In this document: piece by piece, positions 1 through 64,000 of the stretch | How the letters are laid out: every line of letters starts with the position of its first letter | Position numbering within the stretch: position 1 is the stretch's first letter | Assembly (NCBI GenBank): GCA_963749405.1 | Contig: CAVVMY010000016.1 | Coordinates: 16,414 to 80,413, forward strand | DNA: 64,000 nt | From: Candidatus Altiarchaeales archaeon | GTDB lineage: Archaea; Altiarchaeota; Altiarchaeia; IMC4; QMZM01 | Direction of reading: 5' to 3' | Notes under the pieces: generated by a model | What the model was told of the DNA's origin: nothing | Databases searched by the model: none | What the model saw: only the letters and a program-made list of their open reading frames with translations | Position numbers and translations under genes: made by a program

Positions 1-1
1 G

Positions 2-493
2 TTGGCAGATGATAAGGAGCGCTCTGAGCATGTGATGCTTGTGGATTTGGGCAGAAATGACGTGGGCAGGGTAGCTGATTATGGATCGGTCAAGGTCACG
101 AAGTTTATGTCTGTTGAGAAGTATTCTCATGTCCAGCACATGGTTTCTGAGGTGACTGGCCGCTTGCGGACAGGCATGGGTGTATTCGATGCCTTTAAAA
201 GCATTTTTCCGGCTGGAACTGTCTCGGGCGCTCCGAAGGTGCGGGCAATGGAGATAATAGAGGAACTTGAGAAGACCCACAGAGGGGTTTATGCCGGGGC
301 TATTGGCTATTTTTCTTTTAATCAAAACATGGATATGGCAATTTCTATCCGTACGATAATATTTGAGAAAGATAAGGCTTATATACAGGCAGGTGCTGGG
401 ATAGTTGCTGACTCGGATCCTGTAACAGAATTCCAGGAAAGCTTAAATAAGGCTAATGGACTGCTTAAAGCCCTTGCTGAGGCGGACTCATGA
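2..493 (+). CDS. trpE: anthranilate synthase component I, C-terminal part (5' end outside window)
   Basis: ORF translation shows a conserved TrpE C-terminal chorismate-binding domain ([25 protein letters not shown]). It is the first gene of the trpGDCFBA cluster and runs off the window start. Confidence 0.85.
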
Positions 494-1084
494 AAAACAC
501 AAAAATTCTCGTCATCGACAACATAGATTCTTTTGTCTATAACCTCGTGCAGTACGTAGGTGTCCTAGGCGGAAACCCGGTTGTTCTGCAAAACAATGCA
601 GATTTCAAAGAAGTAGAAAAGATAATTGCAAAGGAAAAGATTACACACATCATCATATCTCCCGGGCCAAAATCCCCGAAGGACGCAGGCATATCCAATA
701 AAGTGATCAAGGAATACGGTCCAAAGATACCTACCCTGGGCGTCTGCCTCGGCCATCAATGCATAGGCTACGTATTCGGCGGAGAGATACGCAGGGCCAA
801 AAGAGCTCAGGCACGGCAAGACCTCGATGATAAAACATAACGGAACAGGAATATTCAGGAATATAAGCAATCCTTTTGAGGCAACAAGGTATCATTCCCT
901 GGTAATAGAGGAGAAAAATCTTCCAGAATGCCTCGAAATAACGGCAAGGAGCCTAGACGACAAAGAGATAATGGGCGTCAGACACAAAGAGTTTCCAATC
1001 TATGGAGTGCAATTCCATCCTGAATCCATCCTCACAAATGAGGGCATGACTCTGTTAAAAAATTTTATTCTAATTGGGAGGTAA
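490..1084 (+). CDS. trpG: anthranilate synthase component II (glutamine amidotransferase), interrupted by +1 frameshift near 799-802
   Basis: Two ORFs (490-840, 827-1084) together give a full class-I GATase: [22 protein letters not shown] in frame 1, then (K)[18 protein letters not shown]...GVQFHPES in frame 2. Deleting one A from the AAAA run at 799-802 restores a single ORF. Confidence 0.8.
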
Positions 1085-1092
1085 ATAAAAAA

Positions 1093-2106
1093 TTGAAAGA
1101 AATAATTTCCAGCGTAGTCGGCGGAAAAAATATGTCGGCGCAGGAGGCGGAAAAAGCATTAAAGATTATAATGAGCGGACAATCAACTGACATAGAGATA
1201 ACCGCGCTCCTCACAGGACTCAAAATCAAAGGAGAAACCCCGGAAGAGATAGCCGCATTCGCCAAAGTCATGAGGGAATATGCCTTAAAGATAGAGCCAA
1301 AAGTCTCAGGGACATTGGTTGACATGTGCGGAACAGGAGGCGACAAATCCAATACATTCAACATATCGACCACTGCGATGTTCATCGTGGCTGGCGCCGG
1401 AATACCTGTAGCAAAGCACGGAAACCGGGCCCTGACTTCCAAATGCGGATCAGCAGACGTCCTGGAAGCACTCGGCGTAGACCTCTCCATAGGCCCTGAG
1501 AAGATATGTAAATCCATCGAGGACGTAGGCATCGGCTTCATGTTTGCGCCCATGCATCATTCCGCGACAAAATATGTGATGCCAGTACGTAAAGCCCTTG
1601 GCTACAGAACCATTTTCAACATACTCGGGCCTCTCACAAATCCTGCGAATGCCAGAGCCCAGCTTATGGGTGTCTATGATCCGAGCCTTACTGAGAAACT
1701 TGCCGAGGTCTTCAGGATACTTGGCCTGGATAGGGCGATGGTAGTCCACGGAGCACCCGGCTTGGACGAACTGTCAAATGTTGGTAAGACAAAGGTTTCG
1801 GAATTAAAGGAAGACAAGGTAAATACTTACTACATAAGCCCTGAAGATTACGGCCTGGAGAAAGCGGATATGAAAGACCTCATGGGAGGAACACCCCAGG
1901 AAAACGCAGAGATATTGAAGAACATAATAAATGGTTCAGACACCGGACCAAGGAGGGACATCGCCCTCCTAAACGCCGCAGCAGGCATTGTGGTCGGTGG
2001 GAAAGCTCAAAACATAAGCGAAGGCCTCAATCTGGCAGAAGAAGTCCTGGAAGATGGCAGAGCATACGAAAAGCTGCGCGAATATATAAAATACTGCGGG
2101 AAATGA
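1093..2106 (+). CDS. trpD: anthranilate phosphoribosyltransferase
   Basis: 337 aa ORF with the GTGGD motif (CGTGGDKSNTFNISTTAMFIVAGAGIPVAKHGNRA), typical of TrpD. Confidence 0.9.
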   Translation: MKEIISSVVGGKNMSAQEAEKALKIIMSGQSTDIEITALLTGLKIKGETPEEIAAFAKVMREYALKIEPKVSGTLVDMCGTGGDKSNTFNISTTAMFIVAGAGIPVAKHGNRALTSKCGSADVLEALGVDLSIGPEKICKSIEDVGIGFMFAPMHHSATKYVMPVRKALGYRTIFNILGPLTNPANARAQLMGVYDPSLTEKLAEVFRILGLDRAMVVHGAPGLDELSNVGKTKVSELKEDKVNTYYISPEDYGLEKADMKDLMGGTPQENAEILKNIINGSDTGPRRDIALLNAAAGIVVGGKAQNISEGLNLAEEVLEDGRAYEKLREYIKYCGK

Positions 2107-2760
2107 ACCTCCCCGCCCTAAAGGGCGGGGTATCGTGTGTTAAAAATGTGTCAAAGTAGTTTGGTTGTGCTGGGTATACCAGCCGTGGTGTGTGTCGCTA
2201 ATGTATGCGGCGATTACGTCAGCGGTGACGTTGCCCACGGTGCGGAAAAACTTGCCGGGGCTCCAGAAATGTCCTTTACGGAAGTGCTTGCGCAGCCAAG
2301 GGTGCTGGCGGAAAAGGCGGAAGGCGCTTCCGCCCTTCAGCAACTGGAGCGCACGCGAGACGCTCATAGTGGGCGGCAGGCCCACAAACAGGTGCACATG
2401 GTCGGCCTGCACCTGCAACTCGAAAATCTCCATCCGGTTCTCCTGCGCGATTTCCCGCAGAAAACGCTCGCAATGGCCCCGGACCACTGCGAACTTGAAC
2501 GGATCCATTGCATATTTGGCTTTCCATACAAGATGGAATGCGTTTTGCCCTACTCCGTGGCTATGGGATGTCAGTCCTTTCATTTTTCACCGTCGGCGCA
2601 AAAATTTCGCATAGCTCACGCTAACACCAATACCAAAGGTGGGTGCGCCAACTACGCTGCGCACCCACCATTAAGAACGAGCGTAGAAAACAGGGAGGTA
2701 ACTAGCAAGGCAAGCGAACGATATCTAGTTCGCAATTCCTCTGCGGCCTAAAGGCCGCAG
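2107..2760 (-). mobile_element. IS200/IS605-family insertion sequence (TnpA only) inserted between trpD and trpC
   Basis: TnpA ORF flanked by subterminal perfect hairpins with identical TAAA loops (CCCCGCCC-TAAA-GGGCGGGG at 2109-2128; CTGCGGCC-TAAA-GGCCGCAG at 2742-2760). A further 11 bp stem (GGTGGGTGCGC...GCGCACCCACC) sits around 2639-2670. Local GC is clearly higher than the flanking trp genes. Confidence 0.7.
2140..2583 (-). CDS. tnpA: IS200/IS605 family transposase TnpA (HUH Y1-type)
   Basis: 147 aa with an HVHLFVGLPP HUH motif and typical length. The C-terminal region reads FWSPGKFFRTVG where a catalytic Tyr is expected, so activity is uncertain. Confidence 0.8.
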   Translation of the reverse strand: MKGLTSHSHGVGQNAFHLVWKAKYAMDPFKFAVVRGHCERFLREIAQENRMEIFELQVQADHVHLFVGLPPTMSVSRALQLLKGGSAFRLFRQHPWLRKHFRKGHFWSPGKFFRTVGNVTADVIAAYISDTHHGWYTQHNQTTLTHF

Positions 2761-2784
2761 TATCCTTGCGAAAAGTGTAATGAA

Positions 2785-3516
2785 ATGAAATTCGATTTTG
2801 AAAAAATAGAAACAGAGAAAAAAGAGGAGATAAAGGACCTAAAAAAGACGAGGTCCCTCATAGGAGCAATAGAAAAGGCCAAAAGGGAAGGAATGACGCC
2901 TATAATCGCAGAAGTAAAAAAGAAAAGCCCGAGCAGAGGAAAAATAAATGGGATAGAGCCTGACGATGCGTCCCTCCACATGGAAAGAGGCGGAGCCTGC
3001 GCAATATCGGTATTAACCGACAAATATTTCAACGGTAAGATATGCTATCTGCGCCAGGTCAAAAAAACAGTAAAAATACCGGTTCTGCGCAAGGATTTTA
3101 TCGTTGACATATTCCAGCTCTATGAAAGCCGGGGAAACGGCGCAGACGCAGTCCTGCTAATAGCTGCATTGCTAAAAGATAAGACAAAGGAATACGTAGA
3201 CAAAGCCCATGAACTGGGCATGGAAGCGCTCGTAGAAATCCACAACGCAGAAGACCTAGGCTACGCCGTTGCATCAGGCGCCAAACTAATAGGAATAAAC
3301 AACAGAGACCTCAGAACCCTTAAACTGGAGTTAAACGCAACAGAAACCCTCGCACCCAAAATCCCAAAAGACAGAATAATCGTCGCAGAAAGCGGGATAG
3401 AAACCATAGAAGACATCAAAAGACTGAAAAAAGCAGGCGCAGACGCCTTCCTCATAGGAACAAGCATTATGTCGTCGCCTGACATAGAGAAAAAACTAAA
3501 GGAGCTGACAAAATGA
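2785..3516 (+). CDS. trpC: indole-3-glycerol phosphate synthase
   Basis: 243 aa with IIAEVKKKSPSRG and a TIM-barrel pattern, sitting in the trp operon. Confidence 0.9.
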   Translation: MKFDFEKIETEKKEEIKDLKKTRSLIGAIEKAKREGMTPIIAEVKKKSPSRGKINGIEPDDASLHMERGGACAISVLTDKYFNGKICYLRQVKKTVKIPVLRKDFIVDIFQLYESRGNGADAVLLIAALLKDKTKEYVDKAHELGMEALVEIHNAEDLGYAVASGAKLIGINNRDLRTLKLELNATETLAPKIPKDRIIVAESGIETIEDIKRLKKAGADAFLIGTSIMSSPDIEKKLKELTK

Positions 3517-4154
3517 TCAAAGTAAAGATATGCGGATTAACGAACGCCGATGATGCGTTATTCGCAGCCTCTGCCGGGGCTGATGCAGTCGGCATAGTGA
3601 ATGTGCCGGAATCCAAAAGATACGTAAAACTATATGCCGCAAGAGAGATATTCAAAGCAATGCCGCCGTTCGTTTCCAGGGTGCTGGTCGCATCCCCCAC
3701 AAAAATAAGCGATGTAAAAGAGATCGAGCGAATCGGCGCAGAGTACATACAGCTGCACGGAGATGAGGACATAATGTTCGTTAAGGAGATTCGCGAAAGC
3801 ACGCGCCTCAGGCTCATAAAACAGATAGCTGTAACTGGAAAAGAAAGCATCACGGAAGCTGAGGCCTATGCAGGCATCGTCGACGCAATACTCCTGGACA
3901 CTAAAACAAAAGACGGCTTAGGAGGAACCGGGCAGTTGCATGACTGGAAAATCAGCAGGGAAATCGCGCAGCGAGTAAAGAAGCCAGTCATCCTCGCAGG
4001 CGGGCTGAATTGCGGAAACGTGCTGGACGCGATCGGACGGGTGGCGCCTTACGCTGTTGATGTTGCAAGCGGCGTAGAGATCTCGCCCGGGATAAAGGAT
4101 CGAAAAAAGATCGATGATTTCATAAAGAAGGTGAAGGCTTATGGGATTACCTGA
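3513..4154 (+). CDS. trpF: phosphoribosylanthranilate isomerase
   Basis: 213 aa starting [15 protein letters not shown]. Its start overlaps the trpC stop, which suggests translational coupling. Confidence 0.85.
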
Positions 4155-5332
4155 TAACAGAGGAAAGTATGGCGTATACGGCGGACGCTTTTCTCCTGAG
4201 GTATTGATGCCTGCGCTCTTTGAACTGGAAACCGCATTCAAAAGATACGTAAAGGATGAAGAATTCCAAAAAGAGCTGGCATACTATCTGCGCGAATTTG
4301 CCGGAAGGCCTACGCCGCTTTATTATGCAAAGAACCTCTCGGAAAAACTTGGAGGCGCGAAGATATATCTCAAGAGGGAGGATCTTGTCCACGGCGGCGC
4401 GCATAAGCTTAACAGCACGCTTGGGCAGGCGCTCCTTGCAAAGAAGATGGGGAAGAAGAGGGTCATAGCCGAGACAGGCGCGGGCCAGCACGGAGTTGCT
4501 ACTGCTATTGCTGCGGCCACGTTGGGTCTTAAATGCGAGGTCTACATGGGCACAGAGGATACCGTCAGACAGAAGCTGAACGTCTTTCGCATGAACCTCA
4601 TGGATGCCCGAGTAATACCTGTTGATTCGGGTTCGAAAACGCTCAAAGACGCGACCAACGAAGCATTCAGGGACTGGATAGCAAACATCGACGACACATA
4701 CTACCTCATAGGAAGCGTTATGGGGCCTCACCCTTATCCCATGATAGTCAAGGAGTTCCAGAAGGTCATAGGCATAGAAACAAAGAAACAGAATCCTTGA
4801 AAAGGAAGGAAAACTCCCTGAGGTCATCATGGCCTGTGTAGGCGGAGGAAGCAACGCGATGGGGATATTCAATGCATTCAAGGAAGATACAGGAGTAGAG
4901 CTATGCGGAGTGGAAGCCGGAGGCAAGGGAATAGAAACAGGAGAACATGGAGCGGCACTATGCGCGGGAACGAACGGAGTACTGCACGGCATGTACTCAA
5001 AGATACTCCAAGATAGATACGGACAGATAAAGGTCTCATACTCGATATCCGCAGGACTCGACTACCCGGGCGTCGGACCGGAGCTCTCTTACCTGGCAGG
5101 CGAAGGACGGGTGAAGCCGGTTTCAATAACTGACGCGGAAGCACTCGACGCATTCAAAACGCTAAGCAAGACAGAAGGAATAATGCCGGCGCTGGAATCC
5201 GCGCACGCAGTGGCGCAAGCCATAAAGACGGCACCCAAGATGAAGAAAAACGAAACCATAATCGTGAACCTCTCAGGCAGGGGAGACAAAGACGTGTTCA
5301 CGGTTGCAGAAGCCCTGGGGGTAAAACTATGA
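4141..5332 (+). CDS. trpB: tryptophan synthase beta chain, interrupted by +1 frameshift near 4792-4794
   Basis: ORFs 4141-4800 and 4829-5332 together give a full TrpB ([35 protein letters not shown] ... [11 protein letters not shown]). The sequence aaacagaATCCTTGAAAAGGAAGG reads [23 protein letters not shown] once one A is removed. Confidence 0.85.
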
Positions 5333-6123
5333 AGCTAAAAGAGAAATTCGCAGAACTGAAAAAGAAAAAACAAGGCGCATTAATAGGATTCGTAACGGCC
5401 GGAGACCCGACGGCAGAGGACACACTTGAGATAGCGCAGGCCATGATAAAAGGAGGAATAGACATACTCGAACTAGGACTCCCATTCTCAGACCCGGTAG
5501 CAGACGGACCAGTAATACAGAAAGCAGGAGACCGTGCCCTACGCGCCGGAATGAACCCGGACAAATTCTTCGAAATAGCGGCAAAAATCAATGATATGCC
5601 AAAGGCGGTTCTCACATATTACAATATAGTCTTACAAAGAGGCCTGGACAAATTCTGCGCAGACTGCGCAAGCACCGGAATAGAAGGCCTCGTCATACCA
5701 GACCTGCCAATAGAAGAATCCAAGCCCCTGCAAAACACATGCAGAAAGCACAGGATATCACTGATCCTCCTCGCAGCCCCCACGACACCGGACGACAGGC
5801 TCGAAAAAATCCTAAAAGAAGCCGACGGATTCCTATACGTCGTCTCAGTAGCAGGAGTCACGGGCGCAAGAAAAGACCTCTCAGAGCAGGTAAAACCCCT
5901 GATCAAAAGAATCAAAAAGCAGTCGGGAAACCTGCCCCTGGCAGTGGGATTCGGCATATCCAAACCGGAACACGTAAAGGAAGTGATAGCCTCAGGAGCA
6001 GAAGGCGCAATCGTGGGAAGCGCTTTTGAGAAGATAATAGAGGAAAACCTCGGAAATAAAAAGGAGATGCTGCGAAGGCTTGAAGGCTTCGCAAGAGAAC
6101 TTAAATCTGCCACACCCTACTAA
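5329..6123 (+). CDS. trpA: tryptophan synthase alpha chain
   Basis: 264 aa with [12 protein letters not shown] and the conserved TrpA fold pattern. Its start overlaps the trpB stop. Confidence 0.9.
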
Positions 6124-6208
6124 ACGCACCATTCCTGACCAACAAAGACGTCTGAGAGTTCCTTAATTATTTGCACGTAATACGCAAATAATATAACAAC
6201 ACCCAAAG

Positions 6209-7462
6209 ATGCCAACCATTTCACAAAAAATTCTCGCGGCTAAATCAGGGAAAAAAGCCGTCGAGCCGGGAGAAATCGTCGAAGCAGAAGTGGATTACGT
6301 GATGGTAAACGACGTCACAGGTCTTCCGGCATTCGAGGTATTCGAGCAGTTCAAGGCCGAGCCCCTGCGGGAGAAGATAGTGCTTATCCCGGACCACTAT
6401 GTGCCAAACAAGGATGTAGCGTCTGCAAACCAGGCCAAGGCTATGAGAGATTTTGCAAAAAAATACAGGATAAAGAACTACTACGAAGTAGGCTGCGGAG
6501 GAGTATGCCACCAGCTCATGGTAGAAGAAGGATACGCCGCACCCGGCAGACTGATAGTAGGCGCAGATTCGCACACATGCACATACGGCGCACTGGGGGC
6601 CTTTGCGACAGGAATCGGATCAACAGAGGCTGCGGCGGTTTTCGCCACTGGAAAGCTGTGGTTCAAGGTCCCGGAAAGCCAGAAATACACTGTCAAAGGA
6701 AAACTCGGAAGATACGTCATGGGCAAAGACATCATACTGCACATAATAGGCGACGTCGGAGTAGACGGAGCACTCTACAAGTCCATGGAATTCTGCGGAG
6801 ACACGATAGAGAACCTGGAAATATCAGACCGCCTCACGATATCAAACATGGCAATAGAAGCAGGAGGAAAAACAGGGATCATCCCGGCAGACAAGAAAAC
6901 AGACGAATACCTTAAAGGGCGGGTCCGCGGAGCATACAAAGCAGTATACTCGGACAAAGACGCAGAATACGCCAACGAATACTTCTACGCTGCGGAAGAC
7001 ATACCACCTACTGTAGCCCAGCCAAGCCTGCCATCCAATACTAAGCCAGCAAGCGAATTATCGAACGTGGAAATAGACCAAGCCTACCTCGGCTCATGCA
7101 CAAACGGCCGAATAGAAGACCTGCGCATAGCAGCCCAACTGATGAAAGGCAAAAAAGTAAAAGAAGGAACAAGGATGATCGTCGTCCCGGCAACCAAGAG
7201 AGTATTCGAGCAGGCAATGCAGGAAGGACTGATAAAGATATTCATGGACGCCAAAGCCTACGTATCGGGACCGACGTGCGGAGCATGCCTCGGCGGATAC
7301 ATGGGGATACTCGCAAAGGATGAAACAGCAGTCTCATCGACGAACAGAAACTTCATAGGAAGAATGGGACATAAAGACAGCAAAGTGTACCTAGCATCCC
7401 CGGCAGTCGTCGCAGCCTCGGCATTGACCGGGAGGATAACGGATCCGAACGACTTAAAATAA
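6209..7462 (+). CDS. leuC: aconitase-family dehydratase large subunit (3-isopropylmalate dehydratase / homoaconitase LeuC/HacA-type)
   Basis: 417 aa with ADSHTCTYGALGAFATGIGSTE and LGSCTNGRIEDL, which are aconitase-family Fe-S cluster ligand regions. No adjacent small subunit is present. Confidence 0.75.
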   Translation: MPTISQKILAAKSGKKAVEPGEIVEAEVDYVMVNDVTGLPAFEVFEQFKAEPLREKIVLIPDHYVPNKDVASANQAKAMRDFAKKYRIKNYYEVGCGGVCHQLMVEEGYAAPGRLIVGADSHTCTYGALGAFATGIGSTEAAAVFATGKLWFKVPESQKYTVKGKLGRYVMGKDIILHIIGDVGVDGALYKSMEFCGDTIENLEISDRLTISNMAIEAGGKTGIIPADKKTDEYLKGRVRGAYKAVYSDKDAEYANEYFYAAEDIPPTVAQPSLPSNTKPASELSNVEIDQAYLGSCTNGRIEDLRIAAQLMKGKKVKEGTRMIVVPATKRVFEQAMQEGLIKIFMDAKAYVSGPTCGACLGGYMGILAKDETAVSSTNRNFIGRMGHKDSKVYLASPAVVAASALTGRITDPNDLK

Positions 7463-8896
7463 TGGAAAAAGCACTGATAGCATCGATAGCCCTGACGCTT
7501 TTATTATGCTGCTGCACTAACGTAACCAAAAGCACAAACACGTCCGCGACTATACAAATAGATACAAACCAGAACGCATCCTACAGCTCAAGAGACGACC
7601 CAATCGCCAGATGCGAGAAAAGCCTAGAAAAAGACCTATGCTTTTGGAACGCAGGAAAAAAGGCGAATGATACCTCTTTTTGCGACAGGATAACAACGCA
7701 GACAGACAAAGACAGACTGCTTTCTCGGACTAGCAGAAGGAGTAAACCAGCCGGAAATCTGCGAAAAAATATCCGACCCGCAAGTAAAGGATACCTGTTA
7801 TTCCAACTATGCCATCGATCTAAATGATTACTCAGTCTGCAAGAATATCTCAGACCTCACTAACAAGGAGACCTGTTATTACTACATCAGTTTACAACAG
7901 AAGGACATCAGTATCTGCGACCAGATAGAGAGGAAAGACACAAGAGACGCATGTTACATGAGCCAAGTGGAATACAGGAAAGATCCATCCATCTGCGCAG
8001 GCATCGCAAACACAAATACGACAGACCTATGCTACTACAATCTTGCAAAGGCGGTTACAAATGAGACATACTGTTCCAGGATCAATGACAGCTCCCTGAG
8101 GAACCTATGCAGATACGACGTCGCAGTATCCAAAAAGGACATGAAGGTCTGCATAGGCATAGAGTACACGGACCTGCGAGTCCACTGTGATGCAGTAACA
8201 GGACTAGAGCCAAGCGCCTGCGACGGCATAGAGAATCAGGATGAAAAAGATTACTGCTACAGCGACGTTGCGAACCTGACATACGACCCATACGTATGCG
8301 AAAAGATAAACGATAATGCGACAAGGGAATACTGCTTCAAAGACCTTGCAAAAACCCTGAAAGACGAGTCCATCTGCATGGCACTAAACGACTACAAGAG
8401 TAGCTGCTTCTACGACGTGGCCACAAACGAAAAAAATGCGGACATATGCAAAGAAATAACTGCGGAAGACTACAAAACAGAATGCTACAGAAAAGCCAGC
8501 ACAGAGAAAACAGACCCCAGCATCTGCGATGAACTGGAAGAACAGACAAACAAGGATGCCTGCTACCTGGACATGGCCAACAAAAAAAGAGACGCATCGA
8601 TCTGCGAGAAGATCCAAGACACAGACCAAAAAGCATACTGCATCGCACAAGCAAAAAACGACTCCACACTCTGCAAAAACATAAACGACCTAGATCTCCA
8701 GGACCAATGCGCAGGGATCATAGACAAAGACCCGGCCAAATGCGACAGAATAGGCTCGGCAACATACAAAGCGATCAACCTAAAAGACGACTGCTACACG
8801 CAGATAATAGAAGAGATAAACGATACGGCGATCTGCGGGACGAAAGAGTTTTCGGAATATAAGAACAGGTGCATTGCGATAATGGAGGGGTCGTAA
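7462..8896 (+). CDS. secreted/lipoprotein-like Cys-rich tandem-repeat protein (about 16 repeats of a roughly 30 aa C-x-DxCY motif), with +1 frameshift near 7703-7712
   Basis: N-terminal signal/lipobox-like sequence (LTLLLCCCTN). Repeated ...ICxxI..D..KDxCY...A... units continue from ORF 7462-7827 into ORF 7958-8896 through a frame change at gacaaagacAgactgc. Removing one A gives TDKDDCFLGLAEGVNQPEICEKI. Confidence 0.55.
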
Positions 8897-9031
8897 GTAG
8901 CAAACAAAAAAGTGAGCATAACATACCCCATGACATGTTTCATGCGAAGAAAGTTCGCATAAAATCTAGTTTTTCCAAATGAAATGAGCTTATATATCCG
9001 TTGCCATATATAATTTGTAACATGAAATAAC

Positions 9032-9232
9032 ATGGATATAAACGAAAGGAAATATAGTAACGATATTCTGGAACTAATAGAAAAGAAAGGGTCATTACAT
9101 AGAGACGACCTTTATAAAAGCTTGATTATAAAATACAATATCGCAAAGAAAAACCAAAAAAAATTCAAAAATAATGTATACTCAAACTATTTGAGTAAAC
9201 TGATTAGTAACAAACTTATTGCTAAAACATGA
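9032..9232 (+). CDS. small hypothetical protein in AT-rich islet
   Basis: 66 aa ORF in a roughly 30% GC segment directly upstream of a GIY-YIG ORF. No recognisable domain. Confidence 0.3.
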   Translation: MDINERKYSNDILELIEKKGSLHRDDLYKSLIIKYNIAKKNQKKFKNNVYSNYLSKLISNKLIAKT

Positions 9233-9247
9233 AAAAACATTTACAGT

Positions 9248-9640
9248 GTGTCGCTTGAATCAAAATCCTCAAGCTTCGTAAATCAATTTGCAGAAAGAAT
9301 TCCAATTGAAAAACTAAAGACGTTGATTATCCTATCAAAGAGATTTCGAAAGAAAACTGGCTTCTATTTTTTGTATGATGGAAATACCCTGTATTACGTC
9401 GGTATAGGCAACATTATCCAAAGATTGAAAAGCCATGCCTATGTAGATAAGCATAAAGGAAAATGGAATTATTTTAGTTTTTATATTACAGAAAATATAG
9501 ACCACGCAAAAGAAATTGAGGCGATTATTCAAAGAAGTACGCAATTAGAAGGAAATATAAAGACTGGAAAACTGAGGAACTCCAAAGACCTTACAGAGTC
9601 CATAAACACATTTGACTCGATTTTAGAAGACTTTAAATAA
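9248..9640 (+). CDS. GIY-YIG nuclease domain protein
   Basis: 130 aa with FYFLYDGNTLYYVGIGNIIQRLKSH matching the GIY...YIG...R core and a downstream conserved E (KEIEAII). AT-rich context. Confidence 0.5.
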   Translation: MSLESKSSSFVNQFAERIPIEKLKTLIILSKRFRKKTGFYFLYDGNTLYYVGIGNIIQRLKSHAYVDKHKGKWNYFSFYITENIDHAKEIEAIIQRSTQLEGNIKTGKLRNSKDLTESINTFDSILEDFK

Positions 9641-9677
9641 ATTAACCGATAATAATATGAAAGAAAAGTAGAAGCTT

Positions 9678-10370
9678 TTATCTTCTCGGTTTTCCTCTTC
9701 TTTTCATCCTCTTGAGTCTTTGTCTTTCGGCCATTTCCAGCAGGTATGGCTGGGGTTCTGCTTGGGATATGAATTCGTCTAGTGGTGCTGTGAATTCTTT
9801 TCCTTGGGCTTTTAGGACTTCTCTTGCGAGGATCCAGTATATGAGGGCTATGCTGTTTTTTCCTTTGTTGTTTGATGGTATGACTATGTCTATGTTTTTT
9901 AGTCTTGTGTTTGTGTCGCATATTGCGAGGATTGGTATGCCCATGATGGCTGCTTCTTTGATTGCTTGTTGGTCTGCGTTTGGGTCTGTTACTACTAGTA
10001 GTTTTGGTTCTGTGTATGTTTCGATGTTTGGGTTTGTCAGGGTTCCTGATACGAATCTGTCTGTGAATGCTTTTGCGCCTGTGTATTCTGCGTATTTTCT
10101 TATGGATTTTCTTCCGTAGACTCTGTTTGATACTAGGAGTATTTCTTTTGGGTCGTATCTTGATAGGAAGGCTGCTGCTACTTTTATTCTGTCGTTTATC
10201 TTTTTTACGTCGAAGACGCATAGTTTGTCTGGTCTTATTTTGTAGATGAATGGTCTCATGTCGCTTGTCCGGTATTTCAGGCCTACGTGTATCCCGTTTG
10301 ATAGGTAGTCGTCTAGTGGTACCAGTAGGTCTTCTTCTGCTTCGACCATCATGTCTTGTTCGTCAGCCAT
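9678..10370 (-). CDS. rps2: 30S ribosomal protein S2 (uS2)
   Basis: 230 aa with an archaeal uS2 pattern (LLVVTDPNADQQAIKEAAIMGIPILAICDTN). Confidence 0.9.
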   Translation of the reverse strand: MADEQDMMVEAEEDLLVPLDDYLSNGIHVGLKYRTSDMRPFIYKIRPDKLCVFDVKKINDRIKVAAAFLSRYDPKEILLVSNRVYGRKSIRKYAEYTGAKAFTDRFVSGTLTNPNIETYTEPKLLVVTDPNADQQAIKEAAIMGIPILAICDTNTRLKNIDIVIPSNNKGKNSIALIYWILAREVLKAQGKEFTAPLDEFISQAEPQPYLLEMAERQRLKRMKRRGKPRR

Positions 10371-10372
10371 TT

Positions 10373-10690
10373 TTACTCGGTTTCTTCAACTATTACTTCT
10401 TCTTCGAATTCTTCTTCAGGCGCTTCTTTGGTTTCCTTTGGTTCTTCCTCTATTTCGCCTTCGTCTATGGGTATGTCCGGGATTATCTTGGATTCTTTTC
10501 GGATTCTTTTCTCCTCTCTTACCCGGACTGTGATTGGCAGGATGCCTTGTTTTAGTTCTAGTCTTGCTATTTCCAGTGGTTTTTCCATTGTCTTTGGGAC
10601 TTTGACCAGTATGGGTGCGCCCATCTTTATCTGGAGGGCTCTTGCGCCTACCAGTCTTGCTACTTCGAATTTTGTGTAACTTTGAGTCAT
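10373..10690 (-). CDS. rpoK: DNA-directed RNA polymerase subunit K (Rpo6)
   Basis: 105 aa with FEVARLVGARALQI and an acidic C-terminal tail. Confidence 0.85.
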   Translation of the reverse strand: MTQSYTKFEVARLVGARALQIKMGAPILVKVPKTMEKPLEIARLELKQGILPITVRVREEKRIRKESKIIPDIPIDEGEIEEEPKETKEAPEEEFEEEVIVEETE

Positions 10691-10714
10691 TTTTTTGGGA
10701 GATATGATTTTTTA

Positions 10715-10915
10715 TCAGTATCTGCGGAATTTCATTATCTCGTCCACTACTTCGGTGTGGGCTAGGAGCATTCTTCTGCAGCAGTATCTCTCCAGGCCCA
10801 GAGAGTCCATAACTTTTTTTGGGTCTTCTTTGTTTTTTGTAACTCGTGTATTGAATTCTTCCCAATGCTGTGCCACGGGTGCCCCGCAGGTAAAACATCT
10901 TACTGGAATAATCAT
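10715..10915 (-). CDS. rpoN: DNA-directed RNA polymerase subunit N (Rpo10)
   Basis: 66 aa starting [14 protein letters not shown], a zinc-binding Rpo10 signature. Confidence 0.9.
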
Positions 10916-10948
10916 TTTTGTTATTGATATTGGATAATATGATTTCTT

Positions 10949-11362
10949 TTATCTGTATGATTTCTGTCTTCTGTGTCTGGGTCCTTTGCTGCTCTGGCTT
11001 GGTTTGTGTGTTTCTGTCAGCCTGTGGTCTCCTGCTATTAATGTTCTTTCGTATTGGTGGTATCTTGCCAGGAGTTCGTCGCTTTCGCTGTAGTCCACTA
11101 GGGCTCTTGCTATGGCAGATGCAACGGCATCGGATTGTCCCATGACTCCTCCGCCGGTTACGTTGGCGTTTATGTCAATCGTGCTTATATCAAGGAATTC
11201 TGATGCCAAGAGCAGGGGTAGGCGTATCTTTTCCCTTGCTATCGGAGGCTGGTATACGTCGAGTGGTATGGAATTGACCCGGACGGTGCCTTTTCCTTCG
11301 GCGACTGTTGCTCTGGCGATGCATCTTTTTCTTTTGCCTGATGAGTGGGCTAGTTTTTCCAT
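10949..11362 (-). CDS. rps9: 30S ribosomal protein S9 (uS9)
   Basis: 137 aa with GKRKRCIARATVAEGKG ... GGGVMGQSDAVASAIARAL ... RRQKSYR. Confidence 0.9.
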   Translation of the reverse strand: MEKLAHSSGKRKRCIARATVAEGKGTVRVNSIPLDVYQPPIAREKIRLPLLLASEFLDISTIDINANVTGGGVMGQSDAVASAIARALVDYSESDELLARYHQYERTLIAGDHRLTETHKPSQSSKGPRHRRQKSYR

Positions 11363-11365
11363 ATT

Positions 11366-11806
11366 TTAGAATTTTCCTCCTATTGCTTTGCATAGTTCGG
11401 CGACTGTCATCCCGGAAACTTGCTTGCGCTGGCTTTCGAGTCTCTCTATCTTTTCTGTTTTTACGTCTACGCCGTGCATTTTCTTTATCTCTTCCGCAGG
11501 CACGCCCATGTAGACCATGATTCTTGCAAAGGCTTCTCTGCCGCGGTATTTGTGCCAGGGCACCATTCCGCGTATGGCTCTTCTGACGTATTTATCGGGC
11601 CTTTTCTCGTGGTTCGGTCCTTTCAGAGGGCTTCCGATGTTCCTTACTTCCAGCCACTGGAGTTCTTTGTGTAGTATCATTTCCTTGTCTCCGGATAGCA
11701 TGGCTTTTTCTGCGTTTATTACTATAACGTTCTCTCCTAATAGGGCTTGTTTTGCGACAAAGCTGCAAACCCTTCCTAAGACAAGTCCTTCTGCATCGAC
11801 TATCAT
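11366..11806 (-). CDS. rpl13: 50S ribosomal protein L13 (uL13)
   Basis: 146 aa starting MIVDAEGLVLGRVCSFVAKQ. Confidence 0.9.
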   Translation of the reverse strand: MIVDAEGLVLGRVCSFVAKQALLGENVIVINAEKAMLSGDKEMILHKELQWLEVRNIGSPLKGPNHEKRPDKYVRRAIRGMVPWHKYRGREAFARIMVYMGVPAEEIKKMHGVDVKTEKIERLESQRKQVSGMTVAELCKAIGGKF

Positions 11807-11810
11807 TTTT

Positions 11811-12176
11811 TTAACCGATTAATTTGAGATTTGATCCTTTTGGGTTCTTTTTCATTAGGTCCTTTATGGACATCATTTTTCCGCCTGTTTTCTCTATTTT
11901 CTTTTTGGCTTTTTCTGAGAATTTGTAGGCTGCTATGTTTATTTTGTGGTCTAGTTCTCCGTCTCCGAGAACCTTTCCAGGGACTACCACGGTTTCTCCG
12001 TCTTTGGTATACTTTGATAGCTTCCACATGTTCACTTCTCTTCTGTTCCTGCCGGACCTTGATAGCTCGTCTGCAAGAGTCCTCCATATCGCCGCGTCTT
12101 CCTTGTTCGCGGACTCTTTAAGCTCCCTTATCAAATCCAGCCTTGTGGGGTCTTCGTATTCAACAGTCCTTGGCAT
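11811..12176 (-). CDS. rpl18e: 50S ribosomal protein L18e (eL18)
   Basis: 121 aa with an eL18 pattern (PRTVEYEDPTRLDLIRELKE...). Confidence 0.85.
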   Translation of the reverse strand: MPRTVEYEDPTRLDLIRELKESANKEDAAIWRTLADELSRSGRNRREVNMWKLSKYTKDGETVVVPGKVLGDGELDHKINIAAYKFSEKAKKKIEKTGGKMMSIKDLMKKNPKGSNLKLIG

Positions 12177-12214
12177 TTTTCCCTAAAATCTTGAATCTAA
12201 AATTTAACTTATCG

Positions 12215-12250
12215 TTCAGTGGTCCCAGGGGGACCACACTTCTTTCTTTT
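12215..12250 (-). promoter_or_regulatory. conserved tRNA-trailer hairpin element (copy 1 of 3)
   Basis: Plus strand reads TTCAGTGG-TCCCAGGGGGA-CCACACTTCTTTCTTTT. The same CAGTGG-hairpin-CCAC(A)CTTCTTTTGCC core occurs at 15145-15178 and 54922-54957, each time between a minus-strand tRNA and the TATA region of the next minus-strand gene. Confidence 0.5.
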
Positions 12251-12286
12251 TTCCGTCAACGCTTTTTTCTTTCTTCCCAAGAAAGA

Positions 12287-12359
12287 AAAAAGGGTTGCGG
12301 GGGACGAGCTTCGAACTCGCGCAGACCTTCGTCACACGACCCTCAATCGTGCCCCTTTA
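12287..12359 (-). tRNA. tRNA-Leu(GAG)-like gene with aberrant or deleted D-arm (possible pseudo-tRNA)
   Basis: Minus strand reads GCGGTGG-GC-TAAAGGGG-[CACGA TTGAGGG TCGTG]-TGACGAAGGTCTGC-[GCGAG TTCGAAG CTCGT]-CCCCCGC-A. It has a perfect anticodon arm (anticodon GAG), a canonical T-arm and an acceptor stem with one mismatch. Only about 10 nt lie between acceptor and anticodon stem, so there is no D-arm. A TTAAAAA TATA-like box sits about 25 nt upstream. Confidence 0.4.
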
Positions 12360-12444
12360 GCCCACCGCGTCCCAATTTGAATATGAATAGGGGGTTTTTA
12401 AGACGCCTGTGTTTGGCCAGACTCGGGCACCCCCGCGTGTGTAT

Positions 12445-13053
12445 TTATTTTTTTATTGCTTCTTTGAGGTCTTCGATTTTTTTGTTGAATATGTCGAATG
12501 CGCTGTCTATTAGTTCTGGTAGTTCTAGTTGGTTGAATGTTTCTATGAAGTAGTCGAAGCTTCCGTCTTCTTTTTGTTCGTATGATGCTAGGCCGGCTTG
12601 CCATTTCATGTGTTTTTTGCCTGTGCCTAGTTCTGCTCTTGCTTCGAATTTTATGCTTTGTTCTGGTGTGATTTTTGCTATGGGTATTTTGTCGTGTACT
12701 GGCGTTATTTCCGGGTCTGTGGATTTTAGTTCTCCTGAGTATACTGTGCCTGGGCCTTTCATGTCTAGGGTGAGTGTGACTGTGCATTTTGCGCATCCTT
12801 TGCCTTTGCATGTGCATTCTTCTACGGTGTTGTAGGTTTTTAGGTCTGTTTTTATCGGCGTCAGGCCGAGCCGTAGTGAGAGTATTTCGTCGTTTAGTAT
12901 GGACGAGTTCTCGTAGTAGGTCACGGACTCTATTGCCATCGTCGGTATTTCTGATATGACGATGCGTCTTAGCGCGTTTGCCAGGGCCAGGTCCAGTCCT
13001 GAGACATTGAACCTTACCTTGTTTTCCGTTGCTTCGATTATGTTTAATTTCAT
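12445..13053 (-). CDS. rpoD: DNA-directed RNA polymerase subunit D (Rpo3)
   Basis: 202 aa with LALANALRRIVISEIPTMAIE and a Cys-containing insert (CTCKGKGCAKC). Conserved position upstream of S11/S4/S13. Confidence 0.8.
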   Translation of the reverse strand: MKLNIIEATENKVRFNVSGLDLALANALRRIVISEIPTMAIESVTYYENSSILNDEILSLRLGLTPIKTDLKTYNTVEECTCKGKGCAKCTVTLTLDMKGPGTVYSGELKSTDPEITPVHDKIPIAKITPEQSIKFEARAELGTGKKHMKWQAGLASYEQKEDGSFDYFIETFNQLELPELIDSAFDIFNKKIEDLKEAIKK

Positions 13054-13080
13054 TCTGTGAGGCTATTATGTTAAAAGGAT

Positions 13081-13746
13081 TTATACTCTTCGACCTCTTT
13101 TGCCGCCTTTGGGTCTGCATCCGCCGAATGGCAGGGGTGTTACGTCTTCGATTCTTCCGATGACTAGGCCGCTTCTGGATATTGCTCTTATCGCTGATTG
13201 GGCTCCTTTGCCGGGGTATCTTGGTCCGTTGTGTCCGCCTGGGGCCCGGACTTTTATGTGTAGGCCGGTTATTCCTTTGTCTTTTATGTCTTCTGCTATT
13301 CTTAATGCGGCCTGCATTGCTGCGTAGGGCGATGCTTCTTCTCTCTGGGCTTTGACCATCATGCCTCCTGATTTGATGCTCAGAGTCTCGGAGCCTGTTA
13401 TATCGGTTACGTGCAGGATTGTATTATTCTTGGATGAGTAGATATGCAGTACGCCCCATAGCTCTTTGAATTTTCTGATCTGAGGCGCCCCTGCGGGAAT
13501 GACTTCTGTTGTCGCTCCTGTCTGAGGTGTTGTGGCTTCTTCGGTTTTGACTTCTTCTGAGGCGGCGGTTTCTTCTGTTTTTGTCTTTTCTTTTTTCTTT
13601 GTTTTTGACTTGTCTTCTTTTGATTCCTTGGATTCTTCTATTGGCTGAGTAGTGGCTACTGCCTTCTTTTTTGAATCTGATTTGCCCTCTTCTGTTTCCT
13701 TATCCTGCTTCTTTCGGGGCTTCTTTTGCTTGGCTTCCTTCTCCAA
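13081..13746 (-). CDS. rps11: 30S ribosomal protein S11 (uS11) with Lys/Glu-rich N-terminal extension
   Basis: C-terminal 130 aa is canonical uS11 ([22 protein letters not shown]...[11 protein letters not shown]...). The ATG-defined ORF adds an 85 aa K/E-rich N-terminus and overlaps the S4 stop by 47 nt. The true start may be downstream or non-ATG. Confidence 0.8.
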
Positions 13747-14242
13747 CGTTGATCACCTTGATTTTTTCGCTTATTTTGTCGCTTATCTTTATCAGGTCTT
13801 CCTGGTTCTTTGGCACCGGGTACTTGGGCACTGCGATTGCATTTTCTCCTACGATCACGTGTCCGTGCACTACGAGCTGTCTTGCCTGTTTTGGTGTTCT
13901 GGCCAGTCCTTTCTTGACAACCAGTGTCTGAAGTCTTCTGTCCAGTATGTTTTCGACTGTGAGTGCAAGTACGTCATCCAGTGACCTGGAATCCAGTATG
14001 CCCAGAGTGTTTAGTTTGTCTAGGAGTTCTTTCTTGTTTTTTTCCACCGATTCCCCGCTTGAAGCAAGAAGGGCTCTCGCCTGTCCGCGGTATCCGCTAA
14101 GCGCGGTCTTTGCACGCCATATCTCGCGCTTGTTCTTGAGGCCGTATTTTCTGACAAGATCGTTTTCTTCCGTGATCCTCTCAGCTCTCCATGGGTGCGT
14201 TGGCCTTGAATATCTCCTGCGGGGTCTTCTTGGGTCTCCCAT
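13700..14242 (-). CDS. rps4: 30S ribosomal protein S4 (uS4)
   Basis: 180 aa starting [18 protein letters not shown] with a uS4 S4-domain pattern. Confidence 0.9.
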
Positions 14243-14260
14243 CTTGTATCCTCATTGATT

Positions 14261-14947
14261 TTATTCTTTCTTTGGCTTATCGGCTGCTGGTGCTGCTTTC
14301 GGCGCCGCTGCGGGTGCTGCCGTCTTGGCTGCGCCTCCGGCTGCCTTCGGCGCTGCGGCTGCTGCCGCTGCTGCTTGGGCTGTTTTCTTCCTGCTGACGC
14401 CTATAGCGCTTCCAGTCCTAAACGAGGTTCTTGTCCTCTGCCCTCGGACAGGTAAGCCTAGTATGTGTCTTACGCCCTTGTATGATTTTATCCTCTTTTG
14501 CCGGGTAATGTCTTCTCTTTGGGATATTTCCAGCTCGGAACCGGTTAGGTGCAGGTTTTCTCCGGTAACGTAATCCCTCTGCCGGTTGGTCATCCAGTAA
14601 GGGATTTTCTTATTGAGAGTCATGATGTTATCTTCGATTTTCGTTATTTCTTCTTCTGTGAGGCCTCCAAGCTTCACCTCTTTTCCTATGCCCATTATGA
14701 GCAGCATTGCCTGCGTAGTATTCTGGCCTATGCCCCGGATCTTGGGCAGAACCCTGTAGACTTCCTTGTTTCCGTCCAATACGACGCCGGACACCCTGAC
14801 CAGCTGCCTGAAATTAGAATCAACCTTCTTTTCCTCGGCCTTCTTCTCAGGGGGCTTCCCGGGGTGAACTGGTTTCTTATCCGGCTGCTTCTCTGGCTTC
14901 TTTTCTACCTTCTCGTCGACTTTGGGTGCTCCTTCCTTTTTTTCCAT
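14261..14947 (-). CDS. rps13: 30S ribosomal protein S13 (uS13) with K/E-rich N-terminal and Ala/Pro/Lys-rich C-terminal low-complexity tails
   Basis: Core FRQLVRVSGVVLDGNKEV...GIGQNT...KGVRHILGLPVRGQRTRT is uS13. Start is chosen at the internal Met (MEKKEG, 14947) because the longer ORF to 15070 runs into the tRNA-trailer hairpins. C-terminus is AAAAAAAAPKAAGGAAKTAAPAAAPKAAPAADKPKKE. Confidence 0.8.
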   Translation of the reverse strand: MEKKEGAPKVDEKVEKKPEKQPDKKPVHPGKPPEKKAEEKKVDSNFRQLVRVSGVVLDGNKEVYRVLPKIRGIGQNTTQAMLLIMGIGKEVKLGGLTEEEITKIEDNIMTLNKKIPYWMTNRQRDYVTGENLHLTGSELEISQREDITRQKRIKSYKGVRHILGLPVRGQRTRTSFRTGSAIGVSRKKTAQAAAAAAAAPKAAGGAAKTAAPAAAPKAAPAADKPKKE

Positions 14948-15144
14948 TCTAAAGAGTCTTAAGTTATGGTACTCAGTCTTTATAAGCCAGCGCAGCGCAT
15001 CACACCACTCTATAGAAAAAACTTCCACAGACGGGAAAACGCCCTCGCCAGCCCAAAAAGACTGACTCAACCTCGAAGAATATTATAATGTATTAGGTCA
15101 TTAAAAATACTCCCAGCCTTCAAAACCAACCAATTCCCTCCCCT

Positions 15145-15178
15145 TCAGTGGCCCAACAAGGGCCACCTTCTTTTGCCA
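15145..15178 (-). promoter_or_regulatory. conserved tRNA-trailer hairpin element (copy 2 of 3)
   Basis: Plus strand reads TTCAGTGG-CCCAACAAGGG-CCACCTTCTTTTGCC. It is flanked by two more hairpins (GCCAGC-TTGC-GCTGGC and CCCTTCT-TTGA-GAAGGG) before the tRNA-Ser 3' end. Confidence 0.5.
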
Positions 15179-15241
15179 GCTTGCGCTGGCATCCTTGCGG
15201 ACTTTGGGGGTGAAGACATCCCTTCTTTGAGAAGGGAGGCT

Positions 15242-15329
15242 CGCCGAGGATGAGATTCGAACTCATGACCCCCTCGCGGAGAACGGGCTCTCAAGGCCCG
15301 CGCGTTAAACCGTGCTCTGCCACCTCGGC
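15242..15329 (-). tRNA. tRNA-Ser(TGA), class II with long variable arm
   Basis: 88 nt. Perfect acceptor stem GCCGAGG/CCTCGGC plus discriminator G. Anticodon arm is CGGGC-CTTGAGA-GCCCG (anticodon TGA). T-arm is ATGAG-TTCGAAT-CTCAT. A long variable arm is present. Confidence 0.8.
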
Positions 15330-15470
15330 ACCTGTAATGAACGTGAGTGCCGAGATGCCGACATTCGTCGTCACCTCGGCGTTGTGAATGAACATGAACA
15401 ACGCTGAGACGCCCGACCCGTAGGTCGGCTGCGCCTCGGCGTTGTGAATGAGGAGTGCGTTATATTCGCG
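15320..15470. repeat. three tandem imperfect copies (period about 50-57 bp) of the tRNA-Ser 5' end plus its upstream sequence
   Basis: C(A/G)CCTCGGC(A/G)(C/T)(C/T)GT(A/G)AATGA(A/G) recurs at about 15320, 15371 and 15428. Only the first copy is attached to the complete tRNA. A CGACCCGTAGGTCGG hairpin lies between copies 2 and 3. Confidence 0.5.
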
Positions 15471-16117
15471 TCTTCCGAATATTTTTTTGTATGATTGTTC
15501 CTGTTTTGGGTTTGGGTGATGTGTGTAATTGTTATATCGTTTATGGCAAAAAATGCGTGGTTATAGATGCGGGTAATCCGCGTCTTGTTTTTGAGAAGCT
15601 TCGGGAGTTAGATATTGGTATCGATTATTTATTAACTACCCATTATCACCATGATCATGTTTCCGGGCTTCCTTTTTTGAAGGATAATCTGGGCGGCGTC
15701 GTAGCTGTGCATGAGGCTGATGCTTCTGCTTTGGAGGAGGGCGATACCAGCCAGGTACTGTCTTATCTTTTTGACCAGAAATGCCCTAAAGTCGCAGTTG
15801 ATTGGAAGCTTAAGGAGGGGGACTTGGTCGATCTGGGTGGTTTGGTTTTGGAGGTCATCCATACTCCGGGGCATACGCCTGGCGGGATCTGCCTTTATGA
15901 GCCGGCTTCTAAGTCTCTTTTTTCGGGGGATACTGTGTTTGCTGATGGCGTTGGCAGGACTGATTTTGCCGGCGGGAGTTTCCCTGATTTGAAAAAGTCA
16001 GTTGAGAAGCTCATTAGGCTGCATAGGGAGCGGGGTGTGGGGACTGTTTATCCGGGACATGGGCCTCTTTTCGGGGGTGATGATCTGGAAGGGATTTATG
16101 AGGCGTCTTTTGGATAG
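15455..16117 (+). CDS. MBL-fold metallo-hydrolase (beta-lactamase/glyoxalase II-like)
   Basis: THYHHDH (HxHxDH) motif with downstream His/Asp ligands. The true start is probably the internal Met near 15491. Confidence 0.8.
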   Translation: MRYIRVFRIFFCMIVPVLGLGDVCNCYIVYGKKCVVIDAGNPRLVFEKLRELDIGIDYLLTTHYHHDHVSGLPFLKDNLGGVVAVHEADASALEEGDTSQVLSYLFDQKCPKVAVDWKLKEGDLVDLGGLVLEVIHTPGHTPGGICLYEPASKSLFSGDTVFADGVGRTDFAGGSFPDLKKSVEKLIRLHRERGVGTVYPGHGPLFGGDDLEGIYEASFG

Positions 16118-16122
16118 TTAAA

Positions 16123-16680
16123 ATGGACAAAATCTTTACATTAAAGGAGATACTTACAATAACTGGAACTATTACGGGTATATTTACAGCAATTTTTACA
16201 GGGGTATATGCATTAATTGTTGCTTCTGAGTATGCTAAAAAACCTCGGCCATCTCTTGAAGGTTTTGTTAAAAAGACGTTTAAAGGACAAACAAGCTACT
16301 TCCTCAAAGTTTCTGTGAGCGGATACAGATTCCTTTTTATAAAGTTCAAAGCAGACAAGGATGCCAAGGATTGTAGGGGGATGCTGAAATGTTCTAACGT
16401 CCTGCCAAACACTTTAAATCTCAATTGGAATGGCACCCATGGAAAAACCACGGTGAGTATAGAACCTGATGAATACGAATTAGTTGGTCTTTTCTATAGA
16501 GATAAGAATGCAAACGAAGTCTCCCCTTTTGCTGACAGTATTGGGGAGTTACCCCCTGCAAAACTAGCGCTTGAAGGCGGGATAACAATTAGTGTGAAAT
16601 CGACAAATGCAGGCACAGTAACTATTAGAAGAAAAATCAGCGACATAATAAAGGAATCAGTTGAGGTGAAAGATGCCTAA
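16123..16680 (+). CDS. hypothetical membrane-anchored protein (AT-rich islet gene 1 of 3)
   Basis: 185 aa with an N-terminal TM helix (ILTITGTITGIFTAIFTGVYALIV) then a beta-rich domain. The islet is about 38% GC against about 50% in flanking DNA. Confidence 0.4.
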   Translation: MDKIFTLKEILTITGTITGIFTAIFTGVYALIVASEYAKKPRPSLEGFVKKTFKGQTSYFLKVSVSGYRFLFIKFKADKDAKDCRGMLKCSNVLPNTLNLNWNGTHGKTTVSIEPDEYELVGLFYRDKNANEVSPFADSIGELPPAKLALEGGITISVKSTNAGTVTIRRKISDIIKESVEVKDA

Positions 16681-17422
16681 ATGCCCCGTCTGTAATAAAG
16701 AAGCCCCTTGCCACTGTACCCAATGTGGGCGAGAATTTTGCAAAGGCCATAGTAGGATACACGAGTGTAGCGACACATCTCAAAAAGGAGATGTGGATTT
16801 TATCCGGCATTTAACGGCAGAGATAAAAACACGAGATATTGTTTTTGAATATTTTGAGTTAGCAAATAAGTCGCAAAGATATGGAATGGATTATTTGAAC
16901 GAGGTAGATGCTAAAGTTGAGGCGCTTCTTCAGAAAGTCAAGGATAAGCAAAATATCCCTTTTAAAATTAGATACGTTGATAATGATCCGGCATATCCTG
17001 AGAACATAGCAATTGTAAGAGATTACGAGTTACAGAGCGAAGCATATGGTGAATTGCGAGAGCATGCGCAATATCTTCTTCGTTTAGATAAAGATGTCTA
17101 TCGAAATTTTTGTGCAAACAACAAAGTTAGCATAGAGGGGTCATTAATTGTTAAAATAGAGGGTAAAATCGTATGGTATGAGCTTAGAGGCCATATGGAC
17201 TGGGGAGTTCCATGGTTTTTGTATAAAGTTCTCTTTTTTGGGAAAGATGCTATAGAGGCGTTAATTAAGATTTCATTTTATAAAAAATCACAGGAACTAA
17301 GGAATCTGAAAGAACACAGTGCAAGCATTAGGGGGATAATGCTAAGTGATAAATCATGCCACGACCAAAAATTTAGAGGAGAAACAGAATTGCTGAAAGA
17401 TTCATGGCATCGCAAATACTAG
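16673..17422 (+). CDS. hypothetical protein with N-terminal treble-clef zinc finger (zf-HIT/MYND-like) (islet gene 2 of 3)
   Basis: 249 aa with CPVCNKEAPCHCTQCGREFCKGHSRIHEC at the N-terminus. Overlaps gene 1 by 8 nt and gene 3 by 19 nt, consistent with a single operon. Confidence 0.4.
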   Translation: MPKCPVCNKEAPCHCTQCGREFCKGHSRIHECSDTSQKGDVDFIRHLTAEIKTRDIVFEYFELANKSQRYGMDYLNEVDAKVEALLQKVKDKQNIPFKIRYVDNDPAYPENIAIVRDYELQSEAYGELREHAQYLLRLDKDVYRNFCANNKVSIEGSLIVKIEGKIVWYELRGHMDWGVPWFLYKVLFFGKDAIEALIKISFYKKSQELRNLKEHSASIRGIMLSDKSCHDQKFRGETELLKDSWHRKY

Positions 17423-17793
17423 TGGATGGACTACCCAAAACAGAGGTTGAGGTTGGTAAAAACTTCGTAAGCGGGGCATTAAGCATTCATAGAACGGCTA
17501 AATATGTCAGCGAAATGAATCAATATAAGCGGAGTATGCTGAAAAAAATAGATTTGCTATATGAAAAAGGGGATGAGATTTGGATAATAGAGGCAAAAAA
17601 CAGCCTCATTGACAAAAATAATTACAAAGCATATACTGCGATAGGTCAAGTCCTTTCATATGAAAAACTCTATAAGGAGGATAATCCGGCAAATACTAAG
17701 AAGATAAGACTAGGAATTGTTTGTGGAATAGGAATAGACCCCTTCATAGAAACCTGTTGTAATTCCCTTGGAATCATGGTTTTTAAATTTTAG
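17404..17793 (+). CDS. small PD-(D/E)xK-like (restriction endonuclease fold) protein (islet gene 3 of 3)
   Basis: 129 aa. KGDEIWIIEAKNS fits the D...(D/E)xK motif (GDE ... IEAK) in a beta-strand context similar to Hjc/NucS-like nucleases. Confidence 0.35.
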   Translation: MASQILVDGLPKTEVEVGKNFVSGALSIHRTAKYVSEMNQYKRSMLKKIDLLYEKGDEIWIIEAKNSLIDKNNYKAYTAIGQVLSYEKLYKEDNPANTKKIRLGIVCGIGIDPFIETCCNSLGIMVFKF

Positions 17794-17931
17794 CCCAAAA
17801 GTGTATAGTTATTAAGTGATAACAAGTCGTTTAATGCGTTCTGTGGTGTCAACGACATCACAAATCTCGTTTCGGGGAATCAGGAGTTACAAAGAACTGA
17901 AGGGGCGGTAGCCCCTGCGGTTCGGTGTGTT

Positions 17932-19656
17932 ATGAGAATTGCTGTTATTGACAGGGAGCGTTGCAAGGTCAGGATTTGTGGCCTGCAGTGCAAGAAATGC
18001 TGCCCGATGGTGAAGACCGGGAAGGAAACGGTTATCGTGGATGAGGAGAGCGGCAAGCCTATAATCGTCGAGGATATGTGTTCCGGCTGCGGCATCTGCG
18101 TTAAGAAGTGCCCTTTTGACGCTATCCAGATAATCAACATCGTCGAGGAGGTTGGCGAGCCGATCCACCAGTATGGCGTCAACGGATTCCGTTTGTATAA
18201 TCTGCCTACCCCTAAAGAAGGGGTTGTCGGAATTGTTGGAGCGAATGGCATCGGTAAGACTACCATGATGAAAATCCTCTCAGGGGAATTGAAACCGAAC
18301 CTGGGCAAGGAGGGTGCTGATTGGGTGGAAGTTGTGGACAGGTTCCGGGGCAAGGAGATCCAGAATTATCTTGAGAAGCTTTCCCGTAAGGAGTTGAAGG
18401 CTGTTTATAAGCCTCAGCATGTGGATAAGATCCCTGTTCACGTGAAGGGTAATGTTCACAGCATATTGGAGAAGTCGGATACCAGCGGGCGCATGAAGGA
18501 TATCGTGGAAAAACTGGATTTAAAGAATGCACTTGATGCGAACATGAAAGAACTTTCCGGCGGAGAGTTGCAGCGTGTGGCCTTGGCCGCCTGCCTGGCA
18601 AGGGAAGCCGACGTGTACTTGATCGACGAGCCTTCCAGTTATTTGGACGTACGGGAGCGTATCAACATGGCAAGGGTCATACGCGAGATAAGCGAAGTTA
18701 CGAAGAAGTATGTCTTTGTCATAGAGCACGACCTTATAGTCTTGGATTATCTGTCTGATTACATACACGTCATATATGGCGCCCCCGGGGCATATGGTGT
18801 GATATCCAACATTAAGAGCACGCGCGTAGGCATAAACGAGTATCTTTCCGGTTATCTGAAGTCCGAGAACGTGCGTTTCAGGGAGGAGATACGCTTTGAC
18901 GTGCGGCCTCCAAAGGACCGAAAAGAAATCAAAGAGAAAATAGAGTATCCGGAATTAAAGAAGCACTATGAGCGCTTCAAACTGGACGTGGACGGCGGCA
19001 CAATAGAAGGCCCCGCGATACTGGGAATACTTGGAAAGAACGCGATCGGCAAGACCACATTCGTCAAGATGCTTGCAGGAGTGATCGAACCGGATAATGC
19101 GAAACTGGACCTGAACCTGAAGGTCTCATATAAGCCGCAGTACATCGAAGCGCAGGACGCGCTGGTCGTATCATTGCACCCGGACTCTGAACTCGTGGAA
19201 AGGTTCCGAATACGCCACCTCATGGACAGGAACATAAGCGATCTATCAGGCGGGGAACTGCAGAAAGTAGCCATCGTCGACTGCCTCAGCAAAGACGCAG
19301 ACCTCTATCTATTGGACGAACCATCTGCGTACCTTGACGTGGAGGAGCGGCTGAAACTCTCGAAGCATCTGAAAAAATACATCGAAGACCACAGGAAAAG
19401 CATACTCGTAGTAGACCACGACATAATGCTCATAGATTATTTGTCCGATCAGCTCATGGTCTTCTCCGGAGAAGGAGGAAAAAGCGGACATGCGACTGCG
19501 CCGATGGATCTGCGAAGCGGGATGAACACGTTTTTGAAGGATATGAACACGACCTTCCGCCGCGACGCCGAGACAAAGAGACCGAGGATAAACAAGCCGG
19601 ATTCGGTGAAGGATAGAGAGCAGAGGGAGAGAGGGGAGTATTATTATGTGGAGTGA
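17932..19656 (+). CDS. abcE1: ribosome recycling/translation initiation ATPase ABCE1 (RNase L inhibitor homolog)
   Basis: 574 aa with N-terminal 2x[4Fe-4S] Cys clusters (CGLQCKKCCP ... CSGCGICVKKCP) and two ABC ATPase domains (GANGIGKTT, GKNAIGKTT, LSGGELQ). Confidence 0.9.
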   Translation: MRIAVIDRERCKVRICGLQCKKCCPMVKTGKETVIVDEESGKPIIVEDMCSGCGICVKKCPFDAIQIINIVEEVGEPIHQYGVNGFRLYNLPTPKEGVVGIVGANGIGKTTMMKILSGELKPNLGKEGADWVEVVDRFRGKEIQNYLEKLSRKELKAVYKPQHVDKIPVHVKGNVHSILEKSDTSGRMKDIVEKLDLKNALDANMKELSGGELQRVALAACLAREADVYLIDEPSSYLDVRERINMARVIREISEVTKKYVFVIEHDLIVLDYLSDYIHVIYGAPGAYGVISNIKSTRVGINEYLSGYLKSENVRFREEIRFDVRPPKDRKEIKEKIEYPELKKHYERFKLDVDGGTIEGPAILGILGKNAIGKTTFVKMLAGVIEPDNAKLDLNLKVSYKPQYIEAQDALVVSLHPDSELVERFRIRHLMDRNISDLSGGELQKVAIVDCLSKDADLYLLDEPSAYLDVEERLKLSKHLKKYIEDHRKSILVVDHDIMLIDYLSDQLMVFSGEGGKSGHATAPMDLRSGMNTFLKDMNTTFRRDAETKRPRINKPDSVKDREQRERGEYYYVE

Positions 19657-19694
19657 GTCCTAAAATATATCCCAGCGTTCCTATATATTTCTTT

Positions 19695-20363
19695 ATGATG
19701 CCTGATAGAAGATTCGCCTACGGAGACGGAACAAGTTTTTTGCAAGCCGTCTTTGCCTGGATGTTTTTCGGCCTTTTGTTGTCCGCGGCTGCGGCTTTTT
19801 TCGTATTGGCCAGCCCCGATCTGCAGACCTTTGTAATCAATACTTACATCATTCTCGCCGTCATAGAGCTTGCGCTTGTCGTTGTGCTTTCCTGGCTTAT
19901 CAATAAGATTCCAACGCCCGTTGCCATGCTTCTGTTCATAGTTTACTCACTTGTCTCAGGGGTCACGTTGCTTGCCATCGTATTAGCTTATACTGAAGCC
20001 TCTGTAGCGGTGGTTTTCCTTATCACCGCAGGTATGTTCGGAGCCATGAGCATATATGGCTTTGTCACAAAGAGGGATCTTTCAGCCCTTGGGGCTATGC
20101 TTTTCATGGCTTTGATAGGCTTGGTTCTCGCTATGCTTGTGAATATCTTTTTGAATAGCTCTTTGCTGGATCTTATCACGTCTGTTGCCGGGGTTATCAT
20201 TTTCACAGGTCTTACGGCTTATGACGTTCAGAGGATTAAGAGGATAGGTGCTGAAGCTGGAGGGGATAGCAAGTATGCAATAGTCGGGGCTTTGGCATTG
20301 TATCTTGATTTCATCAACCTGTTTATCAGTCTGCTTACGCTTTTAGGGAAGAGAAGGGATTAG
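19695..20363 (+). CDS. Bax inhibitor-1/YccA family membrane protein
   Basis: Seven predicted TM helices with a conserved BI-1 family pattern. Start is taken at the internal MMPDRR; the ORF could extend back to 19653. Confidence 0.7.
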   Translation: MMPDRRFAYGDGTSFLQAVFAWMFFGLLLSAAAAFFVLASPDLQTFVINTYIILAVIELALVVVLSWLINKIPTPVAMLLFIVYSLVSGVTLLAIVLAYTEASVAVVFLITAGMFGAMSIYGFVTKRDLSALGAMLFMALIGLVLAMLVNIFLNSSLLDLITSVAGVIIFTGLTAYDVQRIKRIGAEAGGDSKYAIVGALALYLDFINLFISLLTLLGKRRD

Positions 20364-20704
20364 GGGATTATCAGATAATACAGGTATTATTTTTTTCTTT
20401 CTTTTAGCATATTTTTTGGATAGTCAGGAGATATATTCCTTAGGGGGGTCTTCTGCCGGCTTTCAGGAGGCTGCAAGCCATGTTGTAAAGTATTTTAACT
20501 AGTTTCTGCATATTCTTTGATTACCGCGTTTGGTGAGGTAAAAGAAAATGAAATTAGCTAGAAGAGCAGCCTTTGTGTTGCTACTGATATTCCTGGCAGG
20601 TCTGGCCTCATCGGCTTTCGCCGGCTGAAAAGATTAATGTGGAGGCGGTTAATATGCCGGAAACGGACTGCATAAATCTCCCTTGCGGCCCTGAGAGTGC
20701 GCGG

Positions 20705-20750
20705 AGGCCAAGACCTGCCGTGAGCCTGATGGCTCACCAGGATTCTTTTT
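20705..20750 (+). terminator. GC-rich hairpin followed by an oligo-T tract
   Basis: CCTGCCGTGAGCC-TGAT-GGCTCACCAGG followed by ATTCTTTTTTATT, resembling an archaeal intrinsic terminator for a plus-strand transcript. Confidence 0.35.
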
Positions 20751-21755
20751 TATTCTAACAGCTTAAAATCCACGCACATCCTTGAAAGCTGCGGAGAATA
20801 GGTCCCGCATTCAACTACGTCAAGGACTTCTATTACATGCCCCAGTTTAGAGCAGATACCTTTTACTTCCTGCGCCGCTTCCTCCGTCGTGCTGGTGAAG
20901 GTATAGTAATGTATGATGCCTCCCTTCTTCACTGCTGGAATCGCTTTATCCAAAAAGTTTCCTGCGTCTTTGGGTAAAGGCATGATTATGCGGTCGAATA
21001 TGCCGTGTTTTCCTGCCTCAATCCCTGCATCTCCGAGTATGGCCTTCACGTCCACCTTATTTCGGCGGATGTTTTCCTTCATATACTCGACAGCTGCAGG
21101 GTTAAGCTCTACCGCATAGACCTCTTTGGGTCGGGCATACTTTGCCATCAATATTGCGTAGGGGCCAATCCCTGCGAACATGACCAGTACGCGTTCTCCT
21201 GCTTTTACCTGCTTTGCTATGCGCATTCTCTCAGTGCCCAGCCTGGGAGAGAAATATGCGCGTGTTACGTCCAACTCGTAGATGCAGCCGTATTCCCTGT
21301 GCAGGGTTTCGGTGCGGTTCTCGCCTGCGATAACTTCCACATCCCTTGTCCGGTACTCTGTTCCTACGCTGGTTTTTTTGTTTGCGACGACCAATATGTT
21401 CTTAAAAGTGGAAAGAATCGCTTTGCCGATGGTTTTTTTCTTGTCCTTCAGTTCGTCAGGTATTTCTATGACTGCTATATCTCCGATTATGTCGAAGGAC
21501 TTTGGCAGAATCAGCAGTCTCTTCCTTTGTCAGTTTATCCTCTAAGGCCTCTTTCAGGGAAGCAGGCTTGCGCTTGGATTCTTTATTTTCCAAGAAAACA
21601 ATCTCGGTTTTTGGGAGGATTATTTCATGTTTTATGGGCATTAACAGATAATCTCCCTGCCTAACGATTTCCCGGTCTCTATCGAATGCTCCCATCTCAA
21701 TGAGTTTTCTCCTTATTTCTTCTCCTTTGCTTCGAAAGATTTTGAGGTACATCAA
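20750..21755 (-). CDS. trm5: tRNA (guanine37-N1)-methyltransferase Trm5 (Met-10+ like), interrupted by +1 frameshift near 21455-21470
   Basis: N-terminal ORF (21456-21755) and class-I SAM MTase ORF (20750-21394) are in different frames. The alternative frame reads SFDIIGDIAVIEIPDELKDKKKTIGKAILSTFKNILVVANKKT. One A too many in a sense-strand AAA run (gccaaAgtcc). Confidence 0.75.
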
Positions 21756-21801
21756 ATCAATATAGGATAGAGGTCAAATAAAAAAAAAGATATAGGAACA
21801 T

Positions 21802-22503
21802 TCAGAATCCACAATAGCAATCGCTGGTCCCTTCAACATCATAGGCATGGCCATTCTTCGTATAATCCACGCGAGTCTCCCACCCATCCGTCCAGCAGTC
21901 CGTAACAGTCCCACCCACTGCATTCACATCAATCATCGAACAGGACAAGTAGCAACTAGTTGATCCTACTGCGCAGCATGTTGAGCAGATGTCATCTGAT
22001 AACTGAGTAGTGGTCGTAGTCTGAGGAACAGTAGAAGTGGTTGTGGAAGTGGTCGGCTTAACCGTGGTCGTAGTTGTGGTGGGTTTGTAGCAGTTTATTT
22101 TATCGACATCTACGCCCCATTTTATGATGCTTGCATCTGAAGTGAATCTAAATCGGACATCATCAGTGTTAGAAGGCGTAAGCCAAACGAAACCATTTGA
22201 TGTGCCTGACCAGCGATTGTATTTTCCGGAATCATAATCATAGATGTAGAAAAAATCATACGATGACTCTGTATCATATTTCACATTAACCTTGGCCAGG
22301 TAACCGGCAGGGCATTTATAAACTGCAGAATAACAGTTCATGTTATTCGCATAGTTGTGAGAAGTCTGGAAATTGACCACGTTGTCGCCCGCCACAAGAT
22401 TCCTCGACGCCGAAGAGGTGCATGATGCAGCGATTCCTGTATTTGATAATATCACACATATGAAGGCCAAAGACATCGTCCAAAAAATAATTTTTGCTTT
22501 CAT
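21802..22503 (-). CDS. secreted protein with CUB-like beta-sandwich domain, Thr-rich linker and Cys-rich C-terminal domain
   Basis: Signal peptide MKAKIIFWTMSLAFICVILS. The domain has CUB-like Cys spacing, followed by TTTTTTVKPTTSTTTSTVPQTTTTTQ and a CxxCC-containing tail. Confidence 0.45.
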   Translation of the reverse strand: MKAKIIFWTMSLAFICVILSNTGIAASCTSSASRNLVAGDNVVNFQTSHNYANNMNCYSAVYKCPAGYLAKVNVKYDTESSYDFFYIYDYDSGKYNRWSGTSNGFVWLTPSNTDDVRFRFTSDASIIKWGVDVDKINCYKPTTTTTTVKPTTSTTTSTVPQTTTTTQLSDDICSTCCAVGSTSCYLSCSMIDVNAVGGTVTDCWTDGWETRVDYTKNGHAYDVEGTSDCYCGF

Positions 22504-22575
22504 TTTTTAGAACCCTTGTTAATTATTATATTCTATATACTTAAAAAGGGTAAAAAAATTGAATATTGTATAAAA

Positions 22576-22992
22576 TCAGGAATTCTTTATCTTAGCTATT
22601 ATTTTCCGGCTGCTATTCAATTCCCCCTCAAGATAGGCGTCAACCCTCACCACCTTCGCCTTAAGCCCTCTTTTACTCAACTCTTTTCGTAGTTCGTTTA
22701 CGTCAAAGTGCTGGTCTTTCCCCAAAGCGACAATATCAGGGTTTATCTCCTTTATCGGCTTGAAATAATCCTCATGATCTCCGAGTATTGCTTCATCTAC
22801 GGGTTTCAGAGCCCTGACAACTTCAAGCCTCTGGCTCTCGGGGATCCTCGGGGTGTTCTTTCTTTTCTCGACGTTACGGTCTCTTGCAACTATTACTACG
22901 AGCCGGTCCCCAAGCTTCTTTGCCTCCTCCAGGAAAACCACATGACCTGGGTGCAGTATGTCAAAGACTCCTGTGGCAACAACGGTTTTCAT
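22576..22992 (-). CDS. ribL: cytidylyltransferase-like nucleotidyltransferase (archaeal FAD synthetase RibL-like)
   Basis: 138 aa starting MKTVVATGVFDILHPGHVVFLEEAKKLG, with an HxGH nucleotidyltransferase motif. Confidence 0.6.
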   Translation of the reverse strand: MKTVVATGVFDILHPGHVVFLEEAKKLGDRLVVIVARDRNVEKRKNTPRIPESQRLEVVRALKPVDEAILGDHEDYFKPIKEINPDIVALGKDQHFDVNELRKELSKRGLKAKVVRVDAYLEGELNSSRKIIAKIKNS

Positions 22993-23045
22993 GCTGCTTG
23001 AATAATTTATATGATTAAAATGGTAAGTATTAAATCCTTTTTACT

Positions 23046-23498
23046 ATGGCCAGCCAAGTAGACCTTAAATTCAGGGACCTAGAGGTTAAAAGATTCACAA
23101 ACTTCATAGAGGGACCAGTCAACATCCAAAATAACAGTAACGTAAGGGCAGTGGCAAAGATAGAAGGAAAACTGTCAATAGACTTCACATTCACATGCAA
23201 TTTCGAGCCAGGCGTAGGCCTTATAAAGATAGACGGAGACATCATCCTGCGCGACTCCGAGGAAAACATCGAGCGAGCTATGAAGGAATGGGACAAAGGC
23301 GCAAAAAACCTGCCCACAGACATCGCAGAAAGGATCCACAATGCAATACTTTCAAGCTGCATAATAGAATCCGTAGTCCTATCCAAGGAGATGGGTCTCC
23401 CGGTGCCAATACCCCTGCCCACAGTATCCATGGCCAAAAAAGAACCGGGAATAAGCGAGACAAAGATATCAGACGACACCAAACACTATATCAGATAA
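23046..23498 (+). CDS. hypothetical protein
   Basis: 150 aa ORF with normal codon usage and no recognised domain. Confidence 0.4.
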   Translation: MASQVDLKFRDLEVKRFTNFIEGPVNIQNNSNVRAVAKIEGKLSIDFTFTCNFEPGVGLIKIDGDIILRDSEENIERAMKEWDKGAKNLPTDIAERIHNAILSSCIIESVVLSKEMGLPVPIPLPTVSMAKKEPGISETKISDDTKHYIR

Positions 23499-23560
23499 GC
23501 CCTCTATCATATAATTAAACATAATACAATAGAATAGTATAAATCACATAAATAAATAAA

Positions 23561-23764
23561 ATGACAGGCTCCTGTCCATTCTGCGGAGGACAACTGGTAA
23601 TGAAGCAGGTAGACCACGAAGTATCCGTCGGCCCGCACCAGAAGACCATACAGGTGCCGGCATTTGTATGCAAGAAATGCGGCGAACGCGTATACACAGA
23701 AGAAGCCGACGAAACCATAAAGAAGCTGGAAGAAGAGATGGCTGCAGTCGACCAGGAATTTTAA
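23561..23764 (+). CDS. YgiT-type (MqsA N-terminal-like) zinc-ribbon protein
   Basis: 67 aa with CPFCGG...(x26)...CKKCGE, a four-Cys zinc-ribbon spacing. Confidence 0.5.
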   Translation: MTGSCPFCGGQLVMKQVDHEVSVGPHQKTIQVPAFVCKKCGERVYTEEADETIKKLEEEMAAVDQEF

Positions 23765-23790
23765 TACACAAAAGCGATAAAACAAGAAAA

Positions 23791-24039
23791 ATGGAAAGAG
23801 TATATACCATACCCCTCAGGGAGGCATTCGAGGCACCCAGGCCAAGGAGGGCAAACAAAGCAGTGAAAATCATCAGAGAATACGTTGCAAAACACACCAA
23901 GGCTAATGAGGTAAAACTAGACGCCTCGCTGAACGAAGCAGTCTGGGAGCACAGCCGCGAAAAACCCCCAAGAAAGGTAAAAGTAAAAGTAGTAACAGAA
24001 GAAGGCATAGCAACGGCATCCCTGGCAGAAGAAGAATAA
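23791..24039 (+). CDS. rpl31e: 50S ribosomal protein L31e (eL31)
   Basis: [35 protein letters not shown]... Start is taken at the internal ATG of the longer ORF 23668-24039. Confidence 0.85.
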
Positions 24040-24053
24040 ATCCTCATAAAAAT

Positions 24054-24713
24054 ATGTCCTACAAACAAACATCTGTAAACGGCGAAGACTTCGTCGGCCT
24101 CCTAGGCCTCGCCACAGACAAATACGCCCTCCTATCCACAGGATTCAAAGACACAAAAGCGCTGCAAGTACCCGCCATAAAGACCACAATATACGGCACA
24201 AACCTGCTCGGACTATTCTGCGCAGGAAACAGTAACGGACTACTGGTACCATACTTCGTGGAAAAAGAAAAGATCCACTGGATAAAAAAACAACTAAAAG
24301 AACATGGCGTAGACATAAACATACAAAAAGTCGACGACACATACACGGCACTCGGAAACCTCGTAACCGCAAACGACAAAGCCGCGATCATAAGCACAGA
24401 ATTCAAACACCACAAAGTATTCGAAGATACGCTCGGCGTAGAAGCAGTCAAAAGAGACATCGCCAAACACAAAGAAGTCGGAGCCTGCTGCAAAGCAACA
24501 AACAAAGGATTCCTGGCCCACGCAGAAGCAGACGAAGACGAACTAAAAGAGATCGAAGAAATACTCAAAGTCCCAGGCAAAGAAGGAACAATCAACTTCG
24601 GATTCCCATTCGTAGGATCAGGGCTGATAGCGAATTCCTACGGATACATAACAGGCCTGCGCACATCTGGGATAGAGCTGGGACGGATAGATGATGCGCT
24701 GGGGTTCTTCTAA
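24054..24713 (+). CDS. eif6: translation initiation factor 6 (aIF6)
   Basis: 219 aa with pentein-fold repeats, in a conserved L31e-aIF6 gene pair. Confidence 0.9.
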
Positions 24714-24889
24714 TTTCTTAAAGTAGCATGCTGTAAACTGAAATTTAAGGCCTGAGAATGTATTATTAATCGTTTTATGTATAGTGGGTAGGAAAGAGGT
24801 AGGAATTCTTTCCTATTCTCCCACTAGTCATAAAAGAGGGCATGGGGAAGTAAGGAGCTTCCCCATGGGGATTCTCTCTTAGTATGACA

Positions 24890-25504
24890 CTACGCGGTCT
24901 GGTTCGCGCTCTTTTGTTCTTCTTGAACATCTTCCGATTCTTGAATACTTAAATCAGACTTCAGAGCCTCGTCAAAAAACGGCACACGACTTACGCATAG
25001 CTCCTCAGTGATAGAACTCGCCCTCAGTTCTCTTAACGTCATATTAGCTGTCAAGTTAAGCGACTTATACTGCTTGGACTGGGCGAAAATAGCATCTATT
25101 CTTTTCCTAACCTCTGTCCTATTCTCAGAGGATAATGGGCATTTAGACAATGCTTCAAGGAAGCCCATATTCTTAACAAGAGAATACAACGCCGCATCAA
25201 TCTGATTCTTGCCGTCAGATTGCTTTGCAGGTGGTGTCTTAGTTTTTCCAGATCCGAGAGGTACTCCTTGCTTGCCCGACTTCGCCCCGTCTTTATCCAC
25301 AACATTTTCGTGTCCGCCAAAAAGCTTATTCTTCGCGTCTTTTATTATATTAATTAGTCGTATAGCATCTCTTTCACTTGTGGAATAACGACGAATCAGT
25401 ATGTTTTTAAAAATATCGTCTGCAGGGAAATCTTGATCTTTATATTGCTCGACTAACTCTTTGAACATTGGGACATTCAAAAAAGCTTCTCGCTTCCCTT
25501 CCAC
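24890..25504 (-). CDS. hypothetical protein (AT-rich islet)
   Basis: 204 aa with no recognised domain. A 10 bp-stem hairpin (CATGGGGAAG-TAAGGAG-CTTCCCCATG) lies just downstream at about 24843-24869. Confidence 0.35.
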   Translation of the reverse strand: MEGKREAFLNVPMFKELVEQYKDQDFPADDIFKNILIRRYSTSERDAIRLINIIKDAKNKLFGGHENVVDKDGAKSGKQGVPLGSGKTKTPPAKQSDGKNQIDAALYSLVKNMGFLEALSKCPLSSENRTEVRKRIDAIFAQSKQYKSLNLTANMTLRELRASSITEELCVSRVPFFDEALKSDLSIQESEDVQEEQKSANQTA

Positions 25505-25788
25505 TCTTCATTTTCTTGGTTGGGGTACAAAATTTTCTTTCCTAAATCTGTAATTACCAAGTTTCCACGACCAGTAATTAAACCATATCGCTTGGCATAT
25601 GCCACCTGACCGGAAAGTCCTCCCCCTTTAATCTTCAGTGCAATTTCTAAGTCTTTTAAGGTGGCAGCAGGACGAATTTTAGATACTTCTCTGGTAACCT
25701 CTATAGCCCTGTCCAGTTTTATAAGTGGAAAATCCTTGTTTCCACCCCTAAAACCATCTTTGTCTTCCTTTTTCGCTTCATCAGCCAT
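25477..25788 (-). CDS. hypothetical protein (AT-rich islet), overlaps downstream gene by 28 nt
   Basis: 103 aa ORF preceded by an AT-rich intergenic region of about 290 bp. Confidence 0.35.
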   Translation of the reverse strand: MADEAKKEDKDGFRGGNKDFPLIKLDRAIEVTREVSKIRPAATLKDLEIALKIKGGGLSGQVAYAKRYGLITGRGNLVITDLGKKILYPNQENEEWKGSEKLF

Positions 25789-26081
25789 TTTTAATACCTC
25801 TTATTTATCTGATGCAGTTATTATGGATTTCAGAGTATATATATGGCAAAAATAGACAATATTTATAGTTTTGTATCTTCTAAGCATATCGATTTTTGAT
25901 TAATGTCTAAAATATAGACCATTTCTTAAGAGGTTTATAAATAGCGTCATGAAACGTGTGTTTCGTTTTATTTTAGACATAACGCGTAAGATTAGGAGAT
26001 AACCTAAGCACAGTTTCGCCCGGTTATTAAGACGATTAATATCTTTTCCTTTTTGCCGTAAAAACCGTATTCTATAACCCT

Positions 26082-27194
26082 ATGAAACGCACCGGCTCCG
26101 TCGACCTCCCGCTCCACGGCGGCAAAGCACCCAGGTGGCTCTTTGCGCGTATGGTAAAACTTTCGTCTGCGCTAACGGACGTCCTTGTCTACGAATACGG
26201 ACAAGAAGAATTCCTTCGCCGCATATCCGATCCCTACTGGTTCCAGGCCTTCTCGTGCGTGATCGGATTCGACTGGCATTCCTCTGGGACAACGACGACT
26301 GCCTGCGGCGCGCTGAAGATGGGCCTGAAGCCCGAGGAGACTGGCATCATGGTCGCGGGCGGAAAGGGGAAAGCGTCCAGGAAGACAGTCACAGAAATAG
26401 AGAAGGCAGGCGACCTTTTTTCTTTGTCGACTCAGCGGATCGAGCGGCTTCAGTATTCCAGCAGGATGTCTGCGAAGGTTGACAATTCATGCGTGCAGGA
26501 CGGGTATCAATTGTATCACCACTGCTTCTTCCTTACGGAAAAAGGTGATTGGGCGGTCGTACAGCAGGGCATGAGTAATAGCTATGCAAGGCGGTATCAC
26601 TGGCTTTCAGACGGCGTAAAGAGCTTCGTTGAGGAGCCTCACAGCGGAATATCTTCCGACAGATTAGAGGAACAAGTCCTGGACATGACTGCAAAAGAAA
26701 GCGCAGAGAGCAGGAAGACAAGCGTCGATCTAATCAAAGACAACCCAAAGCATATCGAGAAATATTTGATCGGAAGCAGGCCTCAGAGGACATTGACCGA
26801 GTATGGAGCAGACAATGGCACAGAACATTATTCCCTGCCTGCACATCATCCTGTTCTCGACATCGACGTGGGAAAGAAGGGGATGGAAGTTTTGCAGAAA
26901 GCATATGAATTGCAGCCCAAGGACTATGAAGAACTTGTCGCGCTGCAAGGCATGGGGCCAAAGAAAATACGGGCGTTGGCACTCGTTTCAGAGCTTGTCT
27001 ATGGAGCAAAGCCCTCATGGAAAGACCCTGCGAAATACTCCTATGCGCACGGCGGAAAAGACGGATTCCCGTATCCTGTGCACAGGAGCACGTATGATTC
27101 GACGATAGAGACCCTGAAAGATGCGCTTTCCCAGGCGAAGATAGACAAAAAAGAAAAGCTTAACGCGATTAGGAGGCTGTACGAATTCCTCTGA
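26082..27194 (+). CDS. DUF763-family protein with C-terminal helix-hairpin-helix motif
   Basis: N-terminal GSVDLPLHGGKAPRWL and C-terminal LQGMGPKKIRALALVSELVYG (HhH-like). Family assignment is from memory of the conserved N-terminal motif. Confidence 0.55.
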   Translation: MKRTGSVDLPLHGGKAPRWLFARMVKLSSALTDVLVYEYGQEEFLRRISDPYWFQAFSCVIGFDWHSSGTTTTACGALKMGLKPEETGIMVAGGKGKASRKTVTEIEKAGDLFSLSTQRIERLQYSSRMSAKVDNSCVQDGYQLYHHCFFLTEKGDWAVVQQGMSNSYARRYHWLSDGVKSFVEEPHSGISSDRLEEQVLDMTAKESAESRKTSVDLIKDNPKHIEKYLIGSRPQRTLTEYGADNGTEHYSLPAHHPVLDIDVGKKGMEVLQKAYELQPKDYEELVALQGMGPKKIRALALVSELVYGAKPSWKDPAKYSYAHGGKDGFPYPVHRSTYDSTIETLKDALSQAKIDKKEKLNAIRRLYEFL

Positions 27195-27202
27195 AAAAAA
27201 AA

Positions 27203-28004
27203 ATGTTCGACTCTGTCTTTTTATTCAAGGTCTTCCTCTCTTTCCTGACAGGGGGAGTTTTCACTACGATCACATTGTATGCCGCGGAAAAGCATGGGCC
27301 AAAAGTCGGAGGGATAATCGCAGGCCTTCCTTCCACGACAGCTGTCGGCTTGTTCTTCATAGGATACGCACAGTCTGCGCAGGCTGCATCCCAAGCCGCA
27401 ACTCTCATGCCGGCAGCAGTCGGCGGAAAGCCTGATCTTCGTTATCGCGTATGTGATGCTCTGCAGGAAGATAGGATATAAACAGGCCCTGCTGACAGCA
27501 TCCCTGATTTGGCTTATGATCTCGCTGCCCCTCGCATATCTCGGATTCGAGGATATGTATACTGCGACGTTGTTTTTCCTGGCAGTCTGGGCAGTGACTC
27601 TTTTCTATATGGGACACCAGACGACTGATGTGAAGATGCCGGAAAAGATAAGCTACACAAAAGCCCAGATGCTGTGGCGCGCGATCTTTGCAGGCGCCCT
27701 TATCGCCTCAGCAGTGGTGATCAGCAGTTTATTCGGGCCGCTCTGGGGCGGCGCGCTTGCGGCATTCCCTGCCATGTTCCTCACAACATTCATAATACTG
27801 TGCAGAGCCTATGGATGCGAATACAGCACGGCCTTTGCAAAGAGCACACCCATCGGCCTCTTTGGAGTGATCCCCTATCTTTGGAGCGTGCATTATCTTT
27901 ATCCTGTTTACGGGATCGTGGCAGGGACGTTTTTGTCCTATGTGCTGTCGGGCATTTCAACTCTTGCAATTTATACTGCGCTTAAAACTCAACGCCGCCT
28001 GTGA
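27203..28004 (+). CDS. polytopic membrane protein, interrupted by +1 frameshift at 27425-27428
   Basis: ORFs 27203-27481 and 27453-28004 are both hydrophobic. Removing one A from ggaaAgcctg joins ...MPAAVGG to SLIFVIAYVMLCRK... Confidence 0.5.
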
Positions 28005-29187
28005 TCTCACCAGATTCCTTGTTCGTGGTAACGATACCACCCATTGCTGCCGAATAGTCTATAGACAGCGACACATCATATGGGTCTCCTGTTTTCTTAG
28101 GCGGACATGAAGCAGTTATCGTGATCACCTCACCGGACCTTAACCTTAGGTTGCCGCCGGTTGAGAAATCCTTGCCGTTGACAGTTATTCCTTGACAATT
28201 TTGGCCATCGGATGTGCCGATTGAGACTGAGGTGATGTTCATCACGACCCCTGCCGCATTGTCAAGGGCGATTTCGTAGCTTCCATTGGATTCATAGTAA
28301 ATCGTCGGCGCAAGGGGTTGTAGCCTCTCAAAGCCTGTTGTGGTCGTCGGATAATTTGCTCCGTTGACACCCTTACTCAGGTCCTCCGGTGGAATTACGT
28401 CACTTGTGTATCCTGTTTCGGCCTGGCCGCTTATATGCCCAGTGTCAGTATGAGTCGAGGGAACGCCGCCAATCGTCGTATTGTATGTAATCGTGACGAT
28501 AAGATCGTATGTTTCCCCTTCATTTTTCTGTCCGCAGTCTCCTTGGACTGTGAAGGCGTTGCCGGCCCGGACAACTTGCTCGTTCAATGGTTCAACCGAG
28601 CAGTCTGTTCCGGAGATGGCGTCTTTTACGCTGACATTGGTTATAGTAATAGTCGTACCTAATGCGTTCGTAAACATGGCAGTGAATGTTGAGCCGCTAT
28701 ACGCTATGGCCGGAATCAAAGGCTGCATCTTGACAAATCCTGTGACAACTTGGCCGGTCTGTCCTGCGTTGAAGATTCCAAGCTGCCAGAGAGCTACGCC
28801 GAAAACCATGAGTCCAAAGTATAATATCCCGCCTATCACCACATTTGCAGCAAAGACTATCACAAACGCTAATGCGGCGTTTTTCCAGTCTGCGTCATAG
28901 AATCTTTTTATCAGGTATATGTAAAGGAGAATACCTATCAGGGACACGAGGAGCATCAGTATAAGGCTGAGAAGAGGTACGCCAATCAAGTAGGGTACAT
29001 ATGATGCAACCACTAATAAACACATCACGGCTGTGTAAGCCAGAACCGTGGAAACCGCTGTCTTGTAGTCCTGTTTCTTTAATTTAAGCAGCTTTGATGC
29101 AATCCAGAGGAACGCTGAATTCAAAAGCACATGTATCACGAAAACAACTAAGGCTATGCCCAGCAAGAAAATAATGTCGTTATTCAT
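27982..29187 (-). CDS. membrane protein with N-terminal polytopic domain fused to a pilin-like domain
   Basis: Central segment FGVALWQLGIFNAGQTGQVVTGFVKMQPLIPAIAYSGSTFTAMFTNALGT is homologous to the mature N-terminus of the pilins at 55.2-57.2 kb (VLWQLGVFNSGQGAPV(E/G)TGFVRLNPLMPSVVYKTTAFNATFTNNVG). Confidence 0.5.
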   Translation of the reverse strand: MNNDIIFLLGIALVVFVIHVLLNSAFLWIASKLLKLKKQDYKTAVSTVLAYTAVMCLLVVASYVPYLIGVPLLSLILMLLVSLIGILLYIYLIKRFYDADWKNAALAFVIVFAANVVIGGILYFGLMVFGVALWQLGIFNAGQTGQVVTGFVKMQPLIPAIAYSGSTFTAMFTNALGTTITITNVSVKDAISGTDCSVEPLNEQVVRAGNAFTVQGDCGQKNEGETYDLIVTITYNTTIGGVPSTHTDTGHISGQAETGYTSDVIPPEDLSKGVNGANYPTTTTGFERLQPLAPTIYYESNGSYEIALDNAAGVVMNITSVSIGTSDGQNCQGITVNGKDFSTGGNLRLRSGEVITITASCPPKKTGDPYDVSLSIDYSAAMGGIVTTNKESGEITGGVEF

Positions 29188-29223
29188 TTTTAATCGATTA
29201 ACAATATGTTTCAGACTTTAAAT

Positions 29224-30054
29224 TTATGCGCTCGCATTGCCTGAAACGTAGCCGTTCTCGAAAAAAAGAGAGGATAGATTGCTTGATGGGGCATATTGTA
29301 TCTCAATCGCGAATTCATATGGATCGCCGGCCGATATGTTAGCGGCAGGGCATGCTGCATTCAGCGCGAACGTGCCGTTAACTTCCACGGTCTCTCCCGG
29401 AGCGGGCGAAGTAATGTTGCAGTCTGCTCCTGCGTTTAGGTCCAATGCTTCCACGGATTCGATTTTTATCGCATCGTTCATCCAGTTCCTGAAACTCACT
29501 GAGAATGCGGAGCTGGAGGCATTATAGATTCCGGAATCGACTGGCTGCACGTCCCACCATCCGGTCAGTTGCAGGCCGCCGCTCTGGTCGTATATGCCTA
29601 GCATCGACGCTAGGAAACTGTAGGCTGTAAGCAGCATAGCGAGAAGCATAATTGTAAATAACCACGCAACTATTATAAGATATACTGCTGTGAGAAAGCC
29701 GTACAGTGTCTTTTTCATGCTTTCCCCGTATAGGGCTTTCATCCTCTGAAGGATGAATGAGGTCTTTATTATGAAGACCAGGCTGATTGGCAGCAGCAGG
29801 CGCAGGCCTTTGCTTAGGATATCCTGCAGAGAAGGCGCAGATATGTAGATGGCAAGGATGAAGGGGGCTGCGACGATGAGCCCGACTTTTAGAGAGTATA
29901 ACGCGATTTGTCTGGGGATTTTTCTGTCTTTTTTTCGGTATCTGAAAATCCATGATGCCGCCCAGACGCATCCTGAGACTATAAGATAATCCGCCAACGA
30001 TAAGATAATTAATGCCGCGACTATGGTTGCTATGGTGGGGTCTATTTCTGTCAT
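29224..30054 (-). CDS. membrane protein with polytopic N-terminal domain and pilin-like C-terminal beta domain
   Basis: 4-5 TM helices then GWWDVQPVDSGIYNASSSAFSVSFRNWMND..., the same architecture as the neighbouring 401 aa protein. Confidence 0.45.
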   Translation of the reverse strand: MTEIDPTIATIVAALIILSLADYLIVSGCVWAASWIFRYRKKDRKIPRQIALYSLKVGLIVAAPFILAIYISAPSLQDILSKGLRLLLPISLVFIIKTSFILQRMKALYGESMKKTLYGFLTAVYLIIVAWLFTIMLLAMLLTAYSFLASMLGIYDQSGGLQLTGWWDVQPVDSGIYNASSSAFSVSFRNWMNDAIKIESVEALDLNAGADCNITSPAPGETVEVNGTFALNAACPAANISAGDPYEFAIEIQYAPSSNLSSLFFENGYVSGNASA

Positions 30055-30057
30055 AGA

Positions 30058-30555
30058 TCATTCAAGGGATCTTATTTTCTCCGTTCCTTTGATTTTTTTC
30101 AGTATCGTCCGCGTTCCTTCCGGGACAAGATGCTGCCACTTTTCATTGGCCAGTATCCTTCGCCGGATCTCGGTTCCGGAATATTTGTCCCTGTTGAACA
30201 GGCCGGTTGCATGGACCCTGTAGCCTGCTTTTGCGAAGAGCTCCCGCTCCAGTTCGCCGTTGGTATAGACTACGTCGTATTTGGGCACGATTTTTTCCAC
30301 ATGAGCCACCCAGAGGTCGTTATTCCCTATGTCCGGGATATCATATACCAAAATCTTCCGGCGTATGCCTTTTACGGACTCCGTTATCATCGCCCTTCTT
30401 TCTTCCGATGTGAATGGGTTGTCTTTTTTGCGGGAGACTTGCGAGCTTCCGATCCCTATGAGTATGTGATCTGCTTCTTTTGCTGCCTCCTCTAGGAGCA
30501 GGAGATGCCCCAGATGGAAGGGCTGGAATCTTCCTATTATGAGCGCGGTTGTCAT
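30058..30555 (-). CDS. nadM: nicotinamide-nucleotide adenylyltransferase (archaeal NadM type)
   Basis: ALIIGRFQPFHLGHLLLLEEAAKEADHILIGIGSSQ is the (H/T)xGH nucleotidyltransferase signature. Start is set at the internal Met (30555) because the longer ORF overlaps the divergent herA start region. Confidence 0.8.
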   Translation of the reverse strand: MTTALIIGRFQPFHLGHLLLLEEAAKEADHILIGIGSSQVSRKKDNPFTSEERRAMITESVKGIRRKILVYDIPDIGNNDLWVAHVEKIVPKYDVVYTNGELERELFAKAGYRVHATGLFNRDKYSGTEIRRRILANEKWQHLVPEGTRTILKKIKGTEKIRSLE

Positions 30556-30609
30556 TTCTTTTGGCGTCGTTACATAATTTATGCCCGCAAGTTTAATACA
30601 TCTATTGGG

Positions 30610-32131
30610 ATGGAGATAGGGCAGGTCATAGGGGCTACGACGCTTAGGGGTTTTAGGTTCGTCATAAAAGAGGGCATGGAAAAGCATGTTAAGCGCGGCG
30701 AATTCGTGTCCGTGAAGGAAGCAGTCACGGGAAACGAAGTTCTGGGCATAATAAAAGAGATCACTATAAGTAACGAGCTTCTGCCTGACGAATTCGGACG
30801 GGATCTGCGCATAGGCGACATCGTCCTCAATGAGGGGGAGTACCCGGTTCCAACTGTTAAGATCCTCGGCTACGAAGACGGGGAGGGCCTTGAGCTTCCA
30901 CGCCACGGCATAAAGCCCGGCTCCTCGGTTGAGCTTGTGGAGGATGACGTGCTTAAGAAAATCCTTTGGCAGGATGACAATAAATCGGCTTGCATAGGCT
31001 CTGTTTCTACAAGGGAGAACGTTCCGGTCTATGTATCAATCAACGACATCATCTCCAGGCATTGCGCCGTGCTGGCCATGACGGGTTCAGGGAAAAGCTA
31101 CACAGTCGGCGTCCTCATAGAAGAACTTTTGAAAAAGAAGGGCGCACTTATCGTATTTGACCCCCACGGCGAATATAAGAACATATTAGTTGACGGTGCG
31201 GACACCAAGGTATACGGAGTCAAGGGAGGAAGCAAGATAAGGATAGAGACATCATCTCTCAGAACAGGCGACTACGCAAACCTCATACCAGACCTCACAG
31301 AGCCGCAGAGAGACTTACTGGATGAGACGGTAAGCCTCGCAGGCAAGTTCTACGAAAAATACGATTTCGAAAACGTCAAAAACATCCTCTCATGCGTATA
31401 TGACGTAAAAGACGGAAGAGAGATCATAACGGATATGATCCCTGAGAACACGTTGAAGGAACTGGCCAAGAAGGTAAGCCTCTCCACGGTCGGGGCGCTT
31501 ATCAGAAGACTGGATCGCCTGGCCAGGATGGGAGTATTTGAGATGGAGGGAACGCCTCTTGAGGAGATCGTGTCCGTAAACCAGACTCACTGTGATAGAC
31601 CTGAGCGACTCGGATGAAAGGCTGTCTGAGACTATCATAGCGGTGCTCTGCCGTAAGATCTTCGATGCCCGGAAGCAGTATGTGAAAGACGGGGAGGGAA
31701 GCTTTAGGACTCCGACATTCATCATCGTGGAAGAGGCGCACAACTTCGCCCCGCGCGCAACAGAGGAAAGACAGATAATTTCAAGAGGCATTTTGAAAAG
31801 GATAGCGCGCGAGGGAAGAAAATTCGGCGTAGGCCTGTGCATAGTAAGCCAGAGGCCGAGCAAACTCGACTCCGACGTATTATCGCAGTGCAATACCCAG
31901 ATAATAATGAAGATAGTAAACCCGGCAGACCAGGAATACATAAGACAATCAGTGGAAAGCGTTACAGAGGACGTGGTAAAAGACCTGCCAGCGCTGGCAA
32001 GAGGGGAAGCCATAATATCCGGATCAGCTATACGGCTCTCAGTCCCTGTCAAGGTAAGGCACAGGACGACAGCAGTCGGAGGAGAAGACATCGACATCGT
32101 AGGAGAATGGATGAAGAACTCAAAAAACTAA
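30610..32131 (+). CDS. herA: HerA-like FtsK/HerA-family ATPase (DUF87), interrupted by frameshift near 31580-31595
   Basis: N-terminal HAS-barrel-like region and Walker A (AVLAMTGSGKSYTVGVLIEELL) in ORF 30505-31617. Walker B (TFIIVEEAHNF) and the C-terminal sensor (CIVSQRPSKLDSDVLSQCNTQIIMKI) are in ORF 31592-32131, in another frame. Confidence 0.7.
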
Positions 32132-32364
32132 GGAAGGAAATAGACCAAATCGACAGAGAAATACTGGCCTCGGTCGAGAAACGGATAGAGACCGCAGGAA
32201 GAATCGGCGCACTCAAGAAAAAGAAGGACCTGCCGATTTCCGATCCTGCCAGGGAGAAAGAGGTCTTGGACAATGCCGCGAAGAGCACCAAATTGGACCA
32301 AAAGTTCGTAAAGGGTCTTTTTTCTTCCATTATCGATTACTGTAAACATGAAGAGCAGAAATAG
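32107..32364 (+). CDS. chorismate mutase (AroQ class)
   Basis: MDEELKKLRKEIDQIDREILASVEKR... is typical of an 85 aa AroQ. Start is taken at the internal ATG of ORF 31837-32364. Confidence 0.75.
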   Translation: MDEELKKLRKEIDQIDREILASVEKRIETAGRIGALKKKKDLPISDPAREKEVLDNAAKSTKLDQKFVKGLFSSIIDYCKHEEQK

Positions 32365-33148
32365 CGTCGCTGTCCTCGGACCCGCCGGAACATTTACCGA
32401 GGAAGCGGCAAAAAAGATTTTCCCGGAAATGGAAGTTGCACACTGCGACACCGTAGAGGATGTCTTCGAAGCAGTCAGCAAGGGAACAGAATACGGCGTA
32501 GTAGCAGTAGAAAACTCTTTGGAGGGCTCTGTAAACACCACTATGGACTGCCTCCTGGAATATGACGTAAAAATATGCAAAGAGTACGTAATGGACATAC
32601 ACCTGTGCATGATAGGACTGCCCGGCAAAAGGAAAGAGGAAATAAAGACGATAATATCGCACCCGCATTCCTTCGGCCAATGCAGAAAATTCCTCAAAGG
32701 AAACTACCCGAAAGCTGCGCTGAAAAGGTATAACAGCAACACAGCAGCCATAAAAGAGCTGGCCGATCTGAGACCCACGGGTGTCGCAGCCATCGGCCCT
32801 GAAGCTGCTGCAAAATTGTACGGCCTTGAAATATTACAAACCGGAATCGAAGATGCGCCCAGCCAGACGCGCTTTGCCGCCATCTCAAAGAAAGAATGCT
32901 CCGGAAAAAAGACATCCATAATATTCGCATTAAAAGACCGCCCAGGCGCACTATACAGCGCACTCAAGGACTTCGCGGACAACGGCATAAACCTGACAAA
33001 AATAGAGTCCCGCCCGGCGAAAAAGAAGCTCGGAGAATACAGTTTTTTCATAGACTTCGAAGGGTCTCTCGCAGACGGAAACGTGAAGAAGGCTCTTGCA
33101 TCCCTAAAGGAAAAAACAACATTCCTGAAAGAGCTGGGCAGTTACTAA
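32348..33148 (+). CDS. pheA: prephenate dehydratase with C-terminal ACT domain
   Basis: 266 aa with a PDT domain (VAVLGPAGTFTEEAA ... TRFAAI) and a C-terminal ACT regulatory domain. Confidence 0.85.
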   Translation: MKSRNSVAVLGPAGTFTEEAAKKIFPEMEVAHCDTVEDVFEAVSKGTEYGVVAVENSLEGSVNTTMDCLLEYDVKICKEYVMDIHLCMIGLPGKRKEEIKTIISHPHSFGQCRKFLKGNYPKAALKRYNSNTAAIKELADLRPTGVAAIGPEAAAKLYGLEILQTGIEDAPSQTRFAAISKKECSGKKTSIIFALKDRPGALYSALKDFADNGINLTKIESRPAKKKLGEYSFFIDFEGSLADGNVKKALASLKEKTTFLKELGSY

Positions 33149-33187
33149 AAAAAATCTAATATATAACCTGCGACTAATACGTAAGCA

Positions 33188-33952
33188 ATGAAAAAAGACC
33201 TCACAGTTTTACTCTTAGCAGCATCTATTGTCTGCCTCACTATAACGGCTTGGGCAGATTTGTCATTGAACAACTCCATAAGTAACGACCCTCTAAACGA
33301 TATAATGCAGAGAATAAACGGCGTAGCATGCATCTTCTTCACAGTGATAACATACCTGGCCTCATCAATTGCGGCCTTGGTCATAGTATATGCAGGCTTA
33401 AAATACATGTCATCAGGCGGCGGCGACACAGCATCAAATGCCAAGAACATGATTATCTACGCCGTCATCGGCCTGGCATTAGTCATACTCGCATGCCCGA
33501 TAGTCGACTACCTGATCATTGACACAAAGATAGTGCCATTCGAAAAAACATGCAACTGCTGGATGGGAGGCTCTGTAGTCCCTGGAACGACCACGACAAC
33601 TATCGTTTCATACTGCGTAGACGGAACCCCTGAAGGCCAGTGTTCTGTTACGCCAGCATACATTGGCTATAAATGCATCCTGAGCCCAACCAACGCCTAT
33701 GTTCTTGTCCTGGATTCCACCTGCGGAACCCCTTCCTCTTCGAGCACTACAATTACATCTACGTCTACAACGGTTTCTACAACATCCTCAACCACGACAA
33801 CCACCCTGACAGACCAGGGATGGTGCCACCAGGCGGAGGTAGACGGATTATGCCCAGGCCTCAATGTGCTAAGGCCGAACTATGAACAAGATTGCTGCAA
33901 TGAGTGGAGATGCTGCTGTACACCGGCGACTGGAACATGCACAGCTCCCTAA
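33188..33952 (+). CDS. secreted/membrane Thr- and Cys-rich protein with N-terminal VirB2/TrbC-pilin-like topology
   Basis: Signal peptide, then two long hydrophobic helices (ACIFFTVITYLASSIAALVIVYAGL ... IIYAVIGLALVILACPIV), then Thr-rich and CC/CCC-rich C-terminal region. Confidence 0.4.
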   Translation: MKKDLTVLLLAASIVCLTITAWADLSLNNSISNDPLNDIMQRINGVACIFFTVITYLASSIAALVIVYAGLKYMSSGGGDTASNAKNMIIYAVIGLALVILACPIVDYLIIDTKIVPFEKTCNCWMGGSVVPGTTTTTIVSYCVDGTPEGQCSVTPAYIGYKCILSPTNAYVLVLDSTCGTPSSSSTTITSTSTTVSTTSSTTTTTLTDQGWCHQAEVDGLCPGLNVLRPNYEQDCCNEWRCCCTPATGTCTAP

Positions 33953-33989
33953 AGTATTTATACTGGCTTGGTAAATAGTTAATGATAAA

Positions 33990-34269
33990 ATGGATAAAAG
34001 AATCATTGTGGGTATTCTATTGTTATCTGTGCTTCTTTTCCCTCTTTGCACGGAGAATAAAGGTACAACTGCGGAAACAAAGAGCCCGGTAACTACTGCA
34101 GCCGGACAGGAACAGCCCGCGACAACAGACTGTGATACCTCTTACAGAAATCCAACAGGAATCATGCACCTCAGCAGACCAAGGAGGAACATGCGAGTCA
34201 AAATTGAAAGAACTGGACATAGTATCATTGGAAGACTGCTGCAAATACCTCGGCAAATGCTGTCAATGA
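33990..34269 (+). CDS. small secreted Cys-rich protein, interrupted by +1 frameshift near 34155
   Basis: Signal peptide MDKRIIVGILLLSVLLFPLC and a Thr-rich segment in frame 1. The Cys-rich tail EIQQESCTSADQGGTCESKLKELDIVSLEDCCKYLGKCCQ is in the +1 frame. There is an extra A in tacagAaatcc. Confidence 0.35.
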
Positions 34270-34275
34270 AGGAAA

Positions 34276-36381
34276 ATGGATACAAAAACATTGACTCTGG
34301 GGATATTTCTAATGATGTTTACAATGCTAACCCCTATCGTGCTGGCGGATGATGCTACTTGCCCTTATGACGCGGATTACAAATTCGTCCTGCAGAAGGC
34401 ATTGATAAACTACTTTGAAAACCCGCAGAACAGTCTGATACAAAAGGAAGACCTGATAAAAATGCTAAACTTTTATCTGAGCCAGTCTACGATAACCAAT
34501 GCAGATTGCTCGCAGGGGGATATAACTTCCCTGCTTTCCCAAGCAGACGACGGGATATCCGACGAGGTCCTGTCAGCGCTCAAATGTTCAGGCAGCAACT
34601 GCAACCTTCCAAAATGCGATGCCTGCGCAGACGGGACCGCCTGCGGAGGGACAAATGACAGGAACCAGACTTGCTCCTGCACAGACATAGACGGAGACGG
34701 CCAGTCGGAGTTCTGCCACCTGAAGCCTGTGCGGCCTACCTGGCCGACGTGCGACATGTGCTATGACGGAACCGCCTGCGGAGACGATAACCCATACAAT
34801 CAGACATGCATCTGCAAAGACATAAATAACGACAACAACAATGAATACTGCTTCCTCCAAGCCTCAAACCAACAAGTCAATTCAACCCTGGTAGGTTCAT
34901 GGTCTACCTGCGACACATGTCCTGACGGAACAGCATGCGGTCAGACCAACGCAAACGGGAATGCATGCATCTGCTATGACAAGAGACGTAACGGCAGCTA
35001 TTCGCACTGCATGATGAAATGCGACTCATGCAGCGACGGAACACAATGCGGAGACACAAACCAGAACAATGAACTATGCGGATGCAGAATAAGGTCGCAC
35101 TATGGCCAATTCCGCGAATGTGAACTGATGTGCGACCAATGCAGCGACGGAACAGAGTGCTGGCGCAGGAACAGCCAAGGAGACAGATGCATCTGCACCG
35201 GATACTACGGCCGCGGCGGCTACTATAATCAATGCAACATAAACTCAAACACAACGACAACAACAGCAGTCACAACCACAATCATAGGCACGACAACAAC
35301 AGGAGTCACAACCACCACTCTTGCCACAACAACAACCACAATCATAGGCACGACAACAACGACATCGATTACAACGACGACATCAGTTACAACTACGACT
35401 TCAATTGTCACAACCACAAGCATAGGCACGACAACAACAGAACTCACGACCACCACCCTTGCCACAACCACAACCACATCCGGGACAACTACGACAACTC
35501 AGACAGTAAGCTGCGACCCTGAATCGCTTGCCAAGGCGGTCAGCATGAGCGAGATGTACGGTTGGGAGCAGGCCATAGCAGTACCTAGGGAATTCTGTAC
35601 AACACCTGATGCAAATATGGCCACATACATGGCCAACCAGATGACTGCCATCGGCCTGACCAATGTGCATACTGAGACTTTCCCGGTATCGTTCACCGAT
35701 TCCCGCTACGGTCCGGGTACTATCACAGGCACGGGCATAAACGTTGTTGGAGACCTGGGCAACGGATCCACGATAATCGTAATCGGAGCACATCACGACG
35801 CAGTTCCCCCAAACTGCACTGGCGCAGTTGATAACGGCGCAGGCAGCGCAGGCATACTTGAAGTGGCCAAGACGCTTATGGCCTGCAAAGACAGCATAAA
35901 AAGTTACACGCTCCGCTTCGTATCATTCGACGGCGAAGAAGCCAACGGAGACTACTGGGGATCCCACGCCTATGTGAACGCCCACACCCATGACAACAAT
36001 CCGACAATGATAAACATCGACTGCCTAGGCGACACGCACGACCAAGGATTGACAGTCTACACATCCAGCTCCAGCGTATCTCTATCAACTTCGGCAACAA
36101 AAGCCTGCACATACATGAAAACACTTGGTATGACAGTCTGTAACCTGAACGTAGCCGGCAACAGCATAGAAAGCGATCCATATTCTTTCTACAATGCAGG
36201 AAAAGAGTATATCTACCCCATAGACGACACCGAATGCGGAACTACGCTAAGCGGTACTAACGACTGCAACCACTGTGTCAACTGCGCAGACGACCTGAGC
36301 TCGAGCAACTTCGACGAGAACAAGATGGTCTGGGGCGTACAATACGTAGTCTATATAGTGGCGGATTCGTATTTTAAATAA
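34276..36381 (+). CDS. secreted M28-family zinc peptidase with N-terminal Cys-rich repeats and Thr-rich linker
   Basis: Signal peptide, then six CD(x)CxDGTxCG(x)TN...C repeats, then an 85 aa T-rich linker, then an M28 domain (GAHHDAV...DNGAGSAGILEVA...FVSFDGEEANGDYWGSHAY). Confidence 0.7.
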   Translation: MDTKTLTLGIFLMMFTMLTPIVLADDATCPYDADYKFVLQKALINYFENPQNSLIQKEDLIKMLNFYLSQSTITNADCSQGDITSLLSQADDGISDEVLSALKCSGSNCNLPKCDACADGTACGGTNDRNQTCSCTDIDGDGQSEFCHLKPVRPTWPTCDMCYDGTACGDDNPYNQTCICKDINNDNNNEYCFLQASNQQVNSTLVGSWSTCDTCPDGTACGQTNANGNACICYDKRRNGSYSHCMMKCDSCSDGTQCGDTNQNNELCGCRIRSHYGQFRECELMCDQCSDGTECWRRNSQGDRCICTGYYGRGGYYNQCNINSNTTTTTAVTTTIIGTTTTGVTTTTLATTTTTIIGTTTTTSITTTTSVTTTTSIVTTTSIGTTTTELTTTTLATTTTTSGTTTTTQTVSCDPESLAKAVSMSEMYGWEQAIAVPREFCTTPDANMATYMANQMTAIGLTNVHTETFPVSFTDSRYGPGTITGTGINVVGDLGNGSTIIVIGAHHDAVPPNCTGAVDNGAGSAGILEVAKTLMACKDSIKSYTLRFVSFDGEEANGDYWGSHAYVNAHTHDNNPTMINIDCLGDTHDQGLTVYTSSSSVSLSTSATKACTYMKTLGMTVCNLNVAGNSIESDPYSFYNAGKEYIYPIDDTECGTTLSGTNDCNHCVNCADDLSSSNFDENKMVWGVQYVVYIVADSYFK
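35229..35500 (+). repeat. tandem DNA repeats (about 63-69 bp units) encoding the Thr-rich linker
   Basis: ACAACCACAATCATAGGCACGACAACAAC recurs at about 35271, 35334 and 35410 with variants, encoding (T)nIIGTTTT units. Confidence 0.5.
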
Positions 36382-36494
36382 TCCGTCCTGACAGATAGAC
36401 TATTTCTTTTTTTATCTTTTTTCTTGTTCGCAGCCTTCGTTCTGATTGTATTATTGCCAAAGAAATCCCATACATACCACATAGCAGCCTAAAA

Positions 36495-38768
36495 ATGCAC
36501 GTCACTCATCCCCTGATAAAGCCGGAGACGCTTATACTCAGGAAGTATCAGGAGACCATCTTTTCCCGGGCTGTCGACGGAAACACCCTGGTGGTTTTGC
36601 CTACCGGCCTTGGAAAGACAATAGTTGCTGCGATGCTCGCAGCCCACAGGCTTTATTCTTTCCCGGATTCCAAGGTCTTGTTCCTTGCGCCTACGAGGCC
36701 TCTCGCAGTGCAGCACCATAACACCTTCCAGAAGGTACTGAACCAGGAAGCCATGGTAACATTGACAGGCATGGACGCAGTAGAGGACAGAAAAAAACTA
36801 TGGCAGGACAACAAAGTGATATTCGCAACGCCCCAGACCATCGAGAACGACATCATGCGGGGCCGAAACATAAGCGACGTATCACTTATAATATTCGACG
36901 AATGCCACCGCTGCGTCGGCGACTATTCCTACGTATTCATCGCCGACGAATACATGAAGAAGGCCGCAAATCCACTTATACTGGGACTAACCGCCTCACC
37001 GGGTGGCGAACAGGAAACAGTCAAAGAGATATGCAAAAACCTCTACATCAACAGAGTGGAAGCCAGAACCGAACAGGACAACGACGTTACCCCATACATA
37101 CAGGAAACCACCGTCTCCTGGGTCAAACTGGCGCTGCCAGAGGAATTCAAAAAAATCCGGGCACCCATCGAAGACCTCCTACGACAAGACCTACGCGCGC
37201 TCAAAGACCGAGGCTTCCTGGAAAGCGCCGATCTGGGCAAAGTCAATAAGAGAGCCCTTCTGGAGATGCAAGCATCCGTAAGGAAAGACATAACATCCGG
37301 CACTGCCGACGGAAACGATGCCTTTGCCGCGGTCTCGCTTGCAGCAAGCGCCTTGAAGATCAACCATGCACTTGAATTGCTTGAGACGCAGGGCATATCG
37401 GCGCTTGACAGCTACCTGGAGAGGCTGCGGAAGCAGAAGTCCAAGGCTATTCGCAGGCTTTTTGCAGATGAGAGGATGACCGCGCTTTCGAAGAATGTGC
37501 ACGACTTGAATGTGATGGGCTTCGACCATCCCAAACTGGATGAACTGGTCAAAATCGTTAAAGCCAATGCCGGAAAGAAGGTGATGGTATTTACCCAGTA
37601 CCGGGACTCTGTGAATAAGATCGTAGAAAGGCTCAATGGAAATGACATATTAGCCAGGGAATTCATAGGCCAAGCCCGGAAAGACGATAAAAAAGGCATG
37701 AGCCAGAAGGAACAGATAAAGGCGCTGGAAGACTTCCGGGCAGGCAAATACAATGTCCTTGCAGCAACGTCGGTTGCTGAGGAAGGCCTGGACATTCCAG
37801 CAGTAGACCTGGTAATATTCTACGAGCCCATACCCTCAGAGATCCGTTCCATCCAGAGGAGGGGCCGTACCGGCAGGAGCGGGGCAGGCATGGTCGTGGT
37901 CTTGATGGCCAAGGAAACCAGGGATGAGGCATACTACTGGGCGGCTTTCCGTAAGGAGAAACAGATGCGAAAGGTTGTAAAGGATATGAGGGACAAGCCA
38001 GATAACAGCCTTGATAAGGCCGATAATTCAACGACCGGGGAGTCTGGTCAGCAGAGTTTAATAAATTTTGTTGACGGCATCCAGGAAAAAAGCGAAACAG
38101 AAAGGAAAATGAAAATCTTTGTTGATGCGCGAGAGAAATGCACCGAGATATTAAAAATACTGAGAGAAAATGCGGAAATAGACGTCAAAACCCTCGCTGT
38201 GGGTGATTACATCCTAAGCGACCGTGTCTGCGTGGAAAGAAAGACTATAAACGACTTCCTGAGTTCTTTGATAGATAAAAGGCTTTTTTCCCAGGCCTCA
38301 GACCTTTCCCGGAACTTCGAAAAGCCGGTTATGATAATCGAAGGAAAAGAAGACATATACGCTCTGAGAGGGATCAACGCTAACGCCATACGAGGCGCAA
38401 TTACGTCGCTTGCCCTCGACTTCAGAATCTCAATAATCTTTTCCAGAGACGAAGAGGATACTGCAGCTTTCCTTTGCATGATAGCCAAAAGAGAGCAGGA
38501 AGAGGAGAATAGGCCTTTTTCACTGCACGGCGAAAAGAGGCTACTCACCCTTGAAGAAAAACAGATCTATGTCATAGAGTCCCTGCCGAACGTTTCCTCT
38601 GTGCTTGCCAGAAGGCTGCTTGAGCGCTTCGGAAGCGTCCATAATATCATGAACACGTCACGCAAGGAACTAATGGATGTAGCAGGAATAGGCGGGACAA
38701 AAGCCGACGAGATAATGGATACCATCAGGAGCAGATTCGGCCAAGGAGGCGCAGAACATAAGCCATAA
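36495..38768 (+). CDS. hef: Hef (helicase-associated endonuclease for fork-structured DNA; FANCM/XPF family)
   Basis: N-terminal DExH helicase (LPTGLGKT, DECHR), then ERCC4 nuclease domain (GDYILSDRVCVERKTINDF), then C-terminal HhH2 (LPNVSSVLARRLLERFGSVHNI...VAGIGGTKADEI). Confidence 0.85.
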   Translation: MHVTHPLIKPETLILRKYQETIFSRAVDGNTLVVLPTGLGKTIVAAMLAAHRLYSFPDSKVLFLAPTRPLAVQHHNTFQKVLNQEAMVTLTGMDAVEDRKKLWQDNKVIFATPQTIENDIMRGRNISDVSLIIFDECHRCVGDYSYVFIADEYMKKAANPLILGLTASPGGEQETVKEICKNLYINRVEARTEQDNDVTPYIQETTVSWVKLALPEEFKKIRAPIEDLLRQDLRALKDRGFLESADLGKVNKRALLEMQASVRKDITSGTADGNDAFAAVSLAASALKINHALELLETQGISALDSYLERLRKQKSKAIRRLFADERMTALSKNVHDLNVMGFDHPKLDELVKIVKANAGKKVMVFTQYRDSVNKIVERLNGNDILAREFIGQARKDDKKGMSQKEQIKALEDFRAGKYNVLAATSVAEEGLDIPAVDLVIFYEPIPSEIRSIQRRGRTGRSGAGMVVVLMAKETRDEAYYWAAFRKEKQMRKVVKDMRDKPDNSLDKADNSTTGESGQQSLINFVDGIQEKSETERKMKIFVDAREKCTEILKILRENAEIDVKTLAVGDYILSDRVCVERKTINDFLSSLIDKRLFSQASDLSRNFEKPVMIIEGKEDIYALRGINANAIRGAITSLALDFRISIIFSRDEEDTAAFLCMIAKREQEEENRPFSLHGEKRLLTLEEKQIYVIESLPNVSSVLARRLLERFGSVHNIMNTSRKELMDVAGIGGTKADEIMDTIRSRFGQGGAEHKP

Positions 38769-38853
38769 GGTTATTAAGTCGTATTATTAATAAGTTTAAC
38801 AAAGATATATAGATTTATACCGACCATTCTTCTGAAAAAAATAACCCCACAAA

Positions 38854-40548
38854 ATGCCCGGAGACCCCCAGTTAAAGGACGCAGAACCGGAAAATATTTC
38901 CGACAGAGAAAAGCTTCTGCGGGACAAGGAAAAGGCGCTGGAGGACGAGGAAAAAGACCTCGAACTGTTCTTCGGCGACGAATTCTCCATGAAGCGCAAA
39001 CAGGAAGACATCAAGAAGCGCAGCGAAGAACTTGTCAAAAACTGGGAACAGATGAGAAAAAAAGAGGCAGAACTAATAGAGCGGGAAAAGAAGATAACAG
39101 AAAAAGAGGAATACCAGAAAAACAAGGAAAAAACTTTAGCAGACCTTGATAAAAGAGAACAGGAAGTGTCCAAGGTATCATCAGGCCTAAGCGAGAGGGA
39201 GAGGATAGTTTCTGAAAAGGAAAAGACACTTAAAGAAAAAGAGGACACATTAAAAGAGCTTGAAAGCTGCCTTGAAGACATCGAAAAGAAAAAGACAGAA
39301 GCAGACAGCCTCACCCAGCAATTAACCGTACGGGAGACAGGAGTTACGGAGAAAGAGAGGATACTAAAGGATTTAGAATCCAACCTGAACTCCAGAAAAG
39401 ACGACCTGGACAAAAGAGACGCCGAAGTAAGCCGCCTTGAAAGAGAACTAAAAAAGAATCTCGAAGATTTTGAAAAGGCCAAGACAGACGTCGAGATGAG
39501 GCGCAGGGAAATCGAAGAAAAAGAAAAATATGTAAAAATAGGCGAGGACCTCAAAGACGCCGAAGAAAAGCTTGACTCCAGAAAAGAAGAACTAACCATG
39601 AAGGAGGCCAAGGTAGCCCGTATGAATGACGACCTGGACAAGAAGAGAAAGGCCCTCCAGGTAGTTGAAGAAGACCTTGTAGAAAGGAAGATAAAGATAG
39701 AAGACGAAGAAAGAAAGCTCAAGGTCATGAAAGACGGCCTCGAACAAAAAGCCAAAGAATTCGACTACATATTCAAAGAAGACGAAGAAAAACTAAAGAT
39801 AAAAATAGAAGAACTGGAAAAGTTCATGGGAACAAGCAGAGCCAAGCCCAGAACAGAAATAACAGACGACACACCTAGAAAGACAAAAATAGAAGAGAAA
39901 CCACCCATCCAAGAAACTACGAAACTAACCAAACAAACCATAGAGCCGCCACCAACACCCAAGCGGACCGTGAAAGAACCCATGCCCCAAGCAGATTTCG
40001 AATCACCGCAAAAATCCGCCAAAGAAGACGAAATAATCAGGAAACTAAAGGCAGAAAAAGAAGCAAAGGAAAAAGAAGTAGAGAGCCTGCGCCAGCAGGC
40101 AGACGAAATAAAGACCGTGGAAATAATGAAGGAGATGCCTCCCGAACACCCGACTGAAAAAGCCCCGGCACAGGAGAATAAGGAAGAAGACGTCAGACAG
40201 AAAGAATACGCCATGATGGACGCCATGGACAAAACCAAGGCCGAAGGAACAGAAAAAGGCCACGACGACCTCCTGAAACTGATGCAGAAAGACAAAAGAA
40301 TAAACGTAAAAACCGCGGCAAAGATAATGGGCGTAACAGAAGAAGTCATAAACCAATGGTCAAACGAACTGAAAGACCAAGGAATACTAAACGTCCACCC
40401 AAAATTCATGGGAGGAACAGAACTCGAACTAACAAAAGACGCGATAAGAAGACTCAAAGAACTGGAAGAAGAAGAAAAAGTCGCAAAAATCAAAAACGAA
40501 CTGGAAAGGATACGCGAAGAACAGAAGAAGATGAAAGGCTCATACTAA
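38854..40548 (+). CDS. long coiled-coil protein (E/K-rich heptads) with C-terminal helix-turn-helix-like domain
   Basis: 564 aa, about 450 aa of EKE/LKE repeats then RINVKTAAKIMGVTEEVINQWSNELKDQGILNV (wHTH-like). Confidence 0.5.
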   Translation: MPGDPQLKDAEPENISDREKLLRDKEKALEDEEKDLELFFGDEFSMKRKQEDIKKRSEELVKNWEQMRKKEAELIEREKKITEKEEYQKNKEKTLADLDKREQEVSKVSSGLSERERIVSEKEKTLKEKEDTLKELESCLEDIEKKKTEADSLTQQLTVRETGVTEKERILKDLESNLNSRKDDLDKRDAEVSRLERELKKNLEDFEKAKTDVEMRRREIEEKEKYVKIGEDLKDAEEKLDSRKEELTMKEAKVARMNDDLDKKRKALQVVEEDLVERKIKIEDEERKLKVMKDGLEQKAKEFDYIFKEDEEKLKIKIEELEKFMGTSRAKPRTEITDDTPRKTKIEEKPPIQETTKLTKQTIEPPPTPKRTVKEPMPQADFESPQKSAKEDEIIRKLKAEKEAKEKEVESLRQQADEIKTVEIMKEMPPEHPTEKAPAQENKEEDVRQKEYAMMDAMDKTKAEGTEKGHDDLLKLMQKDKRINVKTAAKIMGVTEEVINQWSNELKDQGILNVHPKFMGGTELELTKDAIRRLKELEEEEKVAKIKNELERIREEQKKMKGSY

Positions 40549-40590
40549 GCCCATTTCTGATTTTTCCCGCCCCGTTTCTTATAATCATAC

Positions 40591-41892
40591 ATGGCAGAGC
40601 AAGTCCTAGTCCTCAAGTCCGGATCATGCAGCTGGGCAAAATGCTGCTTCTGCGGATACGGCAGAACACCCGGAAAAGAGCCGACAACAGCCAAACTAAA
40701 GAAGGACTTTGACGCATTTTTTAATGACGTGCGCGCCGGCGACACAGTCAAGGTATTCGGCTCAGGGAGCTTCCTCGACACAAAACAGGTGCCCTTGGAC
40801 GCAAGGGCATATTTCATAGAAAAATGCCGCAGCACAGGCATAGAAAAACTATTCATAGAATCCAGGCCAGAATACATAAACGAAGCCGCACTAAAAGATT
40901 TTGACGGAATCAACCTCTCGGTAGCGATCGGCCTCGAAGTCGCAGACGACGTATTACTGGATAAGATAAACAAAGGATTCCACCTAAAAGACTATGATGA
41001 GGCCACGGCAAAGATACACAAATGCGGAGCAAAAGTGCGCACATACCTGCTCGCAAACCCGCCATACGCCAAAGACATAAAAAAGATCCTTGACAAATCC
41101 GTAGAATACGCGCTCATCCGCTCCGATACAATCGTCCTCATAAACCTGCTGCCCCATGGCAATACGCCGGTATTCAAGATGTGGCTGACAGGTACGTGGA
41201 ATTTTCTATCCCGCGAAGAATTTTACAAATTAACTGATAGCTGGAAAGACAACCCAAAAATAGAACTCGACGCCGAAACCTTCAGATTCATACCGAAATT
41301 CCCGGAACAACTTAAAGAACGGCTAAACGGTGTAGGCGAAGCCTTCCTCACACACCCGCACTTCGAAGTATGGCAGGACTACCTGCAAAGATGGTACACG
41401 CCGCCAGAAGAGAAGGACATACTATTATTCCTACCCTGCTCATACCAAAAACCATACTCACACTCCAAAACGCACCAAGGGATAATAGAAACCGCAAAGA
41501 AGACGGGCAAATACCAAAGAATACACCAGGTGATGATCAGCAACACCGGCCTCGTCCCAAGGAAATACGAAGACTGCTACCCCTTCAACGCATACGACTG
41601 GGACGAATCACTGGAGACAGAGGAGATAAAAAAGAGATACATAGAGGTAACAAAGACACGGATAAAGAGATATTTAACCTGCCACAGAAATAAGTACAGG
41701 ACCATCATCTGCTTCCTGAAATACAGCTCAGAAAGCTACCAGGCACTCGAAGCCGCATGCAGGGAACTTGGTATTCCAATGATAAACCTGCTCTCAAAAG
41801 AGACATATGAAAAAATCAGAAAAGAAGGAAAGCCGCTTCAGACAGACGCGGCTCTTAGCGATCTATACAACAATCTAACCAAGGAAACATGA
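40591..41892 (+). CDS. radical-SAM-like (CxxxxCxxC) protein fused to an uncharacterised C-terminal domain; possibly tRNA/archaeosine-modification related
   Basis: N-terminal CSWAKCCFCGY cluster and TIM-barrel-like radical SAM core features. The C-terminal 200 aa has conserved Cys/His. The functional call is tentative. Confidence 0.4.
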   Translation: MAEQVLVLKSGSCSWAKCCFCGYGRTPGKEPTTAKLKKDFDAFFNDVRAGDTVKVFGSGSFLDTKQVPLDARAYFIEKCRSTGIEKLFIESRPEYINEAALKDFDGINLSVAIGLEVADDVLLDKINKGFHLKDYDEATAKIHKCGAKVRTYLLANPPYAKDIKKILDKSVEYALIRSDTIVLINLLPHGNTPVFKMWLTGTWNFLSREEFYKLTDSWKDNPKIELDAETFRFIPKFPEQLKERLNGVGEAFLTHPHFEVWQDYLQRWYTPPEEKDILLFLPCSYQKPYSHSKTHQGIIETAKKTGKYQRIHQVMISNTGLVPRKYEDCYPFNAYDWDESLETEEIKKRYIEVTKTRIKRYLTCHRNKYRTIICFLKYSSESYQALEAACRELGIPMINLLSKETYEKIRKEGKPLQTDAALSDLYNNLTKET

Positions 41893-42614
41893 AAATAATC
41901 CCTGCGATCGACATAAAGGACGGAAAATGCACTCAGCTCGTAGGCGGCGTGGCCGACACTGCGAAATACTACGGAGACCCTGTGGATGCTGCGAATAAAT
42001 GGGTGGCCCTCGGCGCAGAAGTATTGCACGTGGTAGACCTGGACGCTGCGTTGGGAACGGGTAACAACCTGGAAAAAGTCCTTGAGATAAAGAAAGCTGC
42101 AAACGTGCCGATACACTACGGCGGCGGGGTGCGGGATTACGTATACTGCGAAAAGCTCATCAAGGAATATGACATAGACAGGATAGCAATCGGCACCCTG
42201 GCCATAAAAGACTACCTTGAGAGGGAAATAGACGGGATGCTGGAGATAAACAACTACCCAAAAAGCATACGGCAGCGCATAATAGTCTCCCTGGACTCCA
42301 GAGGAGGCAAAGTCGTCACACACGGCTGGAAAGAAAAAACAGAGATCGACGCAACCTCTTTGACGCGGGAATTCGAAAGCCTTGTGTGGGGTTTCCTCTA
42401 CACGGACGTTGACGTCGAAGGGCAGATGAGAGGCATAAACCTCAAGAGGACAGAGCGCATCATCAAGTCAACAAAGAACCCTGTGATAGCCTCAGGCGGC
42501 ATCTCTTCAACAAAGGACATAACGGACCTGAAGAGTATAGGCGCTTGGGGCGCAGTCCTCGGAAAAGCGCTGTACGAAGGAAAGATAGATTACAAAGAAG
42601 CGCTAAAATGCTGA
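41889..42614 (+). CDS. hisA: ProFAR isomerase HisA
   Basis: MKIIPAIDIKDGKCTQLVGG... with GGGVRD and GGISS phosphate-binding motifs. Confidence 0.85.
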   Translation: MKIIPAIDIKDGKCTQLVGGVADTAKYYGDPVDAANKWVALGAEVLHVVDLDAALGTGNNLEKVLEIKKAANVPIHYGGGVRDYVYCEKLIKEYDIDRIAIGTLAIKDYLEREIDGMLEINNYPKSIRQRIIVSLDSRGGKVVTHGWKEKTEIDATSLTREFESLVWGFLYTDVDVEGQMRGINLKRTERIIKSTKNPVIASGGISSTKDITDLKSIGAWGAVLGKALYEGKIDYKEALKC

Positions 42615-43360
42615 TAGACGTCCACGCCCACCTGGATTTTTCTCAATTTGACGCAGACAGAGACGCAGTAGTAGAACGGGCGAACGCGGAGGGAATCGTC
42701 ATAATAAACTCAGGGTTAGGCACTACAGGGATAAGAAAGACCCTGGAGCTGACAGAAAAATACGACAACGTCTACGCCACATTGGGCCTTACACCCACCG
42801 AACTCGGAGAAAAAGAGATCGATGCGTCGATAGAGCTCATAAGGCAGAACAGGGAGAAGATCATAGGAGTAGGCGAGGTCGGCCTTGATTATTATTGGGT
42901 GAAGGATGAGGAGAAAAGGAGGCAGGAGGCAGTTAACTTTCAAAGGTTCATAGAGCTGTCGCAGGAATTGCATCTTCCCCTGGTCATCCATTCAAGGGAT
43001 GCAGAAGAAGACCTGCTGAACATCCTGAAAGAAGAAAACATGCTGGCGCTCCTGCACTGTTTTGGCGGAGACGCAAAACAAGCGGCGGTGGCCGCGGCAG
43101 AAGGCCATCTCATATCTATACCTGCCAATCTCCAAAATTCAAAACAAAAGCAGTCGGTGGCAAAGGCCGTTCCGCTCGATTCGCTCGTCCTGGAAACAGA
43201 CGCCCCGTACCTTTCTCCCGTGCCGAAGACAAGAAACGAGCCAGTGAACATCAGGCAGACAGCCAAAAAGATAGCGGAGATAAAATGCGTGGATTACTCC
43301 GCAGTGGAAGATGCGACCACCAGGAACGCAAAAAGATTTTTCAACCTTACCGACCCTTGA
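42608..43360 (+). CDS. tatD: TatD-family metal-dependent hydrolase/DNase
   Basis: MLIDVHAHLDF... with His/Asp/Glu metal ligands (HCFGG, HSRD). Start is taken at the internal ATG and overlaps the hisA stop by 7 nt. Confidence 0.8.
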   Translation: MLIDVHAHLDFSQFDADRDAVVERANAEGIVIINSGLGTTGIRKTLELTEKYDNVYATLGLTPTELGEKEIDASIELIRQNREKIIGVGEVGLDYYWVKDEEKRRQEAVNFQRFIELSQELHLPLVIHSRDAEEDLLNILKEENMLALLHCFGGDAKQAAVAAAEGHLISIPANLQNSKQKQSVAKAVPLDSLVLETDAPYLSPVPKTRNEPVNIRQTAKKIAEIKCVDYSAVEDATTRNAKRFFNLTDP

Positions 43361-44378
43361 TGAAATACTCCGGGTGCCGCAGAACAAAAAGAGACAATAG
43401 ATAAGCTATAAGAGAGGACAGAAGCACTATCTCCACCCTCACGTCCAGGAACCGGGTCATAAGGAAATAGGCCAATACGAATAACATGGGCGGGATTATT
43501 TTCAGGACGCCGCCAATCTCCGCGGTCTCGCTTATGATATACGATACAGGCATTGCCGCAAGCAGCATGGCCGAGGATAACATGAGTATGAAAATTATCC
43601 ATTTCAGGCCCGCCAATGCAGGCTCTGTTATCTGGTTTCCATGCTCCCATAGCTGGGGCGCATACTCTATGACCAGTATTGCAGACAGTATGAAAAGCGC
43701 GATGCTAAACGCTTCCAGTTTGTTTTCCAGGAAGGAGTCGAATGCTCCGCTTATGTCTTTTGGGCTCGGCGCGCTCCCCAATGCGAATGAGAATTCAAGA
43801 TAGAGCAGCACGAGTATCGCGGGATTGGAAAGGTCAAGGAAGAGCAACTGGTCATAGAAGCGCGTGAGTATCAGATTTATCGTGGACAATATCCTGTCTG
43901 CGCTGCTTATGTCCACCATTCCCGGGCCCACGAGCCCCAGCTGGGGATGCGTGAGCGCCAAGTAGTTGAGTATGGCTATCAGGAAGATACCGCATCCAAA
44001 GAATGGCGCGATTCCTATGAGCAGGCTTCTTACAGACTGATGGCCGTCAGCCGGCTGGGCGTATTCGACATATCCCAAGACGCCGCCCTTCTGGGAGAAA
44101 TTAAAAAAGGATATCTTGGTTATGTCGCACCCCGTGACCTTTGCCATGAGCGCGTGCGAGGCTTCGTGGACGATCGTTCCAGGCGCTATCACCAGATTGA
44201 AGTATTTGCTCTTTAGGTTCGAGACAAGGTATGACTCGAGGAAATCGTTTAGCAGCACCTGCAAAGCAAAGAACGCGAATATCAATGACACGTAGTTTCT
44301 GATAGAAAAACTTTCCAGGAGATACCAGCAGACCGCTGCCAAGAGAGCAAAGAAAAGGGAGATGTGTATGTTCTTCAT
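43347..44378 (-). CDS. polytopic membrane protein with HExxH motif (putative intramembrane zinc metallopeptidase)
   Basis: 343 aa with multiple TM helices. HEASHALMAKVTG is in a hydrophobic context. Confidence 0.45.
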   Translation of the reverse strand: MKNIHISLFFALLAAVCWYLLESFSIRNYVSLIFAFFALQVLLNDFLESYLVSNLKSKYFNLVIAPGTIVHEASHALMAKVTGCDITKISFFNFSQKGGVLGYVEYAQPADGHQSVRSLLIGIAPFFGCGIFLIAILNYLALTHPQLGLVGPGMVDISSADRILSTINLILTRFYDQLLFLDLSNPAILVLLYLEFSFALGSAPSPKDISGAFDSFLENKLEAFSIALFILSAILVIEYAPQLWEHGNQITEPALAGLKWIIFILMLSSAMLLAAMPVSYIISETAEIGGVLKIIPPMLFVLAYFLMTRFLDVRVEIVLLSSLIAYLLSLFVLRHPEYFIKGR

Positions 44379-45070
44379 TTTGTTCCTGCAAACATTTTAA
44401 GGAGCTGCGACGGGCTCTTTACTACCGTGATGCCCTTGACTGATGCCATTTTTTCTGCGTTCTTGACGTCAAGGGGCCGGCATAGTATGCTTATCTCTTT
44501 TCCGAATTCTATTGCATTGCTTGCGCATGATGAGATGCATTTTAAGCATGCGTCGCATTTCATCAGGTCTATGTGCATGCCCTCTGACATGTAGATAGCA
44601 TCGTTCGGGCAGACCCTCATGGCTGTGCATGCGTTGCAGTTTGCGCATTTCTCCGCATCCAGGGTTACCGGAAGATGGGTCTTCTGCTTCTTTACTGCAT
44701 CCGTTGGTAGAACATATACAGGGACTTTGCATTTCCCGGCCTGTGCCACGATGTTTGAAACGAGCGAGTCGGATATGCCGTATGCTATCTTGGCCGATGT
44801 GTTGGCAGTGCATGGTGCTACGATCACTTTGTCATATTCTTTCCTGGAAAGCCTTCCCACAAGAGGAGAGCTTGCCCCCTGCTTCTCTTCGAGTACGATG
44901 TCCGGGTATTTTGTCTCTATCTCGGAAAGAAGGCCATACATGCGGCAGACTTCGTAGCCTGCCCTTGAAAAAACAAGCGTAACATGACCTGCCTGAGCAG
45001 ACCGATTCATCGCTTCCAGAGATTCCGACAGGAATTGCCCAGCGCCCGTTACGCACCATAGTATTTTCAT
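44375..45070 (-). CDS. HFCD-family flavoprotein fused to 2x[4Fe-4S] ferredoxin domain (DmrX/AfpA-like)
   Basis: N-terminal flavodoxin-like MKILWCVTGAGQ. C-terminal CANCNACTAMRVCP and CDACLKCISSCA. Confidence 0.6.
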   Translation of the reverse strand: MKILWCVTGAGQFLSESLEAMNRSAQAGHVTLVFSRAGYEVCRMYGLLSEIETKYPDIVLEEKQGASSPLVGRLSRKEYDKVIVAPCTANTSAKIAYGISDSLVSNIVAQAGKCKVPVYVLPTDAVKKQKTHLPVTLDAEKCANCNACTAMRVCPNDAIYMSEGMHIDLMKCDACLKCISSCASNAIEFGKEISILCRPLDVKNAEKMASVKGITVVKSPSQLLKMFAGTK

Positions 45071-45139
45071 CGCTGCTCGCAGAAGTTATATGTCCCTAAT
45101 TCTATATTTATTGTTCGCTCCATAATAAATGAGAAAAGA

Positions 45140-46543
45140 ATGCCAGACATAAAACCCGAATTCTGGGAAAAGATATGCGAAGTATCCAGGAACTTGGCCG
45201 ATGAAAATGATTTCCTGGTTGTAAGTCACCACGACGCAGACGGGGTCACAGCATGCGCAATAATTGTGGAACTGCTCACAAGCATGGGAAAGAAAACAGA
45301 GTACATGATCCTGAAACAATTAGACAGCACCACAGTCGCCAAAGTAAAGGAAAGGACCGGCAAGACCGTCGTTTTCACAGATATGGGCTCAGGACAGCAA
45401 TCTATCCTCAGGGATAACGGAATAGAAGGTTTCTACATAATAGACCATCACCCGCCGGAGGGTGAATACGTTAACCAGATAAACCCGCACTTCTACGGCT
45501 ACGACGGAGGATCCGAGATAAGCGCATCAGGCCTTTGCTACCTTACCGCAAAATCTCTCGGCGATACGCGCATGGCCCACATCGCAATGGTAGGAGCAGT
45601 AGGGGACATGCAGGACTCGGAAGGGGAGATGAAATCCTTAAACAGGCTTATAATGGAGGACGCAGCAAAACTGGGCCTCCTGAAGGTTAGAAAAGACCTC
45701 CGGCTCTTTGGAAGACAGTCGCGTCCACTGATACAGATGCTAACATACGCATCAGACCCCGTACTGCCCTGGCTCACAGGAGACGAAGCCGCATGCGCAG
45801 CATTCATAGAAAGCCTGCAAATTCCCCTGCGCGTAGACGACCGCTGGAGAAACTACGTAGACCTGAGCAGCGCAGAAAGAAACAAACTCATCTCAGCCCT
45901 TTACATGCACCTGCTCGACTACAACATACCCGAATATATCATACAGGGAATGATAGGCGACGTCTACACCCTACTGCACGAACAAAAAAGAACCGAGCTT
46001 CGCGACGCAAAAGAATACGCAAGCCTCCTAAACGCATGCGGCAGACAGGAAAGGCCGGAAATCGGGCTACAGGTATGCCTCGGCGACAGAGGAGAGAACT
46101 GGTACGAGGCAAGAACCATACTCAAAAGCTACAGGGAAGCGCTCGCAAAAGGCATAAGAGCCCTGAAAGAAAAAGGCATGGTGCAGGAGAAAGAAAACCT
46201 CTACTACTTCGACGCATGCGGCGACGTAGAAGAAAACATCGTAGGCGTAGTCGCAGGAATGGCCTACGGCGCAGGCATCATACGCGGCGACAAACCAGTC
46301 CTCGCATTCGCAGACGACAAAGACAACGCAGAAATGATGAAGGTCTCGGGCCGCGGGAACCGCAACCTGACAAGACGAGGCCTGAACCTCGGAGTCGCCC
46401 TGCGCGAGGAAAGCAGGAAATCAGGAGGCGAAGGAGGAGGACACGACATCGCAGCAGGGGCGAGGATCAAACGCGCGAACAAGGAAGAATTCCTGGCGAA
46501 TATGGATAGGAGGATAGGGGAGCAACTTGGTCGAAATAAGTGA
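45140..46543 (+). CDS. DHH-family phosphoesterase, archaeal RecJ/Cdc45-like (GAN) nuclease
   Basis: LVVSHHDADGVTA (DHH motif I) and later DHH/DHHA1-type motifs, 467 aa. Confidence 0.75.
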   Translation: MPDIKPEFWEKICEVSRNLADENDFLVVSHHDADGVTACAIIVELLTSMGKKTEYMILKQLDSTTVAKVKERTGKTVVFTDMGSGQQSILRDNGIEGFYIIDHHPPEGEYVNQINPHFYGYDGGSEISASGLCYLTAKSLGDTRMAHIAMVGAVGDMQDSEGEMKSLNRLIMEDAAKLGLLKVRKDLRLFGRQSRPLIQMLTYASDPVLPWLTGDEAACAAFIESLQIPLRVDDRWRNYVDLSSAERNKLISALYMHLLDYNIPEYIIQGMIGDVYTLLHEQKRTELRDAKEYASLLNACGRQERPEIGLQVCLGDRGENWYEARTILKSYREALAKGIRALKEKGMVQEKENLYYFDACGDVEENIVGVVAGMAYGAGIIRGDKPVLAFADDKDNAEMMKVSGRGNRNLTRRGLNLGVALREESRKSGGEGGGHDIAAGARIKRANKEEFLANMDRRIGEQLGRNK

Positions 46544-46551
46544 CCAATCAG

Positions 46552-46734
46552 TTATTTGCCCAGCGTCCTCTTCTTTCGAGCCTTGTAGTTCCTCAAGTCT
46601 TCGAGTTCGCCGTCATAATATTTGACAAGCCCGTCGTTCTTAGCGGCAAGGGCCTGCGCCCTCTTTAATTCGTGCAGTATTATCTGCTCGTCCAGGGATT
46701 CAATGCCCTTTTTTAGTCTTTTTTTGCGATTCAT
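46552..46734 (-). CDS. small coiled-coil hypothetical protein downstream of nucleotidyltransferase gene
   Basis: 60 aa ORF overlapping the upstream gene by 35 nt. Confidence 0.25.
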   Translation of the reverse strand: MNRKKRLKKGIESLDEQIILHELKRAQALAAKNDGLVKYYDGELEDLRNYKARKKRTLGK

Positions 46735-47545
46735 CCTTCAACTCATTTAGCAATTGCAAATCAATATCATGCAGCCGCCTGAGGGCCTTCGTGGGGATTC
46801 TATGTACGGGGATGGGACGCTCTTCGGTGGCCGCTTTGTAGACTGCATATATCTCATCGAAGACATCCGAATCGATGCCTTTGCCGATAACATATTCTTT
46901 AAGCCCCCTGGAAGTATATTGCTCTTTACGCATCCGGCACCTGAGTATGTAAAGCCCCCGAAGCCTGAGCACCAAAGACCTGATGGCGCCGGAATGATCA
47001 GAGTCCTTGACGTTCAAAATATGTTCCGATACCTTCAGGACGCTTTCAGTTAGCTCGTAATAGGCGGAAAGGTTCCTGTCGTCGGGCTTGATTGCCTTCA
47101 AATCCCTAAGCAGCGGCGCATTGATCACAGGAATACACTCTTGGACGATGGAGTAATAGCCTACCGGGTCCTTCTTTAGCCTCTGCCTAATCTCTTCCAA
47201 AGACCCGCTCTCGATATTCACCAGACCCTCCTTGTGGACAGGGATTGCCTTCTCAGAGACGATCAGAACGTCTATGTCCGACCCCCCGCCCGCCTCGCCC
47301 CGGACATAGGAGCCATAAAGGAACACGCCGGAAACATCCTCCAGATAAGGAGAAAGCACGCCAAGAATGTATTCTCTGACATTCAAAGGCTGGACGACGA
47401 CGCGTTGGCCGATCCATGCCTTCGGCAAATAGATAGTGCCGGAATGGCCGCGATCCATGACCTCTTTGACGACGGACTCGCTTAAAGGGATGTTTTGCAT
47501 TTTGTGTGGATATTTGTGGATACATAAATATGGAGATTGACTCAA
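46700..47545 (-). CDS. AbrB/SpoVT-like swapped-hairpin domain fused to minimal nucleotidyltransferase (MNT) domain protein
   Basis: GTIYLPKAWIGQRVVVQPL is AbrB-like. LYGSYVRGEAGGGSDIDVLIV is the GS...DxD nucleotidyltransferase motif. Confidence 0.5.
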   Translation of the reverse strand: MSQSPYLCIHKYPHKMQNIPLSESVVKEVMDRGHSGTIYLPKAWIGQRVVVQPLNVREYILGVLSPYLEDVSGVFLYGSYVRGEAGGGSDIDVLIVSEKAIPVHKEGLVNIESGSLEEIRQRLKKDPVGYYSIVQECIPVINAPLLRDLKAIKPDDRNLSAYYELTESVLKVSEHILNVKDSDHSGAIRSLVLRLRGLYILRCRMRKEQYTSRGLKEYVIGKGIDSDVFDEIYAVYKAATEERPIPVHRIPTKALRRLHDIDLQLLNELKDESQKKTKKGH

Positions 47546-47608
47546 TAAATAATAGAAGAATAACCTTAAAATTAGAAACAGTTATCCCTCGAAGACATCT
47601 TAAATAAC

Positions 47609-47645
47609 ATTATCATGATAATGTTGCAGTATTATCGTGATAATA
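47609..47645. promoter_or_regulatory. two operator-like palindromes ATTATC-N2-GATAAT and TATTATC-N3-GATAATA in a divergent intergenic region
   Basis: attatcatgataat (47609-47622, perfect 14-mer palindrome) and tattatcgtgataata (47630-47645). A related attatcagataat occurs at 20367-20379. Confidence 0.35.
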
Positions 47646-47862
47646 TTGCTCTAAAAAGGCCAAAAAGACGACAGATTGATCAGACACCATTATTAAATAA
47701 CAGTGAGCAAACATCTCAGTTAAAGATATCTACCCCCGATTTTTAAACCCCAATTCCAATATTCTAGAACTTATATATCGTCTTTTTCTCGGATGACGGA
47801 GTCTTCGGACAACGGCATGCCAGGGAATAACCGTTTATTGTAGTCATATTCGGATTAGTAAA

Positions 47863-48318
47863 ATGGCACGTATGCACACGCGTAGAAAGGGTAAATCCGG
47901 GTCCAAGCATCCTTCCAGGACCAGTAAACCGGATTTCGTAGCTTATGATCAAGGCGAGATTGAGGAGTTAATCGTCAAGCTTGCAAAGGAGGAGAATACT
48001 CCGAGTAAGATCGGCATCATCCTTCGGGATCAGTATGGCATTCCTTCTGTGAAAGATGTTACGGGTAAGAAGATTTATTTCTTTTTGCAGAAGAATAATG
48101 CTGCGCCTCCGTTGCCTGAGGATTTGCAGAATCTTATAATGAAGGCGCTCTCGCTGAGAAAGCATCTTGCCGGGAACGTTAAGGATAATCATAATAAGAG
48201 GAGTTTGCAGCTTGTGGAGTCGAAGATCCATAGGATGAGCAAGTATTACAGGAACTCAGGTAAGCTTCCTGAGACTTGGAGATATGATCCTGAGACTGCG
48301 AAGCTCTTGACGGCATAG
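47863..48318 (+). CDS. rps15: 30S ribosomal protein S15 (uS15/S13e)
   Basis: [17 protein letters not shown]... is archaeal uS15, 151 aa. Confidence 0.9.
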
Positions 48319-48323
48319 AGGAC

Positions 48324-48548
48324 ATGAAATATGTTGCCCGTCTTACGACTGAGTCCAAAGACGCGTCCAGTGTCTCTAGGGCTCTTAATGTCGACAACAT
48401 TAGGCTGGATGGTTTGAGGATTGTGTCCGGCATTTCGGGCGGCAGGATAGTAACGGAGATTGAGTCGGATAATTTGAAAACATTGGTTAATACGCTTGAC
48501 GACCTCATAAGTTGCCAGATGGCGGCTGAGAAGTTGTTAGGTGACTAA
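48324..48548 (+). CDS. small conserved protein, possibly KEOPS subunit Pcc1-like
   Basis: 74 aa with weak similarity to the Pcc1 pattern (ARLTTESKDASSVSRAL...TLVNTLDDLI). Assignment is tentative. Confidence 0.3.
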   Translation: MKYVARLTTESKDASSVSRALNVDNIRLDGLRIVSGISGGRIVTEIESDNLKTLVNTLDDLISCQMAAEKLLGD

Positions 48549-49110
48549 TAAAAAAATGGCTAAAGAGATGAGTTCATGGAAGCAGAAGACGCTTTATAAG
48601 ATTGTTTCCCCGGAGAATTTCGAGTCTAGGGAAGTGGGTAGCACGTTCGCCAGCGACCCTAAGAATCTGGTCGGCAGGAGGGTTGACATATCCTTGAAGG
48701 ATTTGACCGAGGATAGGACTAAGCAGCATCTTAAGGTTATCTTGGAAGTAACCGACGTAAAAGATGATAAGGCGTATACCAAGTTTAAGATTTTTGAGGC
48801 AAACCAGGGTTACTTGCATTCCAAGGTCAGGAAGGGTATGAGCAAGGTGGACTATATCGGTTTCATAGATTTGCAGGATGGCCGCGTGCGCGTGAAGATC
48901 ATGGCCGTAACCCATAAGAACGCCAAGTCTTCTCAGAGGAAGGAGATACTTGCCAGGATAAGTAAGACCGTTGAGGGGTATAAGAACAGCACTCTTAACG
49001 ACTTTATACAGGCTACTTTGTTCGGGAAGCTTGGGACCGAGATATACCACAACTCCAAGAATATAACGCCTATAAGCCGGGTGGAAGTCGAAGAAGTGAA
49101 AATTCTTTAG
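48541..49110 (+). CDS. rps3ae: 30S ribosomal protein S3Ae (eS1)
   Basis: 189 aa with an eS1 pattern (KQKTLYKIVSPENFESREVG...). Confidence 0.85.
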   Translation: MTNKKMAKEMSSWKQKTLYKIVSPENFESREVGSTFASDPKNLVGRRVDISLKDLTEDRTKQHLKVILEVTDVKDDKAYTKFKIFEANQGYLHSKVRKGMSKVDYIGFIDLQDGRVRVKIMAVTHKNAKSSQRKEILARISKTVEGYKNSTLNDFIQATLFGKLGTEIYHNSKNITPISRVEVEEVKIL

Positions 49111-49140
49111 AGAATTTTCATCCTCTGATCCTATTTTTTT

Positions 49141-49572
49141 TTAAGCGGTTGGCTGTCGGATTATTTTTTTCTCCGATACGTCCATTATCAGGAATATTTT
49201 CTTTTTTTCTCCTATGATGCTTGATTTTTCTATTATTTTATCTACTTCTTCGGCTTTGCATGAGGATTTGGAGGATAGGAGGAATACTGCTTCTTTTGGG
49301 GAGTATTCCAGGACTTTCCATAGGTGTTTGTATATTTCTTCCTGGTTTCCGAATTCTGTTGTGAATGTGATGTTCGGCTCGAGCCAGATGAGGTCGATTT
49401 TTCCGTGGTTTATCCCGTTTTTTATGATTGATGCGTTTTCTCTTACCGTGTAGCCCAGTTTTTCTCCGAGCTCTTTGTAGTATCTGAGGATTGCTTCGCG
49501 GAATTTCAGGCCTGATGAGCTTACGTAGCGGTCTAGGCTGTTTAGGTCGGTTATTTCTTTTATTTTTTCCAT
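49141..49572 (-). CDS. hypothetical protein (AT-rich)
   Basis: 143 aa ORF with no clear domain. A possible nuclease-like D...E pattern (GKIDLIWLEPNITFTTEFG) is weak. Confidence 0.35.
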   Translation of the reverse strand: MEKIKEITDLNSLDRYVSSSGLKFREAILRYYKELGEKLGYTVRENASIIKNGINHGKIDLIWLEPNITFTTEFGNQEEIYKHLWKVLEYSPKEAVFLLSSKSSCKAEEVDKIIEKSSIIGEKKKIFLIMDVSEKKIIRQPTA

Positions 49573-49581
49573 CTGGGGCTC

Positions 49582-51000
49582 TTATTCGAATGTTTTGCAG
49601 TATTTTATGGCTTGCGGTATCTTTTCCAGGACGTCTGCGGCTGTGAATGAGTAGCCTTTTTCGTCCATGCAAAGGTTTCCTGAGATGCCGGACAGGAATG
49701 CTGCGGCCGAGGCCGCCGTGAATGCGTCTGTTTTTGCTGCGAGTGCGCCTGTTATGCCTGCGAGGACGTCGCCTGTTCCTCCAACAGTCATGCCAGGGTT
49801 GTGAGTTCTGTTAAGCTTGGTCTTTTCGCCGTCTGATATGATATCTGTCGGCCCTTTTAGTAGGATGATTGTCTTTGTCTTTTTTGCTTTTTCTTCTACG
49901 ATTTTGACGCGTTCGCTGGTCGTCTCGGCTGCTTCTCCGAATAGGGTTTTGAATTCGATGATGTGCGGGGTCAGTATGTGGTTTGGTTTTAGGTGTCTTG
50001 GTTCTATGAGTTTTAATGCGTCTGCGTCTATCACTACTGGTTTGTCGGTTTTTCTAAGGAATTCCCTGACAAATGAGCGTGTCTCGTCTTGTAGGCCTAT
50101 CCCGTTTCCTAAAACGACTGAGTCGTAATTTAGGTTGAGGATTGCGTCTACGTCGGTTCCTGAGAGGTAGTATTCAGAAGCCGTCGGCCGGACTATCAGG
50201 ACTGGGTCCTGCTCTATCCTTTCCGCAACGTATCTTGGGCAGGCCAGCGTTACCAGGTCGATGCTTGTTCTGTATGCCGCTTTTGCTGCAAGCAGGGGCG
50301 CACCTAGGTAGTCTTTGCTTCCTCCGATAACTAGCAGCCTTCCGAAGTCTCCCTTGTGCTCCGAGCCGGTTCTTGGGGGGATGGCGTAGTATACGTCTCC
50401 CGGGCCGCAGTATGTTTCGGCTTCCTTTGGTATTCCGATGCTGGCTACTTGCGCATCCGGGGTCTTTGGGTATTGGAAGGAGATGGTCTTGTCTGCTTTG
50501 CAGCCGGGCGTTGGTACGTCCACTGCTATCTTCTTTGCCTTTGCAGAGTTCATAGACGTAACCAGGCTCTTTATAGGCTCTCTTAGTTCGCCTTTTGCTC
50601 CGACTCCGAGCAGGGCATCTACCAGCGTATCGTAGTTCGAGAGCTCTTTTTTTATCTCTTCGGATTGGCTTGAGTCGCTTACGTATATCAGTTTGATCGA
50701 AGGCAGTTTCTCTACGAGTTCGAGGTTTTTCTGTGCTGCATCTGTCCTCTTGCCGCAGACTGCATACACTGTAACCTTTTTTCCAGCAGATGATATGTGT
50801 CTTGCGGCTGCGAGGCCGTCTCCTCCGTTGTTTCCGCAGCCGCAGAAGACTGCAATGTTCGCTGAGGCTTCGCATGCTCTGGCTATTTCTTTTCCTGCGT
50901 TCTCCATGAGCAGTTCACGGGTTATGCCAAGGTACGCGCAGTTCATGTCCAGCAGCTTCGTACGCTTTGCCTGGGCTGCGGGATCGTCGTATTTATCCAT
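49582..51000 (-). CDS. nnr: bifunctional NAD(P)H-hydrate repair enzyme Nnr (YjeF_N epimerase + ADP-dependent dehydratase)
   Basis: N-terminal GCGNNGGDG and C-terminal [10 protein letters not shown] motifs. Confidence 0.85.
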
Positions 51001-53143
51001 ATGCTGGTGTGTTTAGTCTTTTTTTGCTTGCGGCTTCGAATTCGGGTATTGAGGGTTTTATTTTTTTGAGTGCTTTTTCGAAGTCGTCTGCGGTTACAGT
51101 GTCTGCTTTGAGGTTTTCTCTTAAGGCTATGAGCGCTGCTTCTCTGCATATGCCTTCTATGTCTGCGCCGCTGTATCCTTCGGTTTTTCTGACGAGGTCG
51201 TTTAGGTCTATTTCTTTTATGGGCATGTGTCTGGTGTGTACTTTGAATATTTCCAGTCTTGCGTCCTTGTCCGGCGGGGGTACCATTAGCTGGTAGTCGA
51301 ATCTTCCGGGCCGCAGGAGGGATGGGTCTATCATGTCTATGCGGTTTGTTGCGCCTATTACGATGACGTTCTCCAGGCTTTCTATTCCATCCATCTCTGT
51401 GAGTATCTGGTTTACCACTGTCTCGGTCACGTGTGAGCCGGAGTATGTTCCCCTCCTGGGCGCGATTGCGTCTATTTCGTCGAAGAGTATTATTGTCGGT
51501 GCTACTTGTTTTGCTTTCTTGAAGACTTCCCGTATTCCTTTCTCGGATTCGCCTACCCACATGGATAATAGCTGCGGGCCTTTGACTGCTATGAAGTTTG
51601 CTTCGGATTCGTTGGCGGCAGCTTTTGCGAGAAGCGTCTTTCCGCAGCCTGGCGGTCCCTGGAGGAGTATGGCCTTTGTCGGGCGGATGCCCATCCTCTT
51701 GAATGCTTCCGGGTGCTTCAGCGGCCACTCCACGGCTTCCTGCAGGCGCATCTTTACTTCGCCCAAGCCGCCTATGTCGCTCCATTTGATGTCCGGGATT
51801 TCCACGAGAACTTCACGCAGTGCAGACGGGCTCACATCTTTTAGGGCCTCCACGAAATCTGTCTTCCGGACTTTAAGAGTCTCAAGAACCGAGGTGGGTA
51901 TTTCTTCCTTGTCCAGATCGATTTTTGGCAGTATCTTCTTCAATGCCTTCATGGCTGATTCCCGGCTTAATGCGTCCAGGTCTGCGCCGACGAAGCCGTG
52001 TGTGGAGTTCGCTATCTCTTTTAGGTTCACGTCTTTGTCAAGGGGCATGCCGCGGGTATGTATCTGGAGGATCTCTTCTCTTCCTTCTTTGTCCGGAACG
52101 CCTATCTCTATCTCCCGGTCGAATCTGCCCGGCCTCCTTAGAGCGGGGTCTATTGCATCCTCGCGGTTCGTCGCAGCGATGACTATGACGTTGCCGCGTG
52201 CCTCCATCCCATCCATCAAAGCGAGGAGCTGGGCTACGACACGCCGCTCGACTTCTCCCCGTGTCTCCTCACGCTTCGGGGCAATGGAGTCTACCTCGTC
52301 TATGAAAATAATCGACGGAGCATTCTCCTCGGCTTCCTTGAAGATCTCCCGAAGCTTTCGCTCGCTCTCCCCGTAATACTTGTCCATGATCTCCGGACCG
52401 TTAAGGGAGATGAAGTGCGCATTCGTCTCCGAGGCAACGGCTTTTGCAATAAGGGTCTTCCCGGTTCCCGGCGGCCCGAATAAGAGAACCCCCTTGGGGG
52501 GCTTAATCCCAAGCCGCTCAAAGAGCTCAGGATGCTTCATCGGAAGCTCTATCATTTCACGTACCCTGCCCAGTTCATCCTTGAGGCCTCCTATGTCCTC
52601 GTATCTGACCGCCGGAGCCTCTGGAACAACCATGGGTTTTCCTTTGATCTCAAGGTCTGTAACATCCTGTATCTGGACTATTCCCTTAGGGTTCGTAGCC
52701 GCTACCACGAAAGGTATGGCCTGCCCAAGTACGCCGATGGATATTTTGTCGCCTTTGACAAGAGGTCTTCCGATCATCCTCTGCTTCACGTGGGTGGCGA
52801 AGTCTTCTCCGAACTTTATCTCATGCATCGTGGGTGCGATAGTGACCTCTTTTGCAGGGGACGTCTTAGACTTGCGAACCTTGACCTTGTCCCCTAAGGA
52901 GGAATCCGAGTTCTGCCTGATGAGGCCATCCATGCGGATAATGTCAAGGCCAAAGTCCTGCGGATGAGACTGCCACACAATAGCGGCAGTCGTCTTTTTA
53001 CCTTCTATCTCCACGATATCCCCGGAGGTAAGGTCGAGGGCCTCCATAGTAGAACTGTCCATGCGGACGATGCCGCGGGAAACATCGTTATGCAAGGCCT
53101 CCGCCACCCTTAGATCGATTTTTTTCTCCGCCATTTTGCTCAA
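50993..53143 (-). CDS. cdc48: CDC48/VCP-like AAA+ ATPase (two AAA domains)
   Basis: 716 aa with an N-domain and two Walker A/B AAA modules ([16 protein letters not shown]). Confidence 0.9.
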
Positions 53144-53235
53144 ATGAATAGAAAATACAAAGAATATATTCTATATTACTTTTCAAAGAATTAAATCGGA
53201 GCCCCTATAAGCAGTTTAAAACGCTTCCAGACGAT

Positions 53236-53463
53236 TCACACGCCTTTCTCCGAAACCACAAAGCCGTCTTCCCATCTGGGAACGATCTTCTTCAGATCCC
53301 CGGGAAACGCATCCTTCAGCACTCCCGGCGCATCCTTCCTGCAAACGTTCCTCACATCCATGACATAATGAGTCTCCTCGGTCTCAGGAACACCTTCAAG
53401 CTCTTTGGAAAACTCCTCAAGCAATGCAACACCTTCCTTACGAATCTTTTCTCTGTCAAGCAT
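53236..53463 (-). CDS. gatC: Asp/Glu-tRNA amidotransferase subunit C-like (short)
   Basis: 75 aa. The C-terminal NVCRKDAP...DGFVVSEKGV resembles the GatC C-terminal consensus (NVFRED...DGxFxVPK). Confidence 0.5.
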   Translation of the reverse strand: MLDREKIRKEGVALLEEFSKELEGVPETEETHYVMDVRNVCRKDAPGVLKDAFPGDLKKIVPRWEDGFVVSEKGV

Positions 53464-53467
53464 TTTA

Positions 53468-54670
53468 TCAGACCAGGAACTTCTTAGCCAAAGGCAGGAT
53501 CTTAGGTGCCTTCTTGATGAATCTCTTCACAAGGAAACCATACTCCCCCTCAACAATGCGGGCAATGTCATCGCTGCTAAGGATATCAGCCAAAGTATCC
53601 AGGTTATTAGCATCCAGTTTCTCCATAAAAGACCGCAATTTCAAAAGCTTCTGCGCCTTCACGCCATCGCCAGCCCTCCACAGAGTATCATACTCCAAGA
53701 GCCGCCCCCTGGAAACATCGCCCTCAGACAAAGCCTTAGCACCCACCTCTCCGGCGATCTTCGCAGCATACATGGCCATAGAAATGCCCCCGCCATGTAT
53801 CGGATTAACCTGATGAGCCGCATCACCCACCACCATCAAGCCATCCGCGACAAGACACTCAAGAGCCGAACCAACCGGTATCCCACCGCTATTTATCTCA
53901 ATCGGGCTTGCCCCTGCAAATATCTCCGGATGACTCCCAATAAAACGGTCAAGATAATACTGCGCCTTCCGCCCGGGCTCGGACATCTTCCCAAGTATGC
54001 CAACCCCCACATTAGCTATATCATTCCCCTTCGGGAAAATCCAAACATAACCCTTAGGAGCAGTATCATCGCCAAAAAAGATATGCAAAAGATTACTTCT
54101 ATCAATCTTCAAACCAGCCATCTCATACTGGAACCCGGAATGATAATCAGTAAGAGAATTCACAGTCCTTAAGCCCGCAGACTTCGCAACCATAGAATCC
54201 ACACCATCAGCAGCTATAACCAAACGAGACCGGATACGATAACTCTCACCCATAAAATCAGCCTCAACACCAGCCACCCGCCCACCCTCCAATATAACAC
54301 CAGAAGCCAAAGTCTTCACCATATACCTCGCACCACGGCTCACGGCCTCGGAAGCCAAAAACTTCTCAAAAACCTTCCTCTCCAAAATATAACCAACCCT
54401 ATCGCCAAACACAAGCTCCAAAGACTTACCACCAGGAGCATAAAGAACAGCACCATTAATCTTCTGAACAGCCCACCGAGGATCAGGCACAAGACCAACA
54501 CGCCTCAAACCACTAGCATTAATCGCCTCAGCACACCTCTTAGGCGAGCCGATCTCCTGACGCTTATCTAGTACCAGGGTCTTCACGCCTCTCTCAGCCA
54601 AGGTCCTGGCAGCAATACTCCCAGCAGGCCCCGCCCCCACCACAACGGCATCAAACTGCAAATCTCGCAT
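53468..54670 (-). CDS. geranylgeranyl reductase family (digeranylgeranylglycerophospholipid reductase)
   Basis: FAD-binding N-terminus DAVVVGAGPAGSIAARTLAERGVKTLVLDKR, 400 aa. Confidence 0.85.
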   Translation of the reverse strand: MRDLQFDAVVVGAGPAGSIAARTLAERGVKTLVLDKRQEIGSPKRCAEAINASGLRRVGLVPDPRWAVQKINGAVLYAPGGKSLELVFGDRVGYILERKVFEKFLASEAVSRGARYMVKTLASGVILEGGRVAGVEADFMGESYRIRSRLVIAADGVDSMVAKSAGLRTVNSLTDYHSGFQYEMAGLKIDRSNLLHIFFGDDTAPKGYVWIFPKGNDIANVGVGILGKMSEPGRKAQYYLDRFIGSHPEIFAGASPIEINSGGIPVGSALECLVADGLMVVGDAAHQVNPIHGGGISMAMYAAKIAGEVGAKALSEGDVSRGRLLEYDTLWRAGDGVKAQKLLKLRSFMEKLDANNLDTLADILSSDDIARIVEGEYGFLVKRFIKKAPKILPLAKKFLV

Positions 54671-54677
54671 CTTTTCT

Positions 54678-54857
54678 TTAAATCAAACGCAAAGCATCCA
54701 CAGGACAAAACTTCACACACGTCCCACACTTCACACACTTACCCTCATCCACAAAAAGAATCGTATCACGCAACTCCAAAGCATCCGCCGGACAAACGCC
54801 AACACAGCCACCACAATAACAGCACTTCGCCCGATCGACGTCCAATTTGCCTGCCAT
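54678..54857 (-). CDS. 2x[4Fe-4S] ferredoxin (59 aa), immediately upstream of the GGR gene
   Basis: Manual translation gives MAGKLDVDRAKCCYCGGCVGVCPADALELRDTILFVDEGKCVKCGTCVKFCPVDALRLI. The ORF track shows only a different-frame ORF here (54731-55018). Confidence 0.7.
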   Translation of the reverse strand: MAGKLDVDRAKCCYCGGCVGVCPADALELRDTILFVDEGKCVKCGTCVKFCPVDALRLI

Positions 54858-54921
54858 TTTGTATCTATTATATAACTACGCCTATAAAAAATGTTTACAA
54901 ATCCTAAAATACGACCCCATA

Positions 54922-54957
54922 AACAGTGGGGTCTGAAGACCCCACACTTCTTTTGCC
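54922..54957 (-). promoter_or_regulatory. conserved tRNA-trailer hairpin element (copy 3 of 3)
   Basis: Plus strand reads AACAGTGG-GGTCTGAAGACC-CCACACTTCTTTTGCC, followed by GGGCATGCCC and CCTCCCT-AA-GGGAGG hairpins before the tRNA 3' end. Confidence 0.5.
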
Positions 54958-55011
54958 CCTTCCAGGGCATGCCCTCGGCATTTGGGATGATAACCTCCCT
55001 AAGGGAGGCTA

Positions 55012-55085
55012 TGCCCACGCCGGGATTCGAACCCGGGTCAAGGGATCCGCAATCCCCCAGGATGTCCTAGCTACCCCACGTGGGC
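55012..55085 (-). tRNA. tRNA (74 nt); anticodon ambiguous between Arg(GCG) and Ala(TGC) by hand-folding
   Basis: Acceptor is GCCCACG/CGTGGGC plus A. T-arm is CCGGG-TTCGAAT-CCCGG. The anticodon region is CTGGGGGATTGCGGATCCCT. The better-paired fold gives loop TTGCGGA (GCG). C3:G70 argues against Ala. Confidence 0.75.
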
Positions 55086-55231
55086 TACTTGATAGTATTC
55101 CGATTAAATGCTTTTAAGTGGTTGGAACCTGCCAAAATAGTTTTAAGAGGATTGAGATAATCAGAGAAGAAAAAAGGGATAAGAAACGGGCGTGGATACC
55201 GCCAAGAACGAATAAACATATAACTATCCGC

Positions 55232-55882
55232 TTATTCCGCCAAGCCCCTTATATACCCGTTTTCTGTGTGTGTTGCTGTGATTGCACTCGTGGTCGCCTT
55301 GTAGGTCATTACAACCATCATATTGTATACAGCACCTGTTGGCACCGAAGTACAGCCCGTACCTGAGACGCTGAACACTTCGCCCGACAGAACGTTGGAT
55401 GATGAGGGAGTTACTGTACCACAAGAACCGCCGGAGATTGTCTCATTCAGGGATACGCTAATTACTCTTATAGGCGATCCTGCATCGTTTGTGAAAGTCG
55501 CGTTAAAGTTGGTGCCCTTGTATGCCACGCTCGGCATCATAGGATTCACTCTAACGAAGCCGGTCTCTACCGGCCCCCCTTGCCCGGCGTTGAAGACGCC
55601 AAGCTGCCAGAGAATTAAACCGACGACCATAACCACCAGTATGGCCCATCCGTAAGACATCAGGTACTCCATTGCCCCCTGTCCCCTGTTGTCCATATAA
55701 AACGAGATAGGCATGTTTACATGACCCAAGATAAAAGCAAAAATCAGAAGTATGATTAAGCCTGCTAAAAAAACAGCGGCTATAGTTGCGAAGTCTATTG
55801 GAGTTAAGTTGTTACTCTCGTTTATCACCTGATTGACTGAGTCTATTAATGGATTGGCAAATGCAACCAAAGTATTTCTCAT
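55232..55882 (-). CDS. class III signal peptide (archaeal type IV pilin-like) protein, diverged paralog
   Basis: Contains RGQGAMEYLMSYGWAILVVMVVGLILWQLGVFNAGQ (class III signal/prepilin cleavage-like motif plus hydrophobic mature N-terminus). The annotated ORF has an upstream extension, so the true start is likely near MDNRGQG. Confidence 0.6.
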   Translation of the reverse strand: MRNTLVAFANPLIDSVNQVINESNNLTPIDFATIAAVFLAGLIILLIFAFILGHVNMPISFYMDNRGQGAMEYLMSYGWAILVVMVVGLILWQLGVFNAGQGGPVETGFVRVNPMMPSVAYKGTNFNATFTNDAGSPIRVISVSLNETISGGSCGTVTPSSSNVLSGEVFSVSGTGCTSVPTGAVYNMMVVMTYKATTSAITATHTENGYIRGLAE

Positions 55883-56017
55883 CTTTACTATATTAAAAAA
55901 TTTGTATTCAGGTACTATAAATATATAACAGACAGTAGGTAATAGTTGGAGAAAAAAAGGATAAGAAGAAAAGGTGCATACCGCACCCCCATAACAGATA
56001 AAATATATAGTTATCCG

Positions 56018-56491
56018 TTATTCACCTTCGCCCCTTATGTAGCCGGTTTCTGTGTGCATTGTGGTGTATCCAGCCAGGCTCGAGTTGTAGGTTATTATAA
56101 TCATCATATTGTATGCAGCACCGGTTATCACCGAGGGACAGGTCGTACCTGCAAGGTTGAACACCCCACCCGCCATAACAGGGGCTGAGGGAACTACTAA
56201 GGTAGTACAATTAACGCCGTTAATCGTCTCATTCATGATCACAGTCATTAGTCTTATAGGCGCACCTACGTTATTCGTGAAAGTCGCGTTAAAGGCCGTA
56301 GTCTTATACACAACGCTCGGCATCAAAGGATTCAACCTGACGAAACCAGTCCCTACCGGGGCTCCCTGTCCTGAATTGAAGACCCCAAGCTGCCATAGGA
56401 CTACACCAACTATCATAACGACGAGTATTGCCCATCCATAGGTCATCAGATACTCCATAGCACCCTGACCCTTGTTTCCTAGATATTCCAT
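56018..56491 (-). CDS. class III signal peptide pilin-like protein (copy A)
   Basis: MEYLGNKGQGAMEYLMTYGWAILVVMIVGVVLWQLGVFNSGQ..., 157 aa. Confidence 0.7.
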   Translation of the reverse strand: MEYLGNKGQGAMEYLMTYGWAILVVMIVGVVLWQLGVFNSGQGAPVGTGFVRLNPLMPSVVYKTTAFNATFTNNVGAPIRLMTVIMNETINGVNCTTLVVPSAPVMAGGVFNLAGTTCPSVITGAAYNMMIIITYNSSLAGYTTMHTETGYIRGEGE

Positions 56492-56746
56492 TTTAAATCT
56501 GTCCTCTGTTTTTTGTTTTTAATTTCTTAACATATGTATAAAGTATGACATTTTCTAATATAAATACTTTCCGGTGAGGAAAATGCTAAGATACTCCATA
56601 GTCTTTACTAAGAAGACTGCTGATGTCCGTGGCCAAGCCATTGGTCTTAGACATGCGCCGATTTGTAATCAGATAAAGAAAAAAGATAAGAAAGGAGGGT
56701 GCTGGGATACCGCACCCCCATAACAGATAAAATATATAGTTATCCG

Positions 56747-57220
56747 TTATTCACCTTCGCCCCTTATGTAGCCGGTTTCTGTGTGCATTGTGGTGTATCC
56801 AGCCAGGCTCGAGTTGTAGGTTATTATAATCATCATATTGTATGCAGCACCGGTTATCACCGAGGGACAGGTCGTACCTGCAAGGTTGAACACCCCACCC
56901 GCCATAACAGGGGCTGAGGGAACTACTAAGGTAGTACAATTAACGCCGTTAATCGTCTCATTCATGATCACAGTCATTAGTCTTATAGGCGCACCTACGT
57001 TATTCGTGAAAGTCGCGTTAAAGGCCGTAGTCTTATACACAACGCTCGGCATCAAAGGATTCAACCTGACGAAACCAGTCTCTACCGGGGCTCCCTGTCC
57101 TGAATTGAAGACCCCAAGCTGCCATAGGACTACACCAACTATCATAACGACGAGTATTGCCCATCCATAGGTCATCAGATACTCCATAGCACCCTGACCC
57201 TTGTTTCCTAAGTATTTCAT
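56747..57220 (-). CDS. class III signal peptide pilin-like protein (copy B)
   Basis: 98-99% identical to copy A (MKYLGNKGQGAMEYL...). Confidence 0.7.
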   Translation of the reverse strand: MKYLGNKGQGAMEYLMTYGWAILVVMIVGVVLWQLGVFNSGQGAPVETGFVRLNPLMPSVVYKTTAFNATFTNNVGAPIRLMTVIMNETINGVNCTTLVVPSAPVMAGGVFNLAGTTCPSVITGAAYNMMIIITYNSSLAGYTTMHTETGYIRGEGE

Positions 57221-57420
57221 CTTTTCTGTTCACCTCATGTTTTGAGTTTTTGTTTTTTTTATGTATATTATGTATATTAAGTAGTGTATGGTTTTTTTAG
57301 GTTTAAATACTTTTCGTTTTAGGGCTGGGTAACTGTTTTTAGGGGTAGGTAACTGTTTGTTAATAGGTTGTTAGTTACTTGATAGATAACCATGTTCTCA
57401 TTGATTAACTAAAGTATTTC

Positions 57421-57682
57421 ATGGACTGGGACGACTACTCATTTGTCGTACGTTCAAAACAGAGAAAGGATACCTTGTTAATCCTGGAAAATCCTAAAAC
57501 ACCCACCCCAGTTAGGGGATAAACTTGATGTAAGCATATCTCATGTGAGTAGAACCCTTAAAGAGTTCACGGAGAAAGGCTTGGCTGAGTGTATGAATCC
57601 CCAACAAAAAGTTGGCCGTATATATGCTTTAACCAGGAAAGGACAGATAACACTAAAACAAATCAAAAAAAACTTAATGTAA
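57421..57682 (+). CDS. small winged-helix transcription regulator divergent from pilin cluster, interrupted by +1 frameshift in CCCC run at 57507-57510
   Basis: Frame 1 reads MDWDDYSFVVRSKQRKDTLLILENPKTPT. The next frame reads QLGDKLDVSISHVSRTLKEFTEKGLAECMNPQQKVGRIYALTRKGQITLKQIKKNLM (HTH). Not in the ORF track because both pieces are under 60 aa. Confidence 0.5.
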
Positions 57683-57782
57683 ACACTATAGGGGTATATT
57701 GTCTTTAGGAATCAACGGATATTGAAATATCAGACTGCAGTTACATAATCCATCGACAATCGAACAAAACCTGTTTTTAGAT

Positions 57783-58157
57783 TTATATGGGTGGTTTGAA
57801 CTCTATTATGTCGCCTGTTTCCACTGGGGGTAGGGGTTTTAGGGCTATTTCTATGACGTATTTGGCGTCTTTTTTCGGCCGGTATATTTTCCATGTTCCG
57901 GGTTTGAGGAGGCTGGCTGGTGGTATGTTTCTGGCGATGTCTACGACCTTCATTTGGGTGTCCAGCCATAGGACGTCTATTGGGAAGCGCATGAAAAGCA
58001 TGTGTATAGAAGAGTATTCTATGCCTTCCTTTGGGGAGATTAGGATTAGGTCTGATGGAGTTGAGAGCATTAGGCCTCGCAGCCTTGAGAAAAAGGTTTT
58101 AGCGGCTTTTGCTTCGCCGCTTATTGTGTTGCCACGGGTCTGGTTAAGGACTTGCAC
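57783..58157 (-). CDS. DUF192-family protein
   Basis: 124 aa with IHMLFMRFPIDVLWLD..., consistent with the DUF192 (COG1430) pattern. Confidence 0.5.
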   Translation of the reverse strand: MQVLNQTRGNTISGEAKAAKTFFSRLRGLMLSTPSDLILISPKEGIEYSSIHMLFMRFPIDVLWLDTQMKVVDIARNIPPASLLKPGTWKIYRPKKDAKYVIEIALKPLPPVETGDIIEFKPPI

Positions 58158-58932
58158 CTTTTGTCTTGGGTTTTCCTGTTAGTGTGAGGCATATCTGTTC
58201 CCAGACGCTTAATGACTCGATTTTAGCTTCTTTGCCGGATATGCTGTTTGCTATTTTTCTTATCTCCAGGCTTATCTTGTGCTTGGGGTTCTGTAGGACT
58301 ATTGGGTTTTTCAGTTCTATTGACCTTCTTATGGAGGGGTCCTCTGGTATTACTCCGAGTACCGGCAGCTTGAAGAAGGAGGCTATGTAGTCTTTCTTTA
58401 GTTCGTCTTTTTTTGTGACCCTGTTTAGGACTATTCCTGAGAGCTTTTTTTCGTATTTGTTTATGATGCTCTTTGTCCTGAGCGCGTCGGATATTGTCGG
58501 GAGTTCCGGGTGGGTGACTATTATGAATTCGTCGCACATGTCTATTGCGTTCAGGGTTTCCCTGTCAAGTCCTGTTGCCGCGTCTACCAGCACGTAGTCT
58601 TTGTCTGAGAATGCCGCCTTTATCTCTTTTCCTATGTTTACGGGCGGCGTATCCAGTATGTCCTCGAAGGACAGAGATGCTGGCACTATGTCCACTCCTG
58701 AGGGGTGTTTGTATACAGCATCCGACAGCGATGCGTTTTTCTTCATAACGTCGTGGATCGATATCGGATATGATATCAGGCCGTAGTGCAGTCCGAGATT
58801 TGCTCCTGTAAGGTTGGCATCGACTATTGCGACGTTGTACCCGTCCTTTGCAAGAGAGGCACCTAGATTCGAAACCAGAGTAGTCTTGCCGACTCCTCCT
58901 TTTCCTGAGACAACGCCTATTATTCTTGTCAT
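58144..58932 (-). CDS. minD: MinD/ParA-family P-loop ATPase
   Basis: MTRIIGVVSGKGGVGKTTLVSNLGASLAKDGYNVAIVDAN has a deviant Walker A. Confidence 0.8.
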   Translation of the reverse strand: MTRIIGVVSGKGGVGKTTLVSNLGASLAKDGYNVAIVDANLTGANLGLHYGLISYPISIHDVMKKNASLSDAVYKHPSGVDIVPASLSFEDILDTPPVNIGKEIKAAFSDKDYVLVDAATGLDRETLNAIDMCDEFIIVTHPELPTISDALRTKSIINKYEKKLSGIVLNRVTKKDELKKDYIASFFKLPVLGVIPEDPSIRRSIELKNPIVLQNPKHKISLEIRKIANSISGKEAKIESLSVWEQICLTLTGKPKTKGASP

Positions 58933-58998
58933 GTTATATATAATTAATTAGATGGGTATAAAAATAAAATAAACAAGCATGCTGAGGCAACAAAAAAA

Positions 58999-59664
58999 AT
59001 GATATGCGTCTCTATTAAGGGGCAGGTCATCGAAAACATGGTAGATGAGGCTAATTTCTCCTCTGCGGACCTTGTGGAAATACGGCTGGACTGTTTGGAC
59101 AATTATACGGGCATCGAAAAGCTTCGGCGGATAACAAAACCGCTGATAGTTACCTGCATGCCGGTATCGGAGGGCGGCGGATATGCGGGAAACGAGGAAG
59201 AGCGGATAGCATTACTCTTCGAGTCTGTCAAATATGCAGACTATGTTAGCCTGGAGCTCTCAACCAAAAAAGAGCTAAGAGACAGGATAATATATGAGGC
59301 ACGGAGCCGGGATGCAAAAATCATAGCCAGCTACCATGATAATAAAAAGACCCCGGATGTAAAGAGAATACGGGATATCCTTAAAAAGGAGAAGCGGATG
59401 GGTGCAGACATCGCAAAAGTTGCGTTCCAAGCAAACGACTATTGGGACGTTATAAAGCTCATGAGCGTATTGAAGGAAAACGACATAGGTATCCCTATAA
59501 TAGCTGTTTCCATGGGGGAGTATGGGCGGATCTCCCGCATACTTGGCCCTATGTTAGGGTCTTATCTGACGTTCGCTTCATCTGCGAAGGGCTGCGAGGC
59601 TGCTCCCGGGCAGCTTACCGTAGAGGAGATGCATACGATTTTTGACATACTTAGCAGAATATGA
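58999..59664 (+). CDS. aroD: 3-dehydroquinate dehydratase, type I
   Basis: 221 aa with the type I DHQase fold pattern (ADLVEIRLD ... IASYHD ... AKVAF). Confidence 0.8.
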   Translation: MICVSIKGQVIENMVDEANFSSADLVEIRLDCLDNYTGIEKLRRITKPLIVTCMPVSEGGGYAGNEEERIALLFESVKYADYVSLELSTKKELRDRIIYEARSRDAKIIASYHDNKKTPDVKRIRDILKKEKRMGADIAKVAFQANDYWDVIKLMSVLKENDIGIPIIAVSMGEYGRISRILGPMLGSYLTFASSAKGCEAAPGQLTVEEMHTIFDILSRI

Positions 59665-60338
59665 AGATATTGAATCACGACATAGACAGGGATACACGCT
59701 GCGGAGTGCCTGAAGTGGTATACGGCGCAGGCAAGACTTCTGAGGACCTGGTCGAGATAGCGCGAAGATTTTTGGATAATTCCGGCAGGGTCATAATAAC
59801 CCGGATAGACGATGAAAAGGCTGCGAAGGTGTTGCAAAGCGTCCGGGGAAAAAATCTCAGGATAGTGCATAATAATAAGGGCCGGGTGCTTGTCGTCAAG
59901 AAAAAAGGCCACAAAAACGGCGATGCCGGCGGAGTAATAGGCATAATCACAGCAGGCACGTCTGATATCCCTGTAGCTGAGGAGGCGGCTGCTGTTGCTG
60001 AAGAGTTGGGCTGCTCAGTCAGAAGAGAATATGACGTAGGCATCGCAGGTATCCACCGGGTTTTTTCAGCTCTTGAGAAGGTAGGCATAGTCAATGCATA
60101 CATAGTCGTCGCAGGAATGGAAGGAGCTCTTCCCTCGGTCGTGGCAGGGCTTGTCGCGGCGCCTGTGATAGCTGTGCCGACGTCTGTAGGCTACGGAACC
60201 GCGGAACAAGGCAAAACCGCGCTGTATACGATGCTGAATTCTTGCACGCCCCTCGCAGTGGTCAACATAGACAACGGATACGGTGCCGCAGTACTTGCGT
60301 ATAAGATGATCGCATCCGGAAAGACTGCGGGGAGATAG
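59661..60338 (+). CDS. PurE-like/LarB-family (AIR carboxylase-related, COG1691) protein
   Basis: GIITAGTSDIPVAEEAAAVAEELG ... VVAGMEGALPSVVAGLVAAPVIAVPTSVGYG. Confidence 0.55.
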   Translation: MKILNHDIDRDTRCGVPEVVYGAGKTSEDLVEIARRFLDNSGRVIITRIDDEKAAKVLQSVRGKNLRIVHNNKGRVLVVKKKGHKNGDAGGVIGIITAGTSDIPVAEEAAAVAEELGCSVRREYDVGIAGIHRVFSALEKVGIVNAYIVVAGMEGALPSVVAGLVAAPVIAVPTSVGYGTAEQGKTALYTMLNSCTPLAVVNIDNGYGAAVLAYKMIASGKTAGR

Positions 60339-60388
60339 CTGAAATGCGGATTTTCCAAGACAAATACCTGTCTTCCCAATAGGATACT

Positions 60389-61369
60389 ATGTCTTTTAAT
60401 CTGCCTCATGTGCCCAAAGCCGATGAAGTCCTTGACGATGCTTTCCGGCAGGGGGCGAAGGTTGCCAAAGCCCGAAGGTCTGTGCGCGCGCCCTTTAAAG
60501 AGCGTATGCGGGAATCCGAGGAAGCGCGGGTCAAGGCCATCGGTAACTCCATCCAGTCGGACCTGCGCAAGATAGTGAAACGTTTTCCAAGCTATGACCA
60601 GCTCCCGGAATTCCATAAAAGGCTTCTGGAGATAAGGATAGACAAAGACCGCTACAAGAAATCCCTGGGTGCTGCGCAGTGGTGTCTTGACAATGTTTCC
60701 AGGCTTAAACTGGATACCCTCAACCATCTGAAAGAGTACCGCAAGGACACCGAGGCATCCAAGGAATTCCAGGGCAGGGTTTCTTCCATGGTAAAGAAGA
60801 TCTCAAAAGACCTTGACGAACTCATCGAGATAAAGAAGGTTTTACGGGAATTCCCTGTCATAGAAGACCTTCCGACAATGGTGGTCTGCGGTTACCCCAA
60901 CGTGGGAAAAAGCACATTCATGAGAAACCTCACAGGCTCGGAGGTAAAGATAGCAAGCTACCCATTCACTACACAAAGCATACTCATAGGCCATACCAAC
61001 ATAAAATACCAGAAATACCAGATCATAGACTCCCCCGGACTATTGGATCGGGCGATGGAGCATAGGAACAGGATAGAAGTGGAGGCAATCCTTGCCATCA
61101 AGGAACTTGCAGACGTCATACTCTTCATTGTGGATCCCACCCAGGATATCACTGCCCAGCTTTCTCTTCTGAAGGAGGTGTCCTCAAGCTTTGAGTCTCC
61201 GGTATTTGTCGCAATCAACAAAGCCGACGTTTCACCCAGGGACGCGCTGGAGGCTGCGCAAAAACAAGTCTCCTCGTTTCCATCATTTACCATCTCCGCG
61301 AACAGCGCCGCAGACTGCGTACGCGTTTTCCAGAGCATATTCACAAGCCTGAAAGATGCAAAGAGTTAG
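60389..61369 (+). CDS. nog1: NOG1-family GTPase (archaeal Nog1 homolog)
   Basis: N-terminal NOG1 domain then GTPase motifs (GYPNVGKST, DSPG, NKAD). Confidence 0.8.
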   Translation: MSFNLPHVPKADEVLDDAFRQGAKVAKARRSVRAPFKERMRESEEARVKAIGNSIQSDLRKIVKRFPSYDQLPEFHKRLLEIRIDKDRYKKSLGAAQWCLDNVSRLKLDTLNHLKEYRKDTEASKEFQGRVSSMVKKISKDLDELIEIKKVLREFPVIEDLPTMVVCGYPNVGKSTFMRNLTGSEVKIASYPFTTQSILIGHTNIKYQKYQIIDSPGLLDRAMEHRNRIEVEAILAIKELADVILFIVDPTQDITAQLSLLKEVSSSFESPVFVAINKADVSPRDALEAAQKQVSSFPSFTISANSAADCVRVFQSIFTSLKDAKS

Positions 61370-62621
61370 AATTGAGACATACGGCTGCTCCATGAACAAG
61401 GCGGCATCCGAAGCTGCCGCAGGACTTCTTTTAGAGAAGGGATACGAATTATGCGACGATGACTCCTATGATGTAATCGTGATCAATACCTGCACAGTTA
61501 AGACTCCGACAGAGAGGAAAATAATCAAAAGGCTTGAATCGCTGGCAGATGAGGGAAAAAAAGCCGTTGTCGCAGGATGCCTTCCAGGAACATGCCCGGG
61601 CCTTGCAGACCGTTTCATGTCTTTTTCTTTCATAGGAACGAATGTCTTAGACATCACCGAAGCAGTTGATAATGCCATCCACGGGCGGCGTTTCGTCAGA
61701 ATCGATTCCAGAGGATGCGTAAGCGGCAGCCCCAGGAAGAGAGACAACCCGGTGATAGGGATCGTCCCAATCTCACACGGCTGTCTTGGGAACTGCAGCT
61801 ACTGCGCCGTGAAGAAGGCCCGCGGCCGCCTGCTATCTTTCCCTGCAGGCGAGATAGTGAAAGACGTAAAATGCGCTCTTTCCGAAGGCGTCCGCGAGAT
61901 ATGGCTTACTTCACAGGACTGCGGAGCCTACGGAAGGGACTGCGGCACGAATCTACCACACCTGATGCAACAGATTACGAACATCGAAGGCGAATACATG
62001 CTCCGCATAGGCATGATGAACCCAAACCACGTGCTTTCATTCCTTGACGAATTGATCGAGGCATACAAGAATCCGAAGGTGTATAAGTTCTTGCATCTGC
62101 CTGTGCAGTCAGGCGACGACAACGTGCTCAGGGACATGAATCGCCTCTACACTGTCGCAGACTTTAGAAAAATAGTCGAAGAGTTCCGAAAAAAGATGCC
62201 AACTCTGACGATCTCAACAGACATAATCGCCGGCTTTCCAACAGAAGACGAAAAAGCCTTCCAGAAATCCCTCAACCTCCTAAAAGAGATAAGGCCGGAT
62301 GTCTTGAATATCTCCAGGTTCTGGGCGCGGCCCGAAACTCCCGCAGAGAAGATGAAGCAACTACATGGAAGGATAACGAACCAGAGGTCAAGAAGAATAG
62401 CAGAAACCTTTAACACAATCGCCCTGGAAAACAACAGGAAATGGATCAGCTGGCAGGGACGCGTCCTGGTTTCCGAGAAAGGCAAAAGAGGTGACTTTTG
62501 CGCCAGGAATTACACCTATAAACCCGTGATACTGAAAGAAGGAGAAAATATCATGGGCCAGTTAATGGAAGTAAAAATCGTTGATGCGACAAAAAACGAC
62601 CTACGAGGAGTATTGATCTGA
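61356..62621 (+). CDS. mtaB: radical SAM methylthiotransferase, MiaB/RimO family (archaeal MtaB/e-MtaB type)
   Basis: UPF0004 N-terminal domain (IETYGCSMNKAASE, INTCTV), radical SAM CLGNCSYC, and a C-terminal TRAM-like region. Confidence 0.8.
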   Translation: MQRVRIETYGCSMNKAASEAAAGLLLEKGYELCDDDSYDVIVINTCTVKTPTERKIIKRLESLADEGKKAVVAGCLPGTCPGLADRFMSFSFIGTNVLDITEAVDNAIHGRRFVRIDSRGCVSGSPRKRDNPVIGIVPISHGCLGNCSYCAVKKARGRLLSFPAGEIVKDVKCALSEGVREIWLTSQDCGAYGRDCGTNLPHLMQQITNIEGEYMLRIGMMNPNHVLSFLDELIEAYKNPKVYKFLHLPVQSGDDNVLRDMNRLYTVADFRKIVEEFRKKMPTLTISTDIIAGFPTEDEKAFQKSLNLLKEIRPDVLNISRFWARPETPAEKMKQLHGRITNQRSRRIAETFNTIALENNRKWISWQGRVLVSEKGKRGDFCARNYTYKPVILKEGENIMGQLMEVKIVDATKNDLRGVLI

Positions 62622-62698
62622 TTTTTATTTGCCGATGCTTGCTTGTCTAGACTATTTGATTTCCGCGGATTACAGGACCACCTGCAAGCAGCAGAGTA

Positions 62699-64000
62699 TT
62701 ACGATAAAAATAAATGCATTAACCCGATGTCAGATATCATTGAAGGTAGCGTATGAACCAAAAAAGTGACAACGATTACCGCCACGACATAGAACCTTAG
62801 TTCTTTGTTGTCTTTAATGTTGTTTACTAATACATATGCGGCAAACAGTGTCAACGGAAGGGCGACTGCTGCGTAGGTGTTCCAGTCCTGGGGAAAACCG
62901 AGCGTACTGTTATGAAGCCACACATACGCTGCAAAGAATAAGGTTACGGAACCTATAAAGATTAGTTTACTATCTTTGAATCTTATCCTCCTTATGTTGA
63001 AAAGAAGGAAAATAAGCAGGATTATTGACGCAGGTGATATGAGTATATGCTCATTAAGCATCTCTTCCACGTGATGTGAGGTAAAAAGACCCGGCTGAAT
63101 TAAATCACCATCGTGTAGTCTGCTCCAATATCCGTCAAGGCAGCTTTTGAAGTCGGTGCAATAGCCGGTAGCATATAACCCGCTGTAGTATACAAAAATA
63201 ACATGCCCTATGAACAAGATTATAGGAATTGACGCAGATAGGATCATGATAAAAAATTCCTTGAAAAAACCCGTACCTTTTTTCTTTAGCATCCTTAGGA
63301 AGAAAAGCAAAAAAAGTGTTGGTAACATTATTAAGAAGGACAAAGAAATACAAAAGTTTACTGCATAGAATAATGAAGGAAAAAAGATGCTGTTAATTTT
63401 GTCTTTTAGGTAGAGGATGGAGGAATATATGTAGAGTATCATCCCGAGAGTTAGTGTGGAATAGTATTCTATATCGCCAAAAAACAGGATTATGAAATAT
63501 GAAGTTGCGAGGATGGAAAAAATTGCAAAACTCCTCCATTTATCCTTTGCAAGTTCTTTGCATAATACCCACAAAATAGGAATGGCAATTGCCCCATAAA
63601 AGCAGGACAGACCGGCTGCAATTTCATAGCTGGAATACGGCGCACCCATACTCTTCACCACGTCGTAGCTGAAAGTTACAAACCAGGAACTAAGAGGGCC
63701 TGTACTCATAAATGTGTATTGCTTATTTAGGGCTAGCTGCCCTACGAAACCGGCATCTCCCGCATTTCGCTGCGTTCTAAAGGACCAGAAAATGATAAAG
63801 GATAGCACACTCATTAGCAGATACATCAAATAACTCCAAAAAGTCGAGACTTCTGAATAAATTGTTGAATGAGTTCTATTAAAAGACCCGAGCAGGCTGC
63901 CAATCTTCTTATGGAATAACCCGGTAACTCGGCTTACAAGCCGATAAAGTTTTGTAGAGAGATAATCAAATAACTTGTAGATAAAAGGAACACAAATCAA
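62699..64000 (-). CDS. large polytopic membrane protein (possibly glycosyltransferase-C fold), 5' end outside window
   Basis: More than 433 aa with about 12 TM helices. Resemblance to ArnT/PMT-like glycosyltransferases is inferred only from topology. Confidence 0.35.
   Translation of the reverse strand: MICVPFIYKLFDYLSTKLYRLVSRVTGLFHKKIGSLLGSFNRTHSTIYSEVSTFWSYLMYLLMSVLSFIIFWSFRTQRNAGDAGFVGQLALNKQYTFMSTGPLSSWFVTFSYDVVKSMGAPYSSYEIAAGLSCFYGAIAIPILWVLCKELAKDKWRSFAIFSILATSYFIILFFGDIEYYSTLTLGMILYIYSSILYLKDKINSIFFPSLFYAVNFCISLSFLIMLPTLFLLFFLRMLKKKGTGFFKEFFIMILSASIPIILFIGHVIFVYYSGLYATGYCTDFKSCLDGYWSRLHDGDLIQPGLFTSHHVEEMLNEHILISPASIILLIFLLFNIRRIRFKDSKLIFIGSVTLFFAAYVWLHNSTLGFPQDWNTYAAVALPLTLFAAYVLVNNIKDNKELRFYVVAVIVVTFLVHTLPSMISDIGLMHLFLS

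Follow-up and report, generated by a model that had tools for sequence, protein, structure and literature searches.

Eight genes with one extra base each

A stretch of 64,000 nucleotides from an uncultured Altiarchaeota archaeon, hereafter the window, contains several conserved genes whose reading frames are interrupted by a single extra nucleotide. This raises the question of whether the extra bases belong to the organism's DNA, are accommodated during its gene expression, or are errors of the deposited assembly. Lesions were located by Pfam checks of about 60 ORFs and by tblastn of relatives' ORFs onto the window; these replaced a codon-usage sliding-window frame scan, which was too noisy for locating frameshifts. 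Eight genes, each with one +1 base, were found:

490..1084, + strand: trpG (GATase), split into 490-840 and 827-1084; AAA becomes AAAA at 799-802
4141..5332, + strand: trpB, split into 4141-4800 and 4829-5332; GATC becomes GAATC at 4792-4793
7462..8896, + strand: Cys-rich repeat secreted protein; extra A at 7716, CAGCTG becomes CAGACTG
20750..21752, - strand: trm5; extra T on the + strand at 21518, a sense-strand A, splits GAGCTG
27203..28004, + strand: DUF3147 membrane protein; AA becomes AAA at 27427-27429
30610..32131, + strand: herA; extra A at 31585, CAGCTC becomes CAGACTC
33990..34269, + strand: small secreted Cys-rich protein; extra A at 34127, CAAC[A]GACTG; 92 aa when repaired
57421..57682, + strand: wHTH regulator; extra C, CCCC at 57506-57509; 86 aa when repaired

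A reading of this DNA from its letters alone (the sequence-only reading) had counted at least nine broken genes. The breaks are truly present in the sequence, but eight are documented, and at the candidate ninth site, 63996, it is more likely the other assembly, described below, that is wrong. The events are, as that reading stated, single-base +1 insertions at all eight sites, and the predominance of sense-strand A is borne out at seven of them, the wHTH regulator having an extra C. The description of these sites as sense-strand A-runs fits trpG, trpB and DUF3147, the only three where an existing A or A-run is extended, but not the Cys-rich protein, trm5, herA or the small secreted protein, where a lone new A stands between non-A bases (between G and C three times, between C and G once) and, in three of the four, splits an AGCT. 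The lengthened runs go from A to AA, AA to AAA, AAA to AAAA and CCC to CCCC. As for positions, trpG (799-802) and trpB (about 4793) had been placed correctly, and herA (about 31585) is now resolved to 31585 by the sequences L081 and L082; DUF3147 (27425-27428) and the wHTH regulator (57507-57510) were nearly right and have been refined, but the Cys-rich insertion lies at 7716 rather than 7708, that of trm5 at 21518 rather than 21460, and that of the secreted protein, on the evidence of a same-strain contig, at 34127 rather than 34155.

The NCBI/ENA annotation enters the gene fragments as separate proteins. ORF-breaking indels occur in the window at about 1 per 8 kb, and about one gene in nine is broken. 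Two overlapping ORF pairs, L31e/eIF6 and HisA-F/TatD, were rejected as frameshifts, each being two separate genes. An apparent truncation of LeuC in the IMC4 genome L023 is an N-gap in the scaffold.

Comparison with relatives

The sequence-only reading had proposed comparison with orthologous loci as a check. The orthologues are uninterrupted in all relatives, at 64-93% amino acid identity, and span both halves of the broken genes. Five of the genes have Pfam matches divided over adjacent, +1-shifted ORFs, namely trpG (1-99 and 108-187 of 190), trpB (both halves PALP), trm5, DUF3147 and herA. The trpG of the relatives L087 and L088 (90.6% nucleotide identity) reads GCC-AAA-GAG, without the extra A, and that of L002 is intact at 199 aa. 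In trpB the extra A is the sole gap over 1966 nucleotides aligned to L001 and L002, and with the L001 TrpB the two halves share 93% and 90% identity. The Cys-rich protein is intact in L001 (478 aa) and L002 (476 aa), with the alignment ACAG-CTGC, and tblastn places the frame switch of trm5 at 21517-21519. For DUF3147, BLAST's placement of the insertion at a T was rejected from close relatives (P0121-P0123), which read AAVGGSLIFV. The herA of L081 and L082 reads CCAG-CTCAC, without the extra A, and the two halves of the window gene are 89% and 92% identical to relatives. The locus of the small secreted protein in a relative's ENA contig (ERZ1426824) encodes an intact 84-aa ORF. In the alignment of the wHTH family KTPT is invariant and is followed by a nearly invariant Q, a pattern that is restored only by dropping one C.

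These data bear on the possibility that the frameshifts are genuine and recent, in a strain that is losing trpG, trpB, trm5, herA and other genes by pseudogenisation, which the sequence-only reading had offered as an option beside assembly error and recoding. The extra bases do stand in the deposited sequence, with the fragments annotated separately, and two assemblies have the wHTH frameshift (see below). However, the halves of the broken genes retain 88-93% protein identity to relatives, with no second lesion, and match neighbouring genes in their degree of conservation. Moreover, where decaying genes would show mixed lesion types, all eight lesions are insertions of a single base, and none of the genes has a deletion, a nonsense codon or a second hit.

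Same-strain contigs from run ERR11596056

Independently assembled Logan contigs of run ERR11596056 (L083, L084, L085, L086 and L089) belong to the same strain and agree with the window over about 25 kb, without any isolated substitution. Over 23.1 kb the two assemblies disagree at 10 sites, while a further 2057 nucleotides are identical. All the discrepancies are indels, some with a substitution directly adjacent, and there are no other differences. If both assemblies derive from the same reads, the Logan assembly is only partly independent of the window.

Five of the eight sites are covered by these contigs; trpG and the Cys-rich protein are uncovered, and contig L084 starts exactly at 4794, so that its break (4793/4794) falls at the trpB insertion. 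Of the five sites with coverage, three lack the extra base (trm5 21518, DUF3147 27427 and secreted protein 34127). In trm5, contig L086 is identical to the window over 3263 nucleotides but for the one base at 21518; the repaired Trm5 of 333 aa had been predicted beforehand and was found exactly so in this contig. In DUF3147, L083 reads GG-AAGCC and encodes an intact 266-aa protein (P0209). The same contig lacks the extra A of the small secreted protein; an insertion there at CAG[A]CTG was rejected, since this contig puts it at C[A]GAC, at 34127. At herA 31585 the Logan sequence differs from the window in another way: L083 reads CCAGTCCAC, which restores the frame and yields a 506-aa HerA. Since L083 is in frame but reads CCAGTCCAC, both assemblies deviate at the herA motif. 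Only at the wHTH regulator is L085 identical to the window, making this the only extra base common to both assemblies; a single genuine mutation, or an error that nearly all reads share, would account for it.

The disagreement is reciprocal. Indels of the Logan assembly, among whose errors are the deletion of a C and a CT-to-TC swap, break four genes; in the window all four are whole and agree with relatives:

chorismate mutase (CM_2): 67 aa in Logan, 85 aa in the window
prephenate dehydratase (PDT): split into 140 and 129 aa in Logan, 266 aa in the window
dehydroquinase (DHQase): split into 88 and 92 aa in Logan, 221 aa in the window
192-aa ORF: broken in Logan, intact in the window

At the ORF pair 24890-25504 and 25477-25788, where the assemblies differ, the intact version is the window's. 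Because the extra bases are mostly missing from another assembly of this strain, and because that assembly has breaks of its own, the frameshifts point to artefact rather than biology. The restored frames at trm5, DUF3147, the secreted protein and herA weigh further against pseudogenisation, as does the kind of difference between the assemblies: indels and the changes next to them, without a single isolated substitution in about 25 kb, do not look like natural divergence. We regard loss of these genes as very unlikely.

Motifs at the affected sites

Three of the window's insertions split [CG]AGCT[CG] exactly in the middle, and a fourth does the same to GATC. In addition, the extra A of trpG lies 3 nucleotides upstream of a GAGCTC, and that of DUF3147 7 nucleotides upstream of a GATC. 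Such a distribution is far from a random one (P about 1e-6, for a motif chosen post hoc). The discrepancies between the assemblies are concentrated in the same way: [CG]AGCT[CG], which occurs 17 times in the 23.1 kb, contains 5 of the 10 (P about 4e-10), and two further discrepancies lie within 1 nucleotide of GATC. Errors centred on AGCT have S flanks in six of six cases, with none at the 137 other AGCT sites (Fisher P = 1.6e-4). Logan contig ends follow the motifs as well, six of nine lying within 4 nucleotides of [CG]AGCT[CG] or GATC, and one Logan contig, picked beforehand through a gene with neither motif, is 100% identical to the window and has both ends at GATC. The wHTH site and the secreted-protein site, the latter with no GATC or AGCT close by, are near neither motif and count against a motif-linked error. 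GATC is modestly under-represented (observed/expected 0.68); AGCT is not (0.89).

Long homopolymers show no such association. None of the 119 A or T runs of at least 6 nucleotides in coding sequence (91 A and 28 T) carries a frameshift. The sequence-only reading's suggestion of systematic homopolymer insertion errors can accordingly be divided: error is supported by the same-strain assembly, but a homopolymer cause is not, since half the insertions are outside runs and the 119 long runs are unhit. The A bias that it found notable is present, but largely reflects composition and small numbers, with a single minus-strand gene behind it. The sense strand is 31.9% A versus 20.3% T and has three times as many A-runs as T-runs. 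Counting against this, all seven A/T insertions are a sense-strand A, of which composition explains only part.

Origin of the extra bases

Our analysis suggests that the extra bases very probably arose as errors in the deposited assembly, rather than belonging to the organism's DNA or reflecting its expression. The reads may be single-molecule reads of native DNA that had not been amplified, with nanopore as the likeliest platform, from an archaeon that would methylate [CG]AGCT[CG] and GATC. Methylation at these motifs would lead the base-caller to mis-size the sequence there, and a polisher and a k-mer assembler would each settle the ambiguous sites differently. Base-modification errors at motifs, GATC included, are documented for nanopore assemblies, and are mostly purine/purine or pyrimidine/pyrimidine substitutions (PMC11610603; PMC11610573). 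The present errors resemble these in falling at short recurrent motifs, in an outcome that depends on assembly and polishing, and in a remainder that is essentially error-free, but differ in being 1-nucleotide indels; [CG]AGCT[CG], moreover, could be matched to no characterised methyltransferase. The classical homopolymer errors of 454, Ion Torrent and early nanopore data likewise give ORF-breaking single-base indels, and four of the eight insertions lengthen a base or run, but here long runs are clean and the other four create a new single A. A 454-type flow-order cause, in which an A flow would be spuriously registered between G and C, was dropped because deletions and swaps occur at these motifs in the other assembly and because long homopolymers are clean.

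The motifs also lend themselves to a biological explanation, in which indel heterogeneity at restriction-modification motifs is real within the population and the assemblers picked different alleles. Blunt cutters cleave at the centres of AGCT and GATC palindromes, and one cause could be self-cleavage at AG^CT and GA^TC with inexact rejoining of the ends; four window insertions are exactly central in such palindromes, and both assemblies disagree at these motifs. However, this would require a high frequency of disrupted essential biosynthetic genes in the population, the C deletion and CT-to-TC swap in Logan give no one consistent scar, and contig breaks at many GATC sites indicate noisy reads rather than two alleles. 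We consider this even less probable than pseudogenisation. The chance is similarly slim that 1-nucleotide scars at AG^CT and GA^TC centres are real and frequent in the natural population together with a genuine, possibly recoded, wHTH lesion.

Least probable of all is programmed recoding, whether by +1 ribosomal frameshifting, transcriptional slippage or removal of an A from the RNA. All events are +1, seven of the eight involve a sense-strand A, and each gene is otherwise intact and conserved. As in the programmed frameshifting of bacterial prfB or at the AAA-stop sites of Euplotes, a +1 shift is needed for a conserved full-length protein. Unlike those systems, there is here no common slippery or stall motif, fixed phase, adjacent stop or conservation among orthologues: the extra base falls at the third codon position in the Cys-rich and secreted proteins and at the first in trm5 and herA, the second also occurring; a 0-frame stop follows after 2 to 75 codons; and the orthologues are unshifted. 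In insect endosymbionts, transcriptional slippage reportedly rescues frameshifts in poly(A) tracts (Tamas et al., 2008), also through an extra sense-strand A in otherwise conserved genes. Such rescue needs tracts of about 9 or more A, whereas the tracts here are 0-4 nucleotides (1-4 after insertion), too short for slippage. Quadruplet decoding by a single tRNA is rejected because the four-base units vary by site (AGAC, CAGA, GAGA). The absence of three of the bases from the other same-strain assembly, and the restored herA frame, count against recoding too, and nothing here supports either recoding or unusual frameshift tolerance.

Consequences for genome interpretation

Literature searches brought up no account of frameshifts in Altiarchaeota and no paper naming the run accessions, and a nanopore study of Altiarchaeota (PMC11484514) concerns runs other than ERR11596056. 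The result is chiefly a warning: taken at face value, the broken genes would distort metabolic reconstruction, for example by making the organism look auxotrophic for tryptophan, and would skew the pseudogene counts and the completeness estimated for this genome; frameshifts at [CG]AGCT[CG] and GATC provide a practical screen. If the extra bases are assembly errors, their pattern is also an indirect hint that this uncultured archaeal lineage methylates GATC and [CG]AGCT[CG].

Gene content and disrupted reading frames

LeuC (6209-7462) has its best matches in Candidatus Altiarchaeales/Altiarchaeia MAGs (90% amino acid identity), and positions 1-8900 of the window are syntenic with two contigs from relatives (L001 and L002) at a nucleotide identity of about 82%. 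The window contains leuC, a trp operon (trpE' G D C F B A), a ribosomal-protein/RNA-polymerase operon, and genes such as ABCE1, trm5, L31e, eIF6, DUF763, DUF3147, herA, pheA, Hef and CDC48, among others. Its only Rfam matches are two tRNAs:

15241-15330, minus strand, tRNA-Ser(TGA)
55012-55085, minus strand, tRNA-Arg(GCG)

The sequence-only reading had counted at least nine conserved genes broken by +1 insertions, of which we can document eight, all of them +1, from Pfam splits, relatives' ORFs, a family alignment of the wHTH regulator and same-strain contigs. In trpG, trpB, trm5, DUF3147 and herA, the Pfam match is divided over neighbouring +1-shifted ORFs; ORFs of relatives match two window frames in these five genes and in the Cys-rich protein, and in no other gene in the regions covered. 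In the wHTH family, KTPT is invariant and the Q after it nearly so, a pattern that is restored solely by deleting one C of CCCC. About 60 further ORFs gave full-length family matches or no hint of a break. In the 110,185-bp NCBI/ENA contig of this genome, the fragments of the broken genes are annotated as individual proteins.

Frameshift sites in the window (expected to observed sequence)
799-802, trpG, AAA to AAAA
4792-4793, trpB, GATC to GAATC
7716, Cys-rich protein, CAGCTG to CAGACTG
21518, trm5, GAGCTG to GAGACTG on the sense strand
27427-27429, DUF3147, AA to AAA
31585, herA, CAGCTC to CAGACTC
34127, secreted protein, CAACGAC to CAACAGAC
57506-57509, wHTH regulator, CCC to CCCC

The inserted base is a sense-strand A at seven of the eight sites, as had been claimed, but the A-run context does not hold, a pre-existing A or A-run being found at only three of the seven. 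Systematic homopolymer error is likewise rejected, since coding sequence contains 91 A-runs and 28 T-runs of at least 6 nt and none of these 119 carries a frameshift. The sense-strand bias, which had been called notable, is seen against a sense strand that is itself rich in A (31.9%, versus 20.3% T, with an AT skew that follows gene orientation) and has three times as many A-runs as T-runs. The affected genes lie mostly on the plus strand, and trm5 alone distinguishes 'sense strand' from 'plus strand'; the bias left over beyond composition is weak.

Comparison with a second assembly of the same strain

One cluster partner of the DUF3147 fragment is a full-length 266-aa protein from the Logan assembly of run ERR11596056, and five contigs were taken from this run (L083, L084, L085, L086 and L089). 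Jointly they span window positions 4794-6512, 19511-22773, 23005-34301, 38568-40624 and 57181-64000. Over these regions the two assemblies differ at ten indel sites, some with a substitution directly beside them, and are otherwise identical, with no isolated substitutions.

The Logan assembly is in frame at four window frameshift sites: trm5 (333 aa, exactly the repaired Trm5 predicted before the contig was found), DUF3147 (266 aa), the secreted protein, where the extra A is missing, and herA (506 aa), where the motif reads CAGTCC in Logan, CAGCTC in relatives and CAGACTC in the window. Conversely, Logan has its own breaks where the window and relatives carry intact genes, namely in chorismate mutase (a G missing from CCGATCC), prephenate dehydratase (GAG-TG), dehydroquinase (GAG-TC) and a 192-aa ORF broken beside GATC. 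GAGCTC at 60127-60130 is also scrambled in Logan, a deletion and an insertion compensating so that the gene stays in frame. At 63996 (CAAATC) Logan has one A fewer, dividing a minus-strand ORF (62699-64000, compared with L085 1565-3534) into genes of 244 aa and 375 aa, and the 108-nt gap between them remains open in the window's frame. This difference is probably a Logan error, because the window version is one continuous ORF. The wHTH site is the sole window frameshift site that is the same in both assemblies.

Origin of the frameshifts

The sequence-only reading had offered assembly error, recoding and pseudogenisation as explanations. As a description of the sequence it is largely correct; the frameshift feature itself is almost certainly an artefact. 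The wHTH frameshift, alone among the sites, may be real, in which case it would represent an ordinary pseudogene. As a general explanation, pseudogenisation fails: there is a single lesion type throughout, none of the genes is hit twice, the halves of the broken genes are still 88-93% identical to relatives, and assemblies that differ solely by indels and adjacent changes are unlike natural divergence. Recoding at the level of translation or RNA fails as well, given that the codon position of the extra base varies, a 0-frame stop follows after anything from 2 to 75 codons, the sites have no slippery motif in common, A tracts do not exceed 4 nt, orthologues are unshifted, and the same-strain assembly lacks three of the extra bases and has herA restored to frame.

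The assembly errors cluster at two palindromic motifs. An AG^CT context was first seen at the window's own sites, prior to retrieval of any Logan contig. Five of the ten discrepancies fall within [CG]AGCT[CG], which occurs 17 times in the compared 23.1 kb (P ~4e-10), and two further discrepancies lie at most 1 nt from GATC. Of the errors centred on AGCT, all six are flanked by C or G, and the other 137 AGCT sites are free of errors (P = 1.6e-4). The ends of Logan contigs fall at these motifs as well: at 4794 (the trpB GATC site), 6512 (CAGCTC), and 19511 and 22773 (both GATC). In a forward test with a gene lacking both motifs, the retrieved Logan contig was 100% identical to the window, with both ends at GATC. 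The ribosomal-protein operon is intact because its genes contain almost no [CG]AGCT[CG] or GATC. CTAG, GTAC and GATC are under-represented in the window (observed/expected 0.47, 0.56 and 0.68, respectively).

These contexts suggest native-DNA single-molecule reads, most likely nanopore, in which sequence around modified bases would be mis-sized; a weaker candidate for the source of the errors is PacBio kinetics at 6mA or 4mC. Documented cases of errors at modification motifs, GATC among them, come from R10.4.1 nanopore assemblies and are mostly substitutions (PMC11610603; PMC11610573).

Other features of the window

An insert of about 680 bp (2108-2782) separates trpD from trpC, which abut in L002 and in a closer relative (a contig in ERZ1426824) that lack it. 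It encodes an IS200/IS605-family TnpA (2140-2583, minus strand; NCBIfam NF033573, E = 9e-33) and contains two imperfect hairpins (2635-2672 and 2729-2772); the insert looks like a minimal IS200-like element within the operon. The trpD start (1084-1095) is TTG in the window (AAAAAATTGAAAG) and ATG, with one base fewer (AAAAGA-TGAAAG), in relatives at 90% nucleotide identity, which could reflect another indel error or a genuine difference.

Three tandem paralogous units, spaced by about 730-786 bp, occupy 55190-57220, and L085 ends inside this repeat at 57181. Each unit has one minus-strand ORF (157-216 aa), for which Pfam and NCBIfam give no match, and the copies at 55978-56277 and 56707-57006 are identical over 300 nt. 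At 57317-57356, some 65 nt upstream of where the wHTH gene starts, a 20-nt direct repeat occurs twice in tandem (TTTTAGGGCTGGGTAACTGT and a copy 90% identical to it); the pair could form an operator.

Between DUF3147 and a cytidylyltransferase gene, minus-strand ORFs of 401 aa and 276 aa (27982-30054) have no family match; this position holds a single 150-aa ORF in L082, another related contig, and three ORFs in the closer relative, and by this comparison the block is lineage-variable. Two large secreted proteins with many Cys-containing repeats, one with a long Thr-rich linker, are encoded at 34276-36381 and 7462-8896 and have homologues in relatives.

Follow-up and report, generated by a model that had tools for sequence, protein, structure and literature searches.

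The motif that recurs behind three tRNA genes in the 64-kb stretch of archaeal DNA analysed here (the window) is the far end of a 60-120 nt cassette that trails tRNA genes. The cassette is restricted to one subclade of Candidatus Altiarchaeota, and the pairing of its flagged hairpin is under selection. The element is a real, selected, lineage-restricted structured variation on terminator-like elements, the function of which we infer. Our best explanation, held tentatively and well short of even confidence, is that the cassette serves as a transcription boundary, separating a tRNA gene under heavy transcription from the gene next to it.

On the plus strand, the motif CAGTGG-N11/12-CCAC(A)CTTCTTT is found three times in the window, at 12217-12245, 15146-15173 and 54924-54953. 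The search pattern (CAGTGG-N{5,16}-CCAC-N{0,1}-CTTCTTT) had no match across 100 dinucleotide-preserving shuffles of the window; a chance origin of the motif is excluded. All three copies lie 45-65 nt past the 3' ends of minus-strand tRNA genes. A scan for T-arms with matching acceptor stems yields three tRNA genes in the window, Leu(GAG), Ser(TGA) and Arg(GCG), and the element stands behind each of them and nowhere else in the 64 kb. The motif shared by the three tRNA loci, as described in a first-pass annotation, is thereby recovered exactly, and the window holds no copy away from tRNA genes, which the annotation had named as a sign of chance similarity. Its sequence abutting the tRNA 3' end at two of the three loci, AAGGGAGGC, is likewise present at the Ser and Arg loci, where it is one arm of a separate hairpin (hairpin 1). 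The proposed distance of 40-80 nt to the next start codon fits the ATG codons of L18e (39 nt) and ferredoxin (65 nt) but not that of S13, whose true ATG at 14947 is about 200 nt away. The features of the three loci are listed in Table 1.

Table 1 Features of the three tRNA loci of the window (strand "." denotes features without strand assignment)
Feature	Coordinates	Strand	Description
tRNA-Leu(GAG), 56-nt D-loop insert	12296..12436	-	insert-free sequence called by ARAGORN; T-arm and acceptor stem present
hairpin 1, locus 1	12257..12297	.	tRNA sense ACCC-TTTTTTCTTTCTT-GGG-AAGAAAGAAAAAA; inverted repeat I1
flagged element 1	12216..12254	.	plus strand TCA, hairpin GTGGTCCC-AGG-GGGACCAC (12219-12237), ACTTCTTTCTTTTTTCC
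tRNA-Ser(TGA)	15241..15330	-	ARAGORN, Rfam, T-arm/acceptor scan
hairpin 1, locus 2	15219..15237	.	tRNA sense TCCCTTCT-CAA-AGAAGGGA; perfect 8-bp stem; includes AAGGGAGGC
small extra hairpin, locus 2	15174..15191	.	tRNA sense TGCCAGC-GCAA-GCTGGCA
flagged element 2	15145..15177	.	plus strand TCA, hairpin GTGGCCC-AACAA-GGGCCAC (15148-15166), CTTCTTTTGCC
tRNA-Arg(GCG)	55012..55085	-	ARAGORN, Rfam, T-arm/acceptor scan
hairpin 1, locus 3	54990..55012	.	tRNA sense CCTCCC-TTA-GGGAGG; inverted repeat I1, 91% complementary
two small TG...CA hairpin units, locus 3	54954..54980	.	between spacer and purine tract; one unit at 54954-54969
flagged element 3	54923..54956	.	plus strand ACA, hairpin GTGGGGTC-TGAA-GACCCCAC (54926-54945), ACTTCTTTTGCC

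The tRNA-Leu(GAG) gene is missed by ARAGORN and Rfam because of the 56-nt insert in its D-loop; ARAGORN calls tRNA-Leu(gag) once the insert is removed. The insert occupies a non-canonical intron position, which is the same in the orthologs of L082, L085, L087, L210 and L211, and a D-loop insert is also found in L002-L004 and L208. The tRNA-Leu genes of L002 and L208 carry a second insert in the variable-arm region, and the tRNA-Ser of L208 has an insert as well. Upstream of tRNA-Ser, two to three repeats with a spacing of 51-60 nt are found in the window (15331-15455), L082 (4860-5011), L147 (4045-4150) and L210 (2190-2255). In each unit, a box similar to TTCATTACA is accompanied by the initial 9 nt of the tRNA (GCCGAGGTG) and by a hairpin closing with CTCGGC; the repeats resemble decoy 5' ends of the tRNA or multiple copies of a promoter. 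A conserved non-coding block of about 100 nt (window ~14990-15095, minus strand) separates the S13 promoter from the trailer of tRNA-Ser. This block contains an A/T box of its own (ATTATAATAT), a T6 run and a core GGCNGGCGAGGGCG...CCCGTCTG; L082 and L210 share it, L085 does so partly, and it may represent the leader of an r-protein operon or a small RNA. Just upstream of tRNA-Arg, three tandem paralogous genes (55232-57220, minus strand) encode a QGAMEYLMTYGWAILVV-type N-terminus, presumably akin to archaeal pilin-like class III signal peptides; a Pfam search with the first of the three returned no family.

Thirteen copies of the cassette were collected from seven related genomes or contigs, window included. 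They stand behind tRNA-Leu (window, L082, L087, L085, L210, L211), tRNA-Ser (window, L082, L147, L210) and tRNA-Arg (window), with second copies behind a partial 3' tRNA-Ser duplicate in L147 and L210. The L18e protein encoded beside locus 1 has Candidatus Altiarchaeota MAGs as the source of its best named homologs. Orthologous loci were obtained by exact-protein look-ups (L082-L087, L208-L214) and from species-representative genomes (L002-L006, L014). The L147 locus is a true match of a metagenome-wide pattern scan with at least 120 matches; among the matches listed it is the only true relative, and almost all of these are chance matches without stem pairing. Four metagenome contigs (L098, L127, L150, L155) carry a repeat of the form AAGAAGGTGTGG-(GC hairpin)-CCACTGAG, with up to three tandem copies in L155. 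They were rejected as relatives, as they contain few ORFs, no clear genes and no tRNA, and their likeness is limited to the features selected by the pattern; these contigs are probably not archaeal.

In tRNA sense, the parts of the cassette follow in the order tRNA, pyrimidine/purine hairpin (hairpin 1), spacer GYTTNAYCC, purine tract AAAGAAAGAAG(G), perfect hairpin (hairpin 2, the flagged one) and TGA, so that flagged element 1 reads purine tract, hairpin, TGA. Hairpin 1 starts after the discriminator base and 3-6 nt ending in CC or TC. Its 5' arm is purely pyrimidine and its 3' arm purely purine, with TTTTTTCTTTCTT/AAGAAAGAAAAAA at tRNA-Leu, CCCTTCT/AGAAGGG at tRNA-Ser and CCTCCC/GGGAGG at tRNA-Arg. 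At locus 1 it forms a 19-nt palindrome that adjoins the tRNA (95% complementary, arms 3 nt apart) and yields T6 runs on both strands, one in tRNA sense and two in antisense; this hairpin is kept in the tRNA-Leu orthologs. In some lineages the spacer is followed by one to four small GC hairpins, each of the type TG...CA and linked via CATG, which are arranged head-to-tail with AAAG repeats at their flanks (WIN2, WIN3, L210, L211). The small hairpin of locus 2, with a loop of the GNRA type (GCAA) on the tRNA-sense strand, lies within a 28-nt stretch that is missing from the tRNA-Ser trailers of L082, L147 and L210, and units like those of locus 3 are also present in the tRNA-Leu trailers of L210 and L211. 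Hairpin 2 has a perfect stem of 7-10 bp with variable sequence and a loop of 3-6 nt. Its distance to the purine tract is 0-2 nt in all 13 copies, and TGA follows directly 3' in eight of them, with TGT, GGA, TTA or CGA elsewhere. Perfect GC hairpins beyond the tRNA trailers are found at 40790-40809 (TGCCCTTG-GACG-CAAGGGCA) and 24841-24867 (CATGGGGAAG-N7-CTTCCCCATG).

The purine tract resembles the purine arm of hairpin 1, which could reflect an alternative pairing, a duplication or just low complexity. At locus 1, the 17 nt at 12236-12252 show 82% complementarity to hairpin 1, namely to its far arm at 12279-12295 (inverted repeat I2), and the G spacing shifts jointly in both purine tracts, from GAAAG in the window to GAAAAG in L082 and L085. 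The two tracts of this locus form an exact 13-nt mirror repeat (AAGAAAGAAAAAA ... AAAAAAGAAAGAA, 10-nt spacer), matched at 12 of 13 positions in L082 and L085. Such a repeat, together with the equal stability of the hairpins on both strands, is what would be seen if the palindromes extruded as cruciforms and the purine/pyrimidine tracts formed a triplex (H-DNA), absorbing supercoiling or stalling polymerases beside the highly transcribed tRNA gene. This is very improbable. The tRNA-Ser purine tracts are direct rather than mirror repeats, so the triplex potential is not general, and stems of 7-8 bp are short for cruciform extrusion. A triple helix was rejected on the finding that the exact mirror repeat is limited to the tRNA-Leu loci.

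The stem of hairpin 2 varies widely while remaining paired. Its variants include GTGGTCCC/GGGACCAC, GTGGCCC/GGGCCAC, GTGGGGTC/GACCCCAC and CTGGCCC/GGGCCAG, with G:C to C:G flips (GTGG/CCAC versus CTGG/CCAG), and wholly different AT-rich stems are found in L085 (AAAAATCTGC/GCAGATTTTT) and L210 (AATTTGC/GCAAATT). For the covariation analysis, the ten GC-type copies were aligned (alignment A4, one row of which is off by one column). Standard pairs make up 89.9% of the cells; with the 3' partners shifted by 1-3 columns, this share is 36-53%. Changes on both sides are seen in four of the eight pairs, and the observed covariation score was reached by none of 500 shuffles, a count that is not a probability since the copies are related. 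The replacement of whole stems at the same position is the stronger argument for selection. Taken together, this shows that the hairpin pairing is under selection. Two proposals of the first-pass annotation, that the hairpin cores keep their pairing by compensatory changes and that a structured element is linked to the tRNA genes, are supported.

The element is also specific. When 915 kb of archaeal DNA, from relatives as well as unrelated archaea and with 80 other archaeal L18e loci among it, are searched with a covariance model built from alignment A4, only the ten training copies are recovered (E 2e-6 to 3e-4). Likewise, a scan of 217 kb of Altiarchaeota DNA for a purine run next to a hairpin of at least 7 bp found GC-rich cases only in these trailers. 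With Rfam 15, at gathering score and at E<=1, no family matches the elements; the tRNA alone reaches the gathering score, and the two matches below threshold (E 0.22 and 0.76) both fall on the tRNA-Arg gene itself. Upon reading 13 trailers, neither a C box nor an ACA box was found, and a CUGA after the stem is not conserved. A K-turn, a box C/D RNA and an H/ACA RNA were rejected, as the flanks have neither a 3-nt bulge with tandem G-A geometry nor the boxes. Further candidates were a small ORF ending at the TGA, the frame of which is not common to the copies, and an antisense small RNA with its own promoter, for which a hand count at three loci found no A/T box consistently at -24 to -30 from the TCA flank. 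Scans of viral collections with the exact stem types gave five chance matches, none near a tRNA. Because the stem varies in sequence, the element is unlikely to be the binding site of a dimeric, sequence-specific DNA-binding protein. A helix that would join the spacer to the 3' flank over a longer range was also considered; its cognate pairs score only slightly better than non-cognate ones (permutation p = 0.03), an effect driven by three loci.

The distribution of the cassette among relatives follows the tRNA genes. In L082, with an L18e identity of 97%, tRNA-Ser has moved from S13 to a position upstream of a carbonic-anhydrase-like gene, and the cassette is still found 40 nt behind it, while the region upstream of S13 in L082 has none. 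The partial tRNA-Ser duplicates each have a cassette of their own. The element therefore goes with the tRNA and not with the promoter of the next operon. These partial 3' copies (L147 3750-3790 and L210 2530-2575; variable arm, T arm and acceptor strand) lie about 190 nt downstream of the full gene and resemble an integration or duplication scar at a tRNA. Presence in orthologous trailers, the lack of which would have argued for chance similarity according to the first-pass annotation, is seen at tRNA-Leu and tRNA-Ser of close relatives but not throughout. In L213, from the sample shared with L082, the 115-nt trailer of tRNA-Arg is unrelated and has no counterpart of the element, although the ferredoxin promoter is nearly identical to that of the window; given this loss in a close relative, the element is dispensable. 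Altiarchaeota with an L18e identity of 70% or less keep the tRNA-Leu gene and lack the element, and behind tRNA-Ser of L208 only a palindrome like hairpin 1 remains.

Such gains and losses would also be expected if the cassette belonged to a fast-turnover family of small perfect palindromes, REP-like or miniature mobile, that build up in tRNA 3' flanks via gene conversion, template switching or a tRNA-linked recombination hot spot, with any function incidental. The stems pair perfectly on either strand with hardly any wobble, and the same stem recurs at different genes (GTGGTCCC at tRNA-Leu of the window and tRNA-Ser of L082, GTGGCCC at tRNA-Ser of the window and tRNA-Leu of L087). Moreover, the order of parts is common to the whole tRNA-Leu, tRNA-Ser and tRNA-Arg trailers, the tRNA-Arg copy differs in presence between close relatives with conserved flanks, and the tandem TG...CA hairpins and partial tRNA-Ser duplicates are in keeping with such a family. 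Perfect hairpins of at least 7 bp number 16 in the window, compared to 5.5 in shuffles of the whole window, and six of the 16 are located within the three trailers. We nevertheless consider this origin unlikely. The hairpin stands right behind the purine tract in every copy, across at least six lineages and even where the stem is wholly replaced, and this fixed position is a sign of selection. A mobile unit delimited by terminal inverted repeats or target duplications is not seen, and the window holds just the three copies, all behind tRNAs. TG...CA palindromes as a window-wide family were rejected, with 25 found versus 18.6 in shuffles (no enrichment). The IS200-like transposase of the window, in turn, has other end hairpins, with TAAA loops, and adjoins TTAC as known IS200/IS605 elements do.

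This IS200-like element (window 2100-2790) contains a Y1_Tnp transposase gene at 2140-2583 on the minus strand. Its ends carry 8-bp GC hairpins in the same orientation, CCCCGCCC-TAAA-GGGCGGGG and CTGCGGCC-TAAA-GGCCGCAG (2111-2130 and 2741-2760), with TTAC located 16 nt outside the left hairpin. At its left end (~2770-2790), TTCATTTCATTACA is similar to the repeat upstream of tRNA-Ser.

The strand on which the cassette might act was considered from several sides. Whole-trailer folding energies (sense minus antisense) have a mean of -0.6 kcal/mol and range from -6.3 to +7.1 across 11 trailers; an assignment from folding energy was rejected for lack of bias. Wobble pairs are nearly absent, with 1-2 in about 95 stem pairs in a hand tally of the 13 copies. 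The acting strand is thus not settled by energies or wobble pairs. Weak hints in favour of the tRNA-sense strand come from three small hairpins nearby, which have GCAA loops in that sense, and from the bases flanking the stem, which by hand reading could form a closing G-U pair in five of the 12 copies examined, A-U in one and G-C in one. A closing G-U of the tRNA-sense strand is an A-C mismatch on the other strand, and the single internal G-U (L210 Leu) is possible only on the tRNA-sense strand. Hints towards the opposite strand are given by the hairpin always abutting a pyrimidine tract and by its high rank in terminator scans.

If the tRNA-sense strand acts, hairpin 2 would be part of the pre-tRNA 3' trailer, transcribed with the tRNA near the 3' end of the primary transcript, where it would block 3'-to-5' exonucleases or mark a processing site until the trailer is removed. 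In bacterial tRNA operons, the terminator hairpin plays this trailer-protecting role. We view this as possible but doubtful. tRNA-Ser and tRNA-Arg have no oligo-T between tRNA and hairpin, the first T4-T5 runs being located 17-36 nt past the hairpin, so the hairpin should be included in the transcript. The relocation of the cassette with the tRNA, its duplication along with a partial 3' copy of tRNA-Ser, the GNRA-type loops and the G-U and A-U closing pairs agree with a role in the trailer. However, a T4-T6 run stands directly behind tRNA-Leu, where most transcripts should end before the hairpin, and yet the hairpin is kept in six of six tRNA-Leu orthologs. The lack of strand bias in folding energy and the near absence of wobble pairs also count against it, as does the missing element at tRNA-Arg of L213, and the conserved purine tract would be left without a role.

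As a transcription boundary, the cassette would combine two signals. The hairpin 1 palindrome at tRNA-Leu, with oligo-T on both strands, would provide an ordinary archaeal termination signal that works in both directions. On the strand opposite to the tRNA, the flagged part would form a GC hairpin of 7-10 bp with a CUUCUUU(C/U)UUU tract starting 0-2 nt behind it, the outline of an intrinsic terminator assisted by a hairpin. Its orientation, from the side of the next gene toward the tRNA, suggests that antisense or divergent transcripts may be stopped before they enter the tRNA gene. We infer from these sequence features that the element acts as RNA, which strand acts, and that transcription is terminated. 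The first-pass annotation had listed 3' processing, termination, an insulator and a regulatory site without choosing among them; after the present analysis, a repeat and a boundary-type or terminator-like role are the candidates left from this range.

Several findings favour the boundary. All three copies are among the top terminator-like plus-strand sites in two 20-kb scans. No comparable GC hairpin with CTTCTTT stands at a gene end in the 40 kb scanned, so the element is not the general terminator form of this genome. The stem is free in sequence and keeps its pairing, as expected of a terminator hairpin. The close spacing of hairpin and tract in all 13 copies and the specificity of the covariance model speak for the boundary as well. 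At tRNA-Leu, the hairpin is located 8-13 nt upstream of the TATA region of L18e in four of six lineages (WIN1, L082, L087, L211), and would be the first obstacle for a divergent transcript. The neighbouring palindrome at this gene already gives oligo-T on both strands, and the element accompanies the tRNA rather than the promoter. From published work, bacterial intrinsic terminators consist of a 7-8 bp hairpin and a U run, and hairpins apparently aided termination in one archaeal in-vitro system (PMC8716108, PMC2253867).

The same sources count against the boundary in that archaeal RNA polymerases stop at U4-7 tracts and do not require a hairpin (PMC8716108, PMC2253867). The downstream gene is co-directional with the tRNA in every case, and the tRNA-Ser copy of L082 has no promoter within 200 nt. 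To our knowledge, no source of antisense transcription has been described. Many of the tracts consist only of T3-T4 runs broken by C, and as the C positions are conserved, U-richness alone is insufficient as an explanation. The boundary also does not account for the conserved TGA flank and the GYTTNAYCC spacer, and the weak hints from GCAA loops and closing G-U pairs, as well as the loss at tRNA-Arg of L213, stand against it. A bolder version, which we consider improbable, is that this archaeal lineage evolved a true hairpin-dependent terminator of the bacterial style, a directional insulator that shields tRNA genes from antisense transcription by the neighbouring promoter. In a variant of this version, the proximal arm of pyrimidines could become an alternative partner of the purine tract (17 nt at locus 1, 82% complementary), giving a boundary open to regulation.

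Archaeal termination and 3'-end formation are known mainly from a few cultured models, in which U tracts suffice and hairpins are thought to be dispensable. The cassette places a selected hairpin at a fixed position behind tRNA genes of an uncultured DPANN-related lineage and offers more than 12 natural stem variants. If it terminates or insulates, it would be a natural case of hairpin-assisted termination in Archaea; as a true hairpin-dependent insulator, it would further mean that such termination is under selection where U tracts are thought sufficient. A structure of the pre-tRNA trailer would point to an unknown step of 3' maturation or protection, and a repeat would make tRNA 3' flanks sinks for small palindromes. 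In every case the element is of use in annotation, since it points to tRNA genes, among them intron-bearing genes overlooked by standard tools, and marks operon boundaries.

Among known systems, the terminator hairpins of bacterial tRNA operons resemble the cassette in placing a stable hairpin in the tRNA 3' trailer after a single-stranded A-rich tract. In bacteria, RNase E cuts at the A-rich position before the trailer hairpin. In contrast to these, no U tract follows the hairpin of the element on the tRNA-sense strand, where the stem is followed by TGA, and we know of no archaeal enzyme that uses such a trailer site. Bacterial REP/BIME elements are likewise short extragenic palindromes, sometimes in tandem, with units that recur at unrelated loci and are gained and lost rapidly, and REPs are annotated as stabilising or terminating transcripts. 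They differ from the element, whose three copies in the window all stand behind tRNAs and whose covariance model recovers none but its training copies in 915 kb. A REP-associated transposase (RAYT) flanked by matching units was not found in the window, and we rejected a connection with REP/RAYT or the IS200-like transposase, as the end hairpins and the TTAC target differ from the tRNA-trailer hairpins.

A closer likeness in shape is offered by the bacterial Rho-independent terminator. On the plus strand, the three window copies have a GC-rich hairpin of 7-8 bp with six G-C pairs and a loop of 3-5 nt, directly followed by a T-rich tract (at least five T in the 8 nt starting 0-2 nt past the stem, in runs of T3-T6 broken by conserved C residues), and the stem is free in sequence with conserved pairing. 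The differences are the archaeal host, the conserved C residues that interrupt the tract, the conserved sequence of the flanks (TCA, CTTCTTTCTTT) and the position: the element faces the promoter of a co-directional neighbour and not a gene end on its own strand. On the plus strand, the elements are preceded by the starts of minus-strand genes (L18e, ferredoxin) or by non-coding DNA, with no gene 3' end. Archaeal oligo-T terminators, including tandem back-ups (PMC2253867, PMC8716108), are comparable in that the cassette lies directly behind a stable-RNA gene and in that the proximal palindrome at tRNA-Leu gives T6 in tRNA sense (ACCCTTTTTTCTTTCTT). At tRNA-Ser (GCCTCCCTTCTC) and tRNA-Arg (TAGCCTCCCTTAGG), however, there is no sense-strand oligo-T between tRNA and hairpin, and whereas archaeal terminators do not need a hairpin, the hairpin of this cassette is clearly kept by selection.

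Follow-up and report, generated by a model that had tools for sequence, protein, structure and literature searches.

The archaeal bulge-helix-bulge (BHB) splicing motif has a helix of 4 bp at its centre, flanked on opposite strands by bulges of 3 nt each (PMC7714728, PMC6379350). In the crenarchaeon Aeropyrum pernix, pre-tRNA-Thr2(UGU) carries a BHB intron in the D-loop; this tRNA was shown to be transcribed and to mature in vivo, and EndA on its own suffices for cleavage in vitro (PMC3241643). An intron at position 20b/21 was described for pre-tRNA-Glu(UUC) of Methanopyrus kandleri (PMC5829648). Further non-canonical tRNA introns at 20/21, 22/23, 25/26 and other positions are known from Thermoproteales, Crenarchaeota and Nanoarchaeota (PMC4090602). 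Introns that lie in the D-loop or have relaxed motifs are removed efficiently where EndA bears inserted loops, referred to as L1/CSL, L2/ASL and L3 (PMC3241643, PMC5829648), and the wild-type alpha'2 EndA of A. fulgidus, an enzyme of the narrow type, "hardly cleaved" the A. pernix D-loop BHB intron in vitro (PMC3241643). For Altiarchaeota, our literature search found no report of tRNA introns; among the matches combining Altiarchaeota and introns, those listed seemed unrelated by title, and PMC8784108 was likewise irrelevant.

Here, we describe a 141-nt gene on the minus strand of the window (the whole 64-kb stretch of DNA that was analysed), at positions 12296-12436, which is very probably a functional Altiarchaeota tRNA-Leu(GAG) gene whose D-loop is interrupted by a 56-nt, protein-spliced archaeal intron. 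This kind of gene interruption is already known in archaea and is documented here for Altiarchaeota, so that the range of non-canonical tRNA introns is extended to this phylum while the established picture of archaeal tRNA splicing is unchanged; specialists may find it of interest that the intron occurs alongside an alpha4-like endonuclease devoid of specificity loops and that it has a conserved C-rich loop. As in A. pernix tRNA-Thr2, a BHB intron of full geometry, which we take to be protein-spliced, lies in the D-loop and not at 37/38 (PMC3241643), and its site between positions 21 and 22 corresponds to about the same place in the D-loop as that of the M. kandleri intron (PMC5829648). The A. 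pernix case concerns a different tRNA in one species (PMC3241643), whereas in Altiarchaeota a syntenic tRNA-Leu gene is affected phylum-wide. With the introns of the Thermoproteales type, it has in common the BHB boundaries, the non-37/38 location, the failure of standard finders and gain or loss among close relatives; unlike those, which occur in many tRNAs, often with relaxed motifs and with signs of intron transposition (PMC4090602), the introns documented here occupy one site of one tRNA gene.

The locus comprises the following features, for which the tRNA position numbers are our own Sprinzl assignment, with the intron placed between A21 and A22:

12445-13053, minus strand: rpoD (Rpo3) open reading frame, used as synteny anchor, with its stop ending 8 nt upstream of the tRNA
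12413-12436, minus strand: 5' exon (Sprinzl positions 1-21), composed of the acceptor strand GCGGGGG, U8 G9, the D-stem strand CCC and the D-loop part GAGUCUGGCCAA
12357-12412, minus strand: predicted BHB intron of 56 nt, reading A CAC AG GCGUCUUAA ... UUGGGACGC G GUG GGCU AA
12296-12356, minus strand: 3' exon (positions 22-73) with the 3' strand of the D-stem, the anticodon, variable and T arms and the 3' strand of the acceptor stem
12342-12344, minus strand: anticodon GAG, as assigned by ARAGORN on the spliced sequence
12286-12291, minus strand: T6 run 4 nt past the discriminator, read from the sequence
11811-12176, minus strand: putative ribosomal protein L18e open reading frame, named from its translation and the conserved gene order

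Read 5' to 3' on the minus strand, the locus has the order rpoD stop-AUACACAC-GCGGGGGUGCCCGAGUCUGGCCAAACACAGGCGUCUUAAAAACCCCCUAUUCAUAUUCAAAUUGGGACGCGGUGGGCUAAAGGGGCACGAUUGAGGGUCGUGUGACGAAGGUCUGCGCGAGUUCGAAGCUCGUCCCCCGCA-ACCCUUUUUU, and the gene extends from G1 at 12436 to the discriminator A73 at 12296. Its acceptor 5' strand GCGGGGG pairs in 7/7 positions with CCCCCGC, which is followed by the discriminator, ACCC and the T6 run; CCA is absent from the encoded 3' end. The 3' exon further forms an anticodon arm (CACGA/UUGAGGG/UCGUG), a variable stem-loop (GAC-GAAG-GUC) and a T-arm (GCGAG-UUCGAAG-CUCGU), while the 5' exon agrees with the uninterrupted orthologs described below except at variable D-loop positions, e.g., C20, where these have U. 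When the window was scanned for T-arms that have, at most 400 nt away, an acceptor strand complementary at every position, two ordinary tRNAs and 12296-12436 (minus strand) were returned. On the raw window, neither ARAGORN nor Rfam RF00005 gave a call at this locus, but deletion of the insert so that three A's were left yielded an 85-nt tRNA-Leu(gag) with full cloverleaf in ARAGORN, and the difference between 141 nt and these 85 nt gives the intron length of 56 nt.

The original prediction had placed a 73-nt tRNA-Leu(GAG)-like gene lacking a D-arm at 12287-12359. This element is real and lies on the minus strand, but it is incomplete, as it represents the 3' exon of the 141-nt gene. Its identity as tRNA-Leu(GAG) was confirmed by the ARAGORN call on the spliced 85-mer, and the anticodon arm with the loop UUGAGGG, the variable stem-loop and the T-arm are all present as described. 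Of the proposed acceptor stem, the 3' strand CCCCCGC stands, whereas the 5' strand GCGGUGG (12368-12362, outside 12287-12359) leaves a U-C mismatch and sits inside the intron; since the close relatives L001-L004 read GCCGUGG or GUCGUGG here, GCGGUGG is a mere by-product, to which the intron-side helix and GGCU, the intronic strand of the central BHB helix, give rise. That no normal D-arm can be formed applies to the truncated element only, because a perfect acceptor strand and the full 5' half of the D-arm are found at 12436-12413: the acceptor and D-arm part "missing" from the 73-nt element is GCGGGGGUGCCCGAGUCUGGCCAA, located 56 nt farther upstream, and the D-arm would be complete after splicing. 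A standard cloverleaf with different boundaries was in fact obtained after removal of the intron, both by ARAGORN and by a covariance model of uninterrupted orthologs (R1, see below). Of the explanations offered earlier, a processed or atypical tRNA pointed in the right direction.

The elements of the splicing motif and of the intron, all of them on the minus strand, are as follows:

12415-12418, minus strand: 5' strand of the central BHB helix, GGCC (G18 G19 C20 C20a, exonic), pairing with GGCU
12359-12362, minus strand: 3' strand of the central BHB helix, GGCU (intronic), pairing with GGCC
12412-12414, minus strand: 5' bulge AAA, unpaired in the MFE fold, with the splice predicted after its second nucleotide
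12356-12358, minus strand: 3' bulge AAA in the MFE fold, with the splice likewise predicted after its second nucleotide
12398-12411, minus strand: 5' strand of helix h', with CAC at 12411-12409, an AG bulge and GCGUCUUAA at 12406-12398 (MFE fold)
12363-12375, minus strand: 3' strand of helix h', with UUGGGACGC at 12375-12367, G, and GUG at 12365-12363 (MFE fold)
12390-12394, minus strand: CCCCC run (in ACCCCCU) at the start of the intron terminal loop, unpaired in the MFE fold

For the complete precursor of 141 nt, this fold comprises the 7-bp acceptor stem, the D-stem and, extending out of the D-loop, a helix with two 3-nt bulges, in the order UGGCC/GGCUA, one 3-nt bulge per strand, CAC/GUG and a 9-bp helix. 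The exon-side helix h, which is UCU/GGG in the window and comprises 2-3 mostly G-U or C-G pairs, is weak and competes with the D-stem, which speaks against the splicing interpretation. In the proposed pathway, G18-G19-C20-C20a of the precursor would pair with GGCU near the 3' end of the intron to form the 4-bp central BHB helix, each strand would then bear a 3-nt AAA bulge, and the intron would close on itself by the long helix of CAC/GUG and GCGUCUUAA/UUGGGACGC. EndA would cut after the second nucleotide of each bulge, which is where BHB cleavage falls, and an RtcB-type ligase, an enzyme that is near-universal in Archaea, would join the exons to an 85-nt class-II tRNA. The intron would be released, possibly as a circle, as is the case for excised tRNA introns in other archaea, and CCA would be added post-splicing, because it is not encoded. 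With regard to the exact phosphodiester bonds cut, the first and second nucleotides of bulge 1 are invariant A and the third is A or U, while in bulge 2 the second is A, G or U and the third is invariant A, in the alignment described below. The bulge nucleotides predicted to stay in the tRNA are invariant A while those predicted to be intronic vary, which supports the rule of cleavage after the second nucleotide; this rule in turn places the intron at 12412-12357 between A21 and A22, with 12436-12413 and 12356-12296 as exons.

For comparison across the phylum, we retrieved 80 loci from one-genome-per-species contigs by means of an RpoD alignment and compared the sequence following rpoD. A tRNA-Leu(GAG) gene follows rpoD in nearly all Altiarchaeota loci, giving 41 Altiarchaeota and related loci. 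The gene is uninterrupted (83-86 nt) in 13 loci (L011, L014-L018, L020 (IMC4), L024, L026, L028, L030, L035 and L048), an insert at the D-loop site is present in the window and 19 loci, and a canonical 37/38 intron alone was found in L012, L023 and L031. The D-loop insert occurs together with a canonical 37/38 intron in L003, L005, L029 and L034, and also in the Woesearchaeota locus L044, where the D-loop intron is as short as 17 nt with UUCG as closing loop. This joint occurrence of D-loop and canonical 37/38 introns is shared with M. kandleri, as is a host EndA without specificity loops (PMC5829648); M. kandleri, however, has a relaxed HBh' motif and an (alpha-beta)2 heterotetramer (PMC5829648), whereas in Altiarchaeota the BHB is strictly 3-4-3 and only an alpha-type subunit was seen. 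In the RpoD neighbour-joining tree, L025 (with insert) and L026 (without insert) are sisters, and their mature D-loop sequence is identical (GGUCAAAGGGGC). The D-loop intron is old and widespread in Altiarchaeota and has been lost repeatedly, with this sister pair differing only by the intron.

ARAGORN called the uninterrupted orthologs tRNA-Leu(gag) and missed the interrupted ones. The silence of Rfam RF00005 at the locus is uninformative, because this model misses intact orthologs as well, also when a slice of 351 nt is searched with E<=1 as cutoff, and a covariance model was therefore made from uninterrupted orthologs. This model, R1, takes its sequences from the 13 uninterrupted orthologs and its structure from the cloverleaf, and comprises 84 positions. 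It matches the window gene over positions 1-84 of 84 with 85.9 bits (E 4.7e-17), which is far more than expected by chance; all 23 of 23 model pairs are standard, and a 58-nt run replaces 2 D-loop positions. Applied to 44 sources, R1 gave one match each, full-length and at the syntenic site, with the exception of L001 (shorter, beginning inside the intron), L036 (clipped by the contig end) and L005 (none at E<=1e-9). Removal of the insert at the bulges thus gives a canonical tRNA by three comparisons, namely ARAGORN, the uninterrupted-ortholog model and L025 versus L026.

Metagenomes were scanned for the pattern of the 3' junction, which contributed 27 complete examples and gave a total of 51 loci with 39 distinct introns that share site and geometry and range from 31 to 80 nt, the median of 56 nt being the length found in the window. 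Their junctions follow the formula exon ...N3|GGYC|AAA or AAU|CA(C/U/A)... ...(G/A/U)UG|GRCY|A(A/G/U)A|GGG... exon. Covariation was assessed on 30 distinct junction constructs with the variable loop trimmed. In this set, 93.9% of the cells are paired, a share that falls to 50-54% if the 3' partners are shifted by a single column, and the covariation score is 0.316 versus 0.202 +/- 0.015 in shuffles. The central helix is paired in 100% of the junctions, with G-U/G-C and U-G/C-G/U-A exchanges, and the bulges measure 3 nt in all 30 of 30, so that the motif is a strict 3-4-3 BHB throughout. Helix h is paired to 90% over the junctions, its variation being mostly one-sided (G-U/C-G), and helix h' to 90.8% across its first four pairs, with longer helices in the folds; its third pair shows compensatory changes (C-G in 16 junctions, U-A in 8, A-U in 4 and U-G in 2). 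Judged by this pattern of substitution, the BHB is kept under selection across these loci. The exons vary in a compensatory manner, too, as the anticodon stem of the interrupted genes is CACGG/CCGUG in 30 cases, CACGA/UCGUG in 11 (the window included) and UACGG/CCGUA in one.

An alternative explanation is that a mobile or MITE-like element, which is not spliced, has inactivated this copy, with another tRNA-Leu(GAG) elsewhere taking over decoding. The window covers 64 kb of the genome, so a second copy could lie elsewhere, and short sequence words, namely (A/G)TTCA(Y) and C-runs, recur both in the intron interiors and in further RNA segments that are removed in these genomes. However, the site is base-identical in all 51 loci and always provides a 3-4-3 BHB restoring the exact mature sequence, the exons are under structural selection, and the syntenic slot is kept, being occupied by an uninterrupted gene in relatives. 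As R1 moreover found no second tRNA-Leu(GAG) match within the 64-kb window, we regard an inactivating insertion as very improbable.

Slightly less probable still is a split tRNA of the type found in Nanoarchaeum equitans, the halves of which would be transcribed separately, with the insert providing a promoter, before they are joined in trans. DPANN-type archaea are known to have split tRNAs (PMC4090602), and the insert does hold a TATA-like stretch, CUUAAAAA (UUAAAAA), but this stretch is not conserved, e.g., in L010, L006 and L025. A T5 run, which could terminate a 5' half, is found in 4 of the 39 introns, and the intron of the window is without one. The halves of N. equitans and Caldivirga share with our gene the discontinuous tRNA body rejoined via a BHB-like structure cut by EndA, yet they derive from separate loci with own promoters and are joined in trans (PMC4090602), whereas here, the same strand carries both parts in cis with 56 nt between them, and the intron folds into a closed hairpin, in keeping with splicing in cis. 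The earlier suggestions of a split tRNA and of a separately encoded 5' half consequently do not apply.

We give hardly any credence to a tRNA that has GCGGUGG as its 5' end, measures about 73 nt and is either functional without a D-arm or a dead pseudogene. The 3' part alone does provide anticodon, variable and T arms and could form 6/7 acceptor pairs with GCGGUGG, and ARAGORN itself mis-calls L025 as a 79-nt "tRNA" beginning inside the intron. Against this stand the perfect acceptor strand and D-arm half upstream, which are conserved in 51 loci while GCGGUGG is not, the end-to-end match to uninterrupted orthologs and the compensatory changes in the exon stems; the last two likewise speak against the pseudo-tRNA considered in the original prediction. 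Finally, an assembly artefact, by which about 9 nt of the D-arm were lost, as had also been proposed, or a chimeric join was made, can practically be dismissed, since the two exons taken together provide the whole D-arm, with nothing missing, and the architecture recurs in dozens of independent MAG and metagenome assemblies.

Regarding the enzyme that would excise the intron from this tRNA-Leu(GAG) precursor, an M. jannaschii EndA sequence served purely as tblastn probe. It gave a single match, an open reading frame at 7389-7916 (minus strand) of L003, whose tRNA-Leu carries both introns; within the 64-kb window, no EndA-like match was found with this probe. Pfam and PDB searches independently bore out this match: the L003 protein carries PF01974 and PF02778, and its closest solved structure is 1A79, the alpha4 homotetramer of M. 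jannaschii (E 5e-36, practically gapless). Its best 120 database homologs, without exception, consist of a single unit and measure 165-205 aa; the named ones bear the label Altiarchaeota or Methanobacteriota, and the set apparently includes proteins of L019 and L037, both with D-loop intron, and of the intronless IMC4 locus L020. Catalytic Tyr/His/Lys are invariant in the alignment of Altiarchaeota EndA proteins, meaning that a splicing endonuclease with these residues is present in the phylum, as seen in relatives of the MAG analysed here. Compared with the alpha4 EndA of M. jannaschii, no insertion was found anywhere in the alignment, including the specificity-loop sites (L1/CSL, L2/ASL, L3), and the CSL-equivalent site GEEKGKRHE is equal in length to GSEKGDLVT of A. 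fulgidus and shows no conserved Lys.

The Altiarchaeota EndA is thus most similar to the narrow-specificity alpha4 enzyme of M. jannaschii, with a single alpha-type subunit seen. Such a loop-less enzyme is mildly unexpected and, like the weak helix h, an argument against the proposed excision, because efficient D-loop intron removal reportedly goes along with inserted loops. In A. pernix, the (alpha-beta)2 EndA bears a Crenarchaea-specific loop needed for efficient D-loop cleavage (PMC3241643), whereas the Altiarchaeota EndA is alpha4-like and without insertion. The absence of loops may be the reason why the motif stays strictly 3-4-3, and the phylum provides a clean case in nature for asking if an alpha4-like endonuclease devoid of loops is able to process a BHB in the D-loop. 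A speculative and rather unlikely extension would be that a D-loop intron is removed phylum-wide by a plain homotetrameric EndA of the alpha4 type, i.e., without L1/L2/L3 and without beta subunit, and that this intron has in addition a second role via its C-rich loop. If true, this would be a natural exception to the rule by which the removal of introns outside the anticodon loop is confined to (alpha-beta)2 or epsilon2 enzymes with such loops.

As to the C-rich loop, the CCCCC run is present in 22 of the 39 distinct introns, also in deep Altiarchaeota branches, while the remaining loop has diverged. ACCCCCU is complementary to acceptor positions G3-U8 and likewise to the AGGGG of the 3' splice site; some of the folds (constructs of L004 and L019) have the GGGG of exon 2 captured by the C-run, and in few lineages it pairs with a downstream intronic G-run (L025 and L107 by inspection, with the fold of the L025 construct in agreement). 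The conserved loop may reflect a second role of the intron, e.g., as folding checkpoint or as a stable circular RNA. A C/D-box guide RNA within the intron was ruled out, as a C box occurs in 0 of 39 introns and CUGA in 2 of 39. Group I introns of tRNA-Leu have at least 200 nt and a group I core and reside in the anticodon loop; a self-splicing intron of this type was likewise ruled out for the insert, which measures 56 nt, lies in the D-loop and gave no match to an Rfam intron family.

To our knowledge, tRNA-Leu(GAG) is the only archaeal decoder of CUC/CUU. As ARAGORN in default mode and Rfam RF00005 miss or mis-call the gene, Altiarchaeota MAGs annotated with these tools will seem to be without tRNA-Leu(GAG) or will contain a spurious, truncated tRNA. 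For new DPANN lineages, Kaneta et al. pointed out that the tRNA sets were incomplete and urged manual curation (PMC5829648), and the tRNA-Leu(GAG) of Altiarchaeota represents one resolved case of such an apparently incomplete set.

The genomic surroundings are those of a conserved cluster in the order tRNA-Ser, S13, S4, S11, RpoD, tRNA-Leu(GAG), L18e, L13, S9, ..., RpoK, S2, with the ribosomal proteins named from translations and gene order and the database check covering RpoD. PF01000/PF01193 are present in the homologs of RpoD, whose names identify them as RNA polymerase subunit D of Altiarchaeota, and RpoD of the window shows 88-91% identity to proteins of MAGs named Candidatus Altiarchaeia/Altiarchaeales. 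Given the gap of only 8 nt between the stop codon of rpoD and G1, co-transcription of the tRNA with the rpoD operon is probable. At the other end of the gene, the T6 run at 12286-12291 would be a probable transcription stop, oligo-T termination being established in archaea. Low-scoring miRNA/CopA matches in this region, at 12219-12309, correspond to an AT-rich palindrome only.

The D-loop site at which the tRNA-Leu(GAG) of the window is interrupted is also used beyond Altiarchaeota, as an intron at the same position was found in a woesearchaeal gene (locus L044):

4802-4917 of L044: tRNA-Leu(GAG) located 3' of rpoD, Woesearchaeota

This gene harbors two introns, i.e., one of 17 nt at the D-loop site, with the junction GGCC AAA CCU-UUCG-AGG GGCU AUA, and a canonical one. 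Automated annotation can yield bogus short tRNAs at such loci, as illustrated by the comparison locus L025 (4657-4735), where ARAGORN called a truncated tRNA-Leu(gag) of 79 nt starting within the D-loop intron (GCGGGGACG...), a boundary error identical to that of the original prediction for the window. Intact class-II tRNA-Leu(GAG) orthologs, including that of L026 (4620-4703), the intronless sister of L025 in the RpoD tree, were readily detected by ARAGORN and by our own covariance model; the Rfam tRNA family RF00005 matched neither the L026 gene nor other uninterrupted orthologs, even at E<=1 in a 351-nt slice. This sensitivity gap matters when the lack of an Rfam hit serves as evidence.

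Directly 3' of the tRNA-Leu end, the window contains an inverted repeat:

12257-12294: perfect AT-rich inverted repeat of 13 bp, UUUUUUCUUUCUU GGG AAGAAAGAAAAAA

It explains spurious low-score Rfam matches to miRNA and CopA families and may represent a terminator hairpin between tRNA-Leu and the downstream L18e-like ORF.

Further RNA structures were observed upstream of the syntenic tRNA-Ser(TGA), and an archaeal tRNA with a long structured leader is unusual:

15242-15329, minus strand: tRNA-Ser(TGA)
15330-15440, minus strand: hairpin-bearing leader upstream of tRNA-Ser(TGA)

One to three hairpins precede tRNA-Ser in the window and in L003, L004, L008, L009, L014, L017, L019, L020, and L024. 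These hairpins mimic the acceptor stem as "minihelices", since their 5' arm repeats the 5' acceptor strand of tRNA-Ser (GCCGAGG...) and their 3' arm its 3' strand (...CCUC(G/A)GC). The inner stems vary in sequence from locus to locus with complementarity kept (e.g., GCGAC/GUCGC, ACUAU/AUAGU, or GAGGCAG/CUGCCUC), and (A/G)TTCA(Y) words are abundant in the spacers of these leaders. A second conserved hairpin type, UAGUCGGGC-loop-GCCCUUGACGAG, is located about 30-110 nt upstream of tRNA-Ser in L015, L016, L018, L019, L021, L022, L025, L026, L029, and L030 and is not present in the window. Most of these loci lack minihelix hairpins, and L019 features both types. The second type might be a protein-binding, possibly kink-turn-like, element.

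The syntenic tRNA-Ser(TGA) upstream of S13 also carries a canonical 37/38 intron of about 17-45 nt in many Altiarchaeota (L003, L004, L014-L019, L021-L025, L029, L030, and L048); that of the window (15242-15329) is uninterrupted.

Several protein-coding genes of the window showed additional peculiarities:

4141-4800 and 4829-5332, plus strand: two adjacent ORFs of 219 and 167 aa
13081-13746, minus strand: ORF taken as S11
14261-15070, minus strand: ORF taken as S13
56018-56491 and 56747-57220, minus strand: tandem pair of 157-aa ORFs

Judged only by N-terminal residues and surrounding genes, the first two seem to be a trpB split over both ORFs inside an apparent trp operon. Either a frameshift or an in-frame stop could account for this arrangement, or the gene could be truly split. 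Both presumed ribosomal proteins bear long low-complexity extensions: that of S11 is N-terminal, spans about 90 aa and is rich in Lys and Glu, and S13 has a Lys/Pro/Glu-rich N-terminal extension together with an Ala/Pro/Lys-rich C-terminal tail. The tandem ORFs share almost identical N-termini, M(E/K)YLGNKGQGAMEYLMTYGWAILVV..., a pattern resembling the class III (type IV pilin-like) signal peptides of archaea.

Follow-up and report, generated by a model that had tools for sequence, protein, structure and literature searches.

A low-GC insert beside ABCE1 in a Candidatus Altiarchaeales genome encodes an orphan membrane protein and a frameshifted, predicted NucS-like nuclease

Introduction

The closest known fold to the nuclease domain described here is the catalytic domain of NucS/EndoMS, the mismatch endonuclease of archaea and actinobacteria (PDB 2VLD). 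The two share 14% identity, and neither Pfam nor NCBIfam gives a NucS profile match for the proteins of our window or for 53 members of the nuclease family. NucS/EndoMS carries an N-terminal half-barrel domain for DNA binding and dimerisation, whereas our protein has a zinc finger and a thioredoxin fold in front of its nuclease domain, and is the product of a horizontally acquired and apparently accessory gene. AF1548 of Archaeoglobus, an uncharacterised restriction-endonuclease-like protein (PDB 1Y88), has other accessory domains again and no detectable sequence kinship.

Several defence systems join a sensor to a PD-(D/E)xK effector, among them the CARF nucleases Can2, Card1 and Cdn1, SduA of Shedu, HamA of Hachiman, and McrC. 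In contrast to these, our protein carries neither CARF nor DUF4263, nor any other domain that defines them, and lacks a helicase or ATPase partner. Far fewer defence and accessory nuclease systems are recognised in archaea than in bacteria, and the Altiarchaeales population is under heavy virus pressure. Against PADLOC-DB 2.0, the first two reading frames of the locus (ORF1 and ORF2) gave no matches and the third (ORF3) only HEC-02B at E 5e-3, while family members gave sub-threshold cross-hits to Cas4_II (best 1.9e-4) and HEC-02A/B (about 1e-3 to 1e-4).

The middle domain of our protein has the fold of the redox-active thioredoxin family without the CxxC that follows beta1 there, and shows no sequence-level match to non-redox thioredoxin-fold domains such as the KaiB-like N-domain of SasA. 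Precomputed Pfam annotation places DUF8045 (PF26193) on three family members (unmarked on P0033 and P0051, weak on P0009), and thus part of the nuclease family already has an entry among the domains of unknown function; five of the six closest homologues carry no such record. Literature searches on DUF8045/PF26193, on Altiarchaeota defence and on NucS with thioredoxin-like domains returned nothing on the nuclease family.

Results

A lineage-specific insert between the MBL-hydrolase and ABCE1 genes

The window is a stretch of 64,000 nt from a Candidatus Altiarchaeales archaeon. Within it, the three reading frames span 1671 bp at 37.4% GC, compared with 46.9% for the window, 47.2% for the MBL-fold hydrolase gene on one flank and 50.1% for ABCE1 on the other; only 1% of 1671-bp windows have a GC content as low. 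In four related Altiarchaeales contigs (L002, L003, L009 and L011) the MBL gene directly adjoins ABCE1 at a distance of 60–64 nt, and the insert takes the place of a spacer that in relatives measures 57–64 nt. We therefore regard the 1.8-kb segment as a lineage-specific insertion. Homologues of the nuclease elsewhere mostly have a GC content near that of their own host, while the islet copy deviates from its host.

16118..17931, no strand assigned: low-GC, lineage-specific insert, from the MBL-hydrolase stop codon to the ABCE1 start codon
17842..17862, + strand: possible terminator, a hairpin TGTGGTGTCAACGACATCACA then a T-rich tail, from a consensus scan only; it lies 3' of the nuclease-gene stop codon, inside the insert

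Our conclusion is that the islet is genuine: a Candidatus Altiarchaeales genome has recently acquired an insert of ~1.8 kb, which holds two genes and not three. The original prediction of an AT-rich, horizontally acquired islet between an MBL hydrolase and ABCE1 is thus confirmed in composition and location and supported in origin.

The spacers at the MBL–ABCE1 site proved not alignable, and the spacer between ORF3 and ABCE1 retains no residual homology. No direct or inverted repeats marking a mobile-element boundary were found around the insert, and no Rfam families were detected besides tRNAs. A tRNA-Ser gene was considered as the integration site and rejected, given that relatives keep both the tRNA and the MBL gene in position and that the insert lies 3' of the latter.

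One explanation for such an insertion is a free-standing selfish gene resembling a homing endonuclease, in which the zinc finger recognises the site and the PD-(D/E)xK domain cuts the empty MBL–ABCE1 spacer. The insertion sits precisely inside the short spacer that separates two conserved genes, and relatives lack it; there is no integrase, terminal repeat or target duplication, and a frameshift in the nuclease gene (see below) would be compatible with a homing cycle in its decay phase. Other family members also stand singly beside housekeeping genes, namely that for ribosomal protein L3 in L099 and, in L089, a gene whose product has a putatively HypF-like C-terminus. However, most homologues elsewhere have a GC content like that of their host, the family does not conserve the zinc finger, no second pair of this site, occupied or empty, came to light beyond the lineage, and ORF1 is left unexplained, so that we consider this explanation decidedly doubtful.

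ORF2 and ORF3 form one frameshifted gene

All three + strand reading frames of the original prediction are present, with the overlaps of 8 nt and 19 nt that it reported. Its reading of them as three translationally coupled genes fails at the second overlap, which results from a 1-nt deletion within a single gene.

16673-17422, + strand: ORF2, 249 aa
17404-17793, + strand: ORF3, 129 aa
16673..17793, + strand: single gene (ORF2 plus ORF3) for a 373-aa zinc-finger/thioredoxin-fold/PD-(D/E)xK nuclease, with a 1-nt deletion in the assembly
17401..17402, + strand: frameshift site, from a blastn alignment, with GAT-TCATGG in the assembly and GATCTCATGG in L001

The evidence comes from Logan contig L001, which derives from another read set (ERR11596056) and is 99.94% identical over 3156 nt. 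L001 has one additional C between positions 17401 and 17402, and this restores an intact 373-aa protein (P0003). The absent C deletes the codon of L244, a residue that is invariant in a seven-sequence alignment (A1) and that lies in the conserved ExELLxKLxxSG helix, the first helix of the nuclease domain. Six homologues of 295–337 aa align across the ORF2/ORF3 junction, four of them as one phmmer stretch, and at least 12 of the 53 family representatives match the HMMs of both the middle and the nuclease domain, with two more placed by alignment. Judged from these comparisons, ORF2 and ORF3 are one gene, of which ORF3 is the truncated C-terminal part. Programmed −1 frameshifting was rejected, since there is no slippery heptamer in 17376-17422 and the sister contig has the extra base. 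The frameshift may reflect a genuine mutation, variation within the population or a mistake in assembly; the gene copy in the assembly is accordingly either inactivated or mis-assembled.

The alternative is that three separate, translationally coupled proteins make up a conserved three-component system for defence, toxin–antitoxin function or DNA processing. Three overlapping reading frames do exist in the assembly, and the first two share 8 nt, ORF2 being preceded by a Shine-Dalgarno-like site. Against this, ORF2 and ORF3 are joined in L001 and colinear with single-chain homologues; ORF3 lacks the first helix and the conserved Glu of stand-alone homologues, which start upstream of its own start; and its ATG has no Shine-Dalgarno-like site within 10 nt. 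Nor does the proposed trio recur: ORF1 has no homologue anywhere, and the eight homologue loci have no neighbour in common. By the same two findings, the recurring small gene pair that defines type II toxin–antitoxin systems is missing here. We regard the three-component explanation as largely refuted and very improbable.

ORF1 is an orphan membrane protein

16123-16680, + strand: ORF1, 185 aa, orphan membrane protein, starting 5 nt past the MBL stop codon
16663..16669, + strand: Shine-Dalgarno-like GAGGTGA, read from the sequence, 3 nt upstream of the ORF2 ATG and within the end of ORF1

In the composition of the islet, 185 codons without a stop would arise by chance with P about 4e-7. Hydropathy gives ORF1 one N-terminal transmembrane helix (approximately residues 10–35; 16150-16227), in keeping with the membrane anchor first assigned to it, and the helix is followed by a Lys/Arg-rich stretch and then a domain without a recognised family. 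By the positive-inside rule this C-terminal domain would be cytoplasmic. ORF1 forms a singleton cluster among 15 billion proteins, and has no match in Pfam, NCBIfam, PADLOC or PHROGs, nor by tblastn in plasmids, phages or any of the fetched loci. On this distribution, ORF1 does not accompany the nuclease as a conserved partner. The 8-nt overlap, ATGCCTAA, would nonetheless fit translational coupling of ORF1 and ORF2.

These observations bear on a second possibility, namely that the two genes were acquired as a pair and work together as a membrane-linked defence or abortive-infection module, with ORF1 tethering, sensing for or restraining the nuclease. Both genes were acquired in one low-GC segment and overlap on the same strand, the soluble domain of ORF1 is probably on the cytoplasmic side, as the nuclease is, and one nuclease homologue lies in a defence island. 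Yet ORF1 occurs only in this insert, homologues of the nuclease are found without any similar neighbour, and PADLOC matches neither gene. A working pair is, in our view, unlikely.

Domains of the 373-aa protein

AlphaFold2 gave no fold for the fused protein from its single sequence (pLDDT 32), and the model discussed here was built from a 41-sequence alignment.

16673..16768, + strand: N-terminal Cys/His cluster, a putative two-zinc cross-brace or treble-clef finger read from the sequence (residues 1–32)
16787..17242, + strand: thioredoxin-fold middle domain (residues ~39–190)
17243-17341, + strand: long linker helix after the middle domain (residues 191–223)
17381..17790, + strand: PD-(D/E)xK (NucS-like) nuclease domain (residues 237–373)
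17381-17383, + strand: candidate catalytic E237
17551-17553, + strand: candidate catalytic D294 (D50 of ORF3, in K-I-D-L-L)
17590-17592, + strand: candidate catalytic E307 (E63 of ORF3)
17596-17598, + strand: candidate catalytic K309 (K65 of ORF3)
17647-17649, + strand: candidate catalytic Q326 (Q82 of ORF3)

The Cys/His cluster comprises C4, C7, C13, C15, C18, C23, H26, H30 and C32. Its spacing, C-x2-C-x7-C-x2-C-x4-C-x2-H-x3-H-x-C, presumably resembles the two-zinc cross-brace of HIT and MYND fingers, as judged by eye. Of the zf-HIT-like finger originally predicted, the Cys/His-rich N-terminus stands; a zf-HIT profile match does not, as Pfam reports none even at E<=1, where its scan of ORF2 lists only zf-CRD at E 1.5e-3 (under the cut-off) and a sub-threshold TerY_C. 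The finger is modelled at low confidence (pLDDT 44–62) and is missing from the six closest homologues.

The model shows a thioredoxin fold in the middle domain, the conserved features of which are R45, an IP[YF]xI strand, an RNSSG-like loop and W168-Y-E. Neither the seven- nor the 15-sequence alignment contains a CxxC motif or a conserved Cys in this domain.

For the nuclease domain, the model has the alpha-beta-beta-beta-alpha-beta core of the PD-(D/E)xK superfamily, with the Asp on beta2, the (D/E)xK on beta3 and the Glu on alpha1. The candidate catalytic residues lie on strands 291–299 and 302–311 and helix 237–246. Among 53 sequences E307 never varies, and D294, K309 and Q326 each reach at least 90% conservation, as E237 does in the 15-sequence alignment. 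The GDE...IEAK active site that had been proposed for ORF3 therefore needs a small correction: IEAK (E63-A-K65) is retained, while the conserved acid is D50 of K-I-D-L-L rather than a residue of the GDE turn.

The likeness to NucS/EndoMS raises the question of whether this is a non-essential nuclease of DNA repair or recombination, a housekeeping-type paralogue whose distribution is patchy by chance. Despite the shared fold, sequence profiles of NucS and of repair families gave no match, the N-terminal domains are unlike the NucS DNA-binding domain, the gene is missing from the genome's close relatives and the family is rare. We think a repair function quite unlikely.

A rare nuclease family in varied contexts

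The nuclease family is rare, with 53 representatives at E<=1e-3 among 1.84 billion, in small clusters. Different modules are attached to its nuclease core, among them zinc ribbons, CDC48_N and the thioredoxin-like domain. Foldseek matched the model to a 146-aa protein from an uncultured archaeal virus (E 1.2e-6). One homologue, L005, adjoins a DRT4/DRT6 reverse transcriptase (2e-175) and PDC-S69, and this single case is a defence island. The Korarchaeota homologue P0033 lies between the genes for phosphoglucose isomerase and ribosomal protein L3 at native GC, and looks like a resident gene rather than part of an island.

Pfam, NCBIfam and PADLOC matched no family above threshold, giving weak cross-hits only, and so the earlier statement that the reading frames belong to no recognised family holds for these curated collections. 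Word-indexed homology searches with ORF2 and ORF3 alone returned nothing or the queries themselves, and a 15-sequence profile added almost nothing. Exact look-up of ORF3 and P0001 in the contig index gave no match; a three-sequence profile found no relatives in genome or viral contigs; a degenerate DNA pattern for E[IV]W[IL]IEAK gave seven chance matches and no homologue in viral contigs; and tblastn of the fused protein against plasmids and phages found no match. Searches of PDB sequences with the single sequence and two profiles gave nothing significant.

Discussion

The explanation that we favour, and think fairly probable, is that an acquired insert holds two genes, one for an orphan membrane protein and the other a single frameshifted gene for a multidomain nuclease, from an archaeal family not yet characterised, of accessory, restriction- or defence-like character. 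ORF1 would be held by one N-terminal membrane helix with its C-terminal domain in the cytoplasm. The fused 373-aa protein is a predicted metal-dependent DNA endonuclease, in which E237, D294, E307 and K309 would form a canonical active site on helix alpha1 and strands beta2–beta3, and the zinc finger and thioredoxin-fold domain may serve as a targeting or regulatory module.

The weakest step is the role. Rather than belonging to core repair, the nuclease may be accessory: restriction- or defence-like, or selfish in some other way. We infer this from the rarity of the family, its varied fusions, the defence island of L005, the viral match, and the VapBC and DUF4258/DUF2283 inserts that relatives have in the same chromosomal neighbourhood. 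The housekeeping context and native GC of P0033 argue against a defence-like role, as does the fact that the defence-island context is one case.

Going further, the family that combines zinc finger, thioredoxin fold and NucS-like domain could be an undescribed archaeal immune or selfish nuclease, perhaps acting with ORF1, in which the redox-inactive thioredoxin fold is a sensor that licenses DNA cleavage. We consider this possible but unlikely; were it so, the window would have caught a fresh acquisition, possibly one already being inactivated.

The locus is a clean, dated case in which an uncultivated subsurface lineage has gained a small nuclease module horizontally. The nuclease belongs to a rare family with a domain combination that we have not found described, a thioredoxin fold with a NucS-like PD-(D/E)xK domain and recurrent zinc-ribbon fusions. 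Should the family prove to be a defence or homing nuclease, this would be a new sensor–effector architecture. Even if it does not, what looks like an operon of three genes stems from a frameshift, as an artefact or a pseudogene, and this is relevant to the annotation of the present metagenome-assembled genome (MAG).

The AT-rich segment and its insertion

The evidence gives good support to the AT-rich segment between the MBL-fold hydrolase gene and ABCE1 being a recently and horizontally acquired insert of two genes, of which one encodes a multidomain PD-(D/E)xK nuclease of a rare, uncharacterised archaeal family. As originally predicted, three open reading frames are found here, and the overlaps of 8 nt (ORF1/ORF2) and 19 nt (ORF2/ORF3) were reproduced:

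16123–16680, +, ORF1, 185 aa
16673–17422, +, ORF2, 249 aa
17404–17793, +, ORF3, 129 aa

The segment's low GC content was likewise borne out, at 37.4% vs 46.9% (window), 47.2% (upstream MBL gene) and 50.1% (ABCE1); equally low GC occurs in only ∼1% of 1671-bp windows. GC3 is 34% in each ORF; the MBL gene has 44% and ABCE1 64%. At the base composition of the segment, 185 codons would stay open with a probability of about 4e-7, and thus we conclude that ORF1–ORF3 are not chance ORFs. None matches Pfam, NCBIfam, PADLOC or PHROGs above threshold, in keeping with the prediction that they belong to no recognised family; ORF3 gives only weak matches of PD-(D/E)xK type (RecB-like C-terminus, 1.4e-3; HEC-02B, 5e-3).

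In four related contigs (L002, L003, L009 and the more distant L011), whose ABCE1 is 71–94% identical to that of the window, ABCE1 follows the MBL gene after 60–64 nt, and the synteny S13, tRNA-Ser, MBL, ABCE1, Bax1-I, Trm5 is kept around the site. Therefore, an insert of about 1.8 kb (16118–17931), specific to this lineage, takes the place of the native spacer in the window, which upholds the proposed horizontal acquisition. The window's ABCE1 and that of 'Candidatus Altiarchaeales archaeon nzgw1' share 94% identity. The 138-nt spacer left in the window could not be aligned to that of the relatives, and no terminal repeats, target duplication or integrase were found at the insert. By eye, a putative TATA-like promoter element (ATATAAT) lies ∼24 nt upstream of the ABCE1 ATG in the relatives; it is gone from the window (17794–17931), so that ABCE1 transcription would there have to rely on insert-borne sequence or read-through. 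In this same region, a GGGGCGGTAGCCCC hairpin lies right before the ABCE1 ATG.

ORF2 and ORF3 as one frameshifted gene

An exact look-up places ORF2, ORF3 and P0003, an intact 373-aa protein, in one 90% cluster. P0003 derives from Logan contig L001 (ERR11596056), which is 99.94% identical to window positions 15218–18372, the differences being a single SNP, in ABCE1, and an extra C at 17401/17402 (GATCTCATGG vs GAT-TCATGG in the window). With the extra C, a single reading frame spans ORF2 and ORF3.

Run in full over 1.84 billion representatives, phmmer defines a nuclease family of 53 proteins at E≤1e-3. P0011, P0016, P0036 and P0039 (309–337 aa) each match by phmmer in a single aligned stretch over the junction, and P0009 and P0010 (295 and 304 aa) are colinear over it too in a seven-sequence alignment. 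A conserved helix, ExELLxKLxxSG, spans the junction, and the extra C regains L244, a residue that all seven aligned sequences share. A thioredoxin-fold middle domain followed by the nuclease is detected by HMM in at least 12 of the 53 representatives, with P0019 and P0020 added by alignment, while stand-alone nuclease homologues (115–148 aa) begin upstream of the ORF3 start and include the helix. Because of the colinear homologues, L244, the shared architecture and the earlier start of the stand-alone homologues, we conclude that the fused form came first, that ORF3 represents the nuclease domain of a single gene, clipped at its N-terminus, and that the 19-nt overlap, originally read as coupling, is a frameshift. 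Neither a slippery site at the junction nor a Shine-Dalgarno-like site close to the ORF3 ATG was found. The gene is broken in this assembly by a 1-nt deletion, either a real mutation or an assembly error. The ORF1/ORF2 overlap, ATGCCTAA, is genuine, with GAGGTGA 3 nt upstream.

The nuclease domain and N-terminus

AlphaFold2 modelled the fused protein from a 41-sequence alignment with a mean pLDDT of 77.7, most of residues 237–373 exceeding 90. The modelled nuclease domain comprises (fused-protein residues):

237–246, alpha1
254–261, beta1, then two helices
291–299, beta2
302–311, beta3
318–337, alpha
344–353, beta4, then alpha and beta5

As modelled, this order is that of a PD-(D/E)xK core, and Foldseek agrees (1y88, 6.8e-4; NucS, 1.5e-3). 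Among 53 sequences E307 is invariant, and D294, K309 and Q326 are each at least 90% conserved (D50, E63, K65 and Q82 in ORF3 numbering are D294, E307, K309 and Q326, respectively); E237 is at least 90% conserved in a 15-sequence set. Core topology, structural matches and conserved residues together confirm the predicted fold. Of the predicted 'GDE...IEAK' active site, IEAK stands, while the partner Asp is located in K-I-D-L-L rather than in the 'GDE' turn. Pfam gives family members weak matches only, to PDDEXK_9 (four members, best 2.3e-5), NERD, XisH and Cas4. The protein is a predicted metal-dependent DNA endonuclease, with E237, D294, E307 and K309 as candidate catalytic residues; a NucS-like repair paralogue is a rival reading.

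Residues 1–32 are poorly modelled. A zf-HIT-like finger had been proposed here, but no zinc-finger profile searched scored above threshold and zf-HIT was not reported at all; the region is nonetheless Cys/His-rich (nine residues). It is missing from close homologues, and other family members carry zinc ribbons at other places. The putative finger and the thioredoxin-fold domain may act as targeting or regulatory modules.

ORF1

ORF1 has one TM helix (about residues 10–35) followed by a Lys/Arg-rich segment, which by the positive-inside rule would make its C-terminal domain cytoplasmic. No library searched contains a homologue, the protein is a singleton cluster among 15 billion proteins, and it gives no tblastn match in plasmids, phages or 100 fetched loci; nor is any neighbour common to eight homologue loci of the nuclease. 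With ORF2 and ORF3 being one gene, ORF1 lacking homologues and no neighbour recurring, the conserved, coupled three-gene system at the centre of the original prediction falls. A rival is a two-component module of nuclease and ORF1: ORF1 is co-acquired and probably co-translated with the nuclease gene, but is not a conserved partner of it.

Downstream of a P0009-like homologue, L008 (2916–4220) has three consecutive small ORFs (124, 172 and 149 aa) whose N-terminal hydrophobic helices resemble archaeal type IV pilin-like proteins; none is related to ORF1 in sequence.

Family contexts and possible role

Homologues occur in DNA of 28–65% GC, their own GC being mostly host-like; only the window copy shows a clear AT shift vs its host. 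In L005 (1825–5940), from a low-GC (33%), presumably archaeal organism, P0010 adjoins a DRT4/DRT6 reverse transcriptase (PADLOC, 2e-175), with a PDC-S69 candidate (6.6e-16) and a pPIWI/Aga-associated-nuclease-like gene, a compact defence island. Elsewhere homologues adjoin a Cdc6-like ATPase and a Csa3-like HTH protein (L007) or lie directly 3' of a putative HypF-like gene end (L089; C-terminal peptide read by eye). Foldseek also matches the model to a 146-aa protein from an uncultured archaeal virus (E 1.2e-6).

Rarity, patchiness, variable fusions, the one defence-island neighbour, the viral relative and the variability of the host locus, which takes in toxin-antitoxin modules as well, hint at an accessory role, restriction- or defence-like or selfish. 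A rival is a free-standing homing-type endonuclease. Arguing against a purely mobile or defence nature of the family, the Korarchaeota homologue P0033 (L099, L100) has a phosphoglucose isomerase gene on one side and ribosomal protein L3 on the other.

Precomputed annotation labels P0033, P0051 (unmarked) and P0009 (weakly) as Pfam DUF8045, of which no literature mention was found; PADLOC and NCBIfam on all 53 members add nothing beyond sub-threshold PD-(D/E)xK cross-matches. The enzyme superfamily is known, the family partly catalogued as a DUF, and no description of the domain arrangement was found; we regard the novelty as moderate.

Neighbouring variation

In related Altiarchaeales the region acts as a hotspot of small accessory modules. 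Relatives carry other lineage-specific inserts in this neighbourhood (L002, 4227–6363; L003, 5102–6743 and 9732–10374), VapBC (PIN + VapB) lies 3' of ABCE1 in both, and L002 also has a DUF4258/DUF2283 pair after ABCE1. Between S13 and tRNA-Ser, upstream of the tRNA, L003 has an additional ∼1.9 kb containing two genes.

A second AT-rich islet (7958–9640) lies in a low-GC stretch (about 7900–10500) and holds the lowest-GC 1671-bp window of the whole sequence (36.4%, start 8851). Its two products have no Pfam match at E≤0.01:

7958–8896, 312-aa Cys-rich repeat protein
9248–9640, 130-aa ORF with a putative GIY-YIG-like 'LYYVGIG...RLKSH' motif read by eye

Nearer the insert lies a tRNA gene:

15241–15330, −, tRNA-Ser(TGA)

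Between it and the MBL gene start, a CCTCGGC...TGTGAATGA(A/G) motif occurs three times at 51–60 nt spacing (15321–15451); ∼60 nt here (15384–15454) are extra relative to L002 and look like a small tandem duplication.
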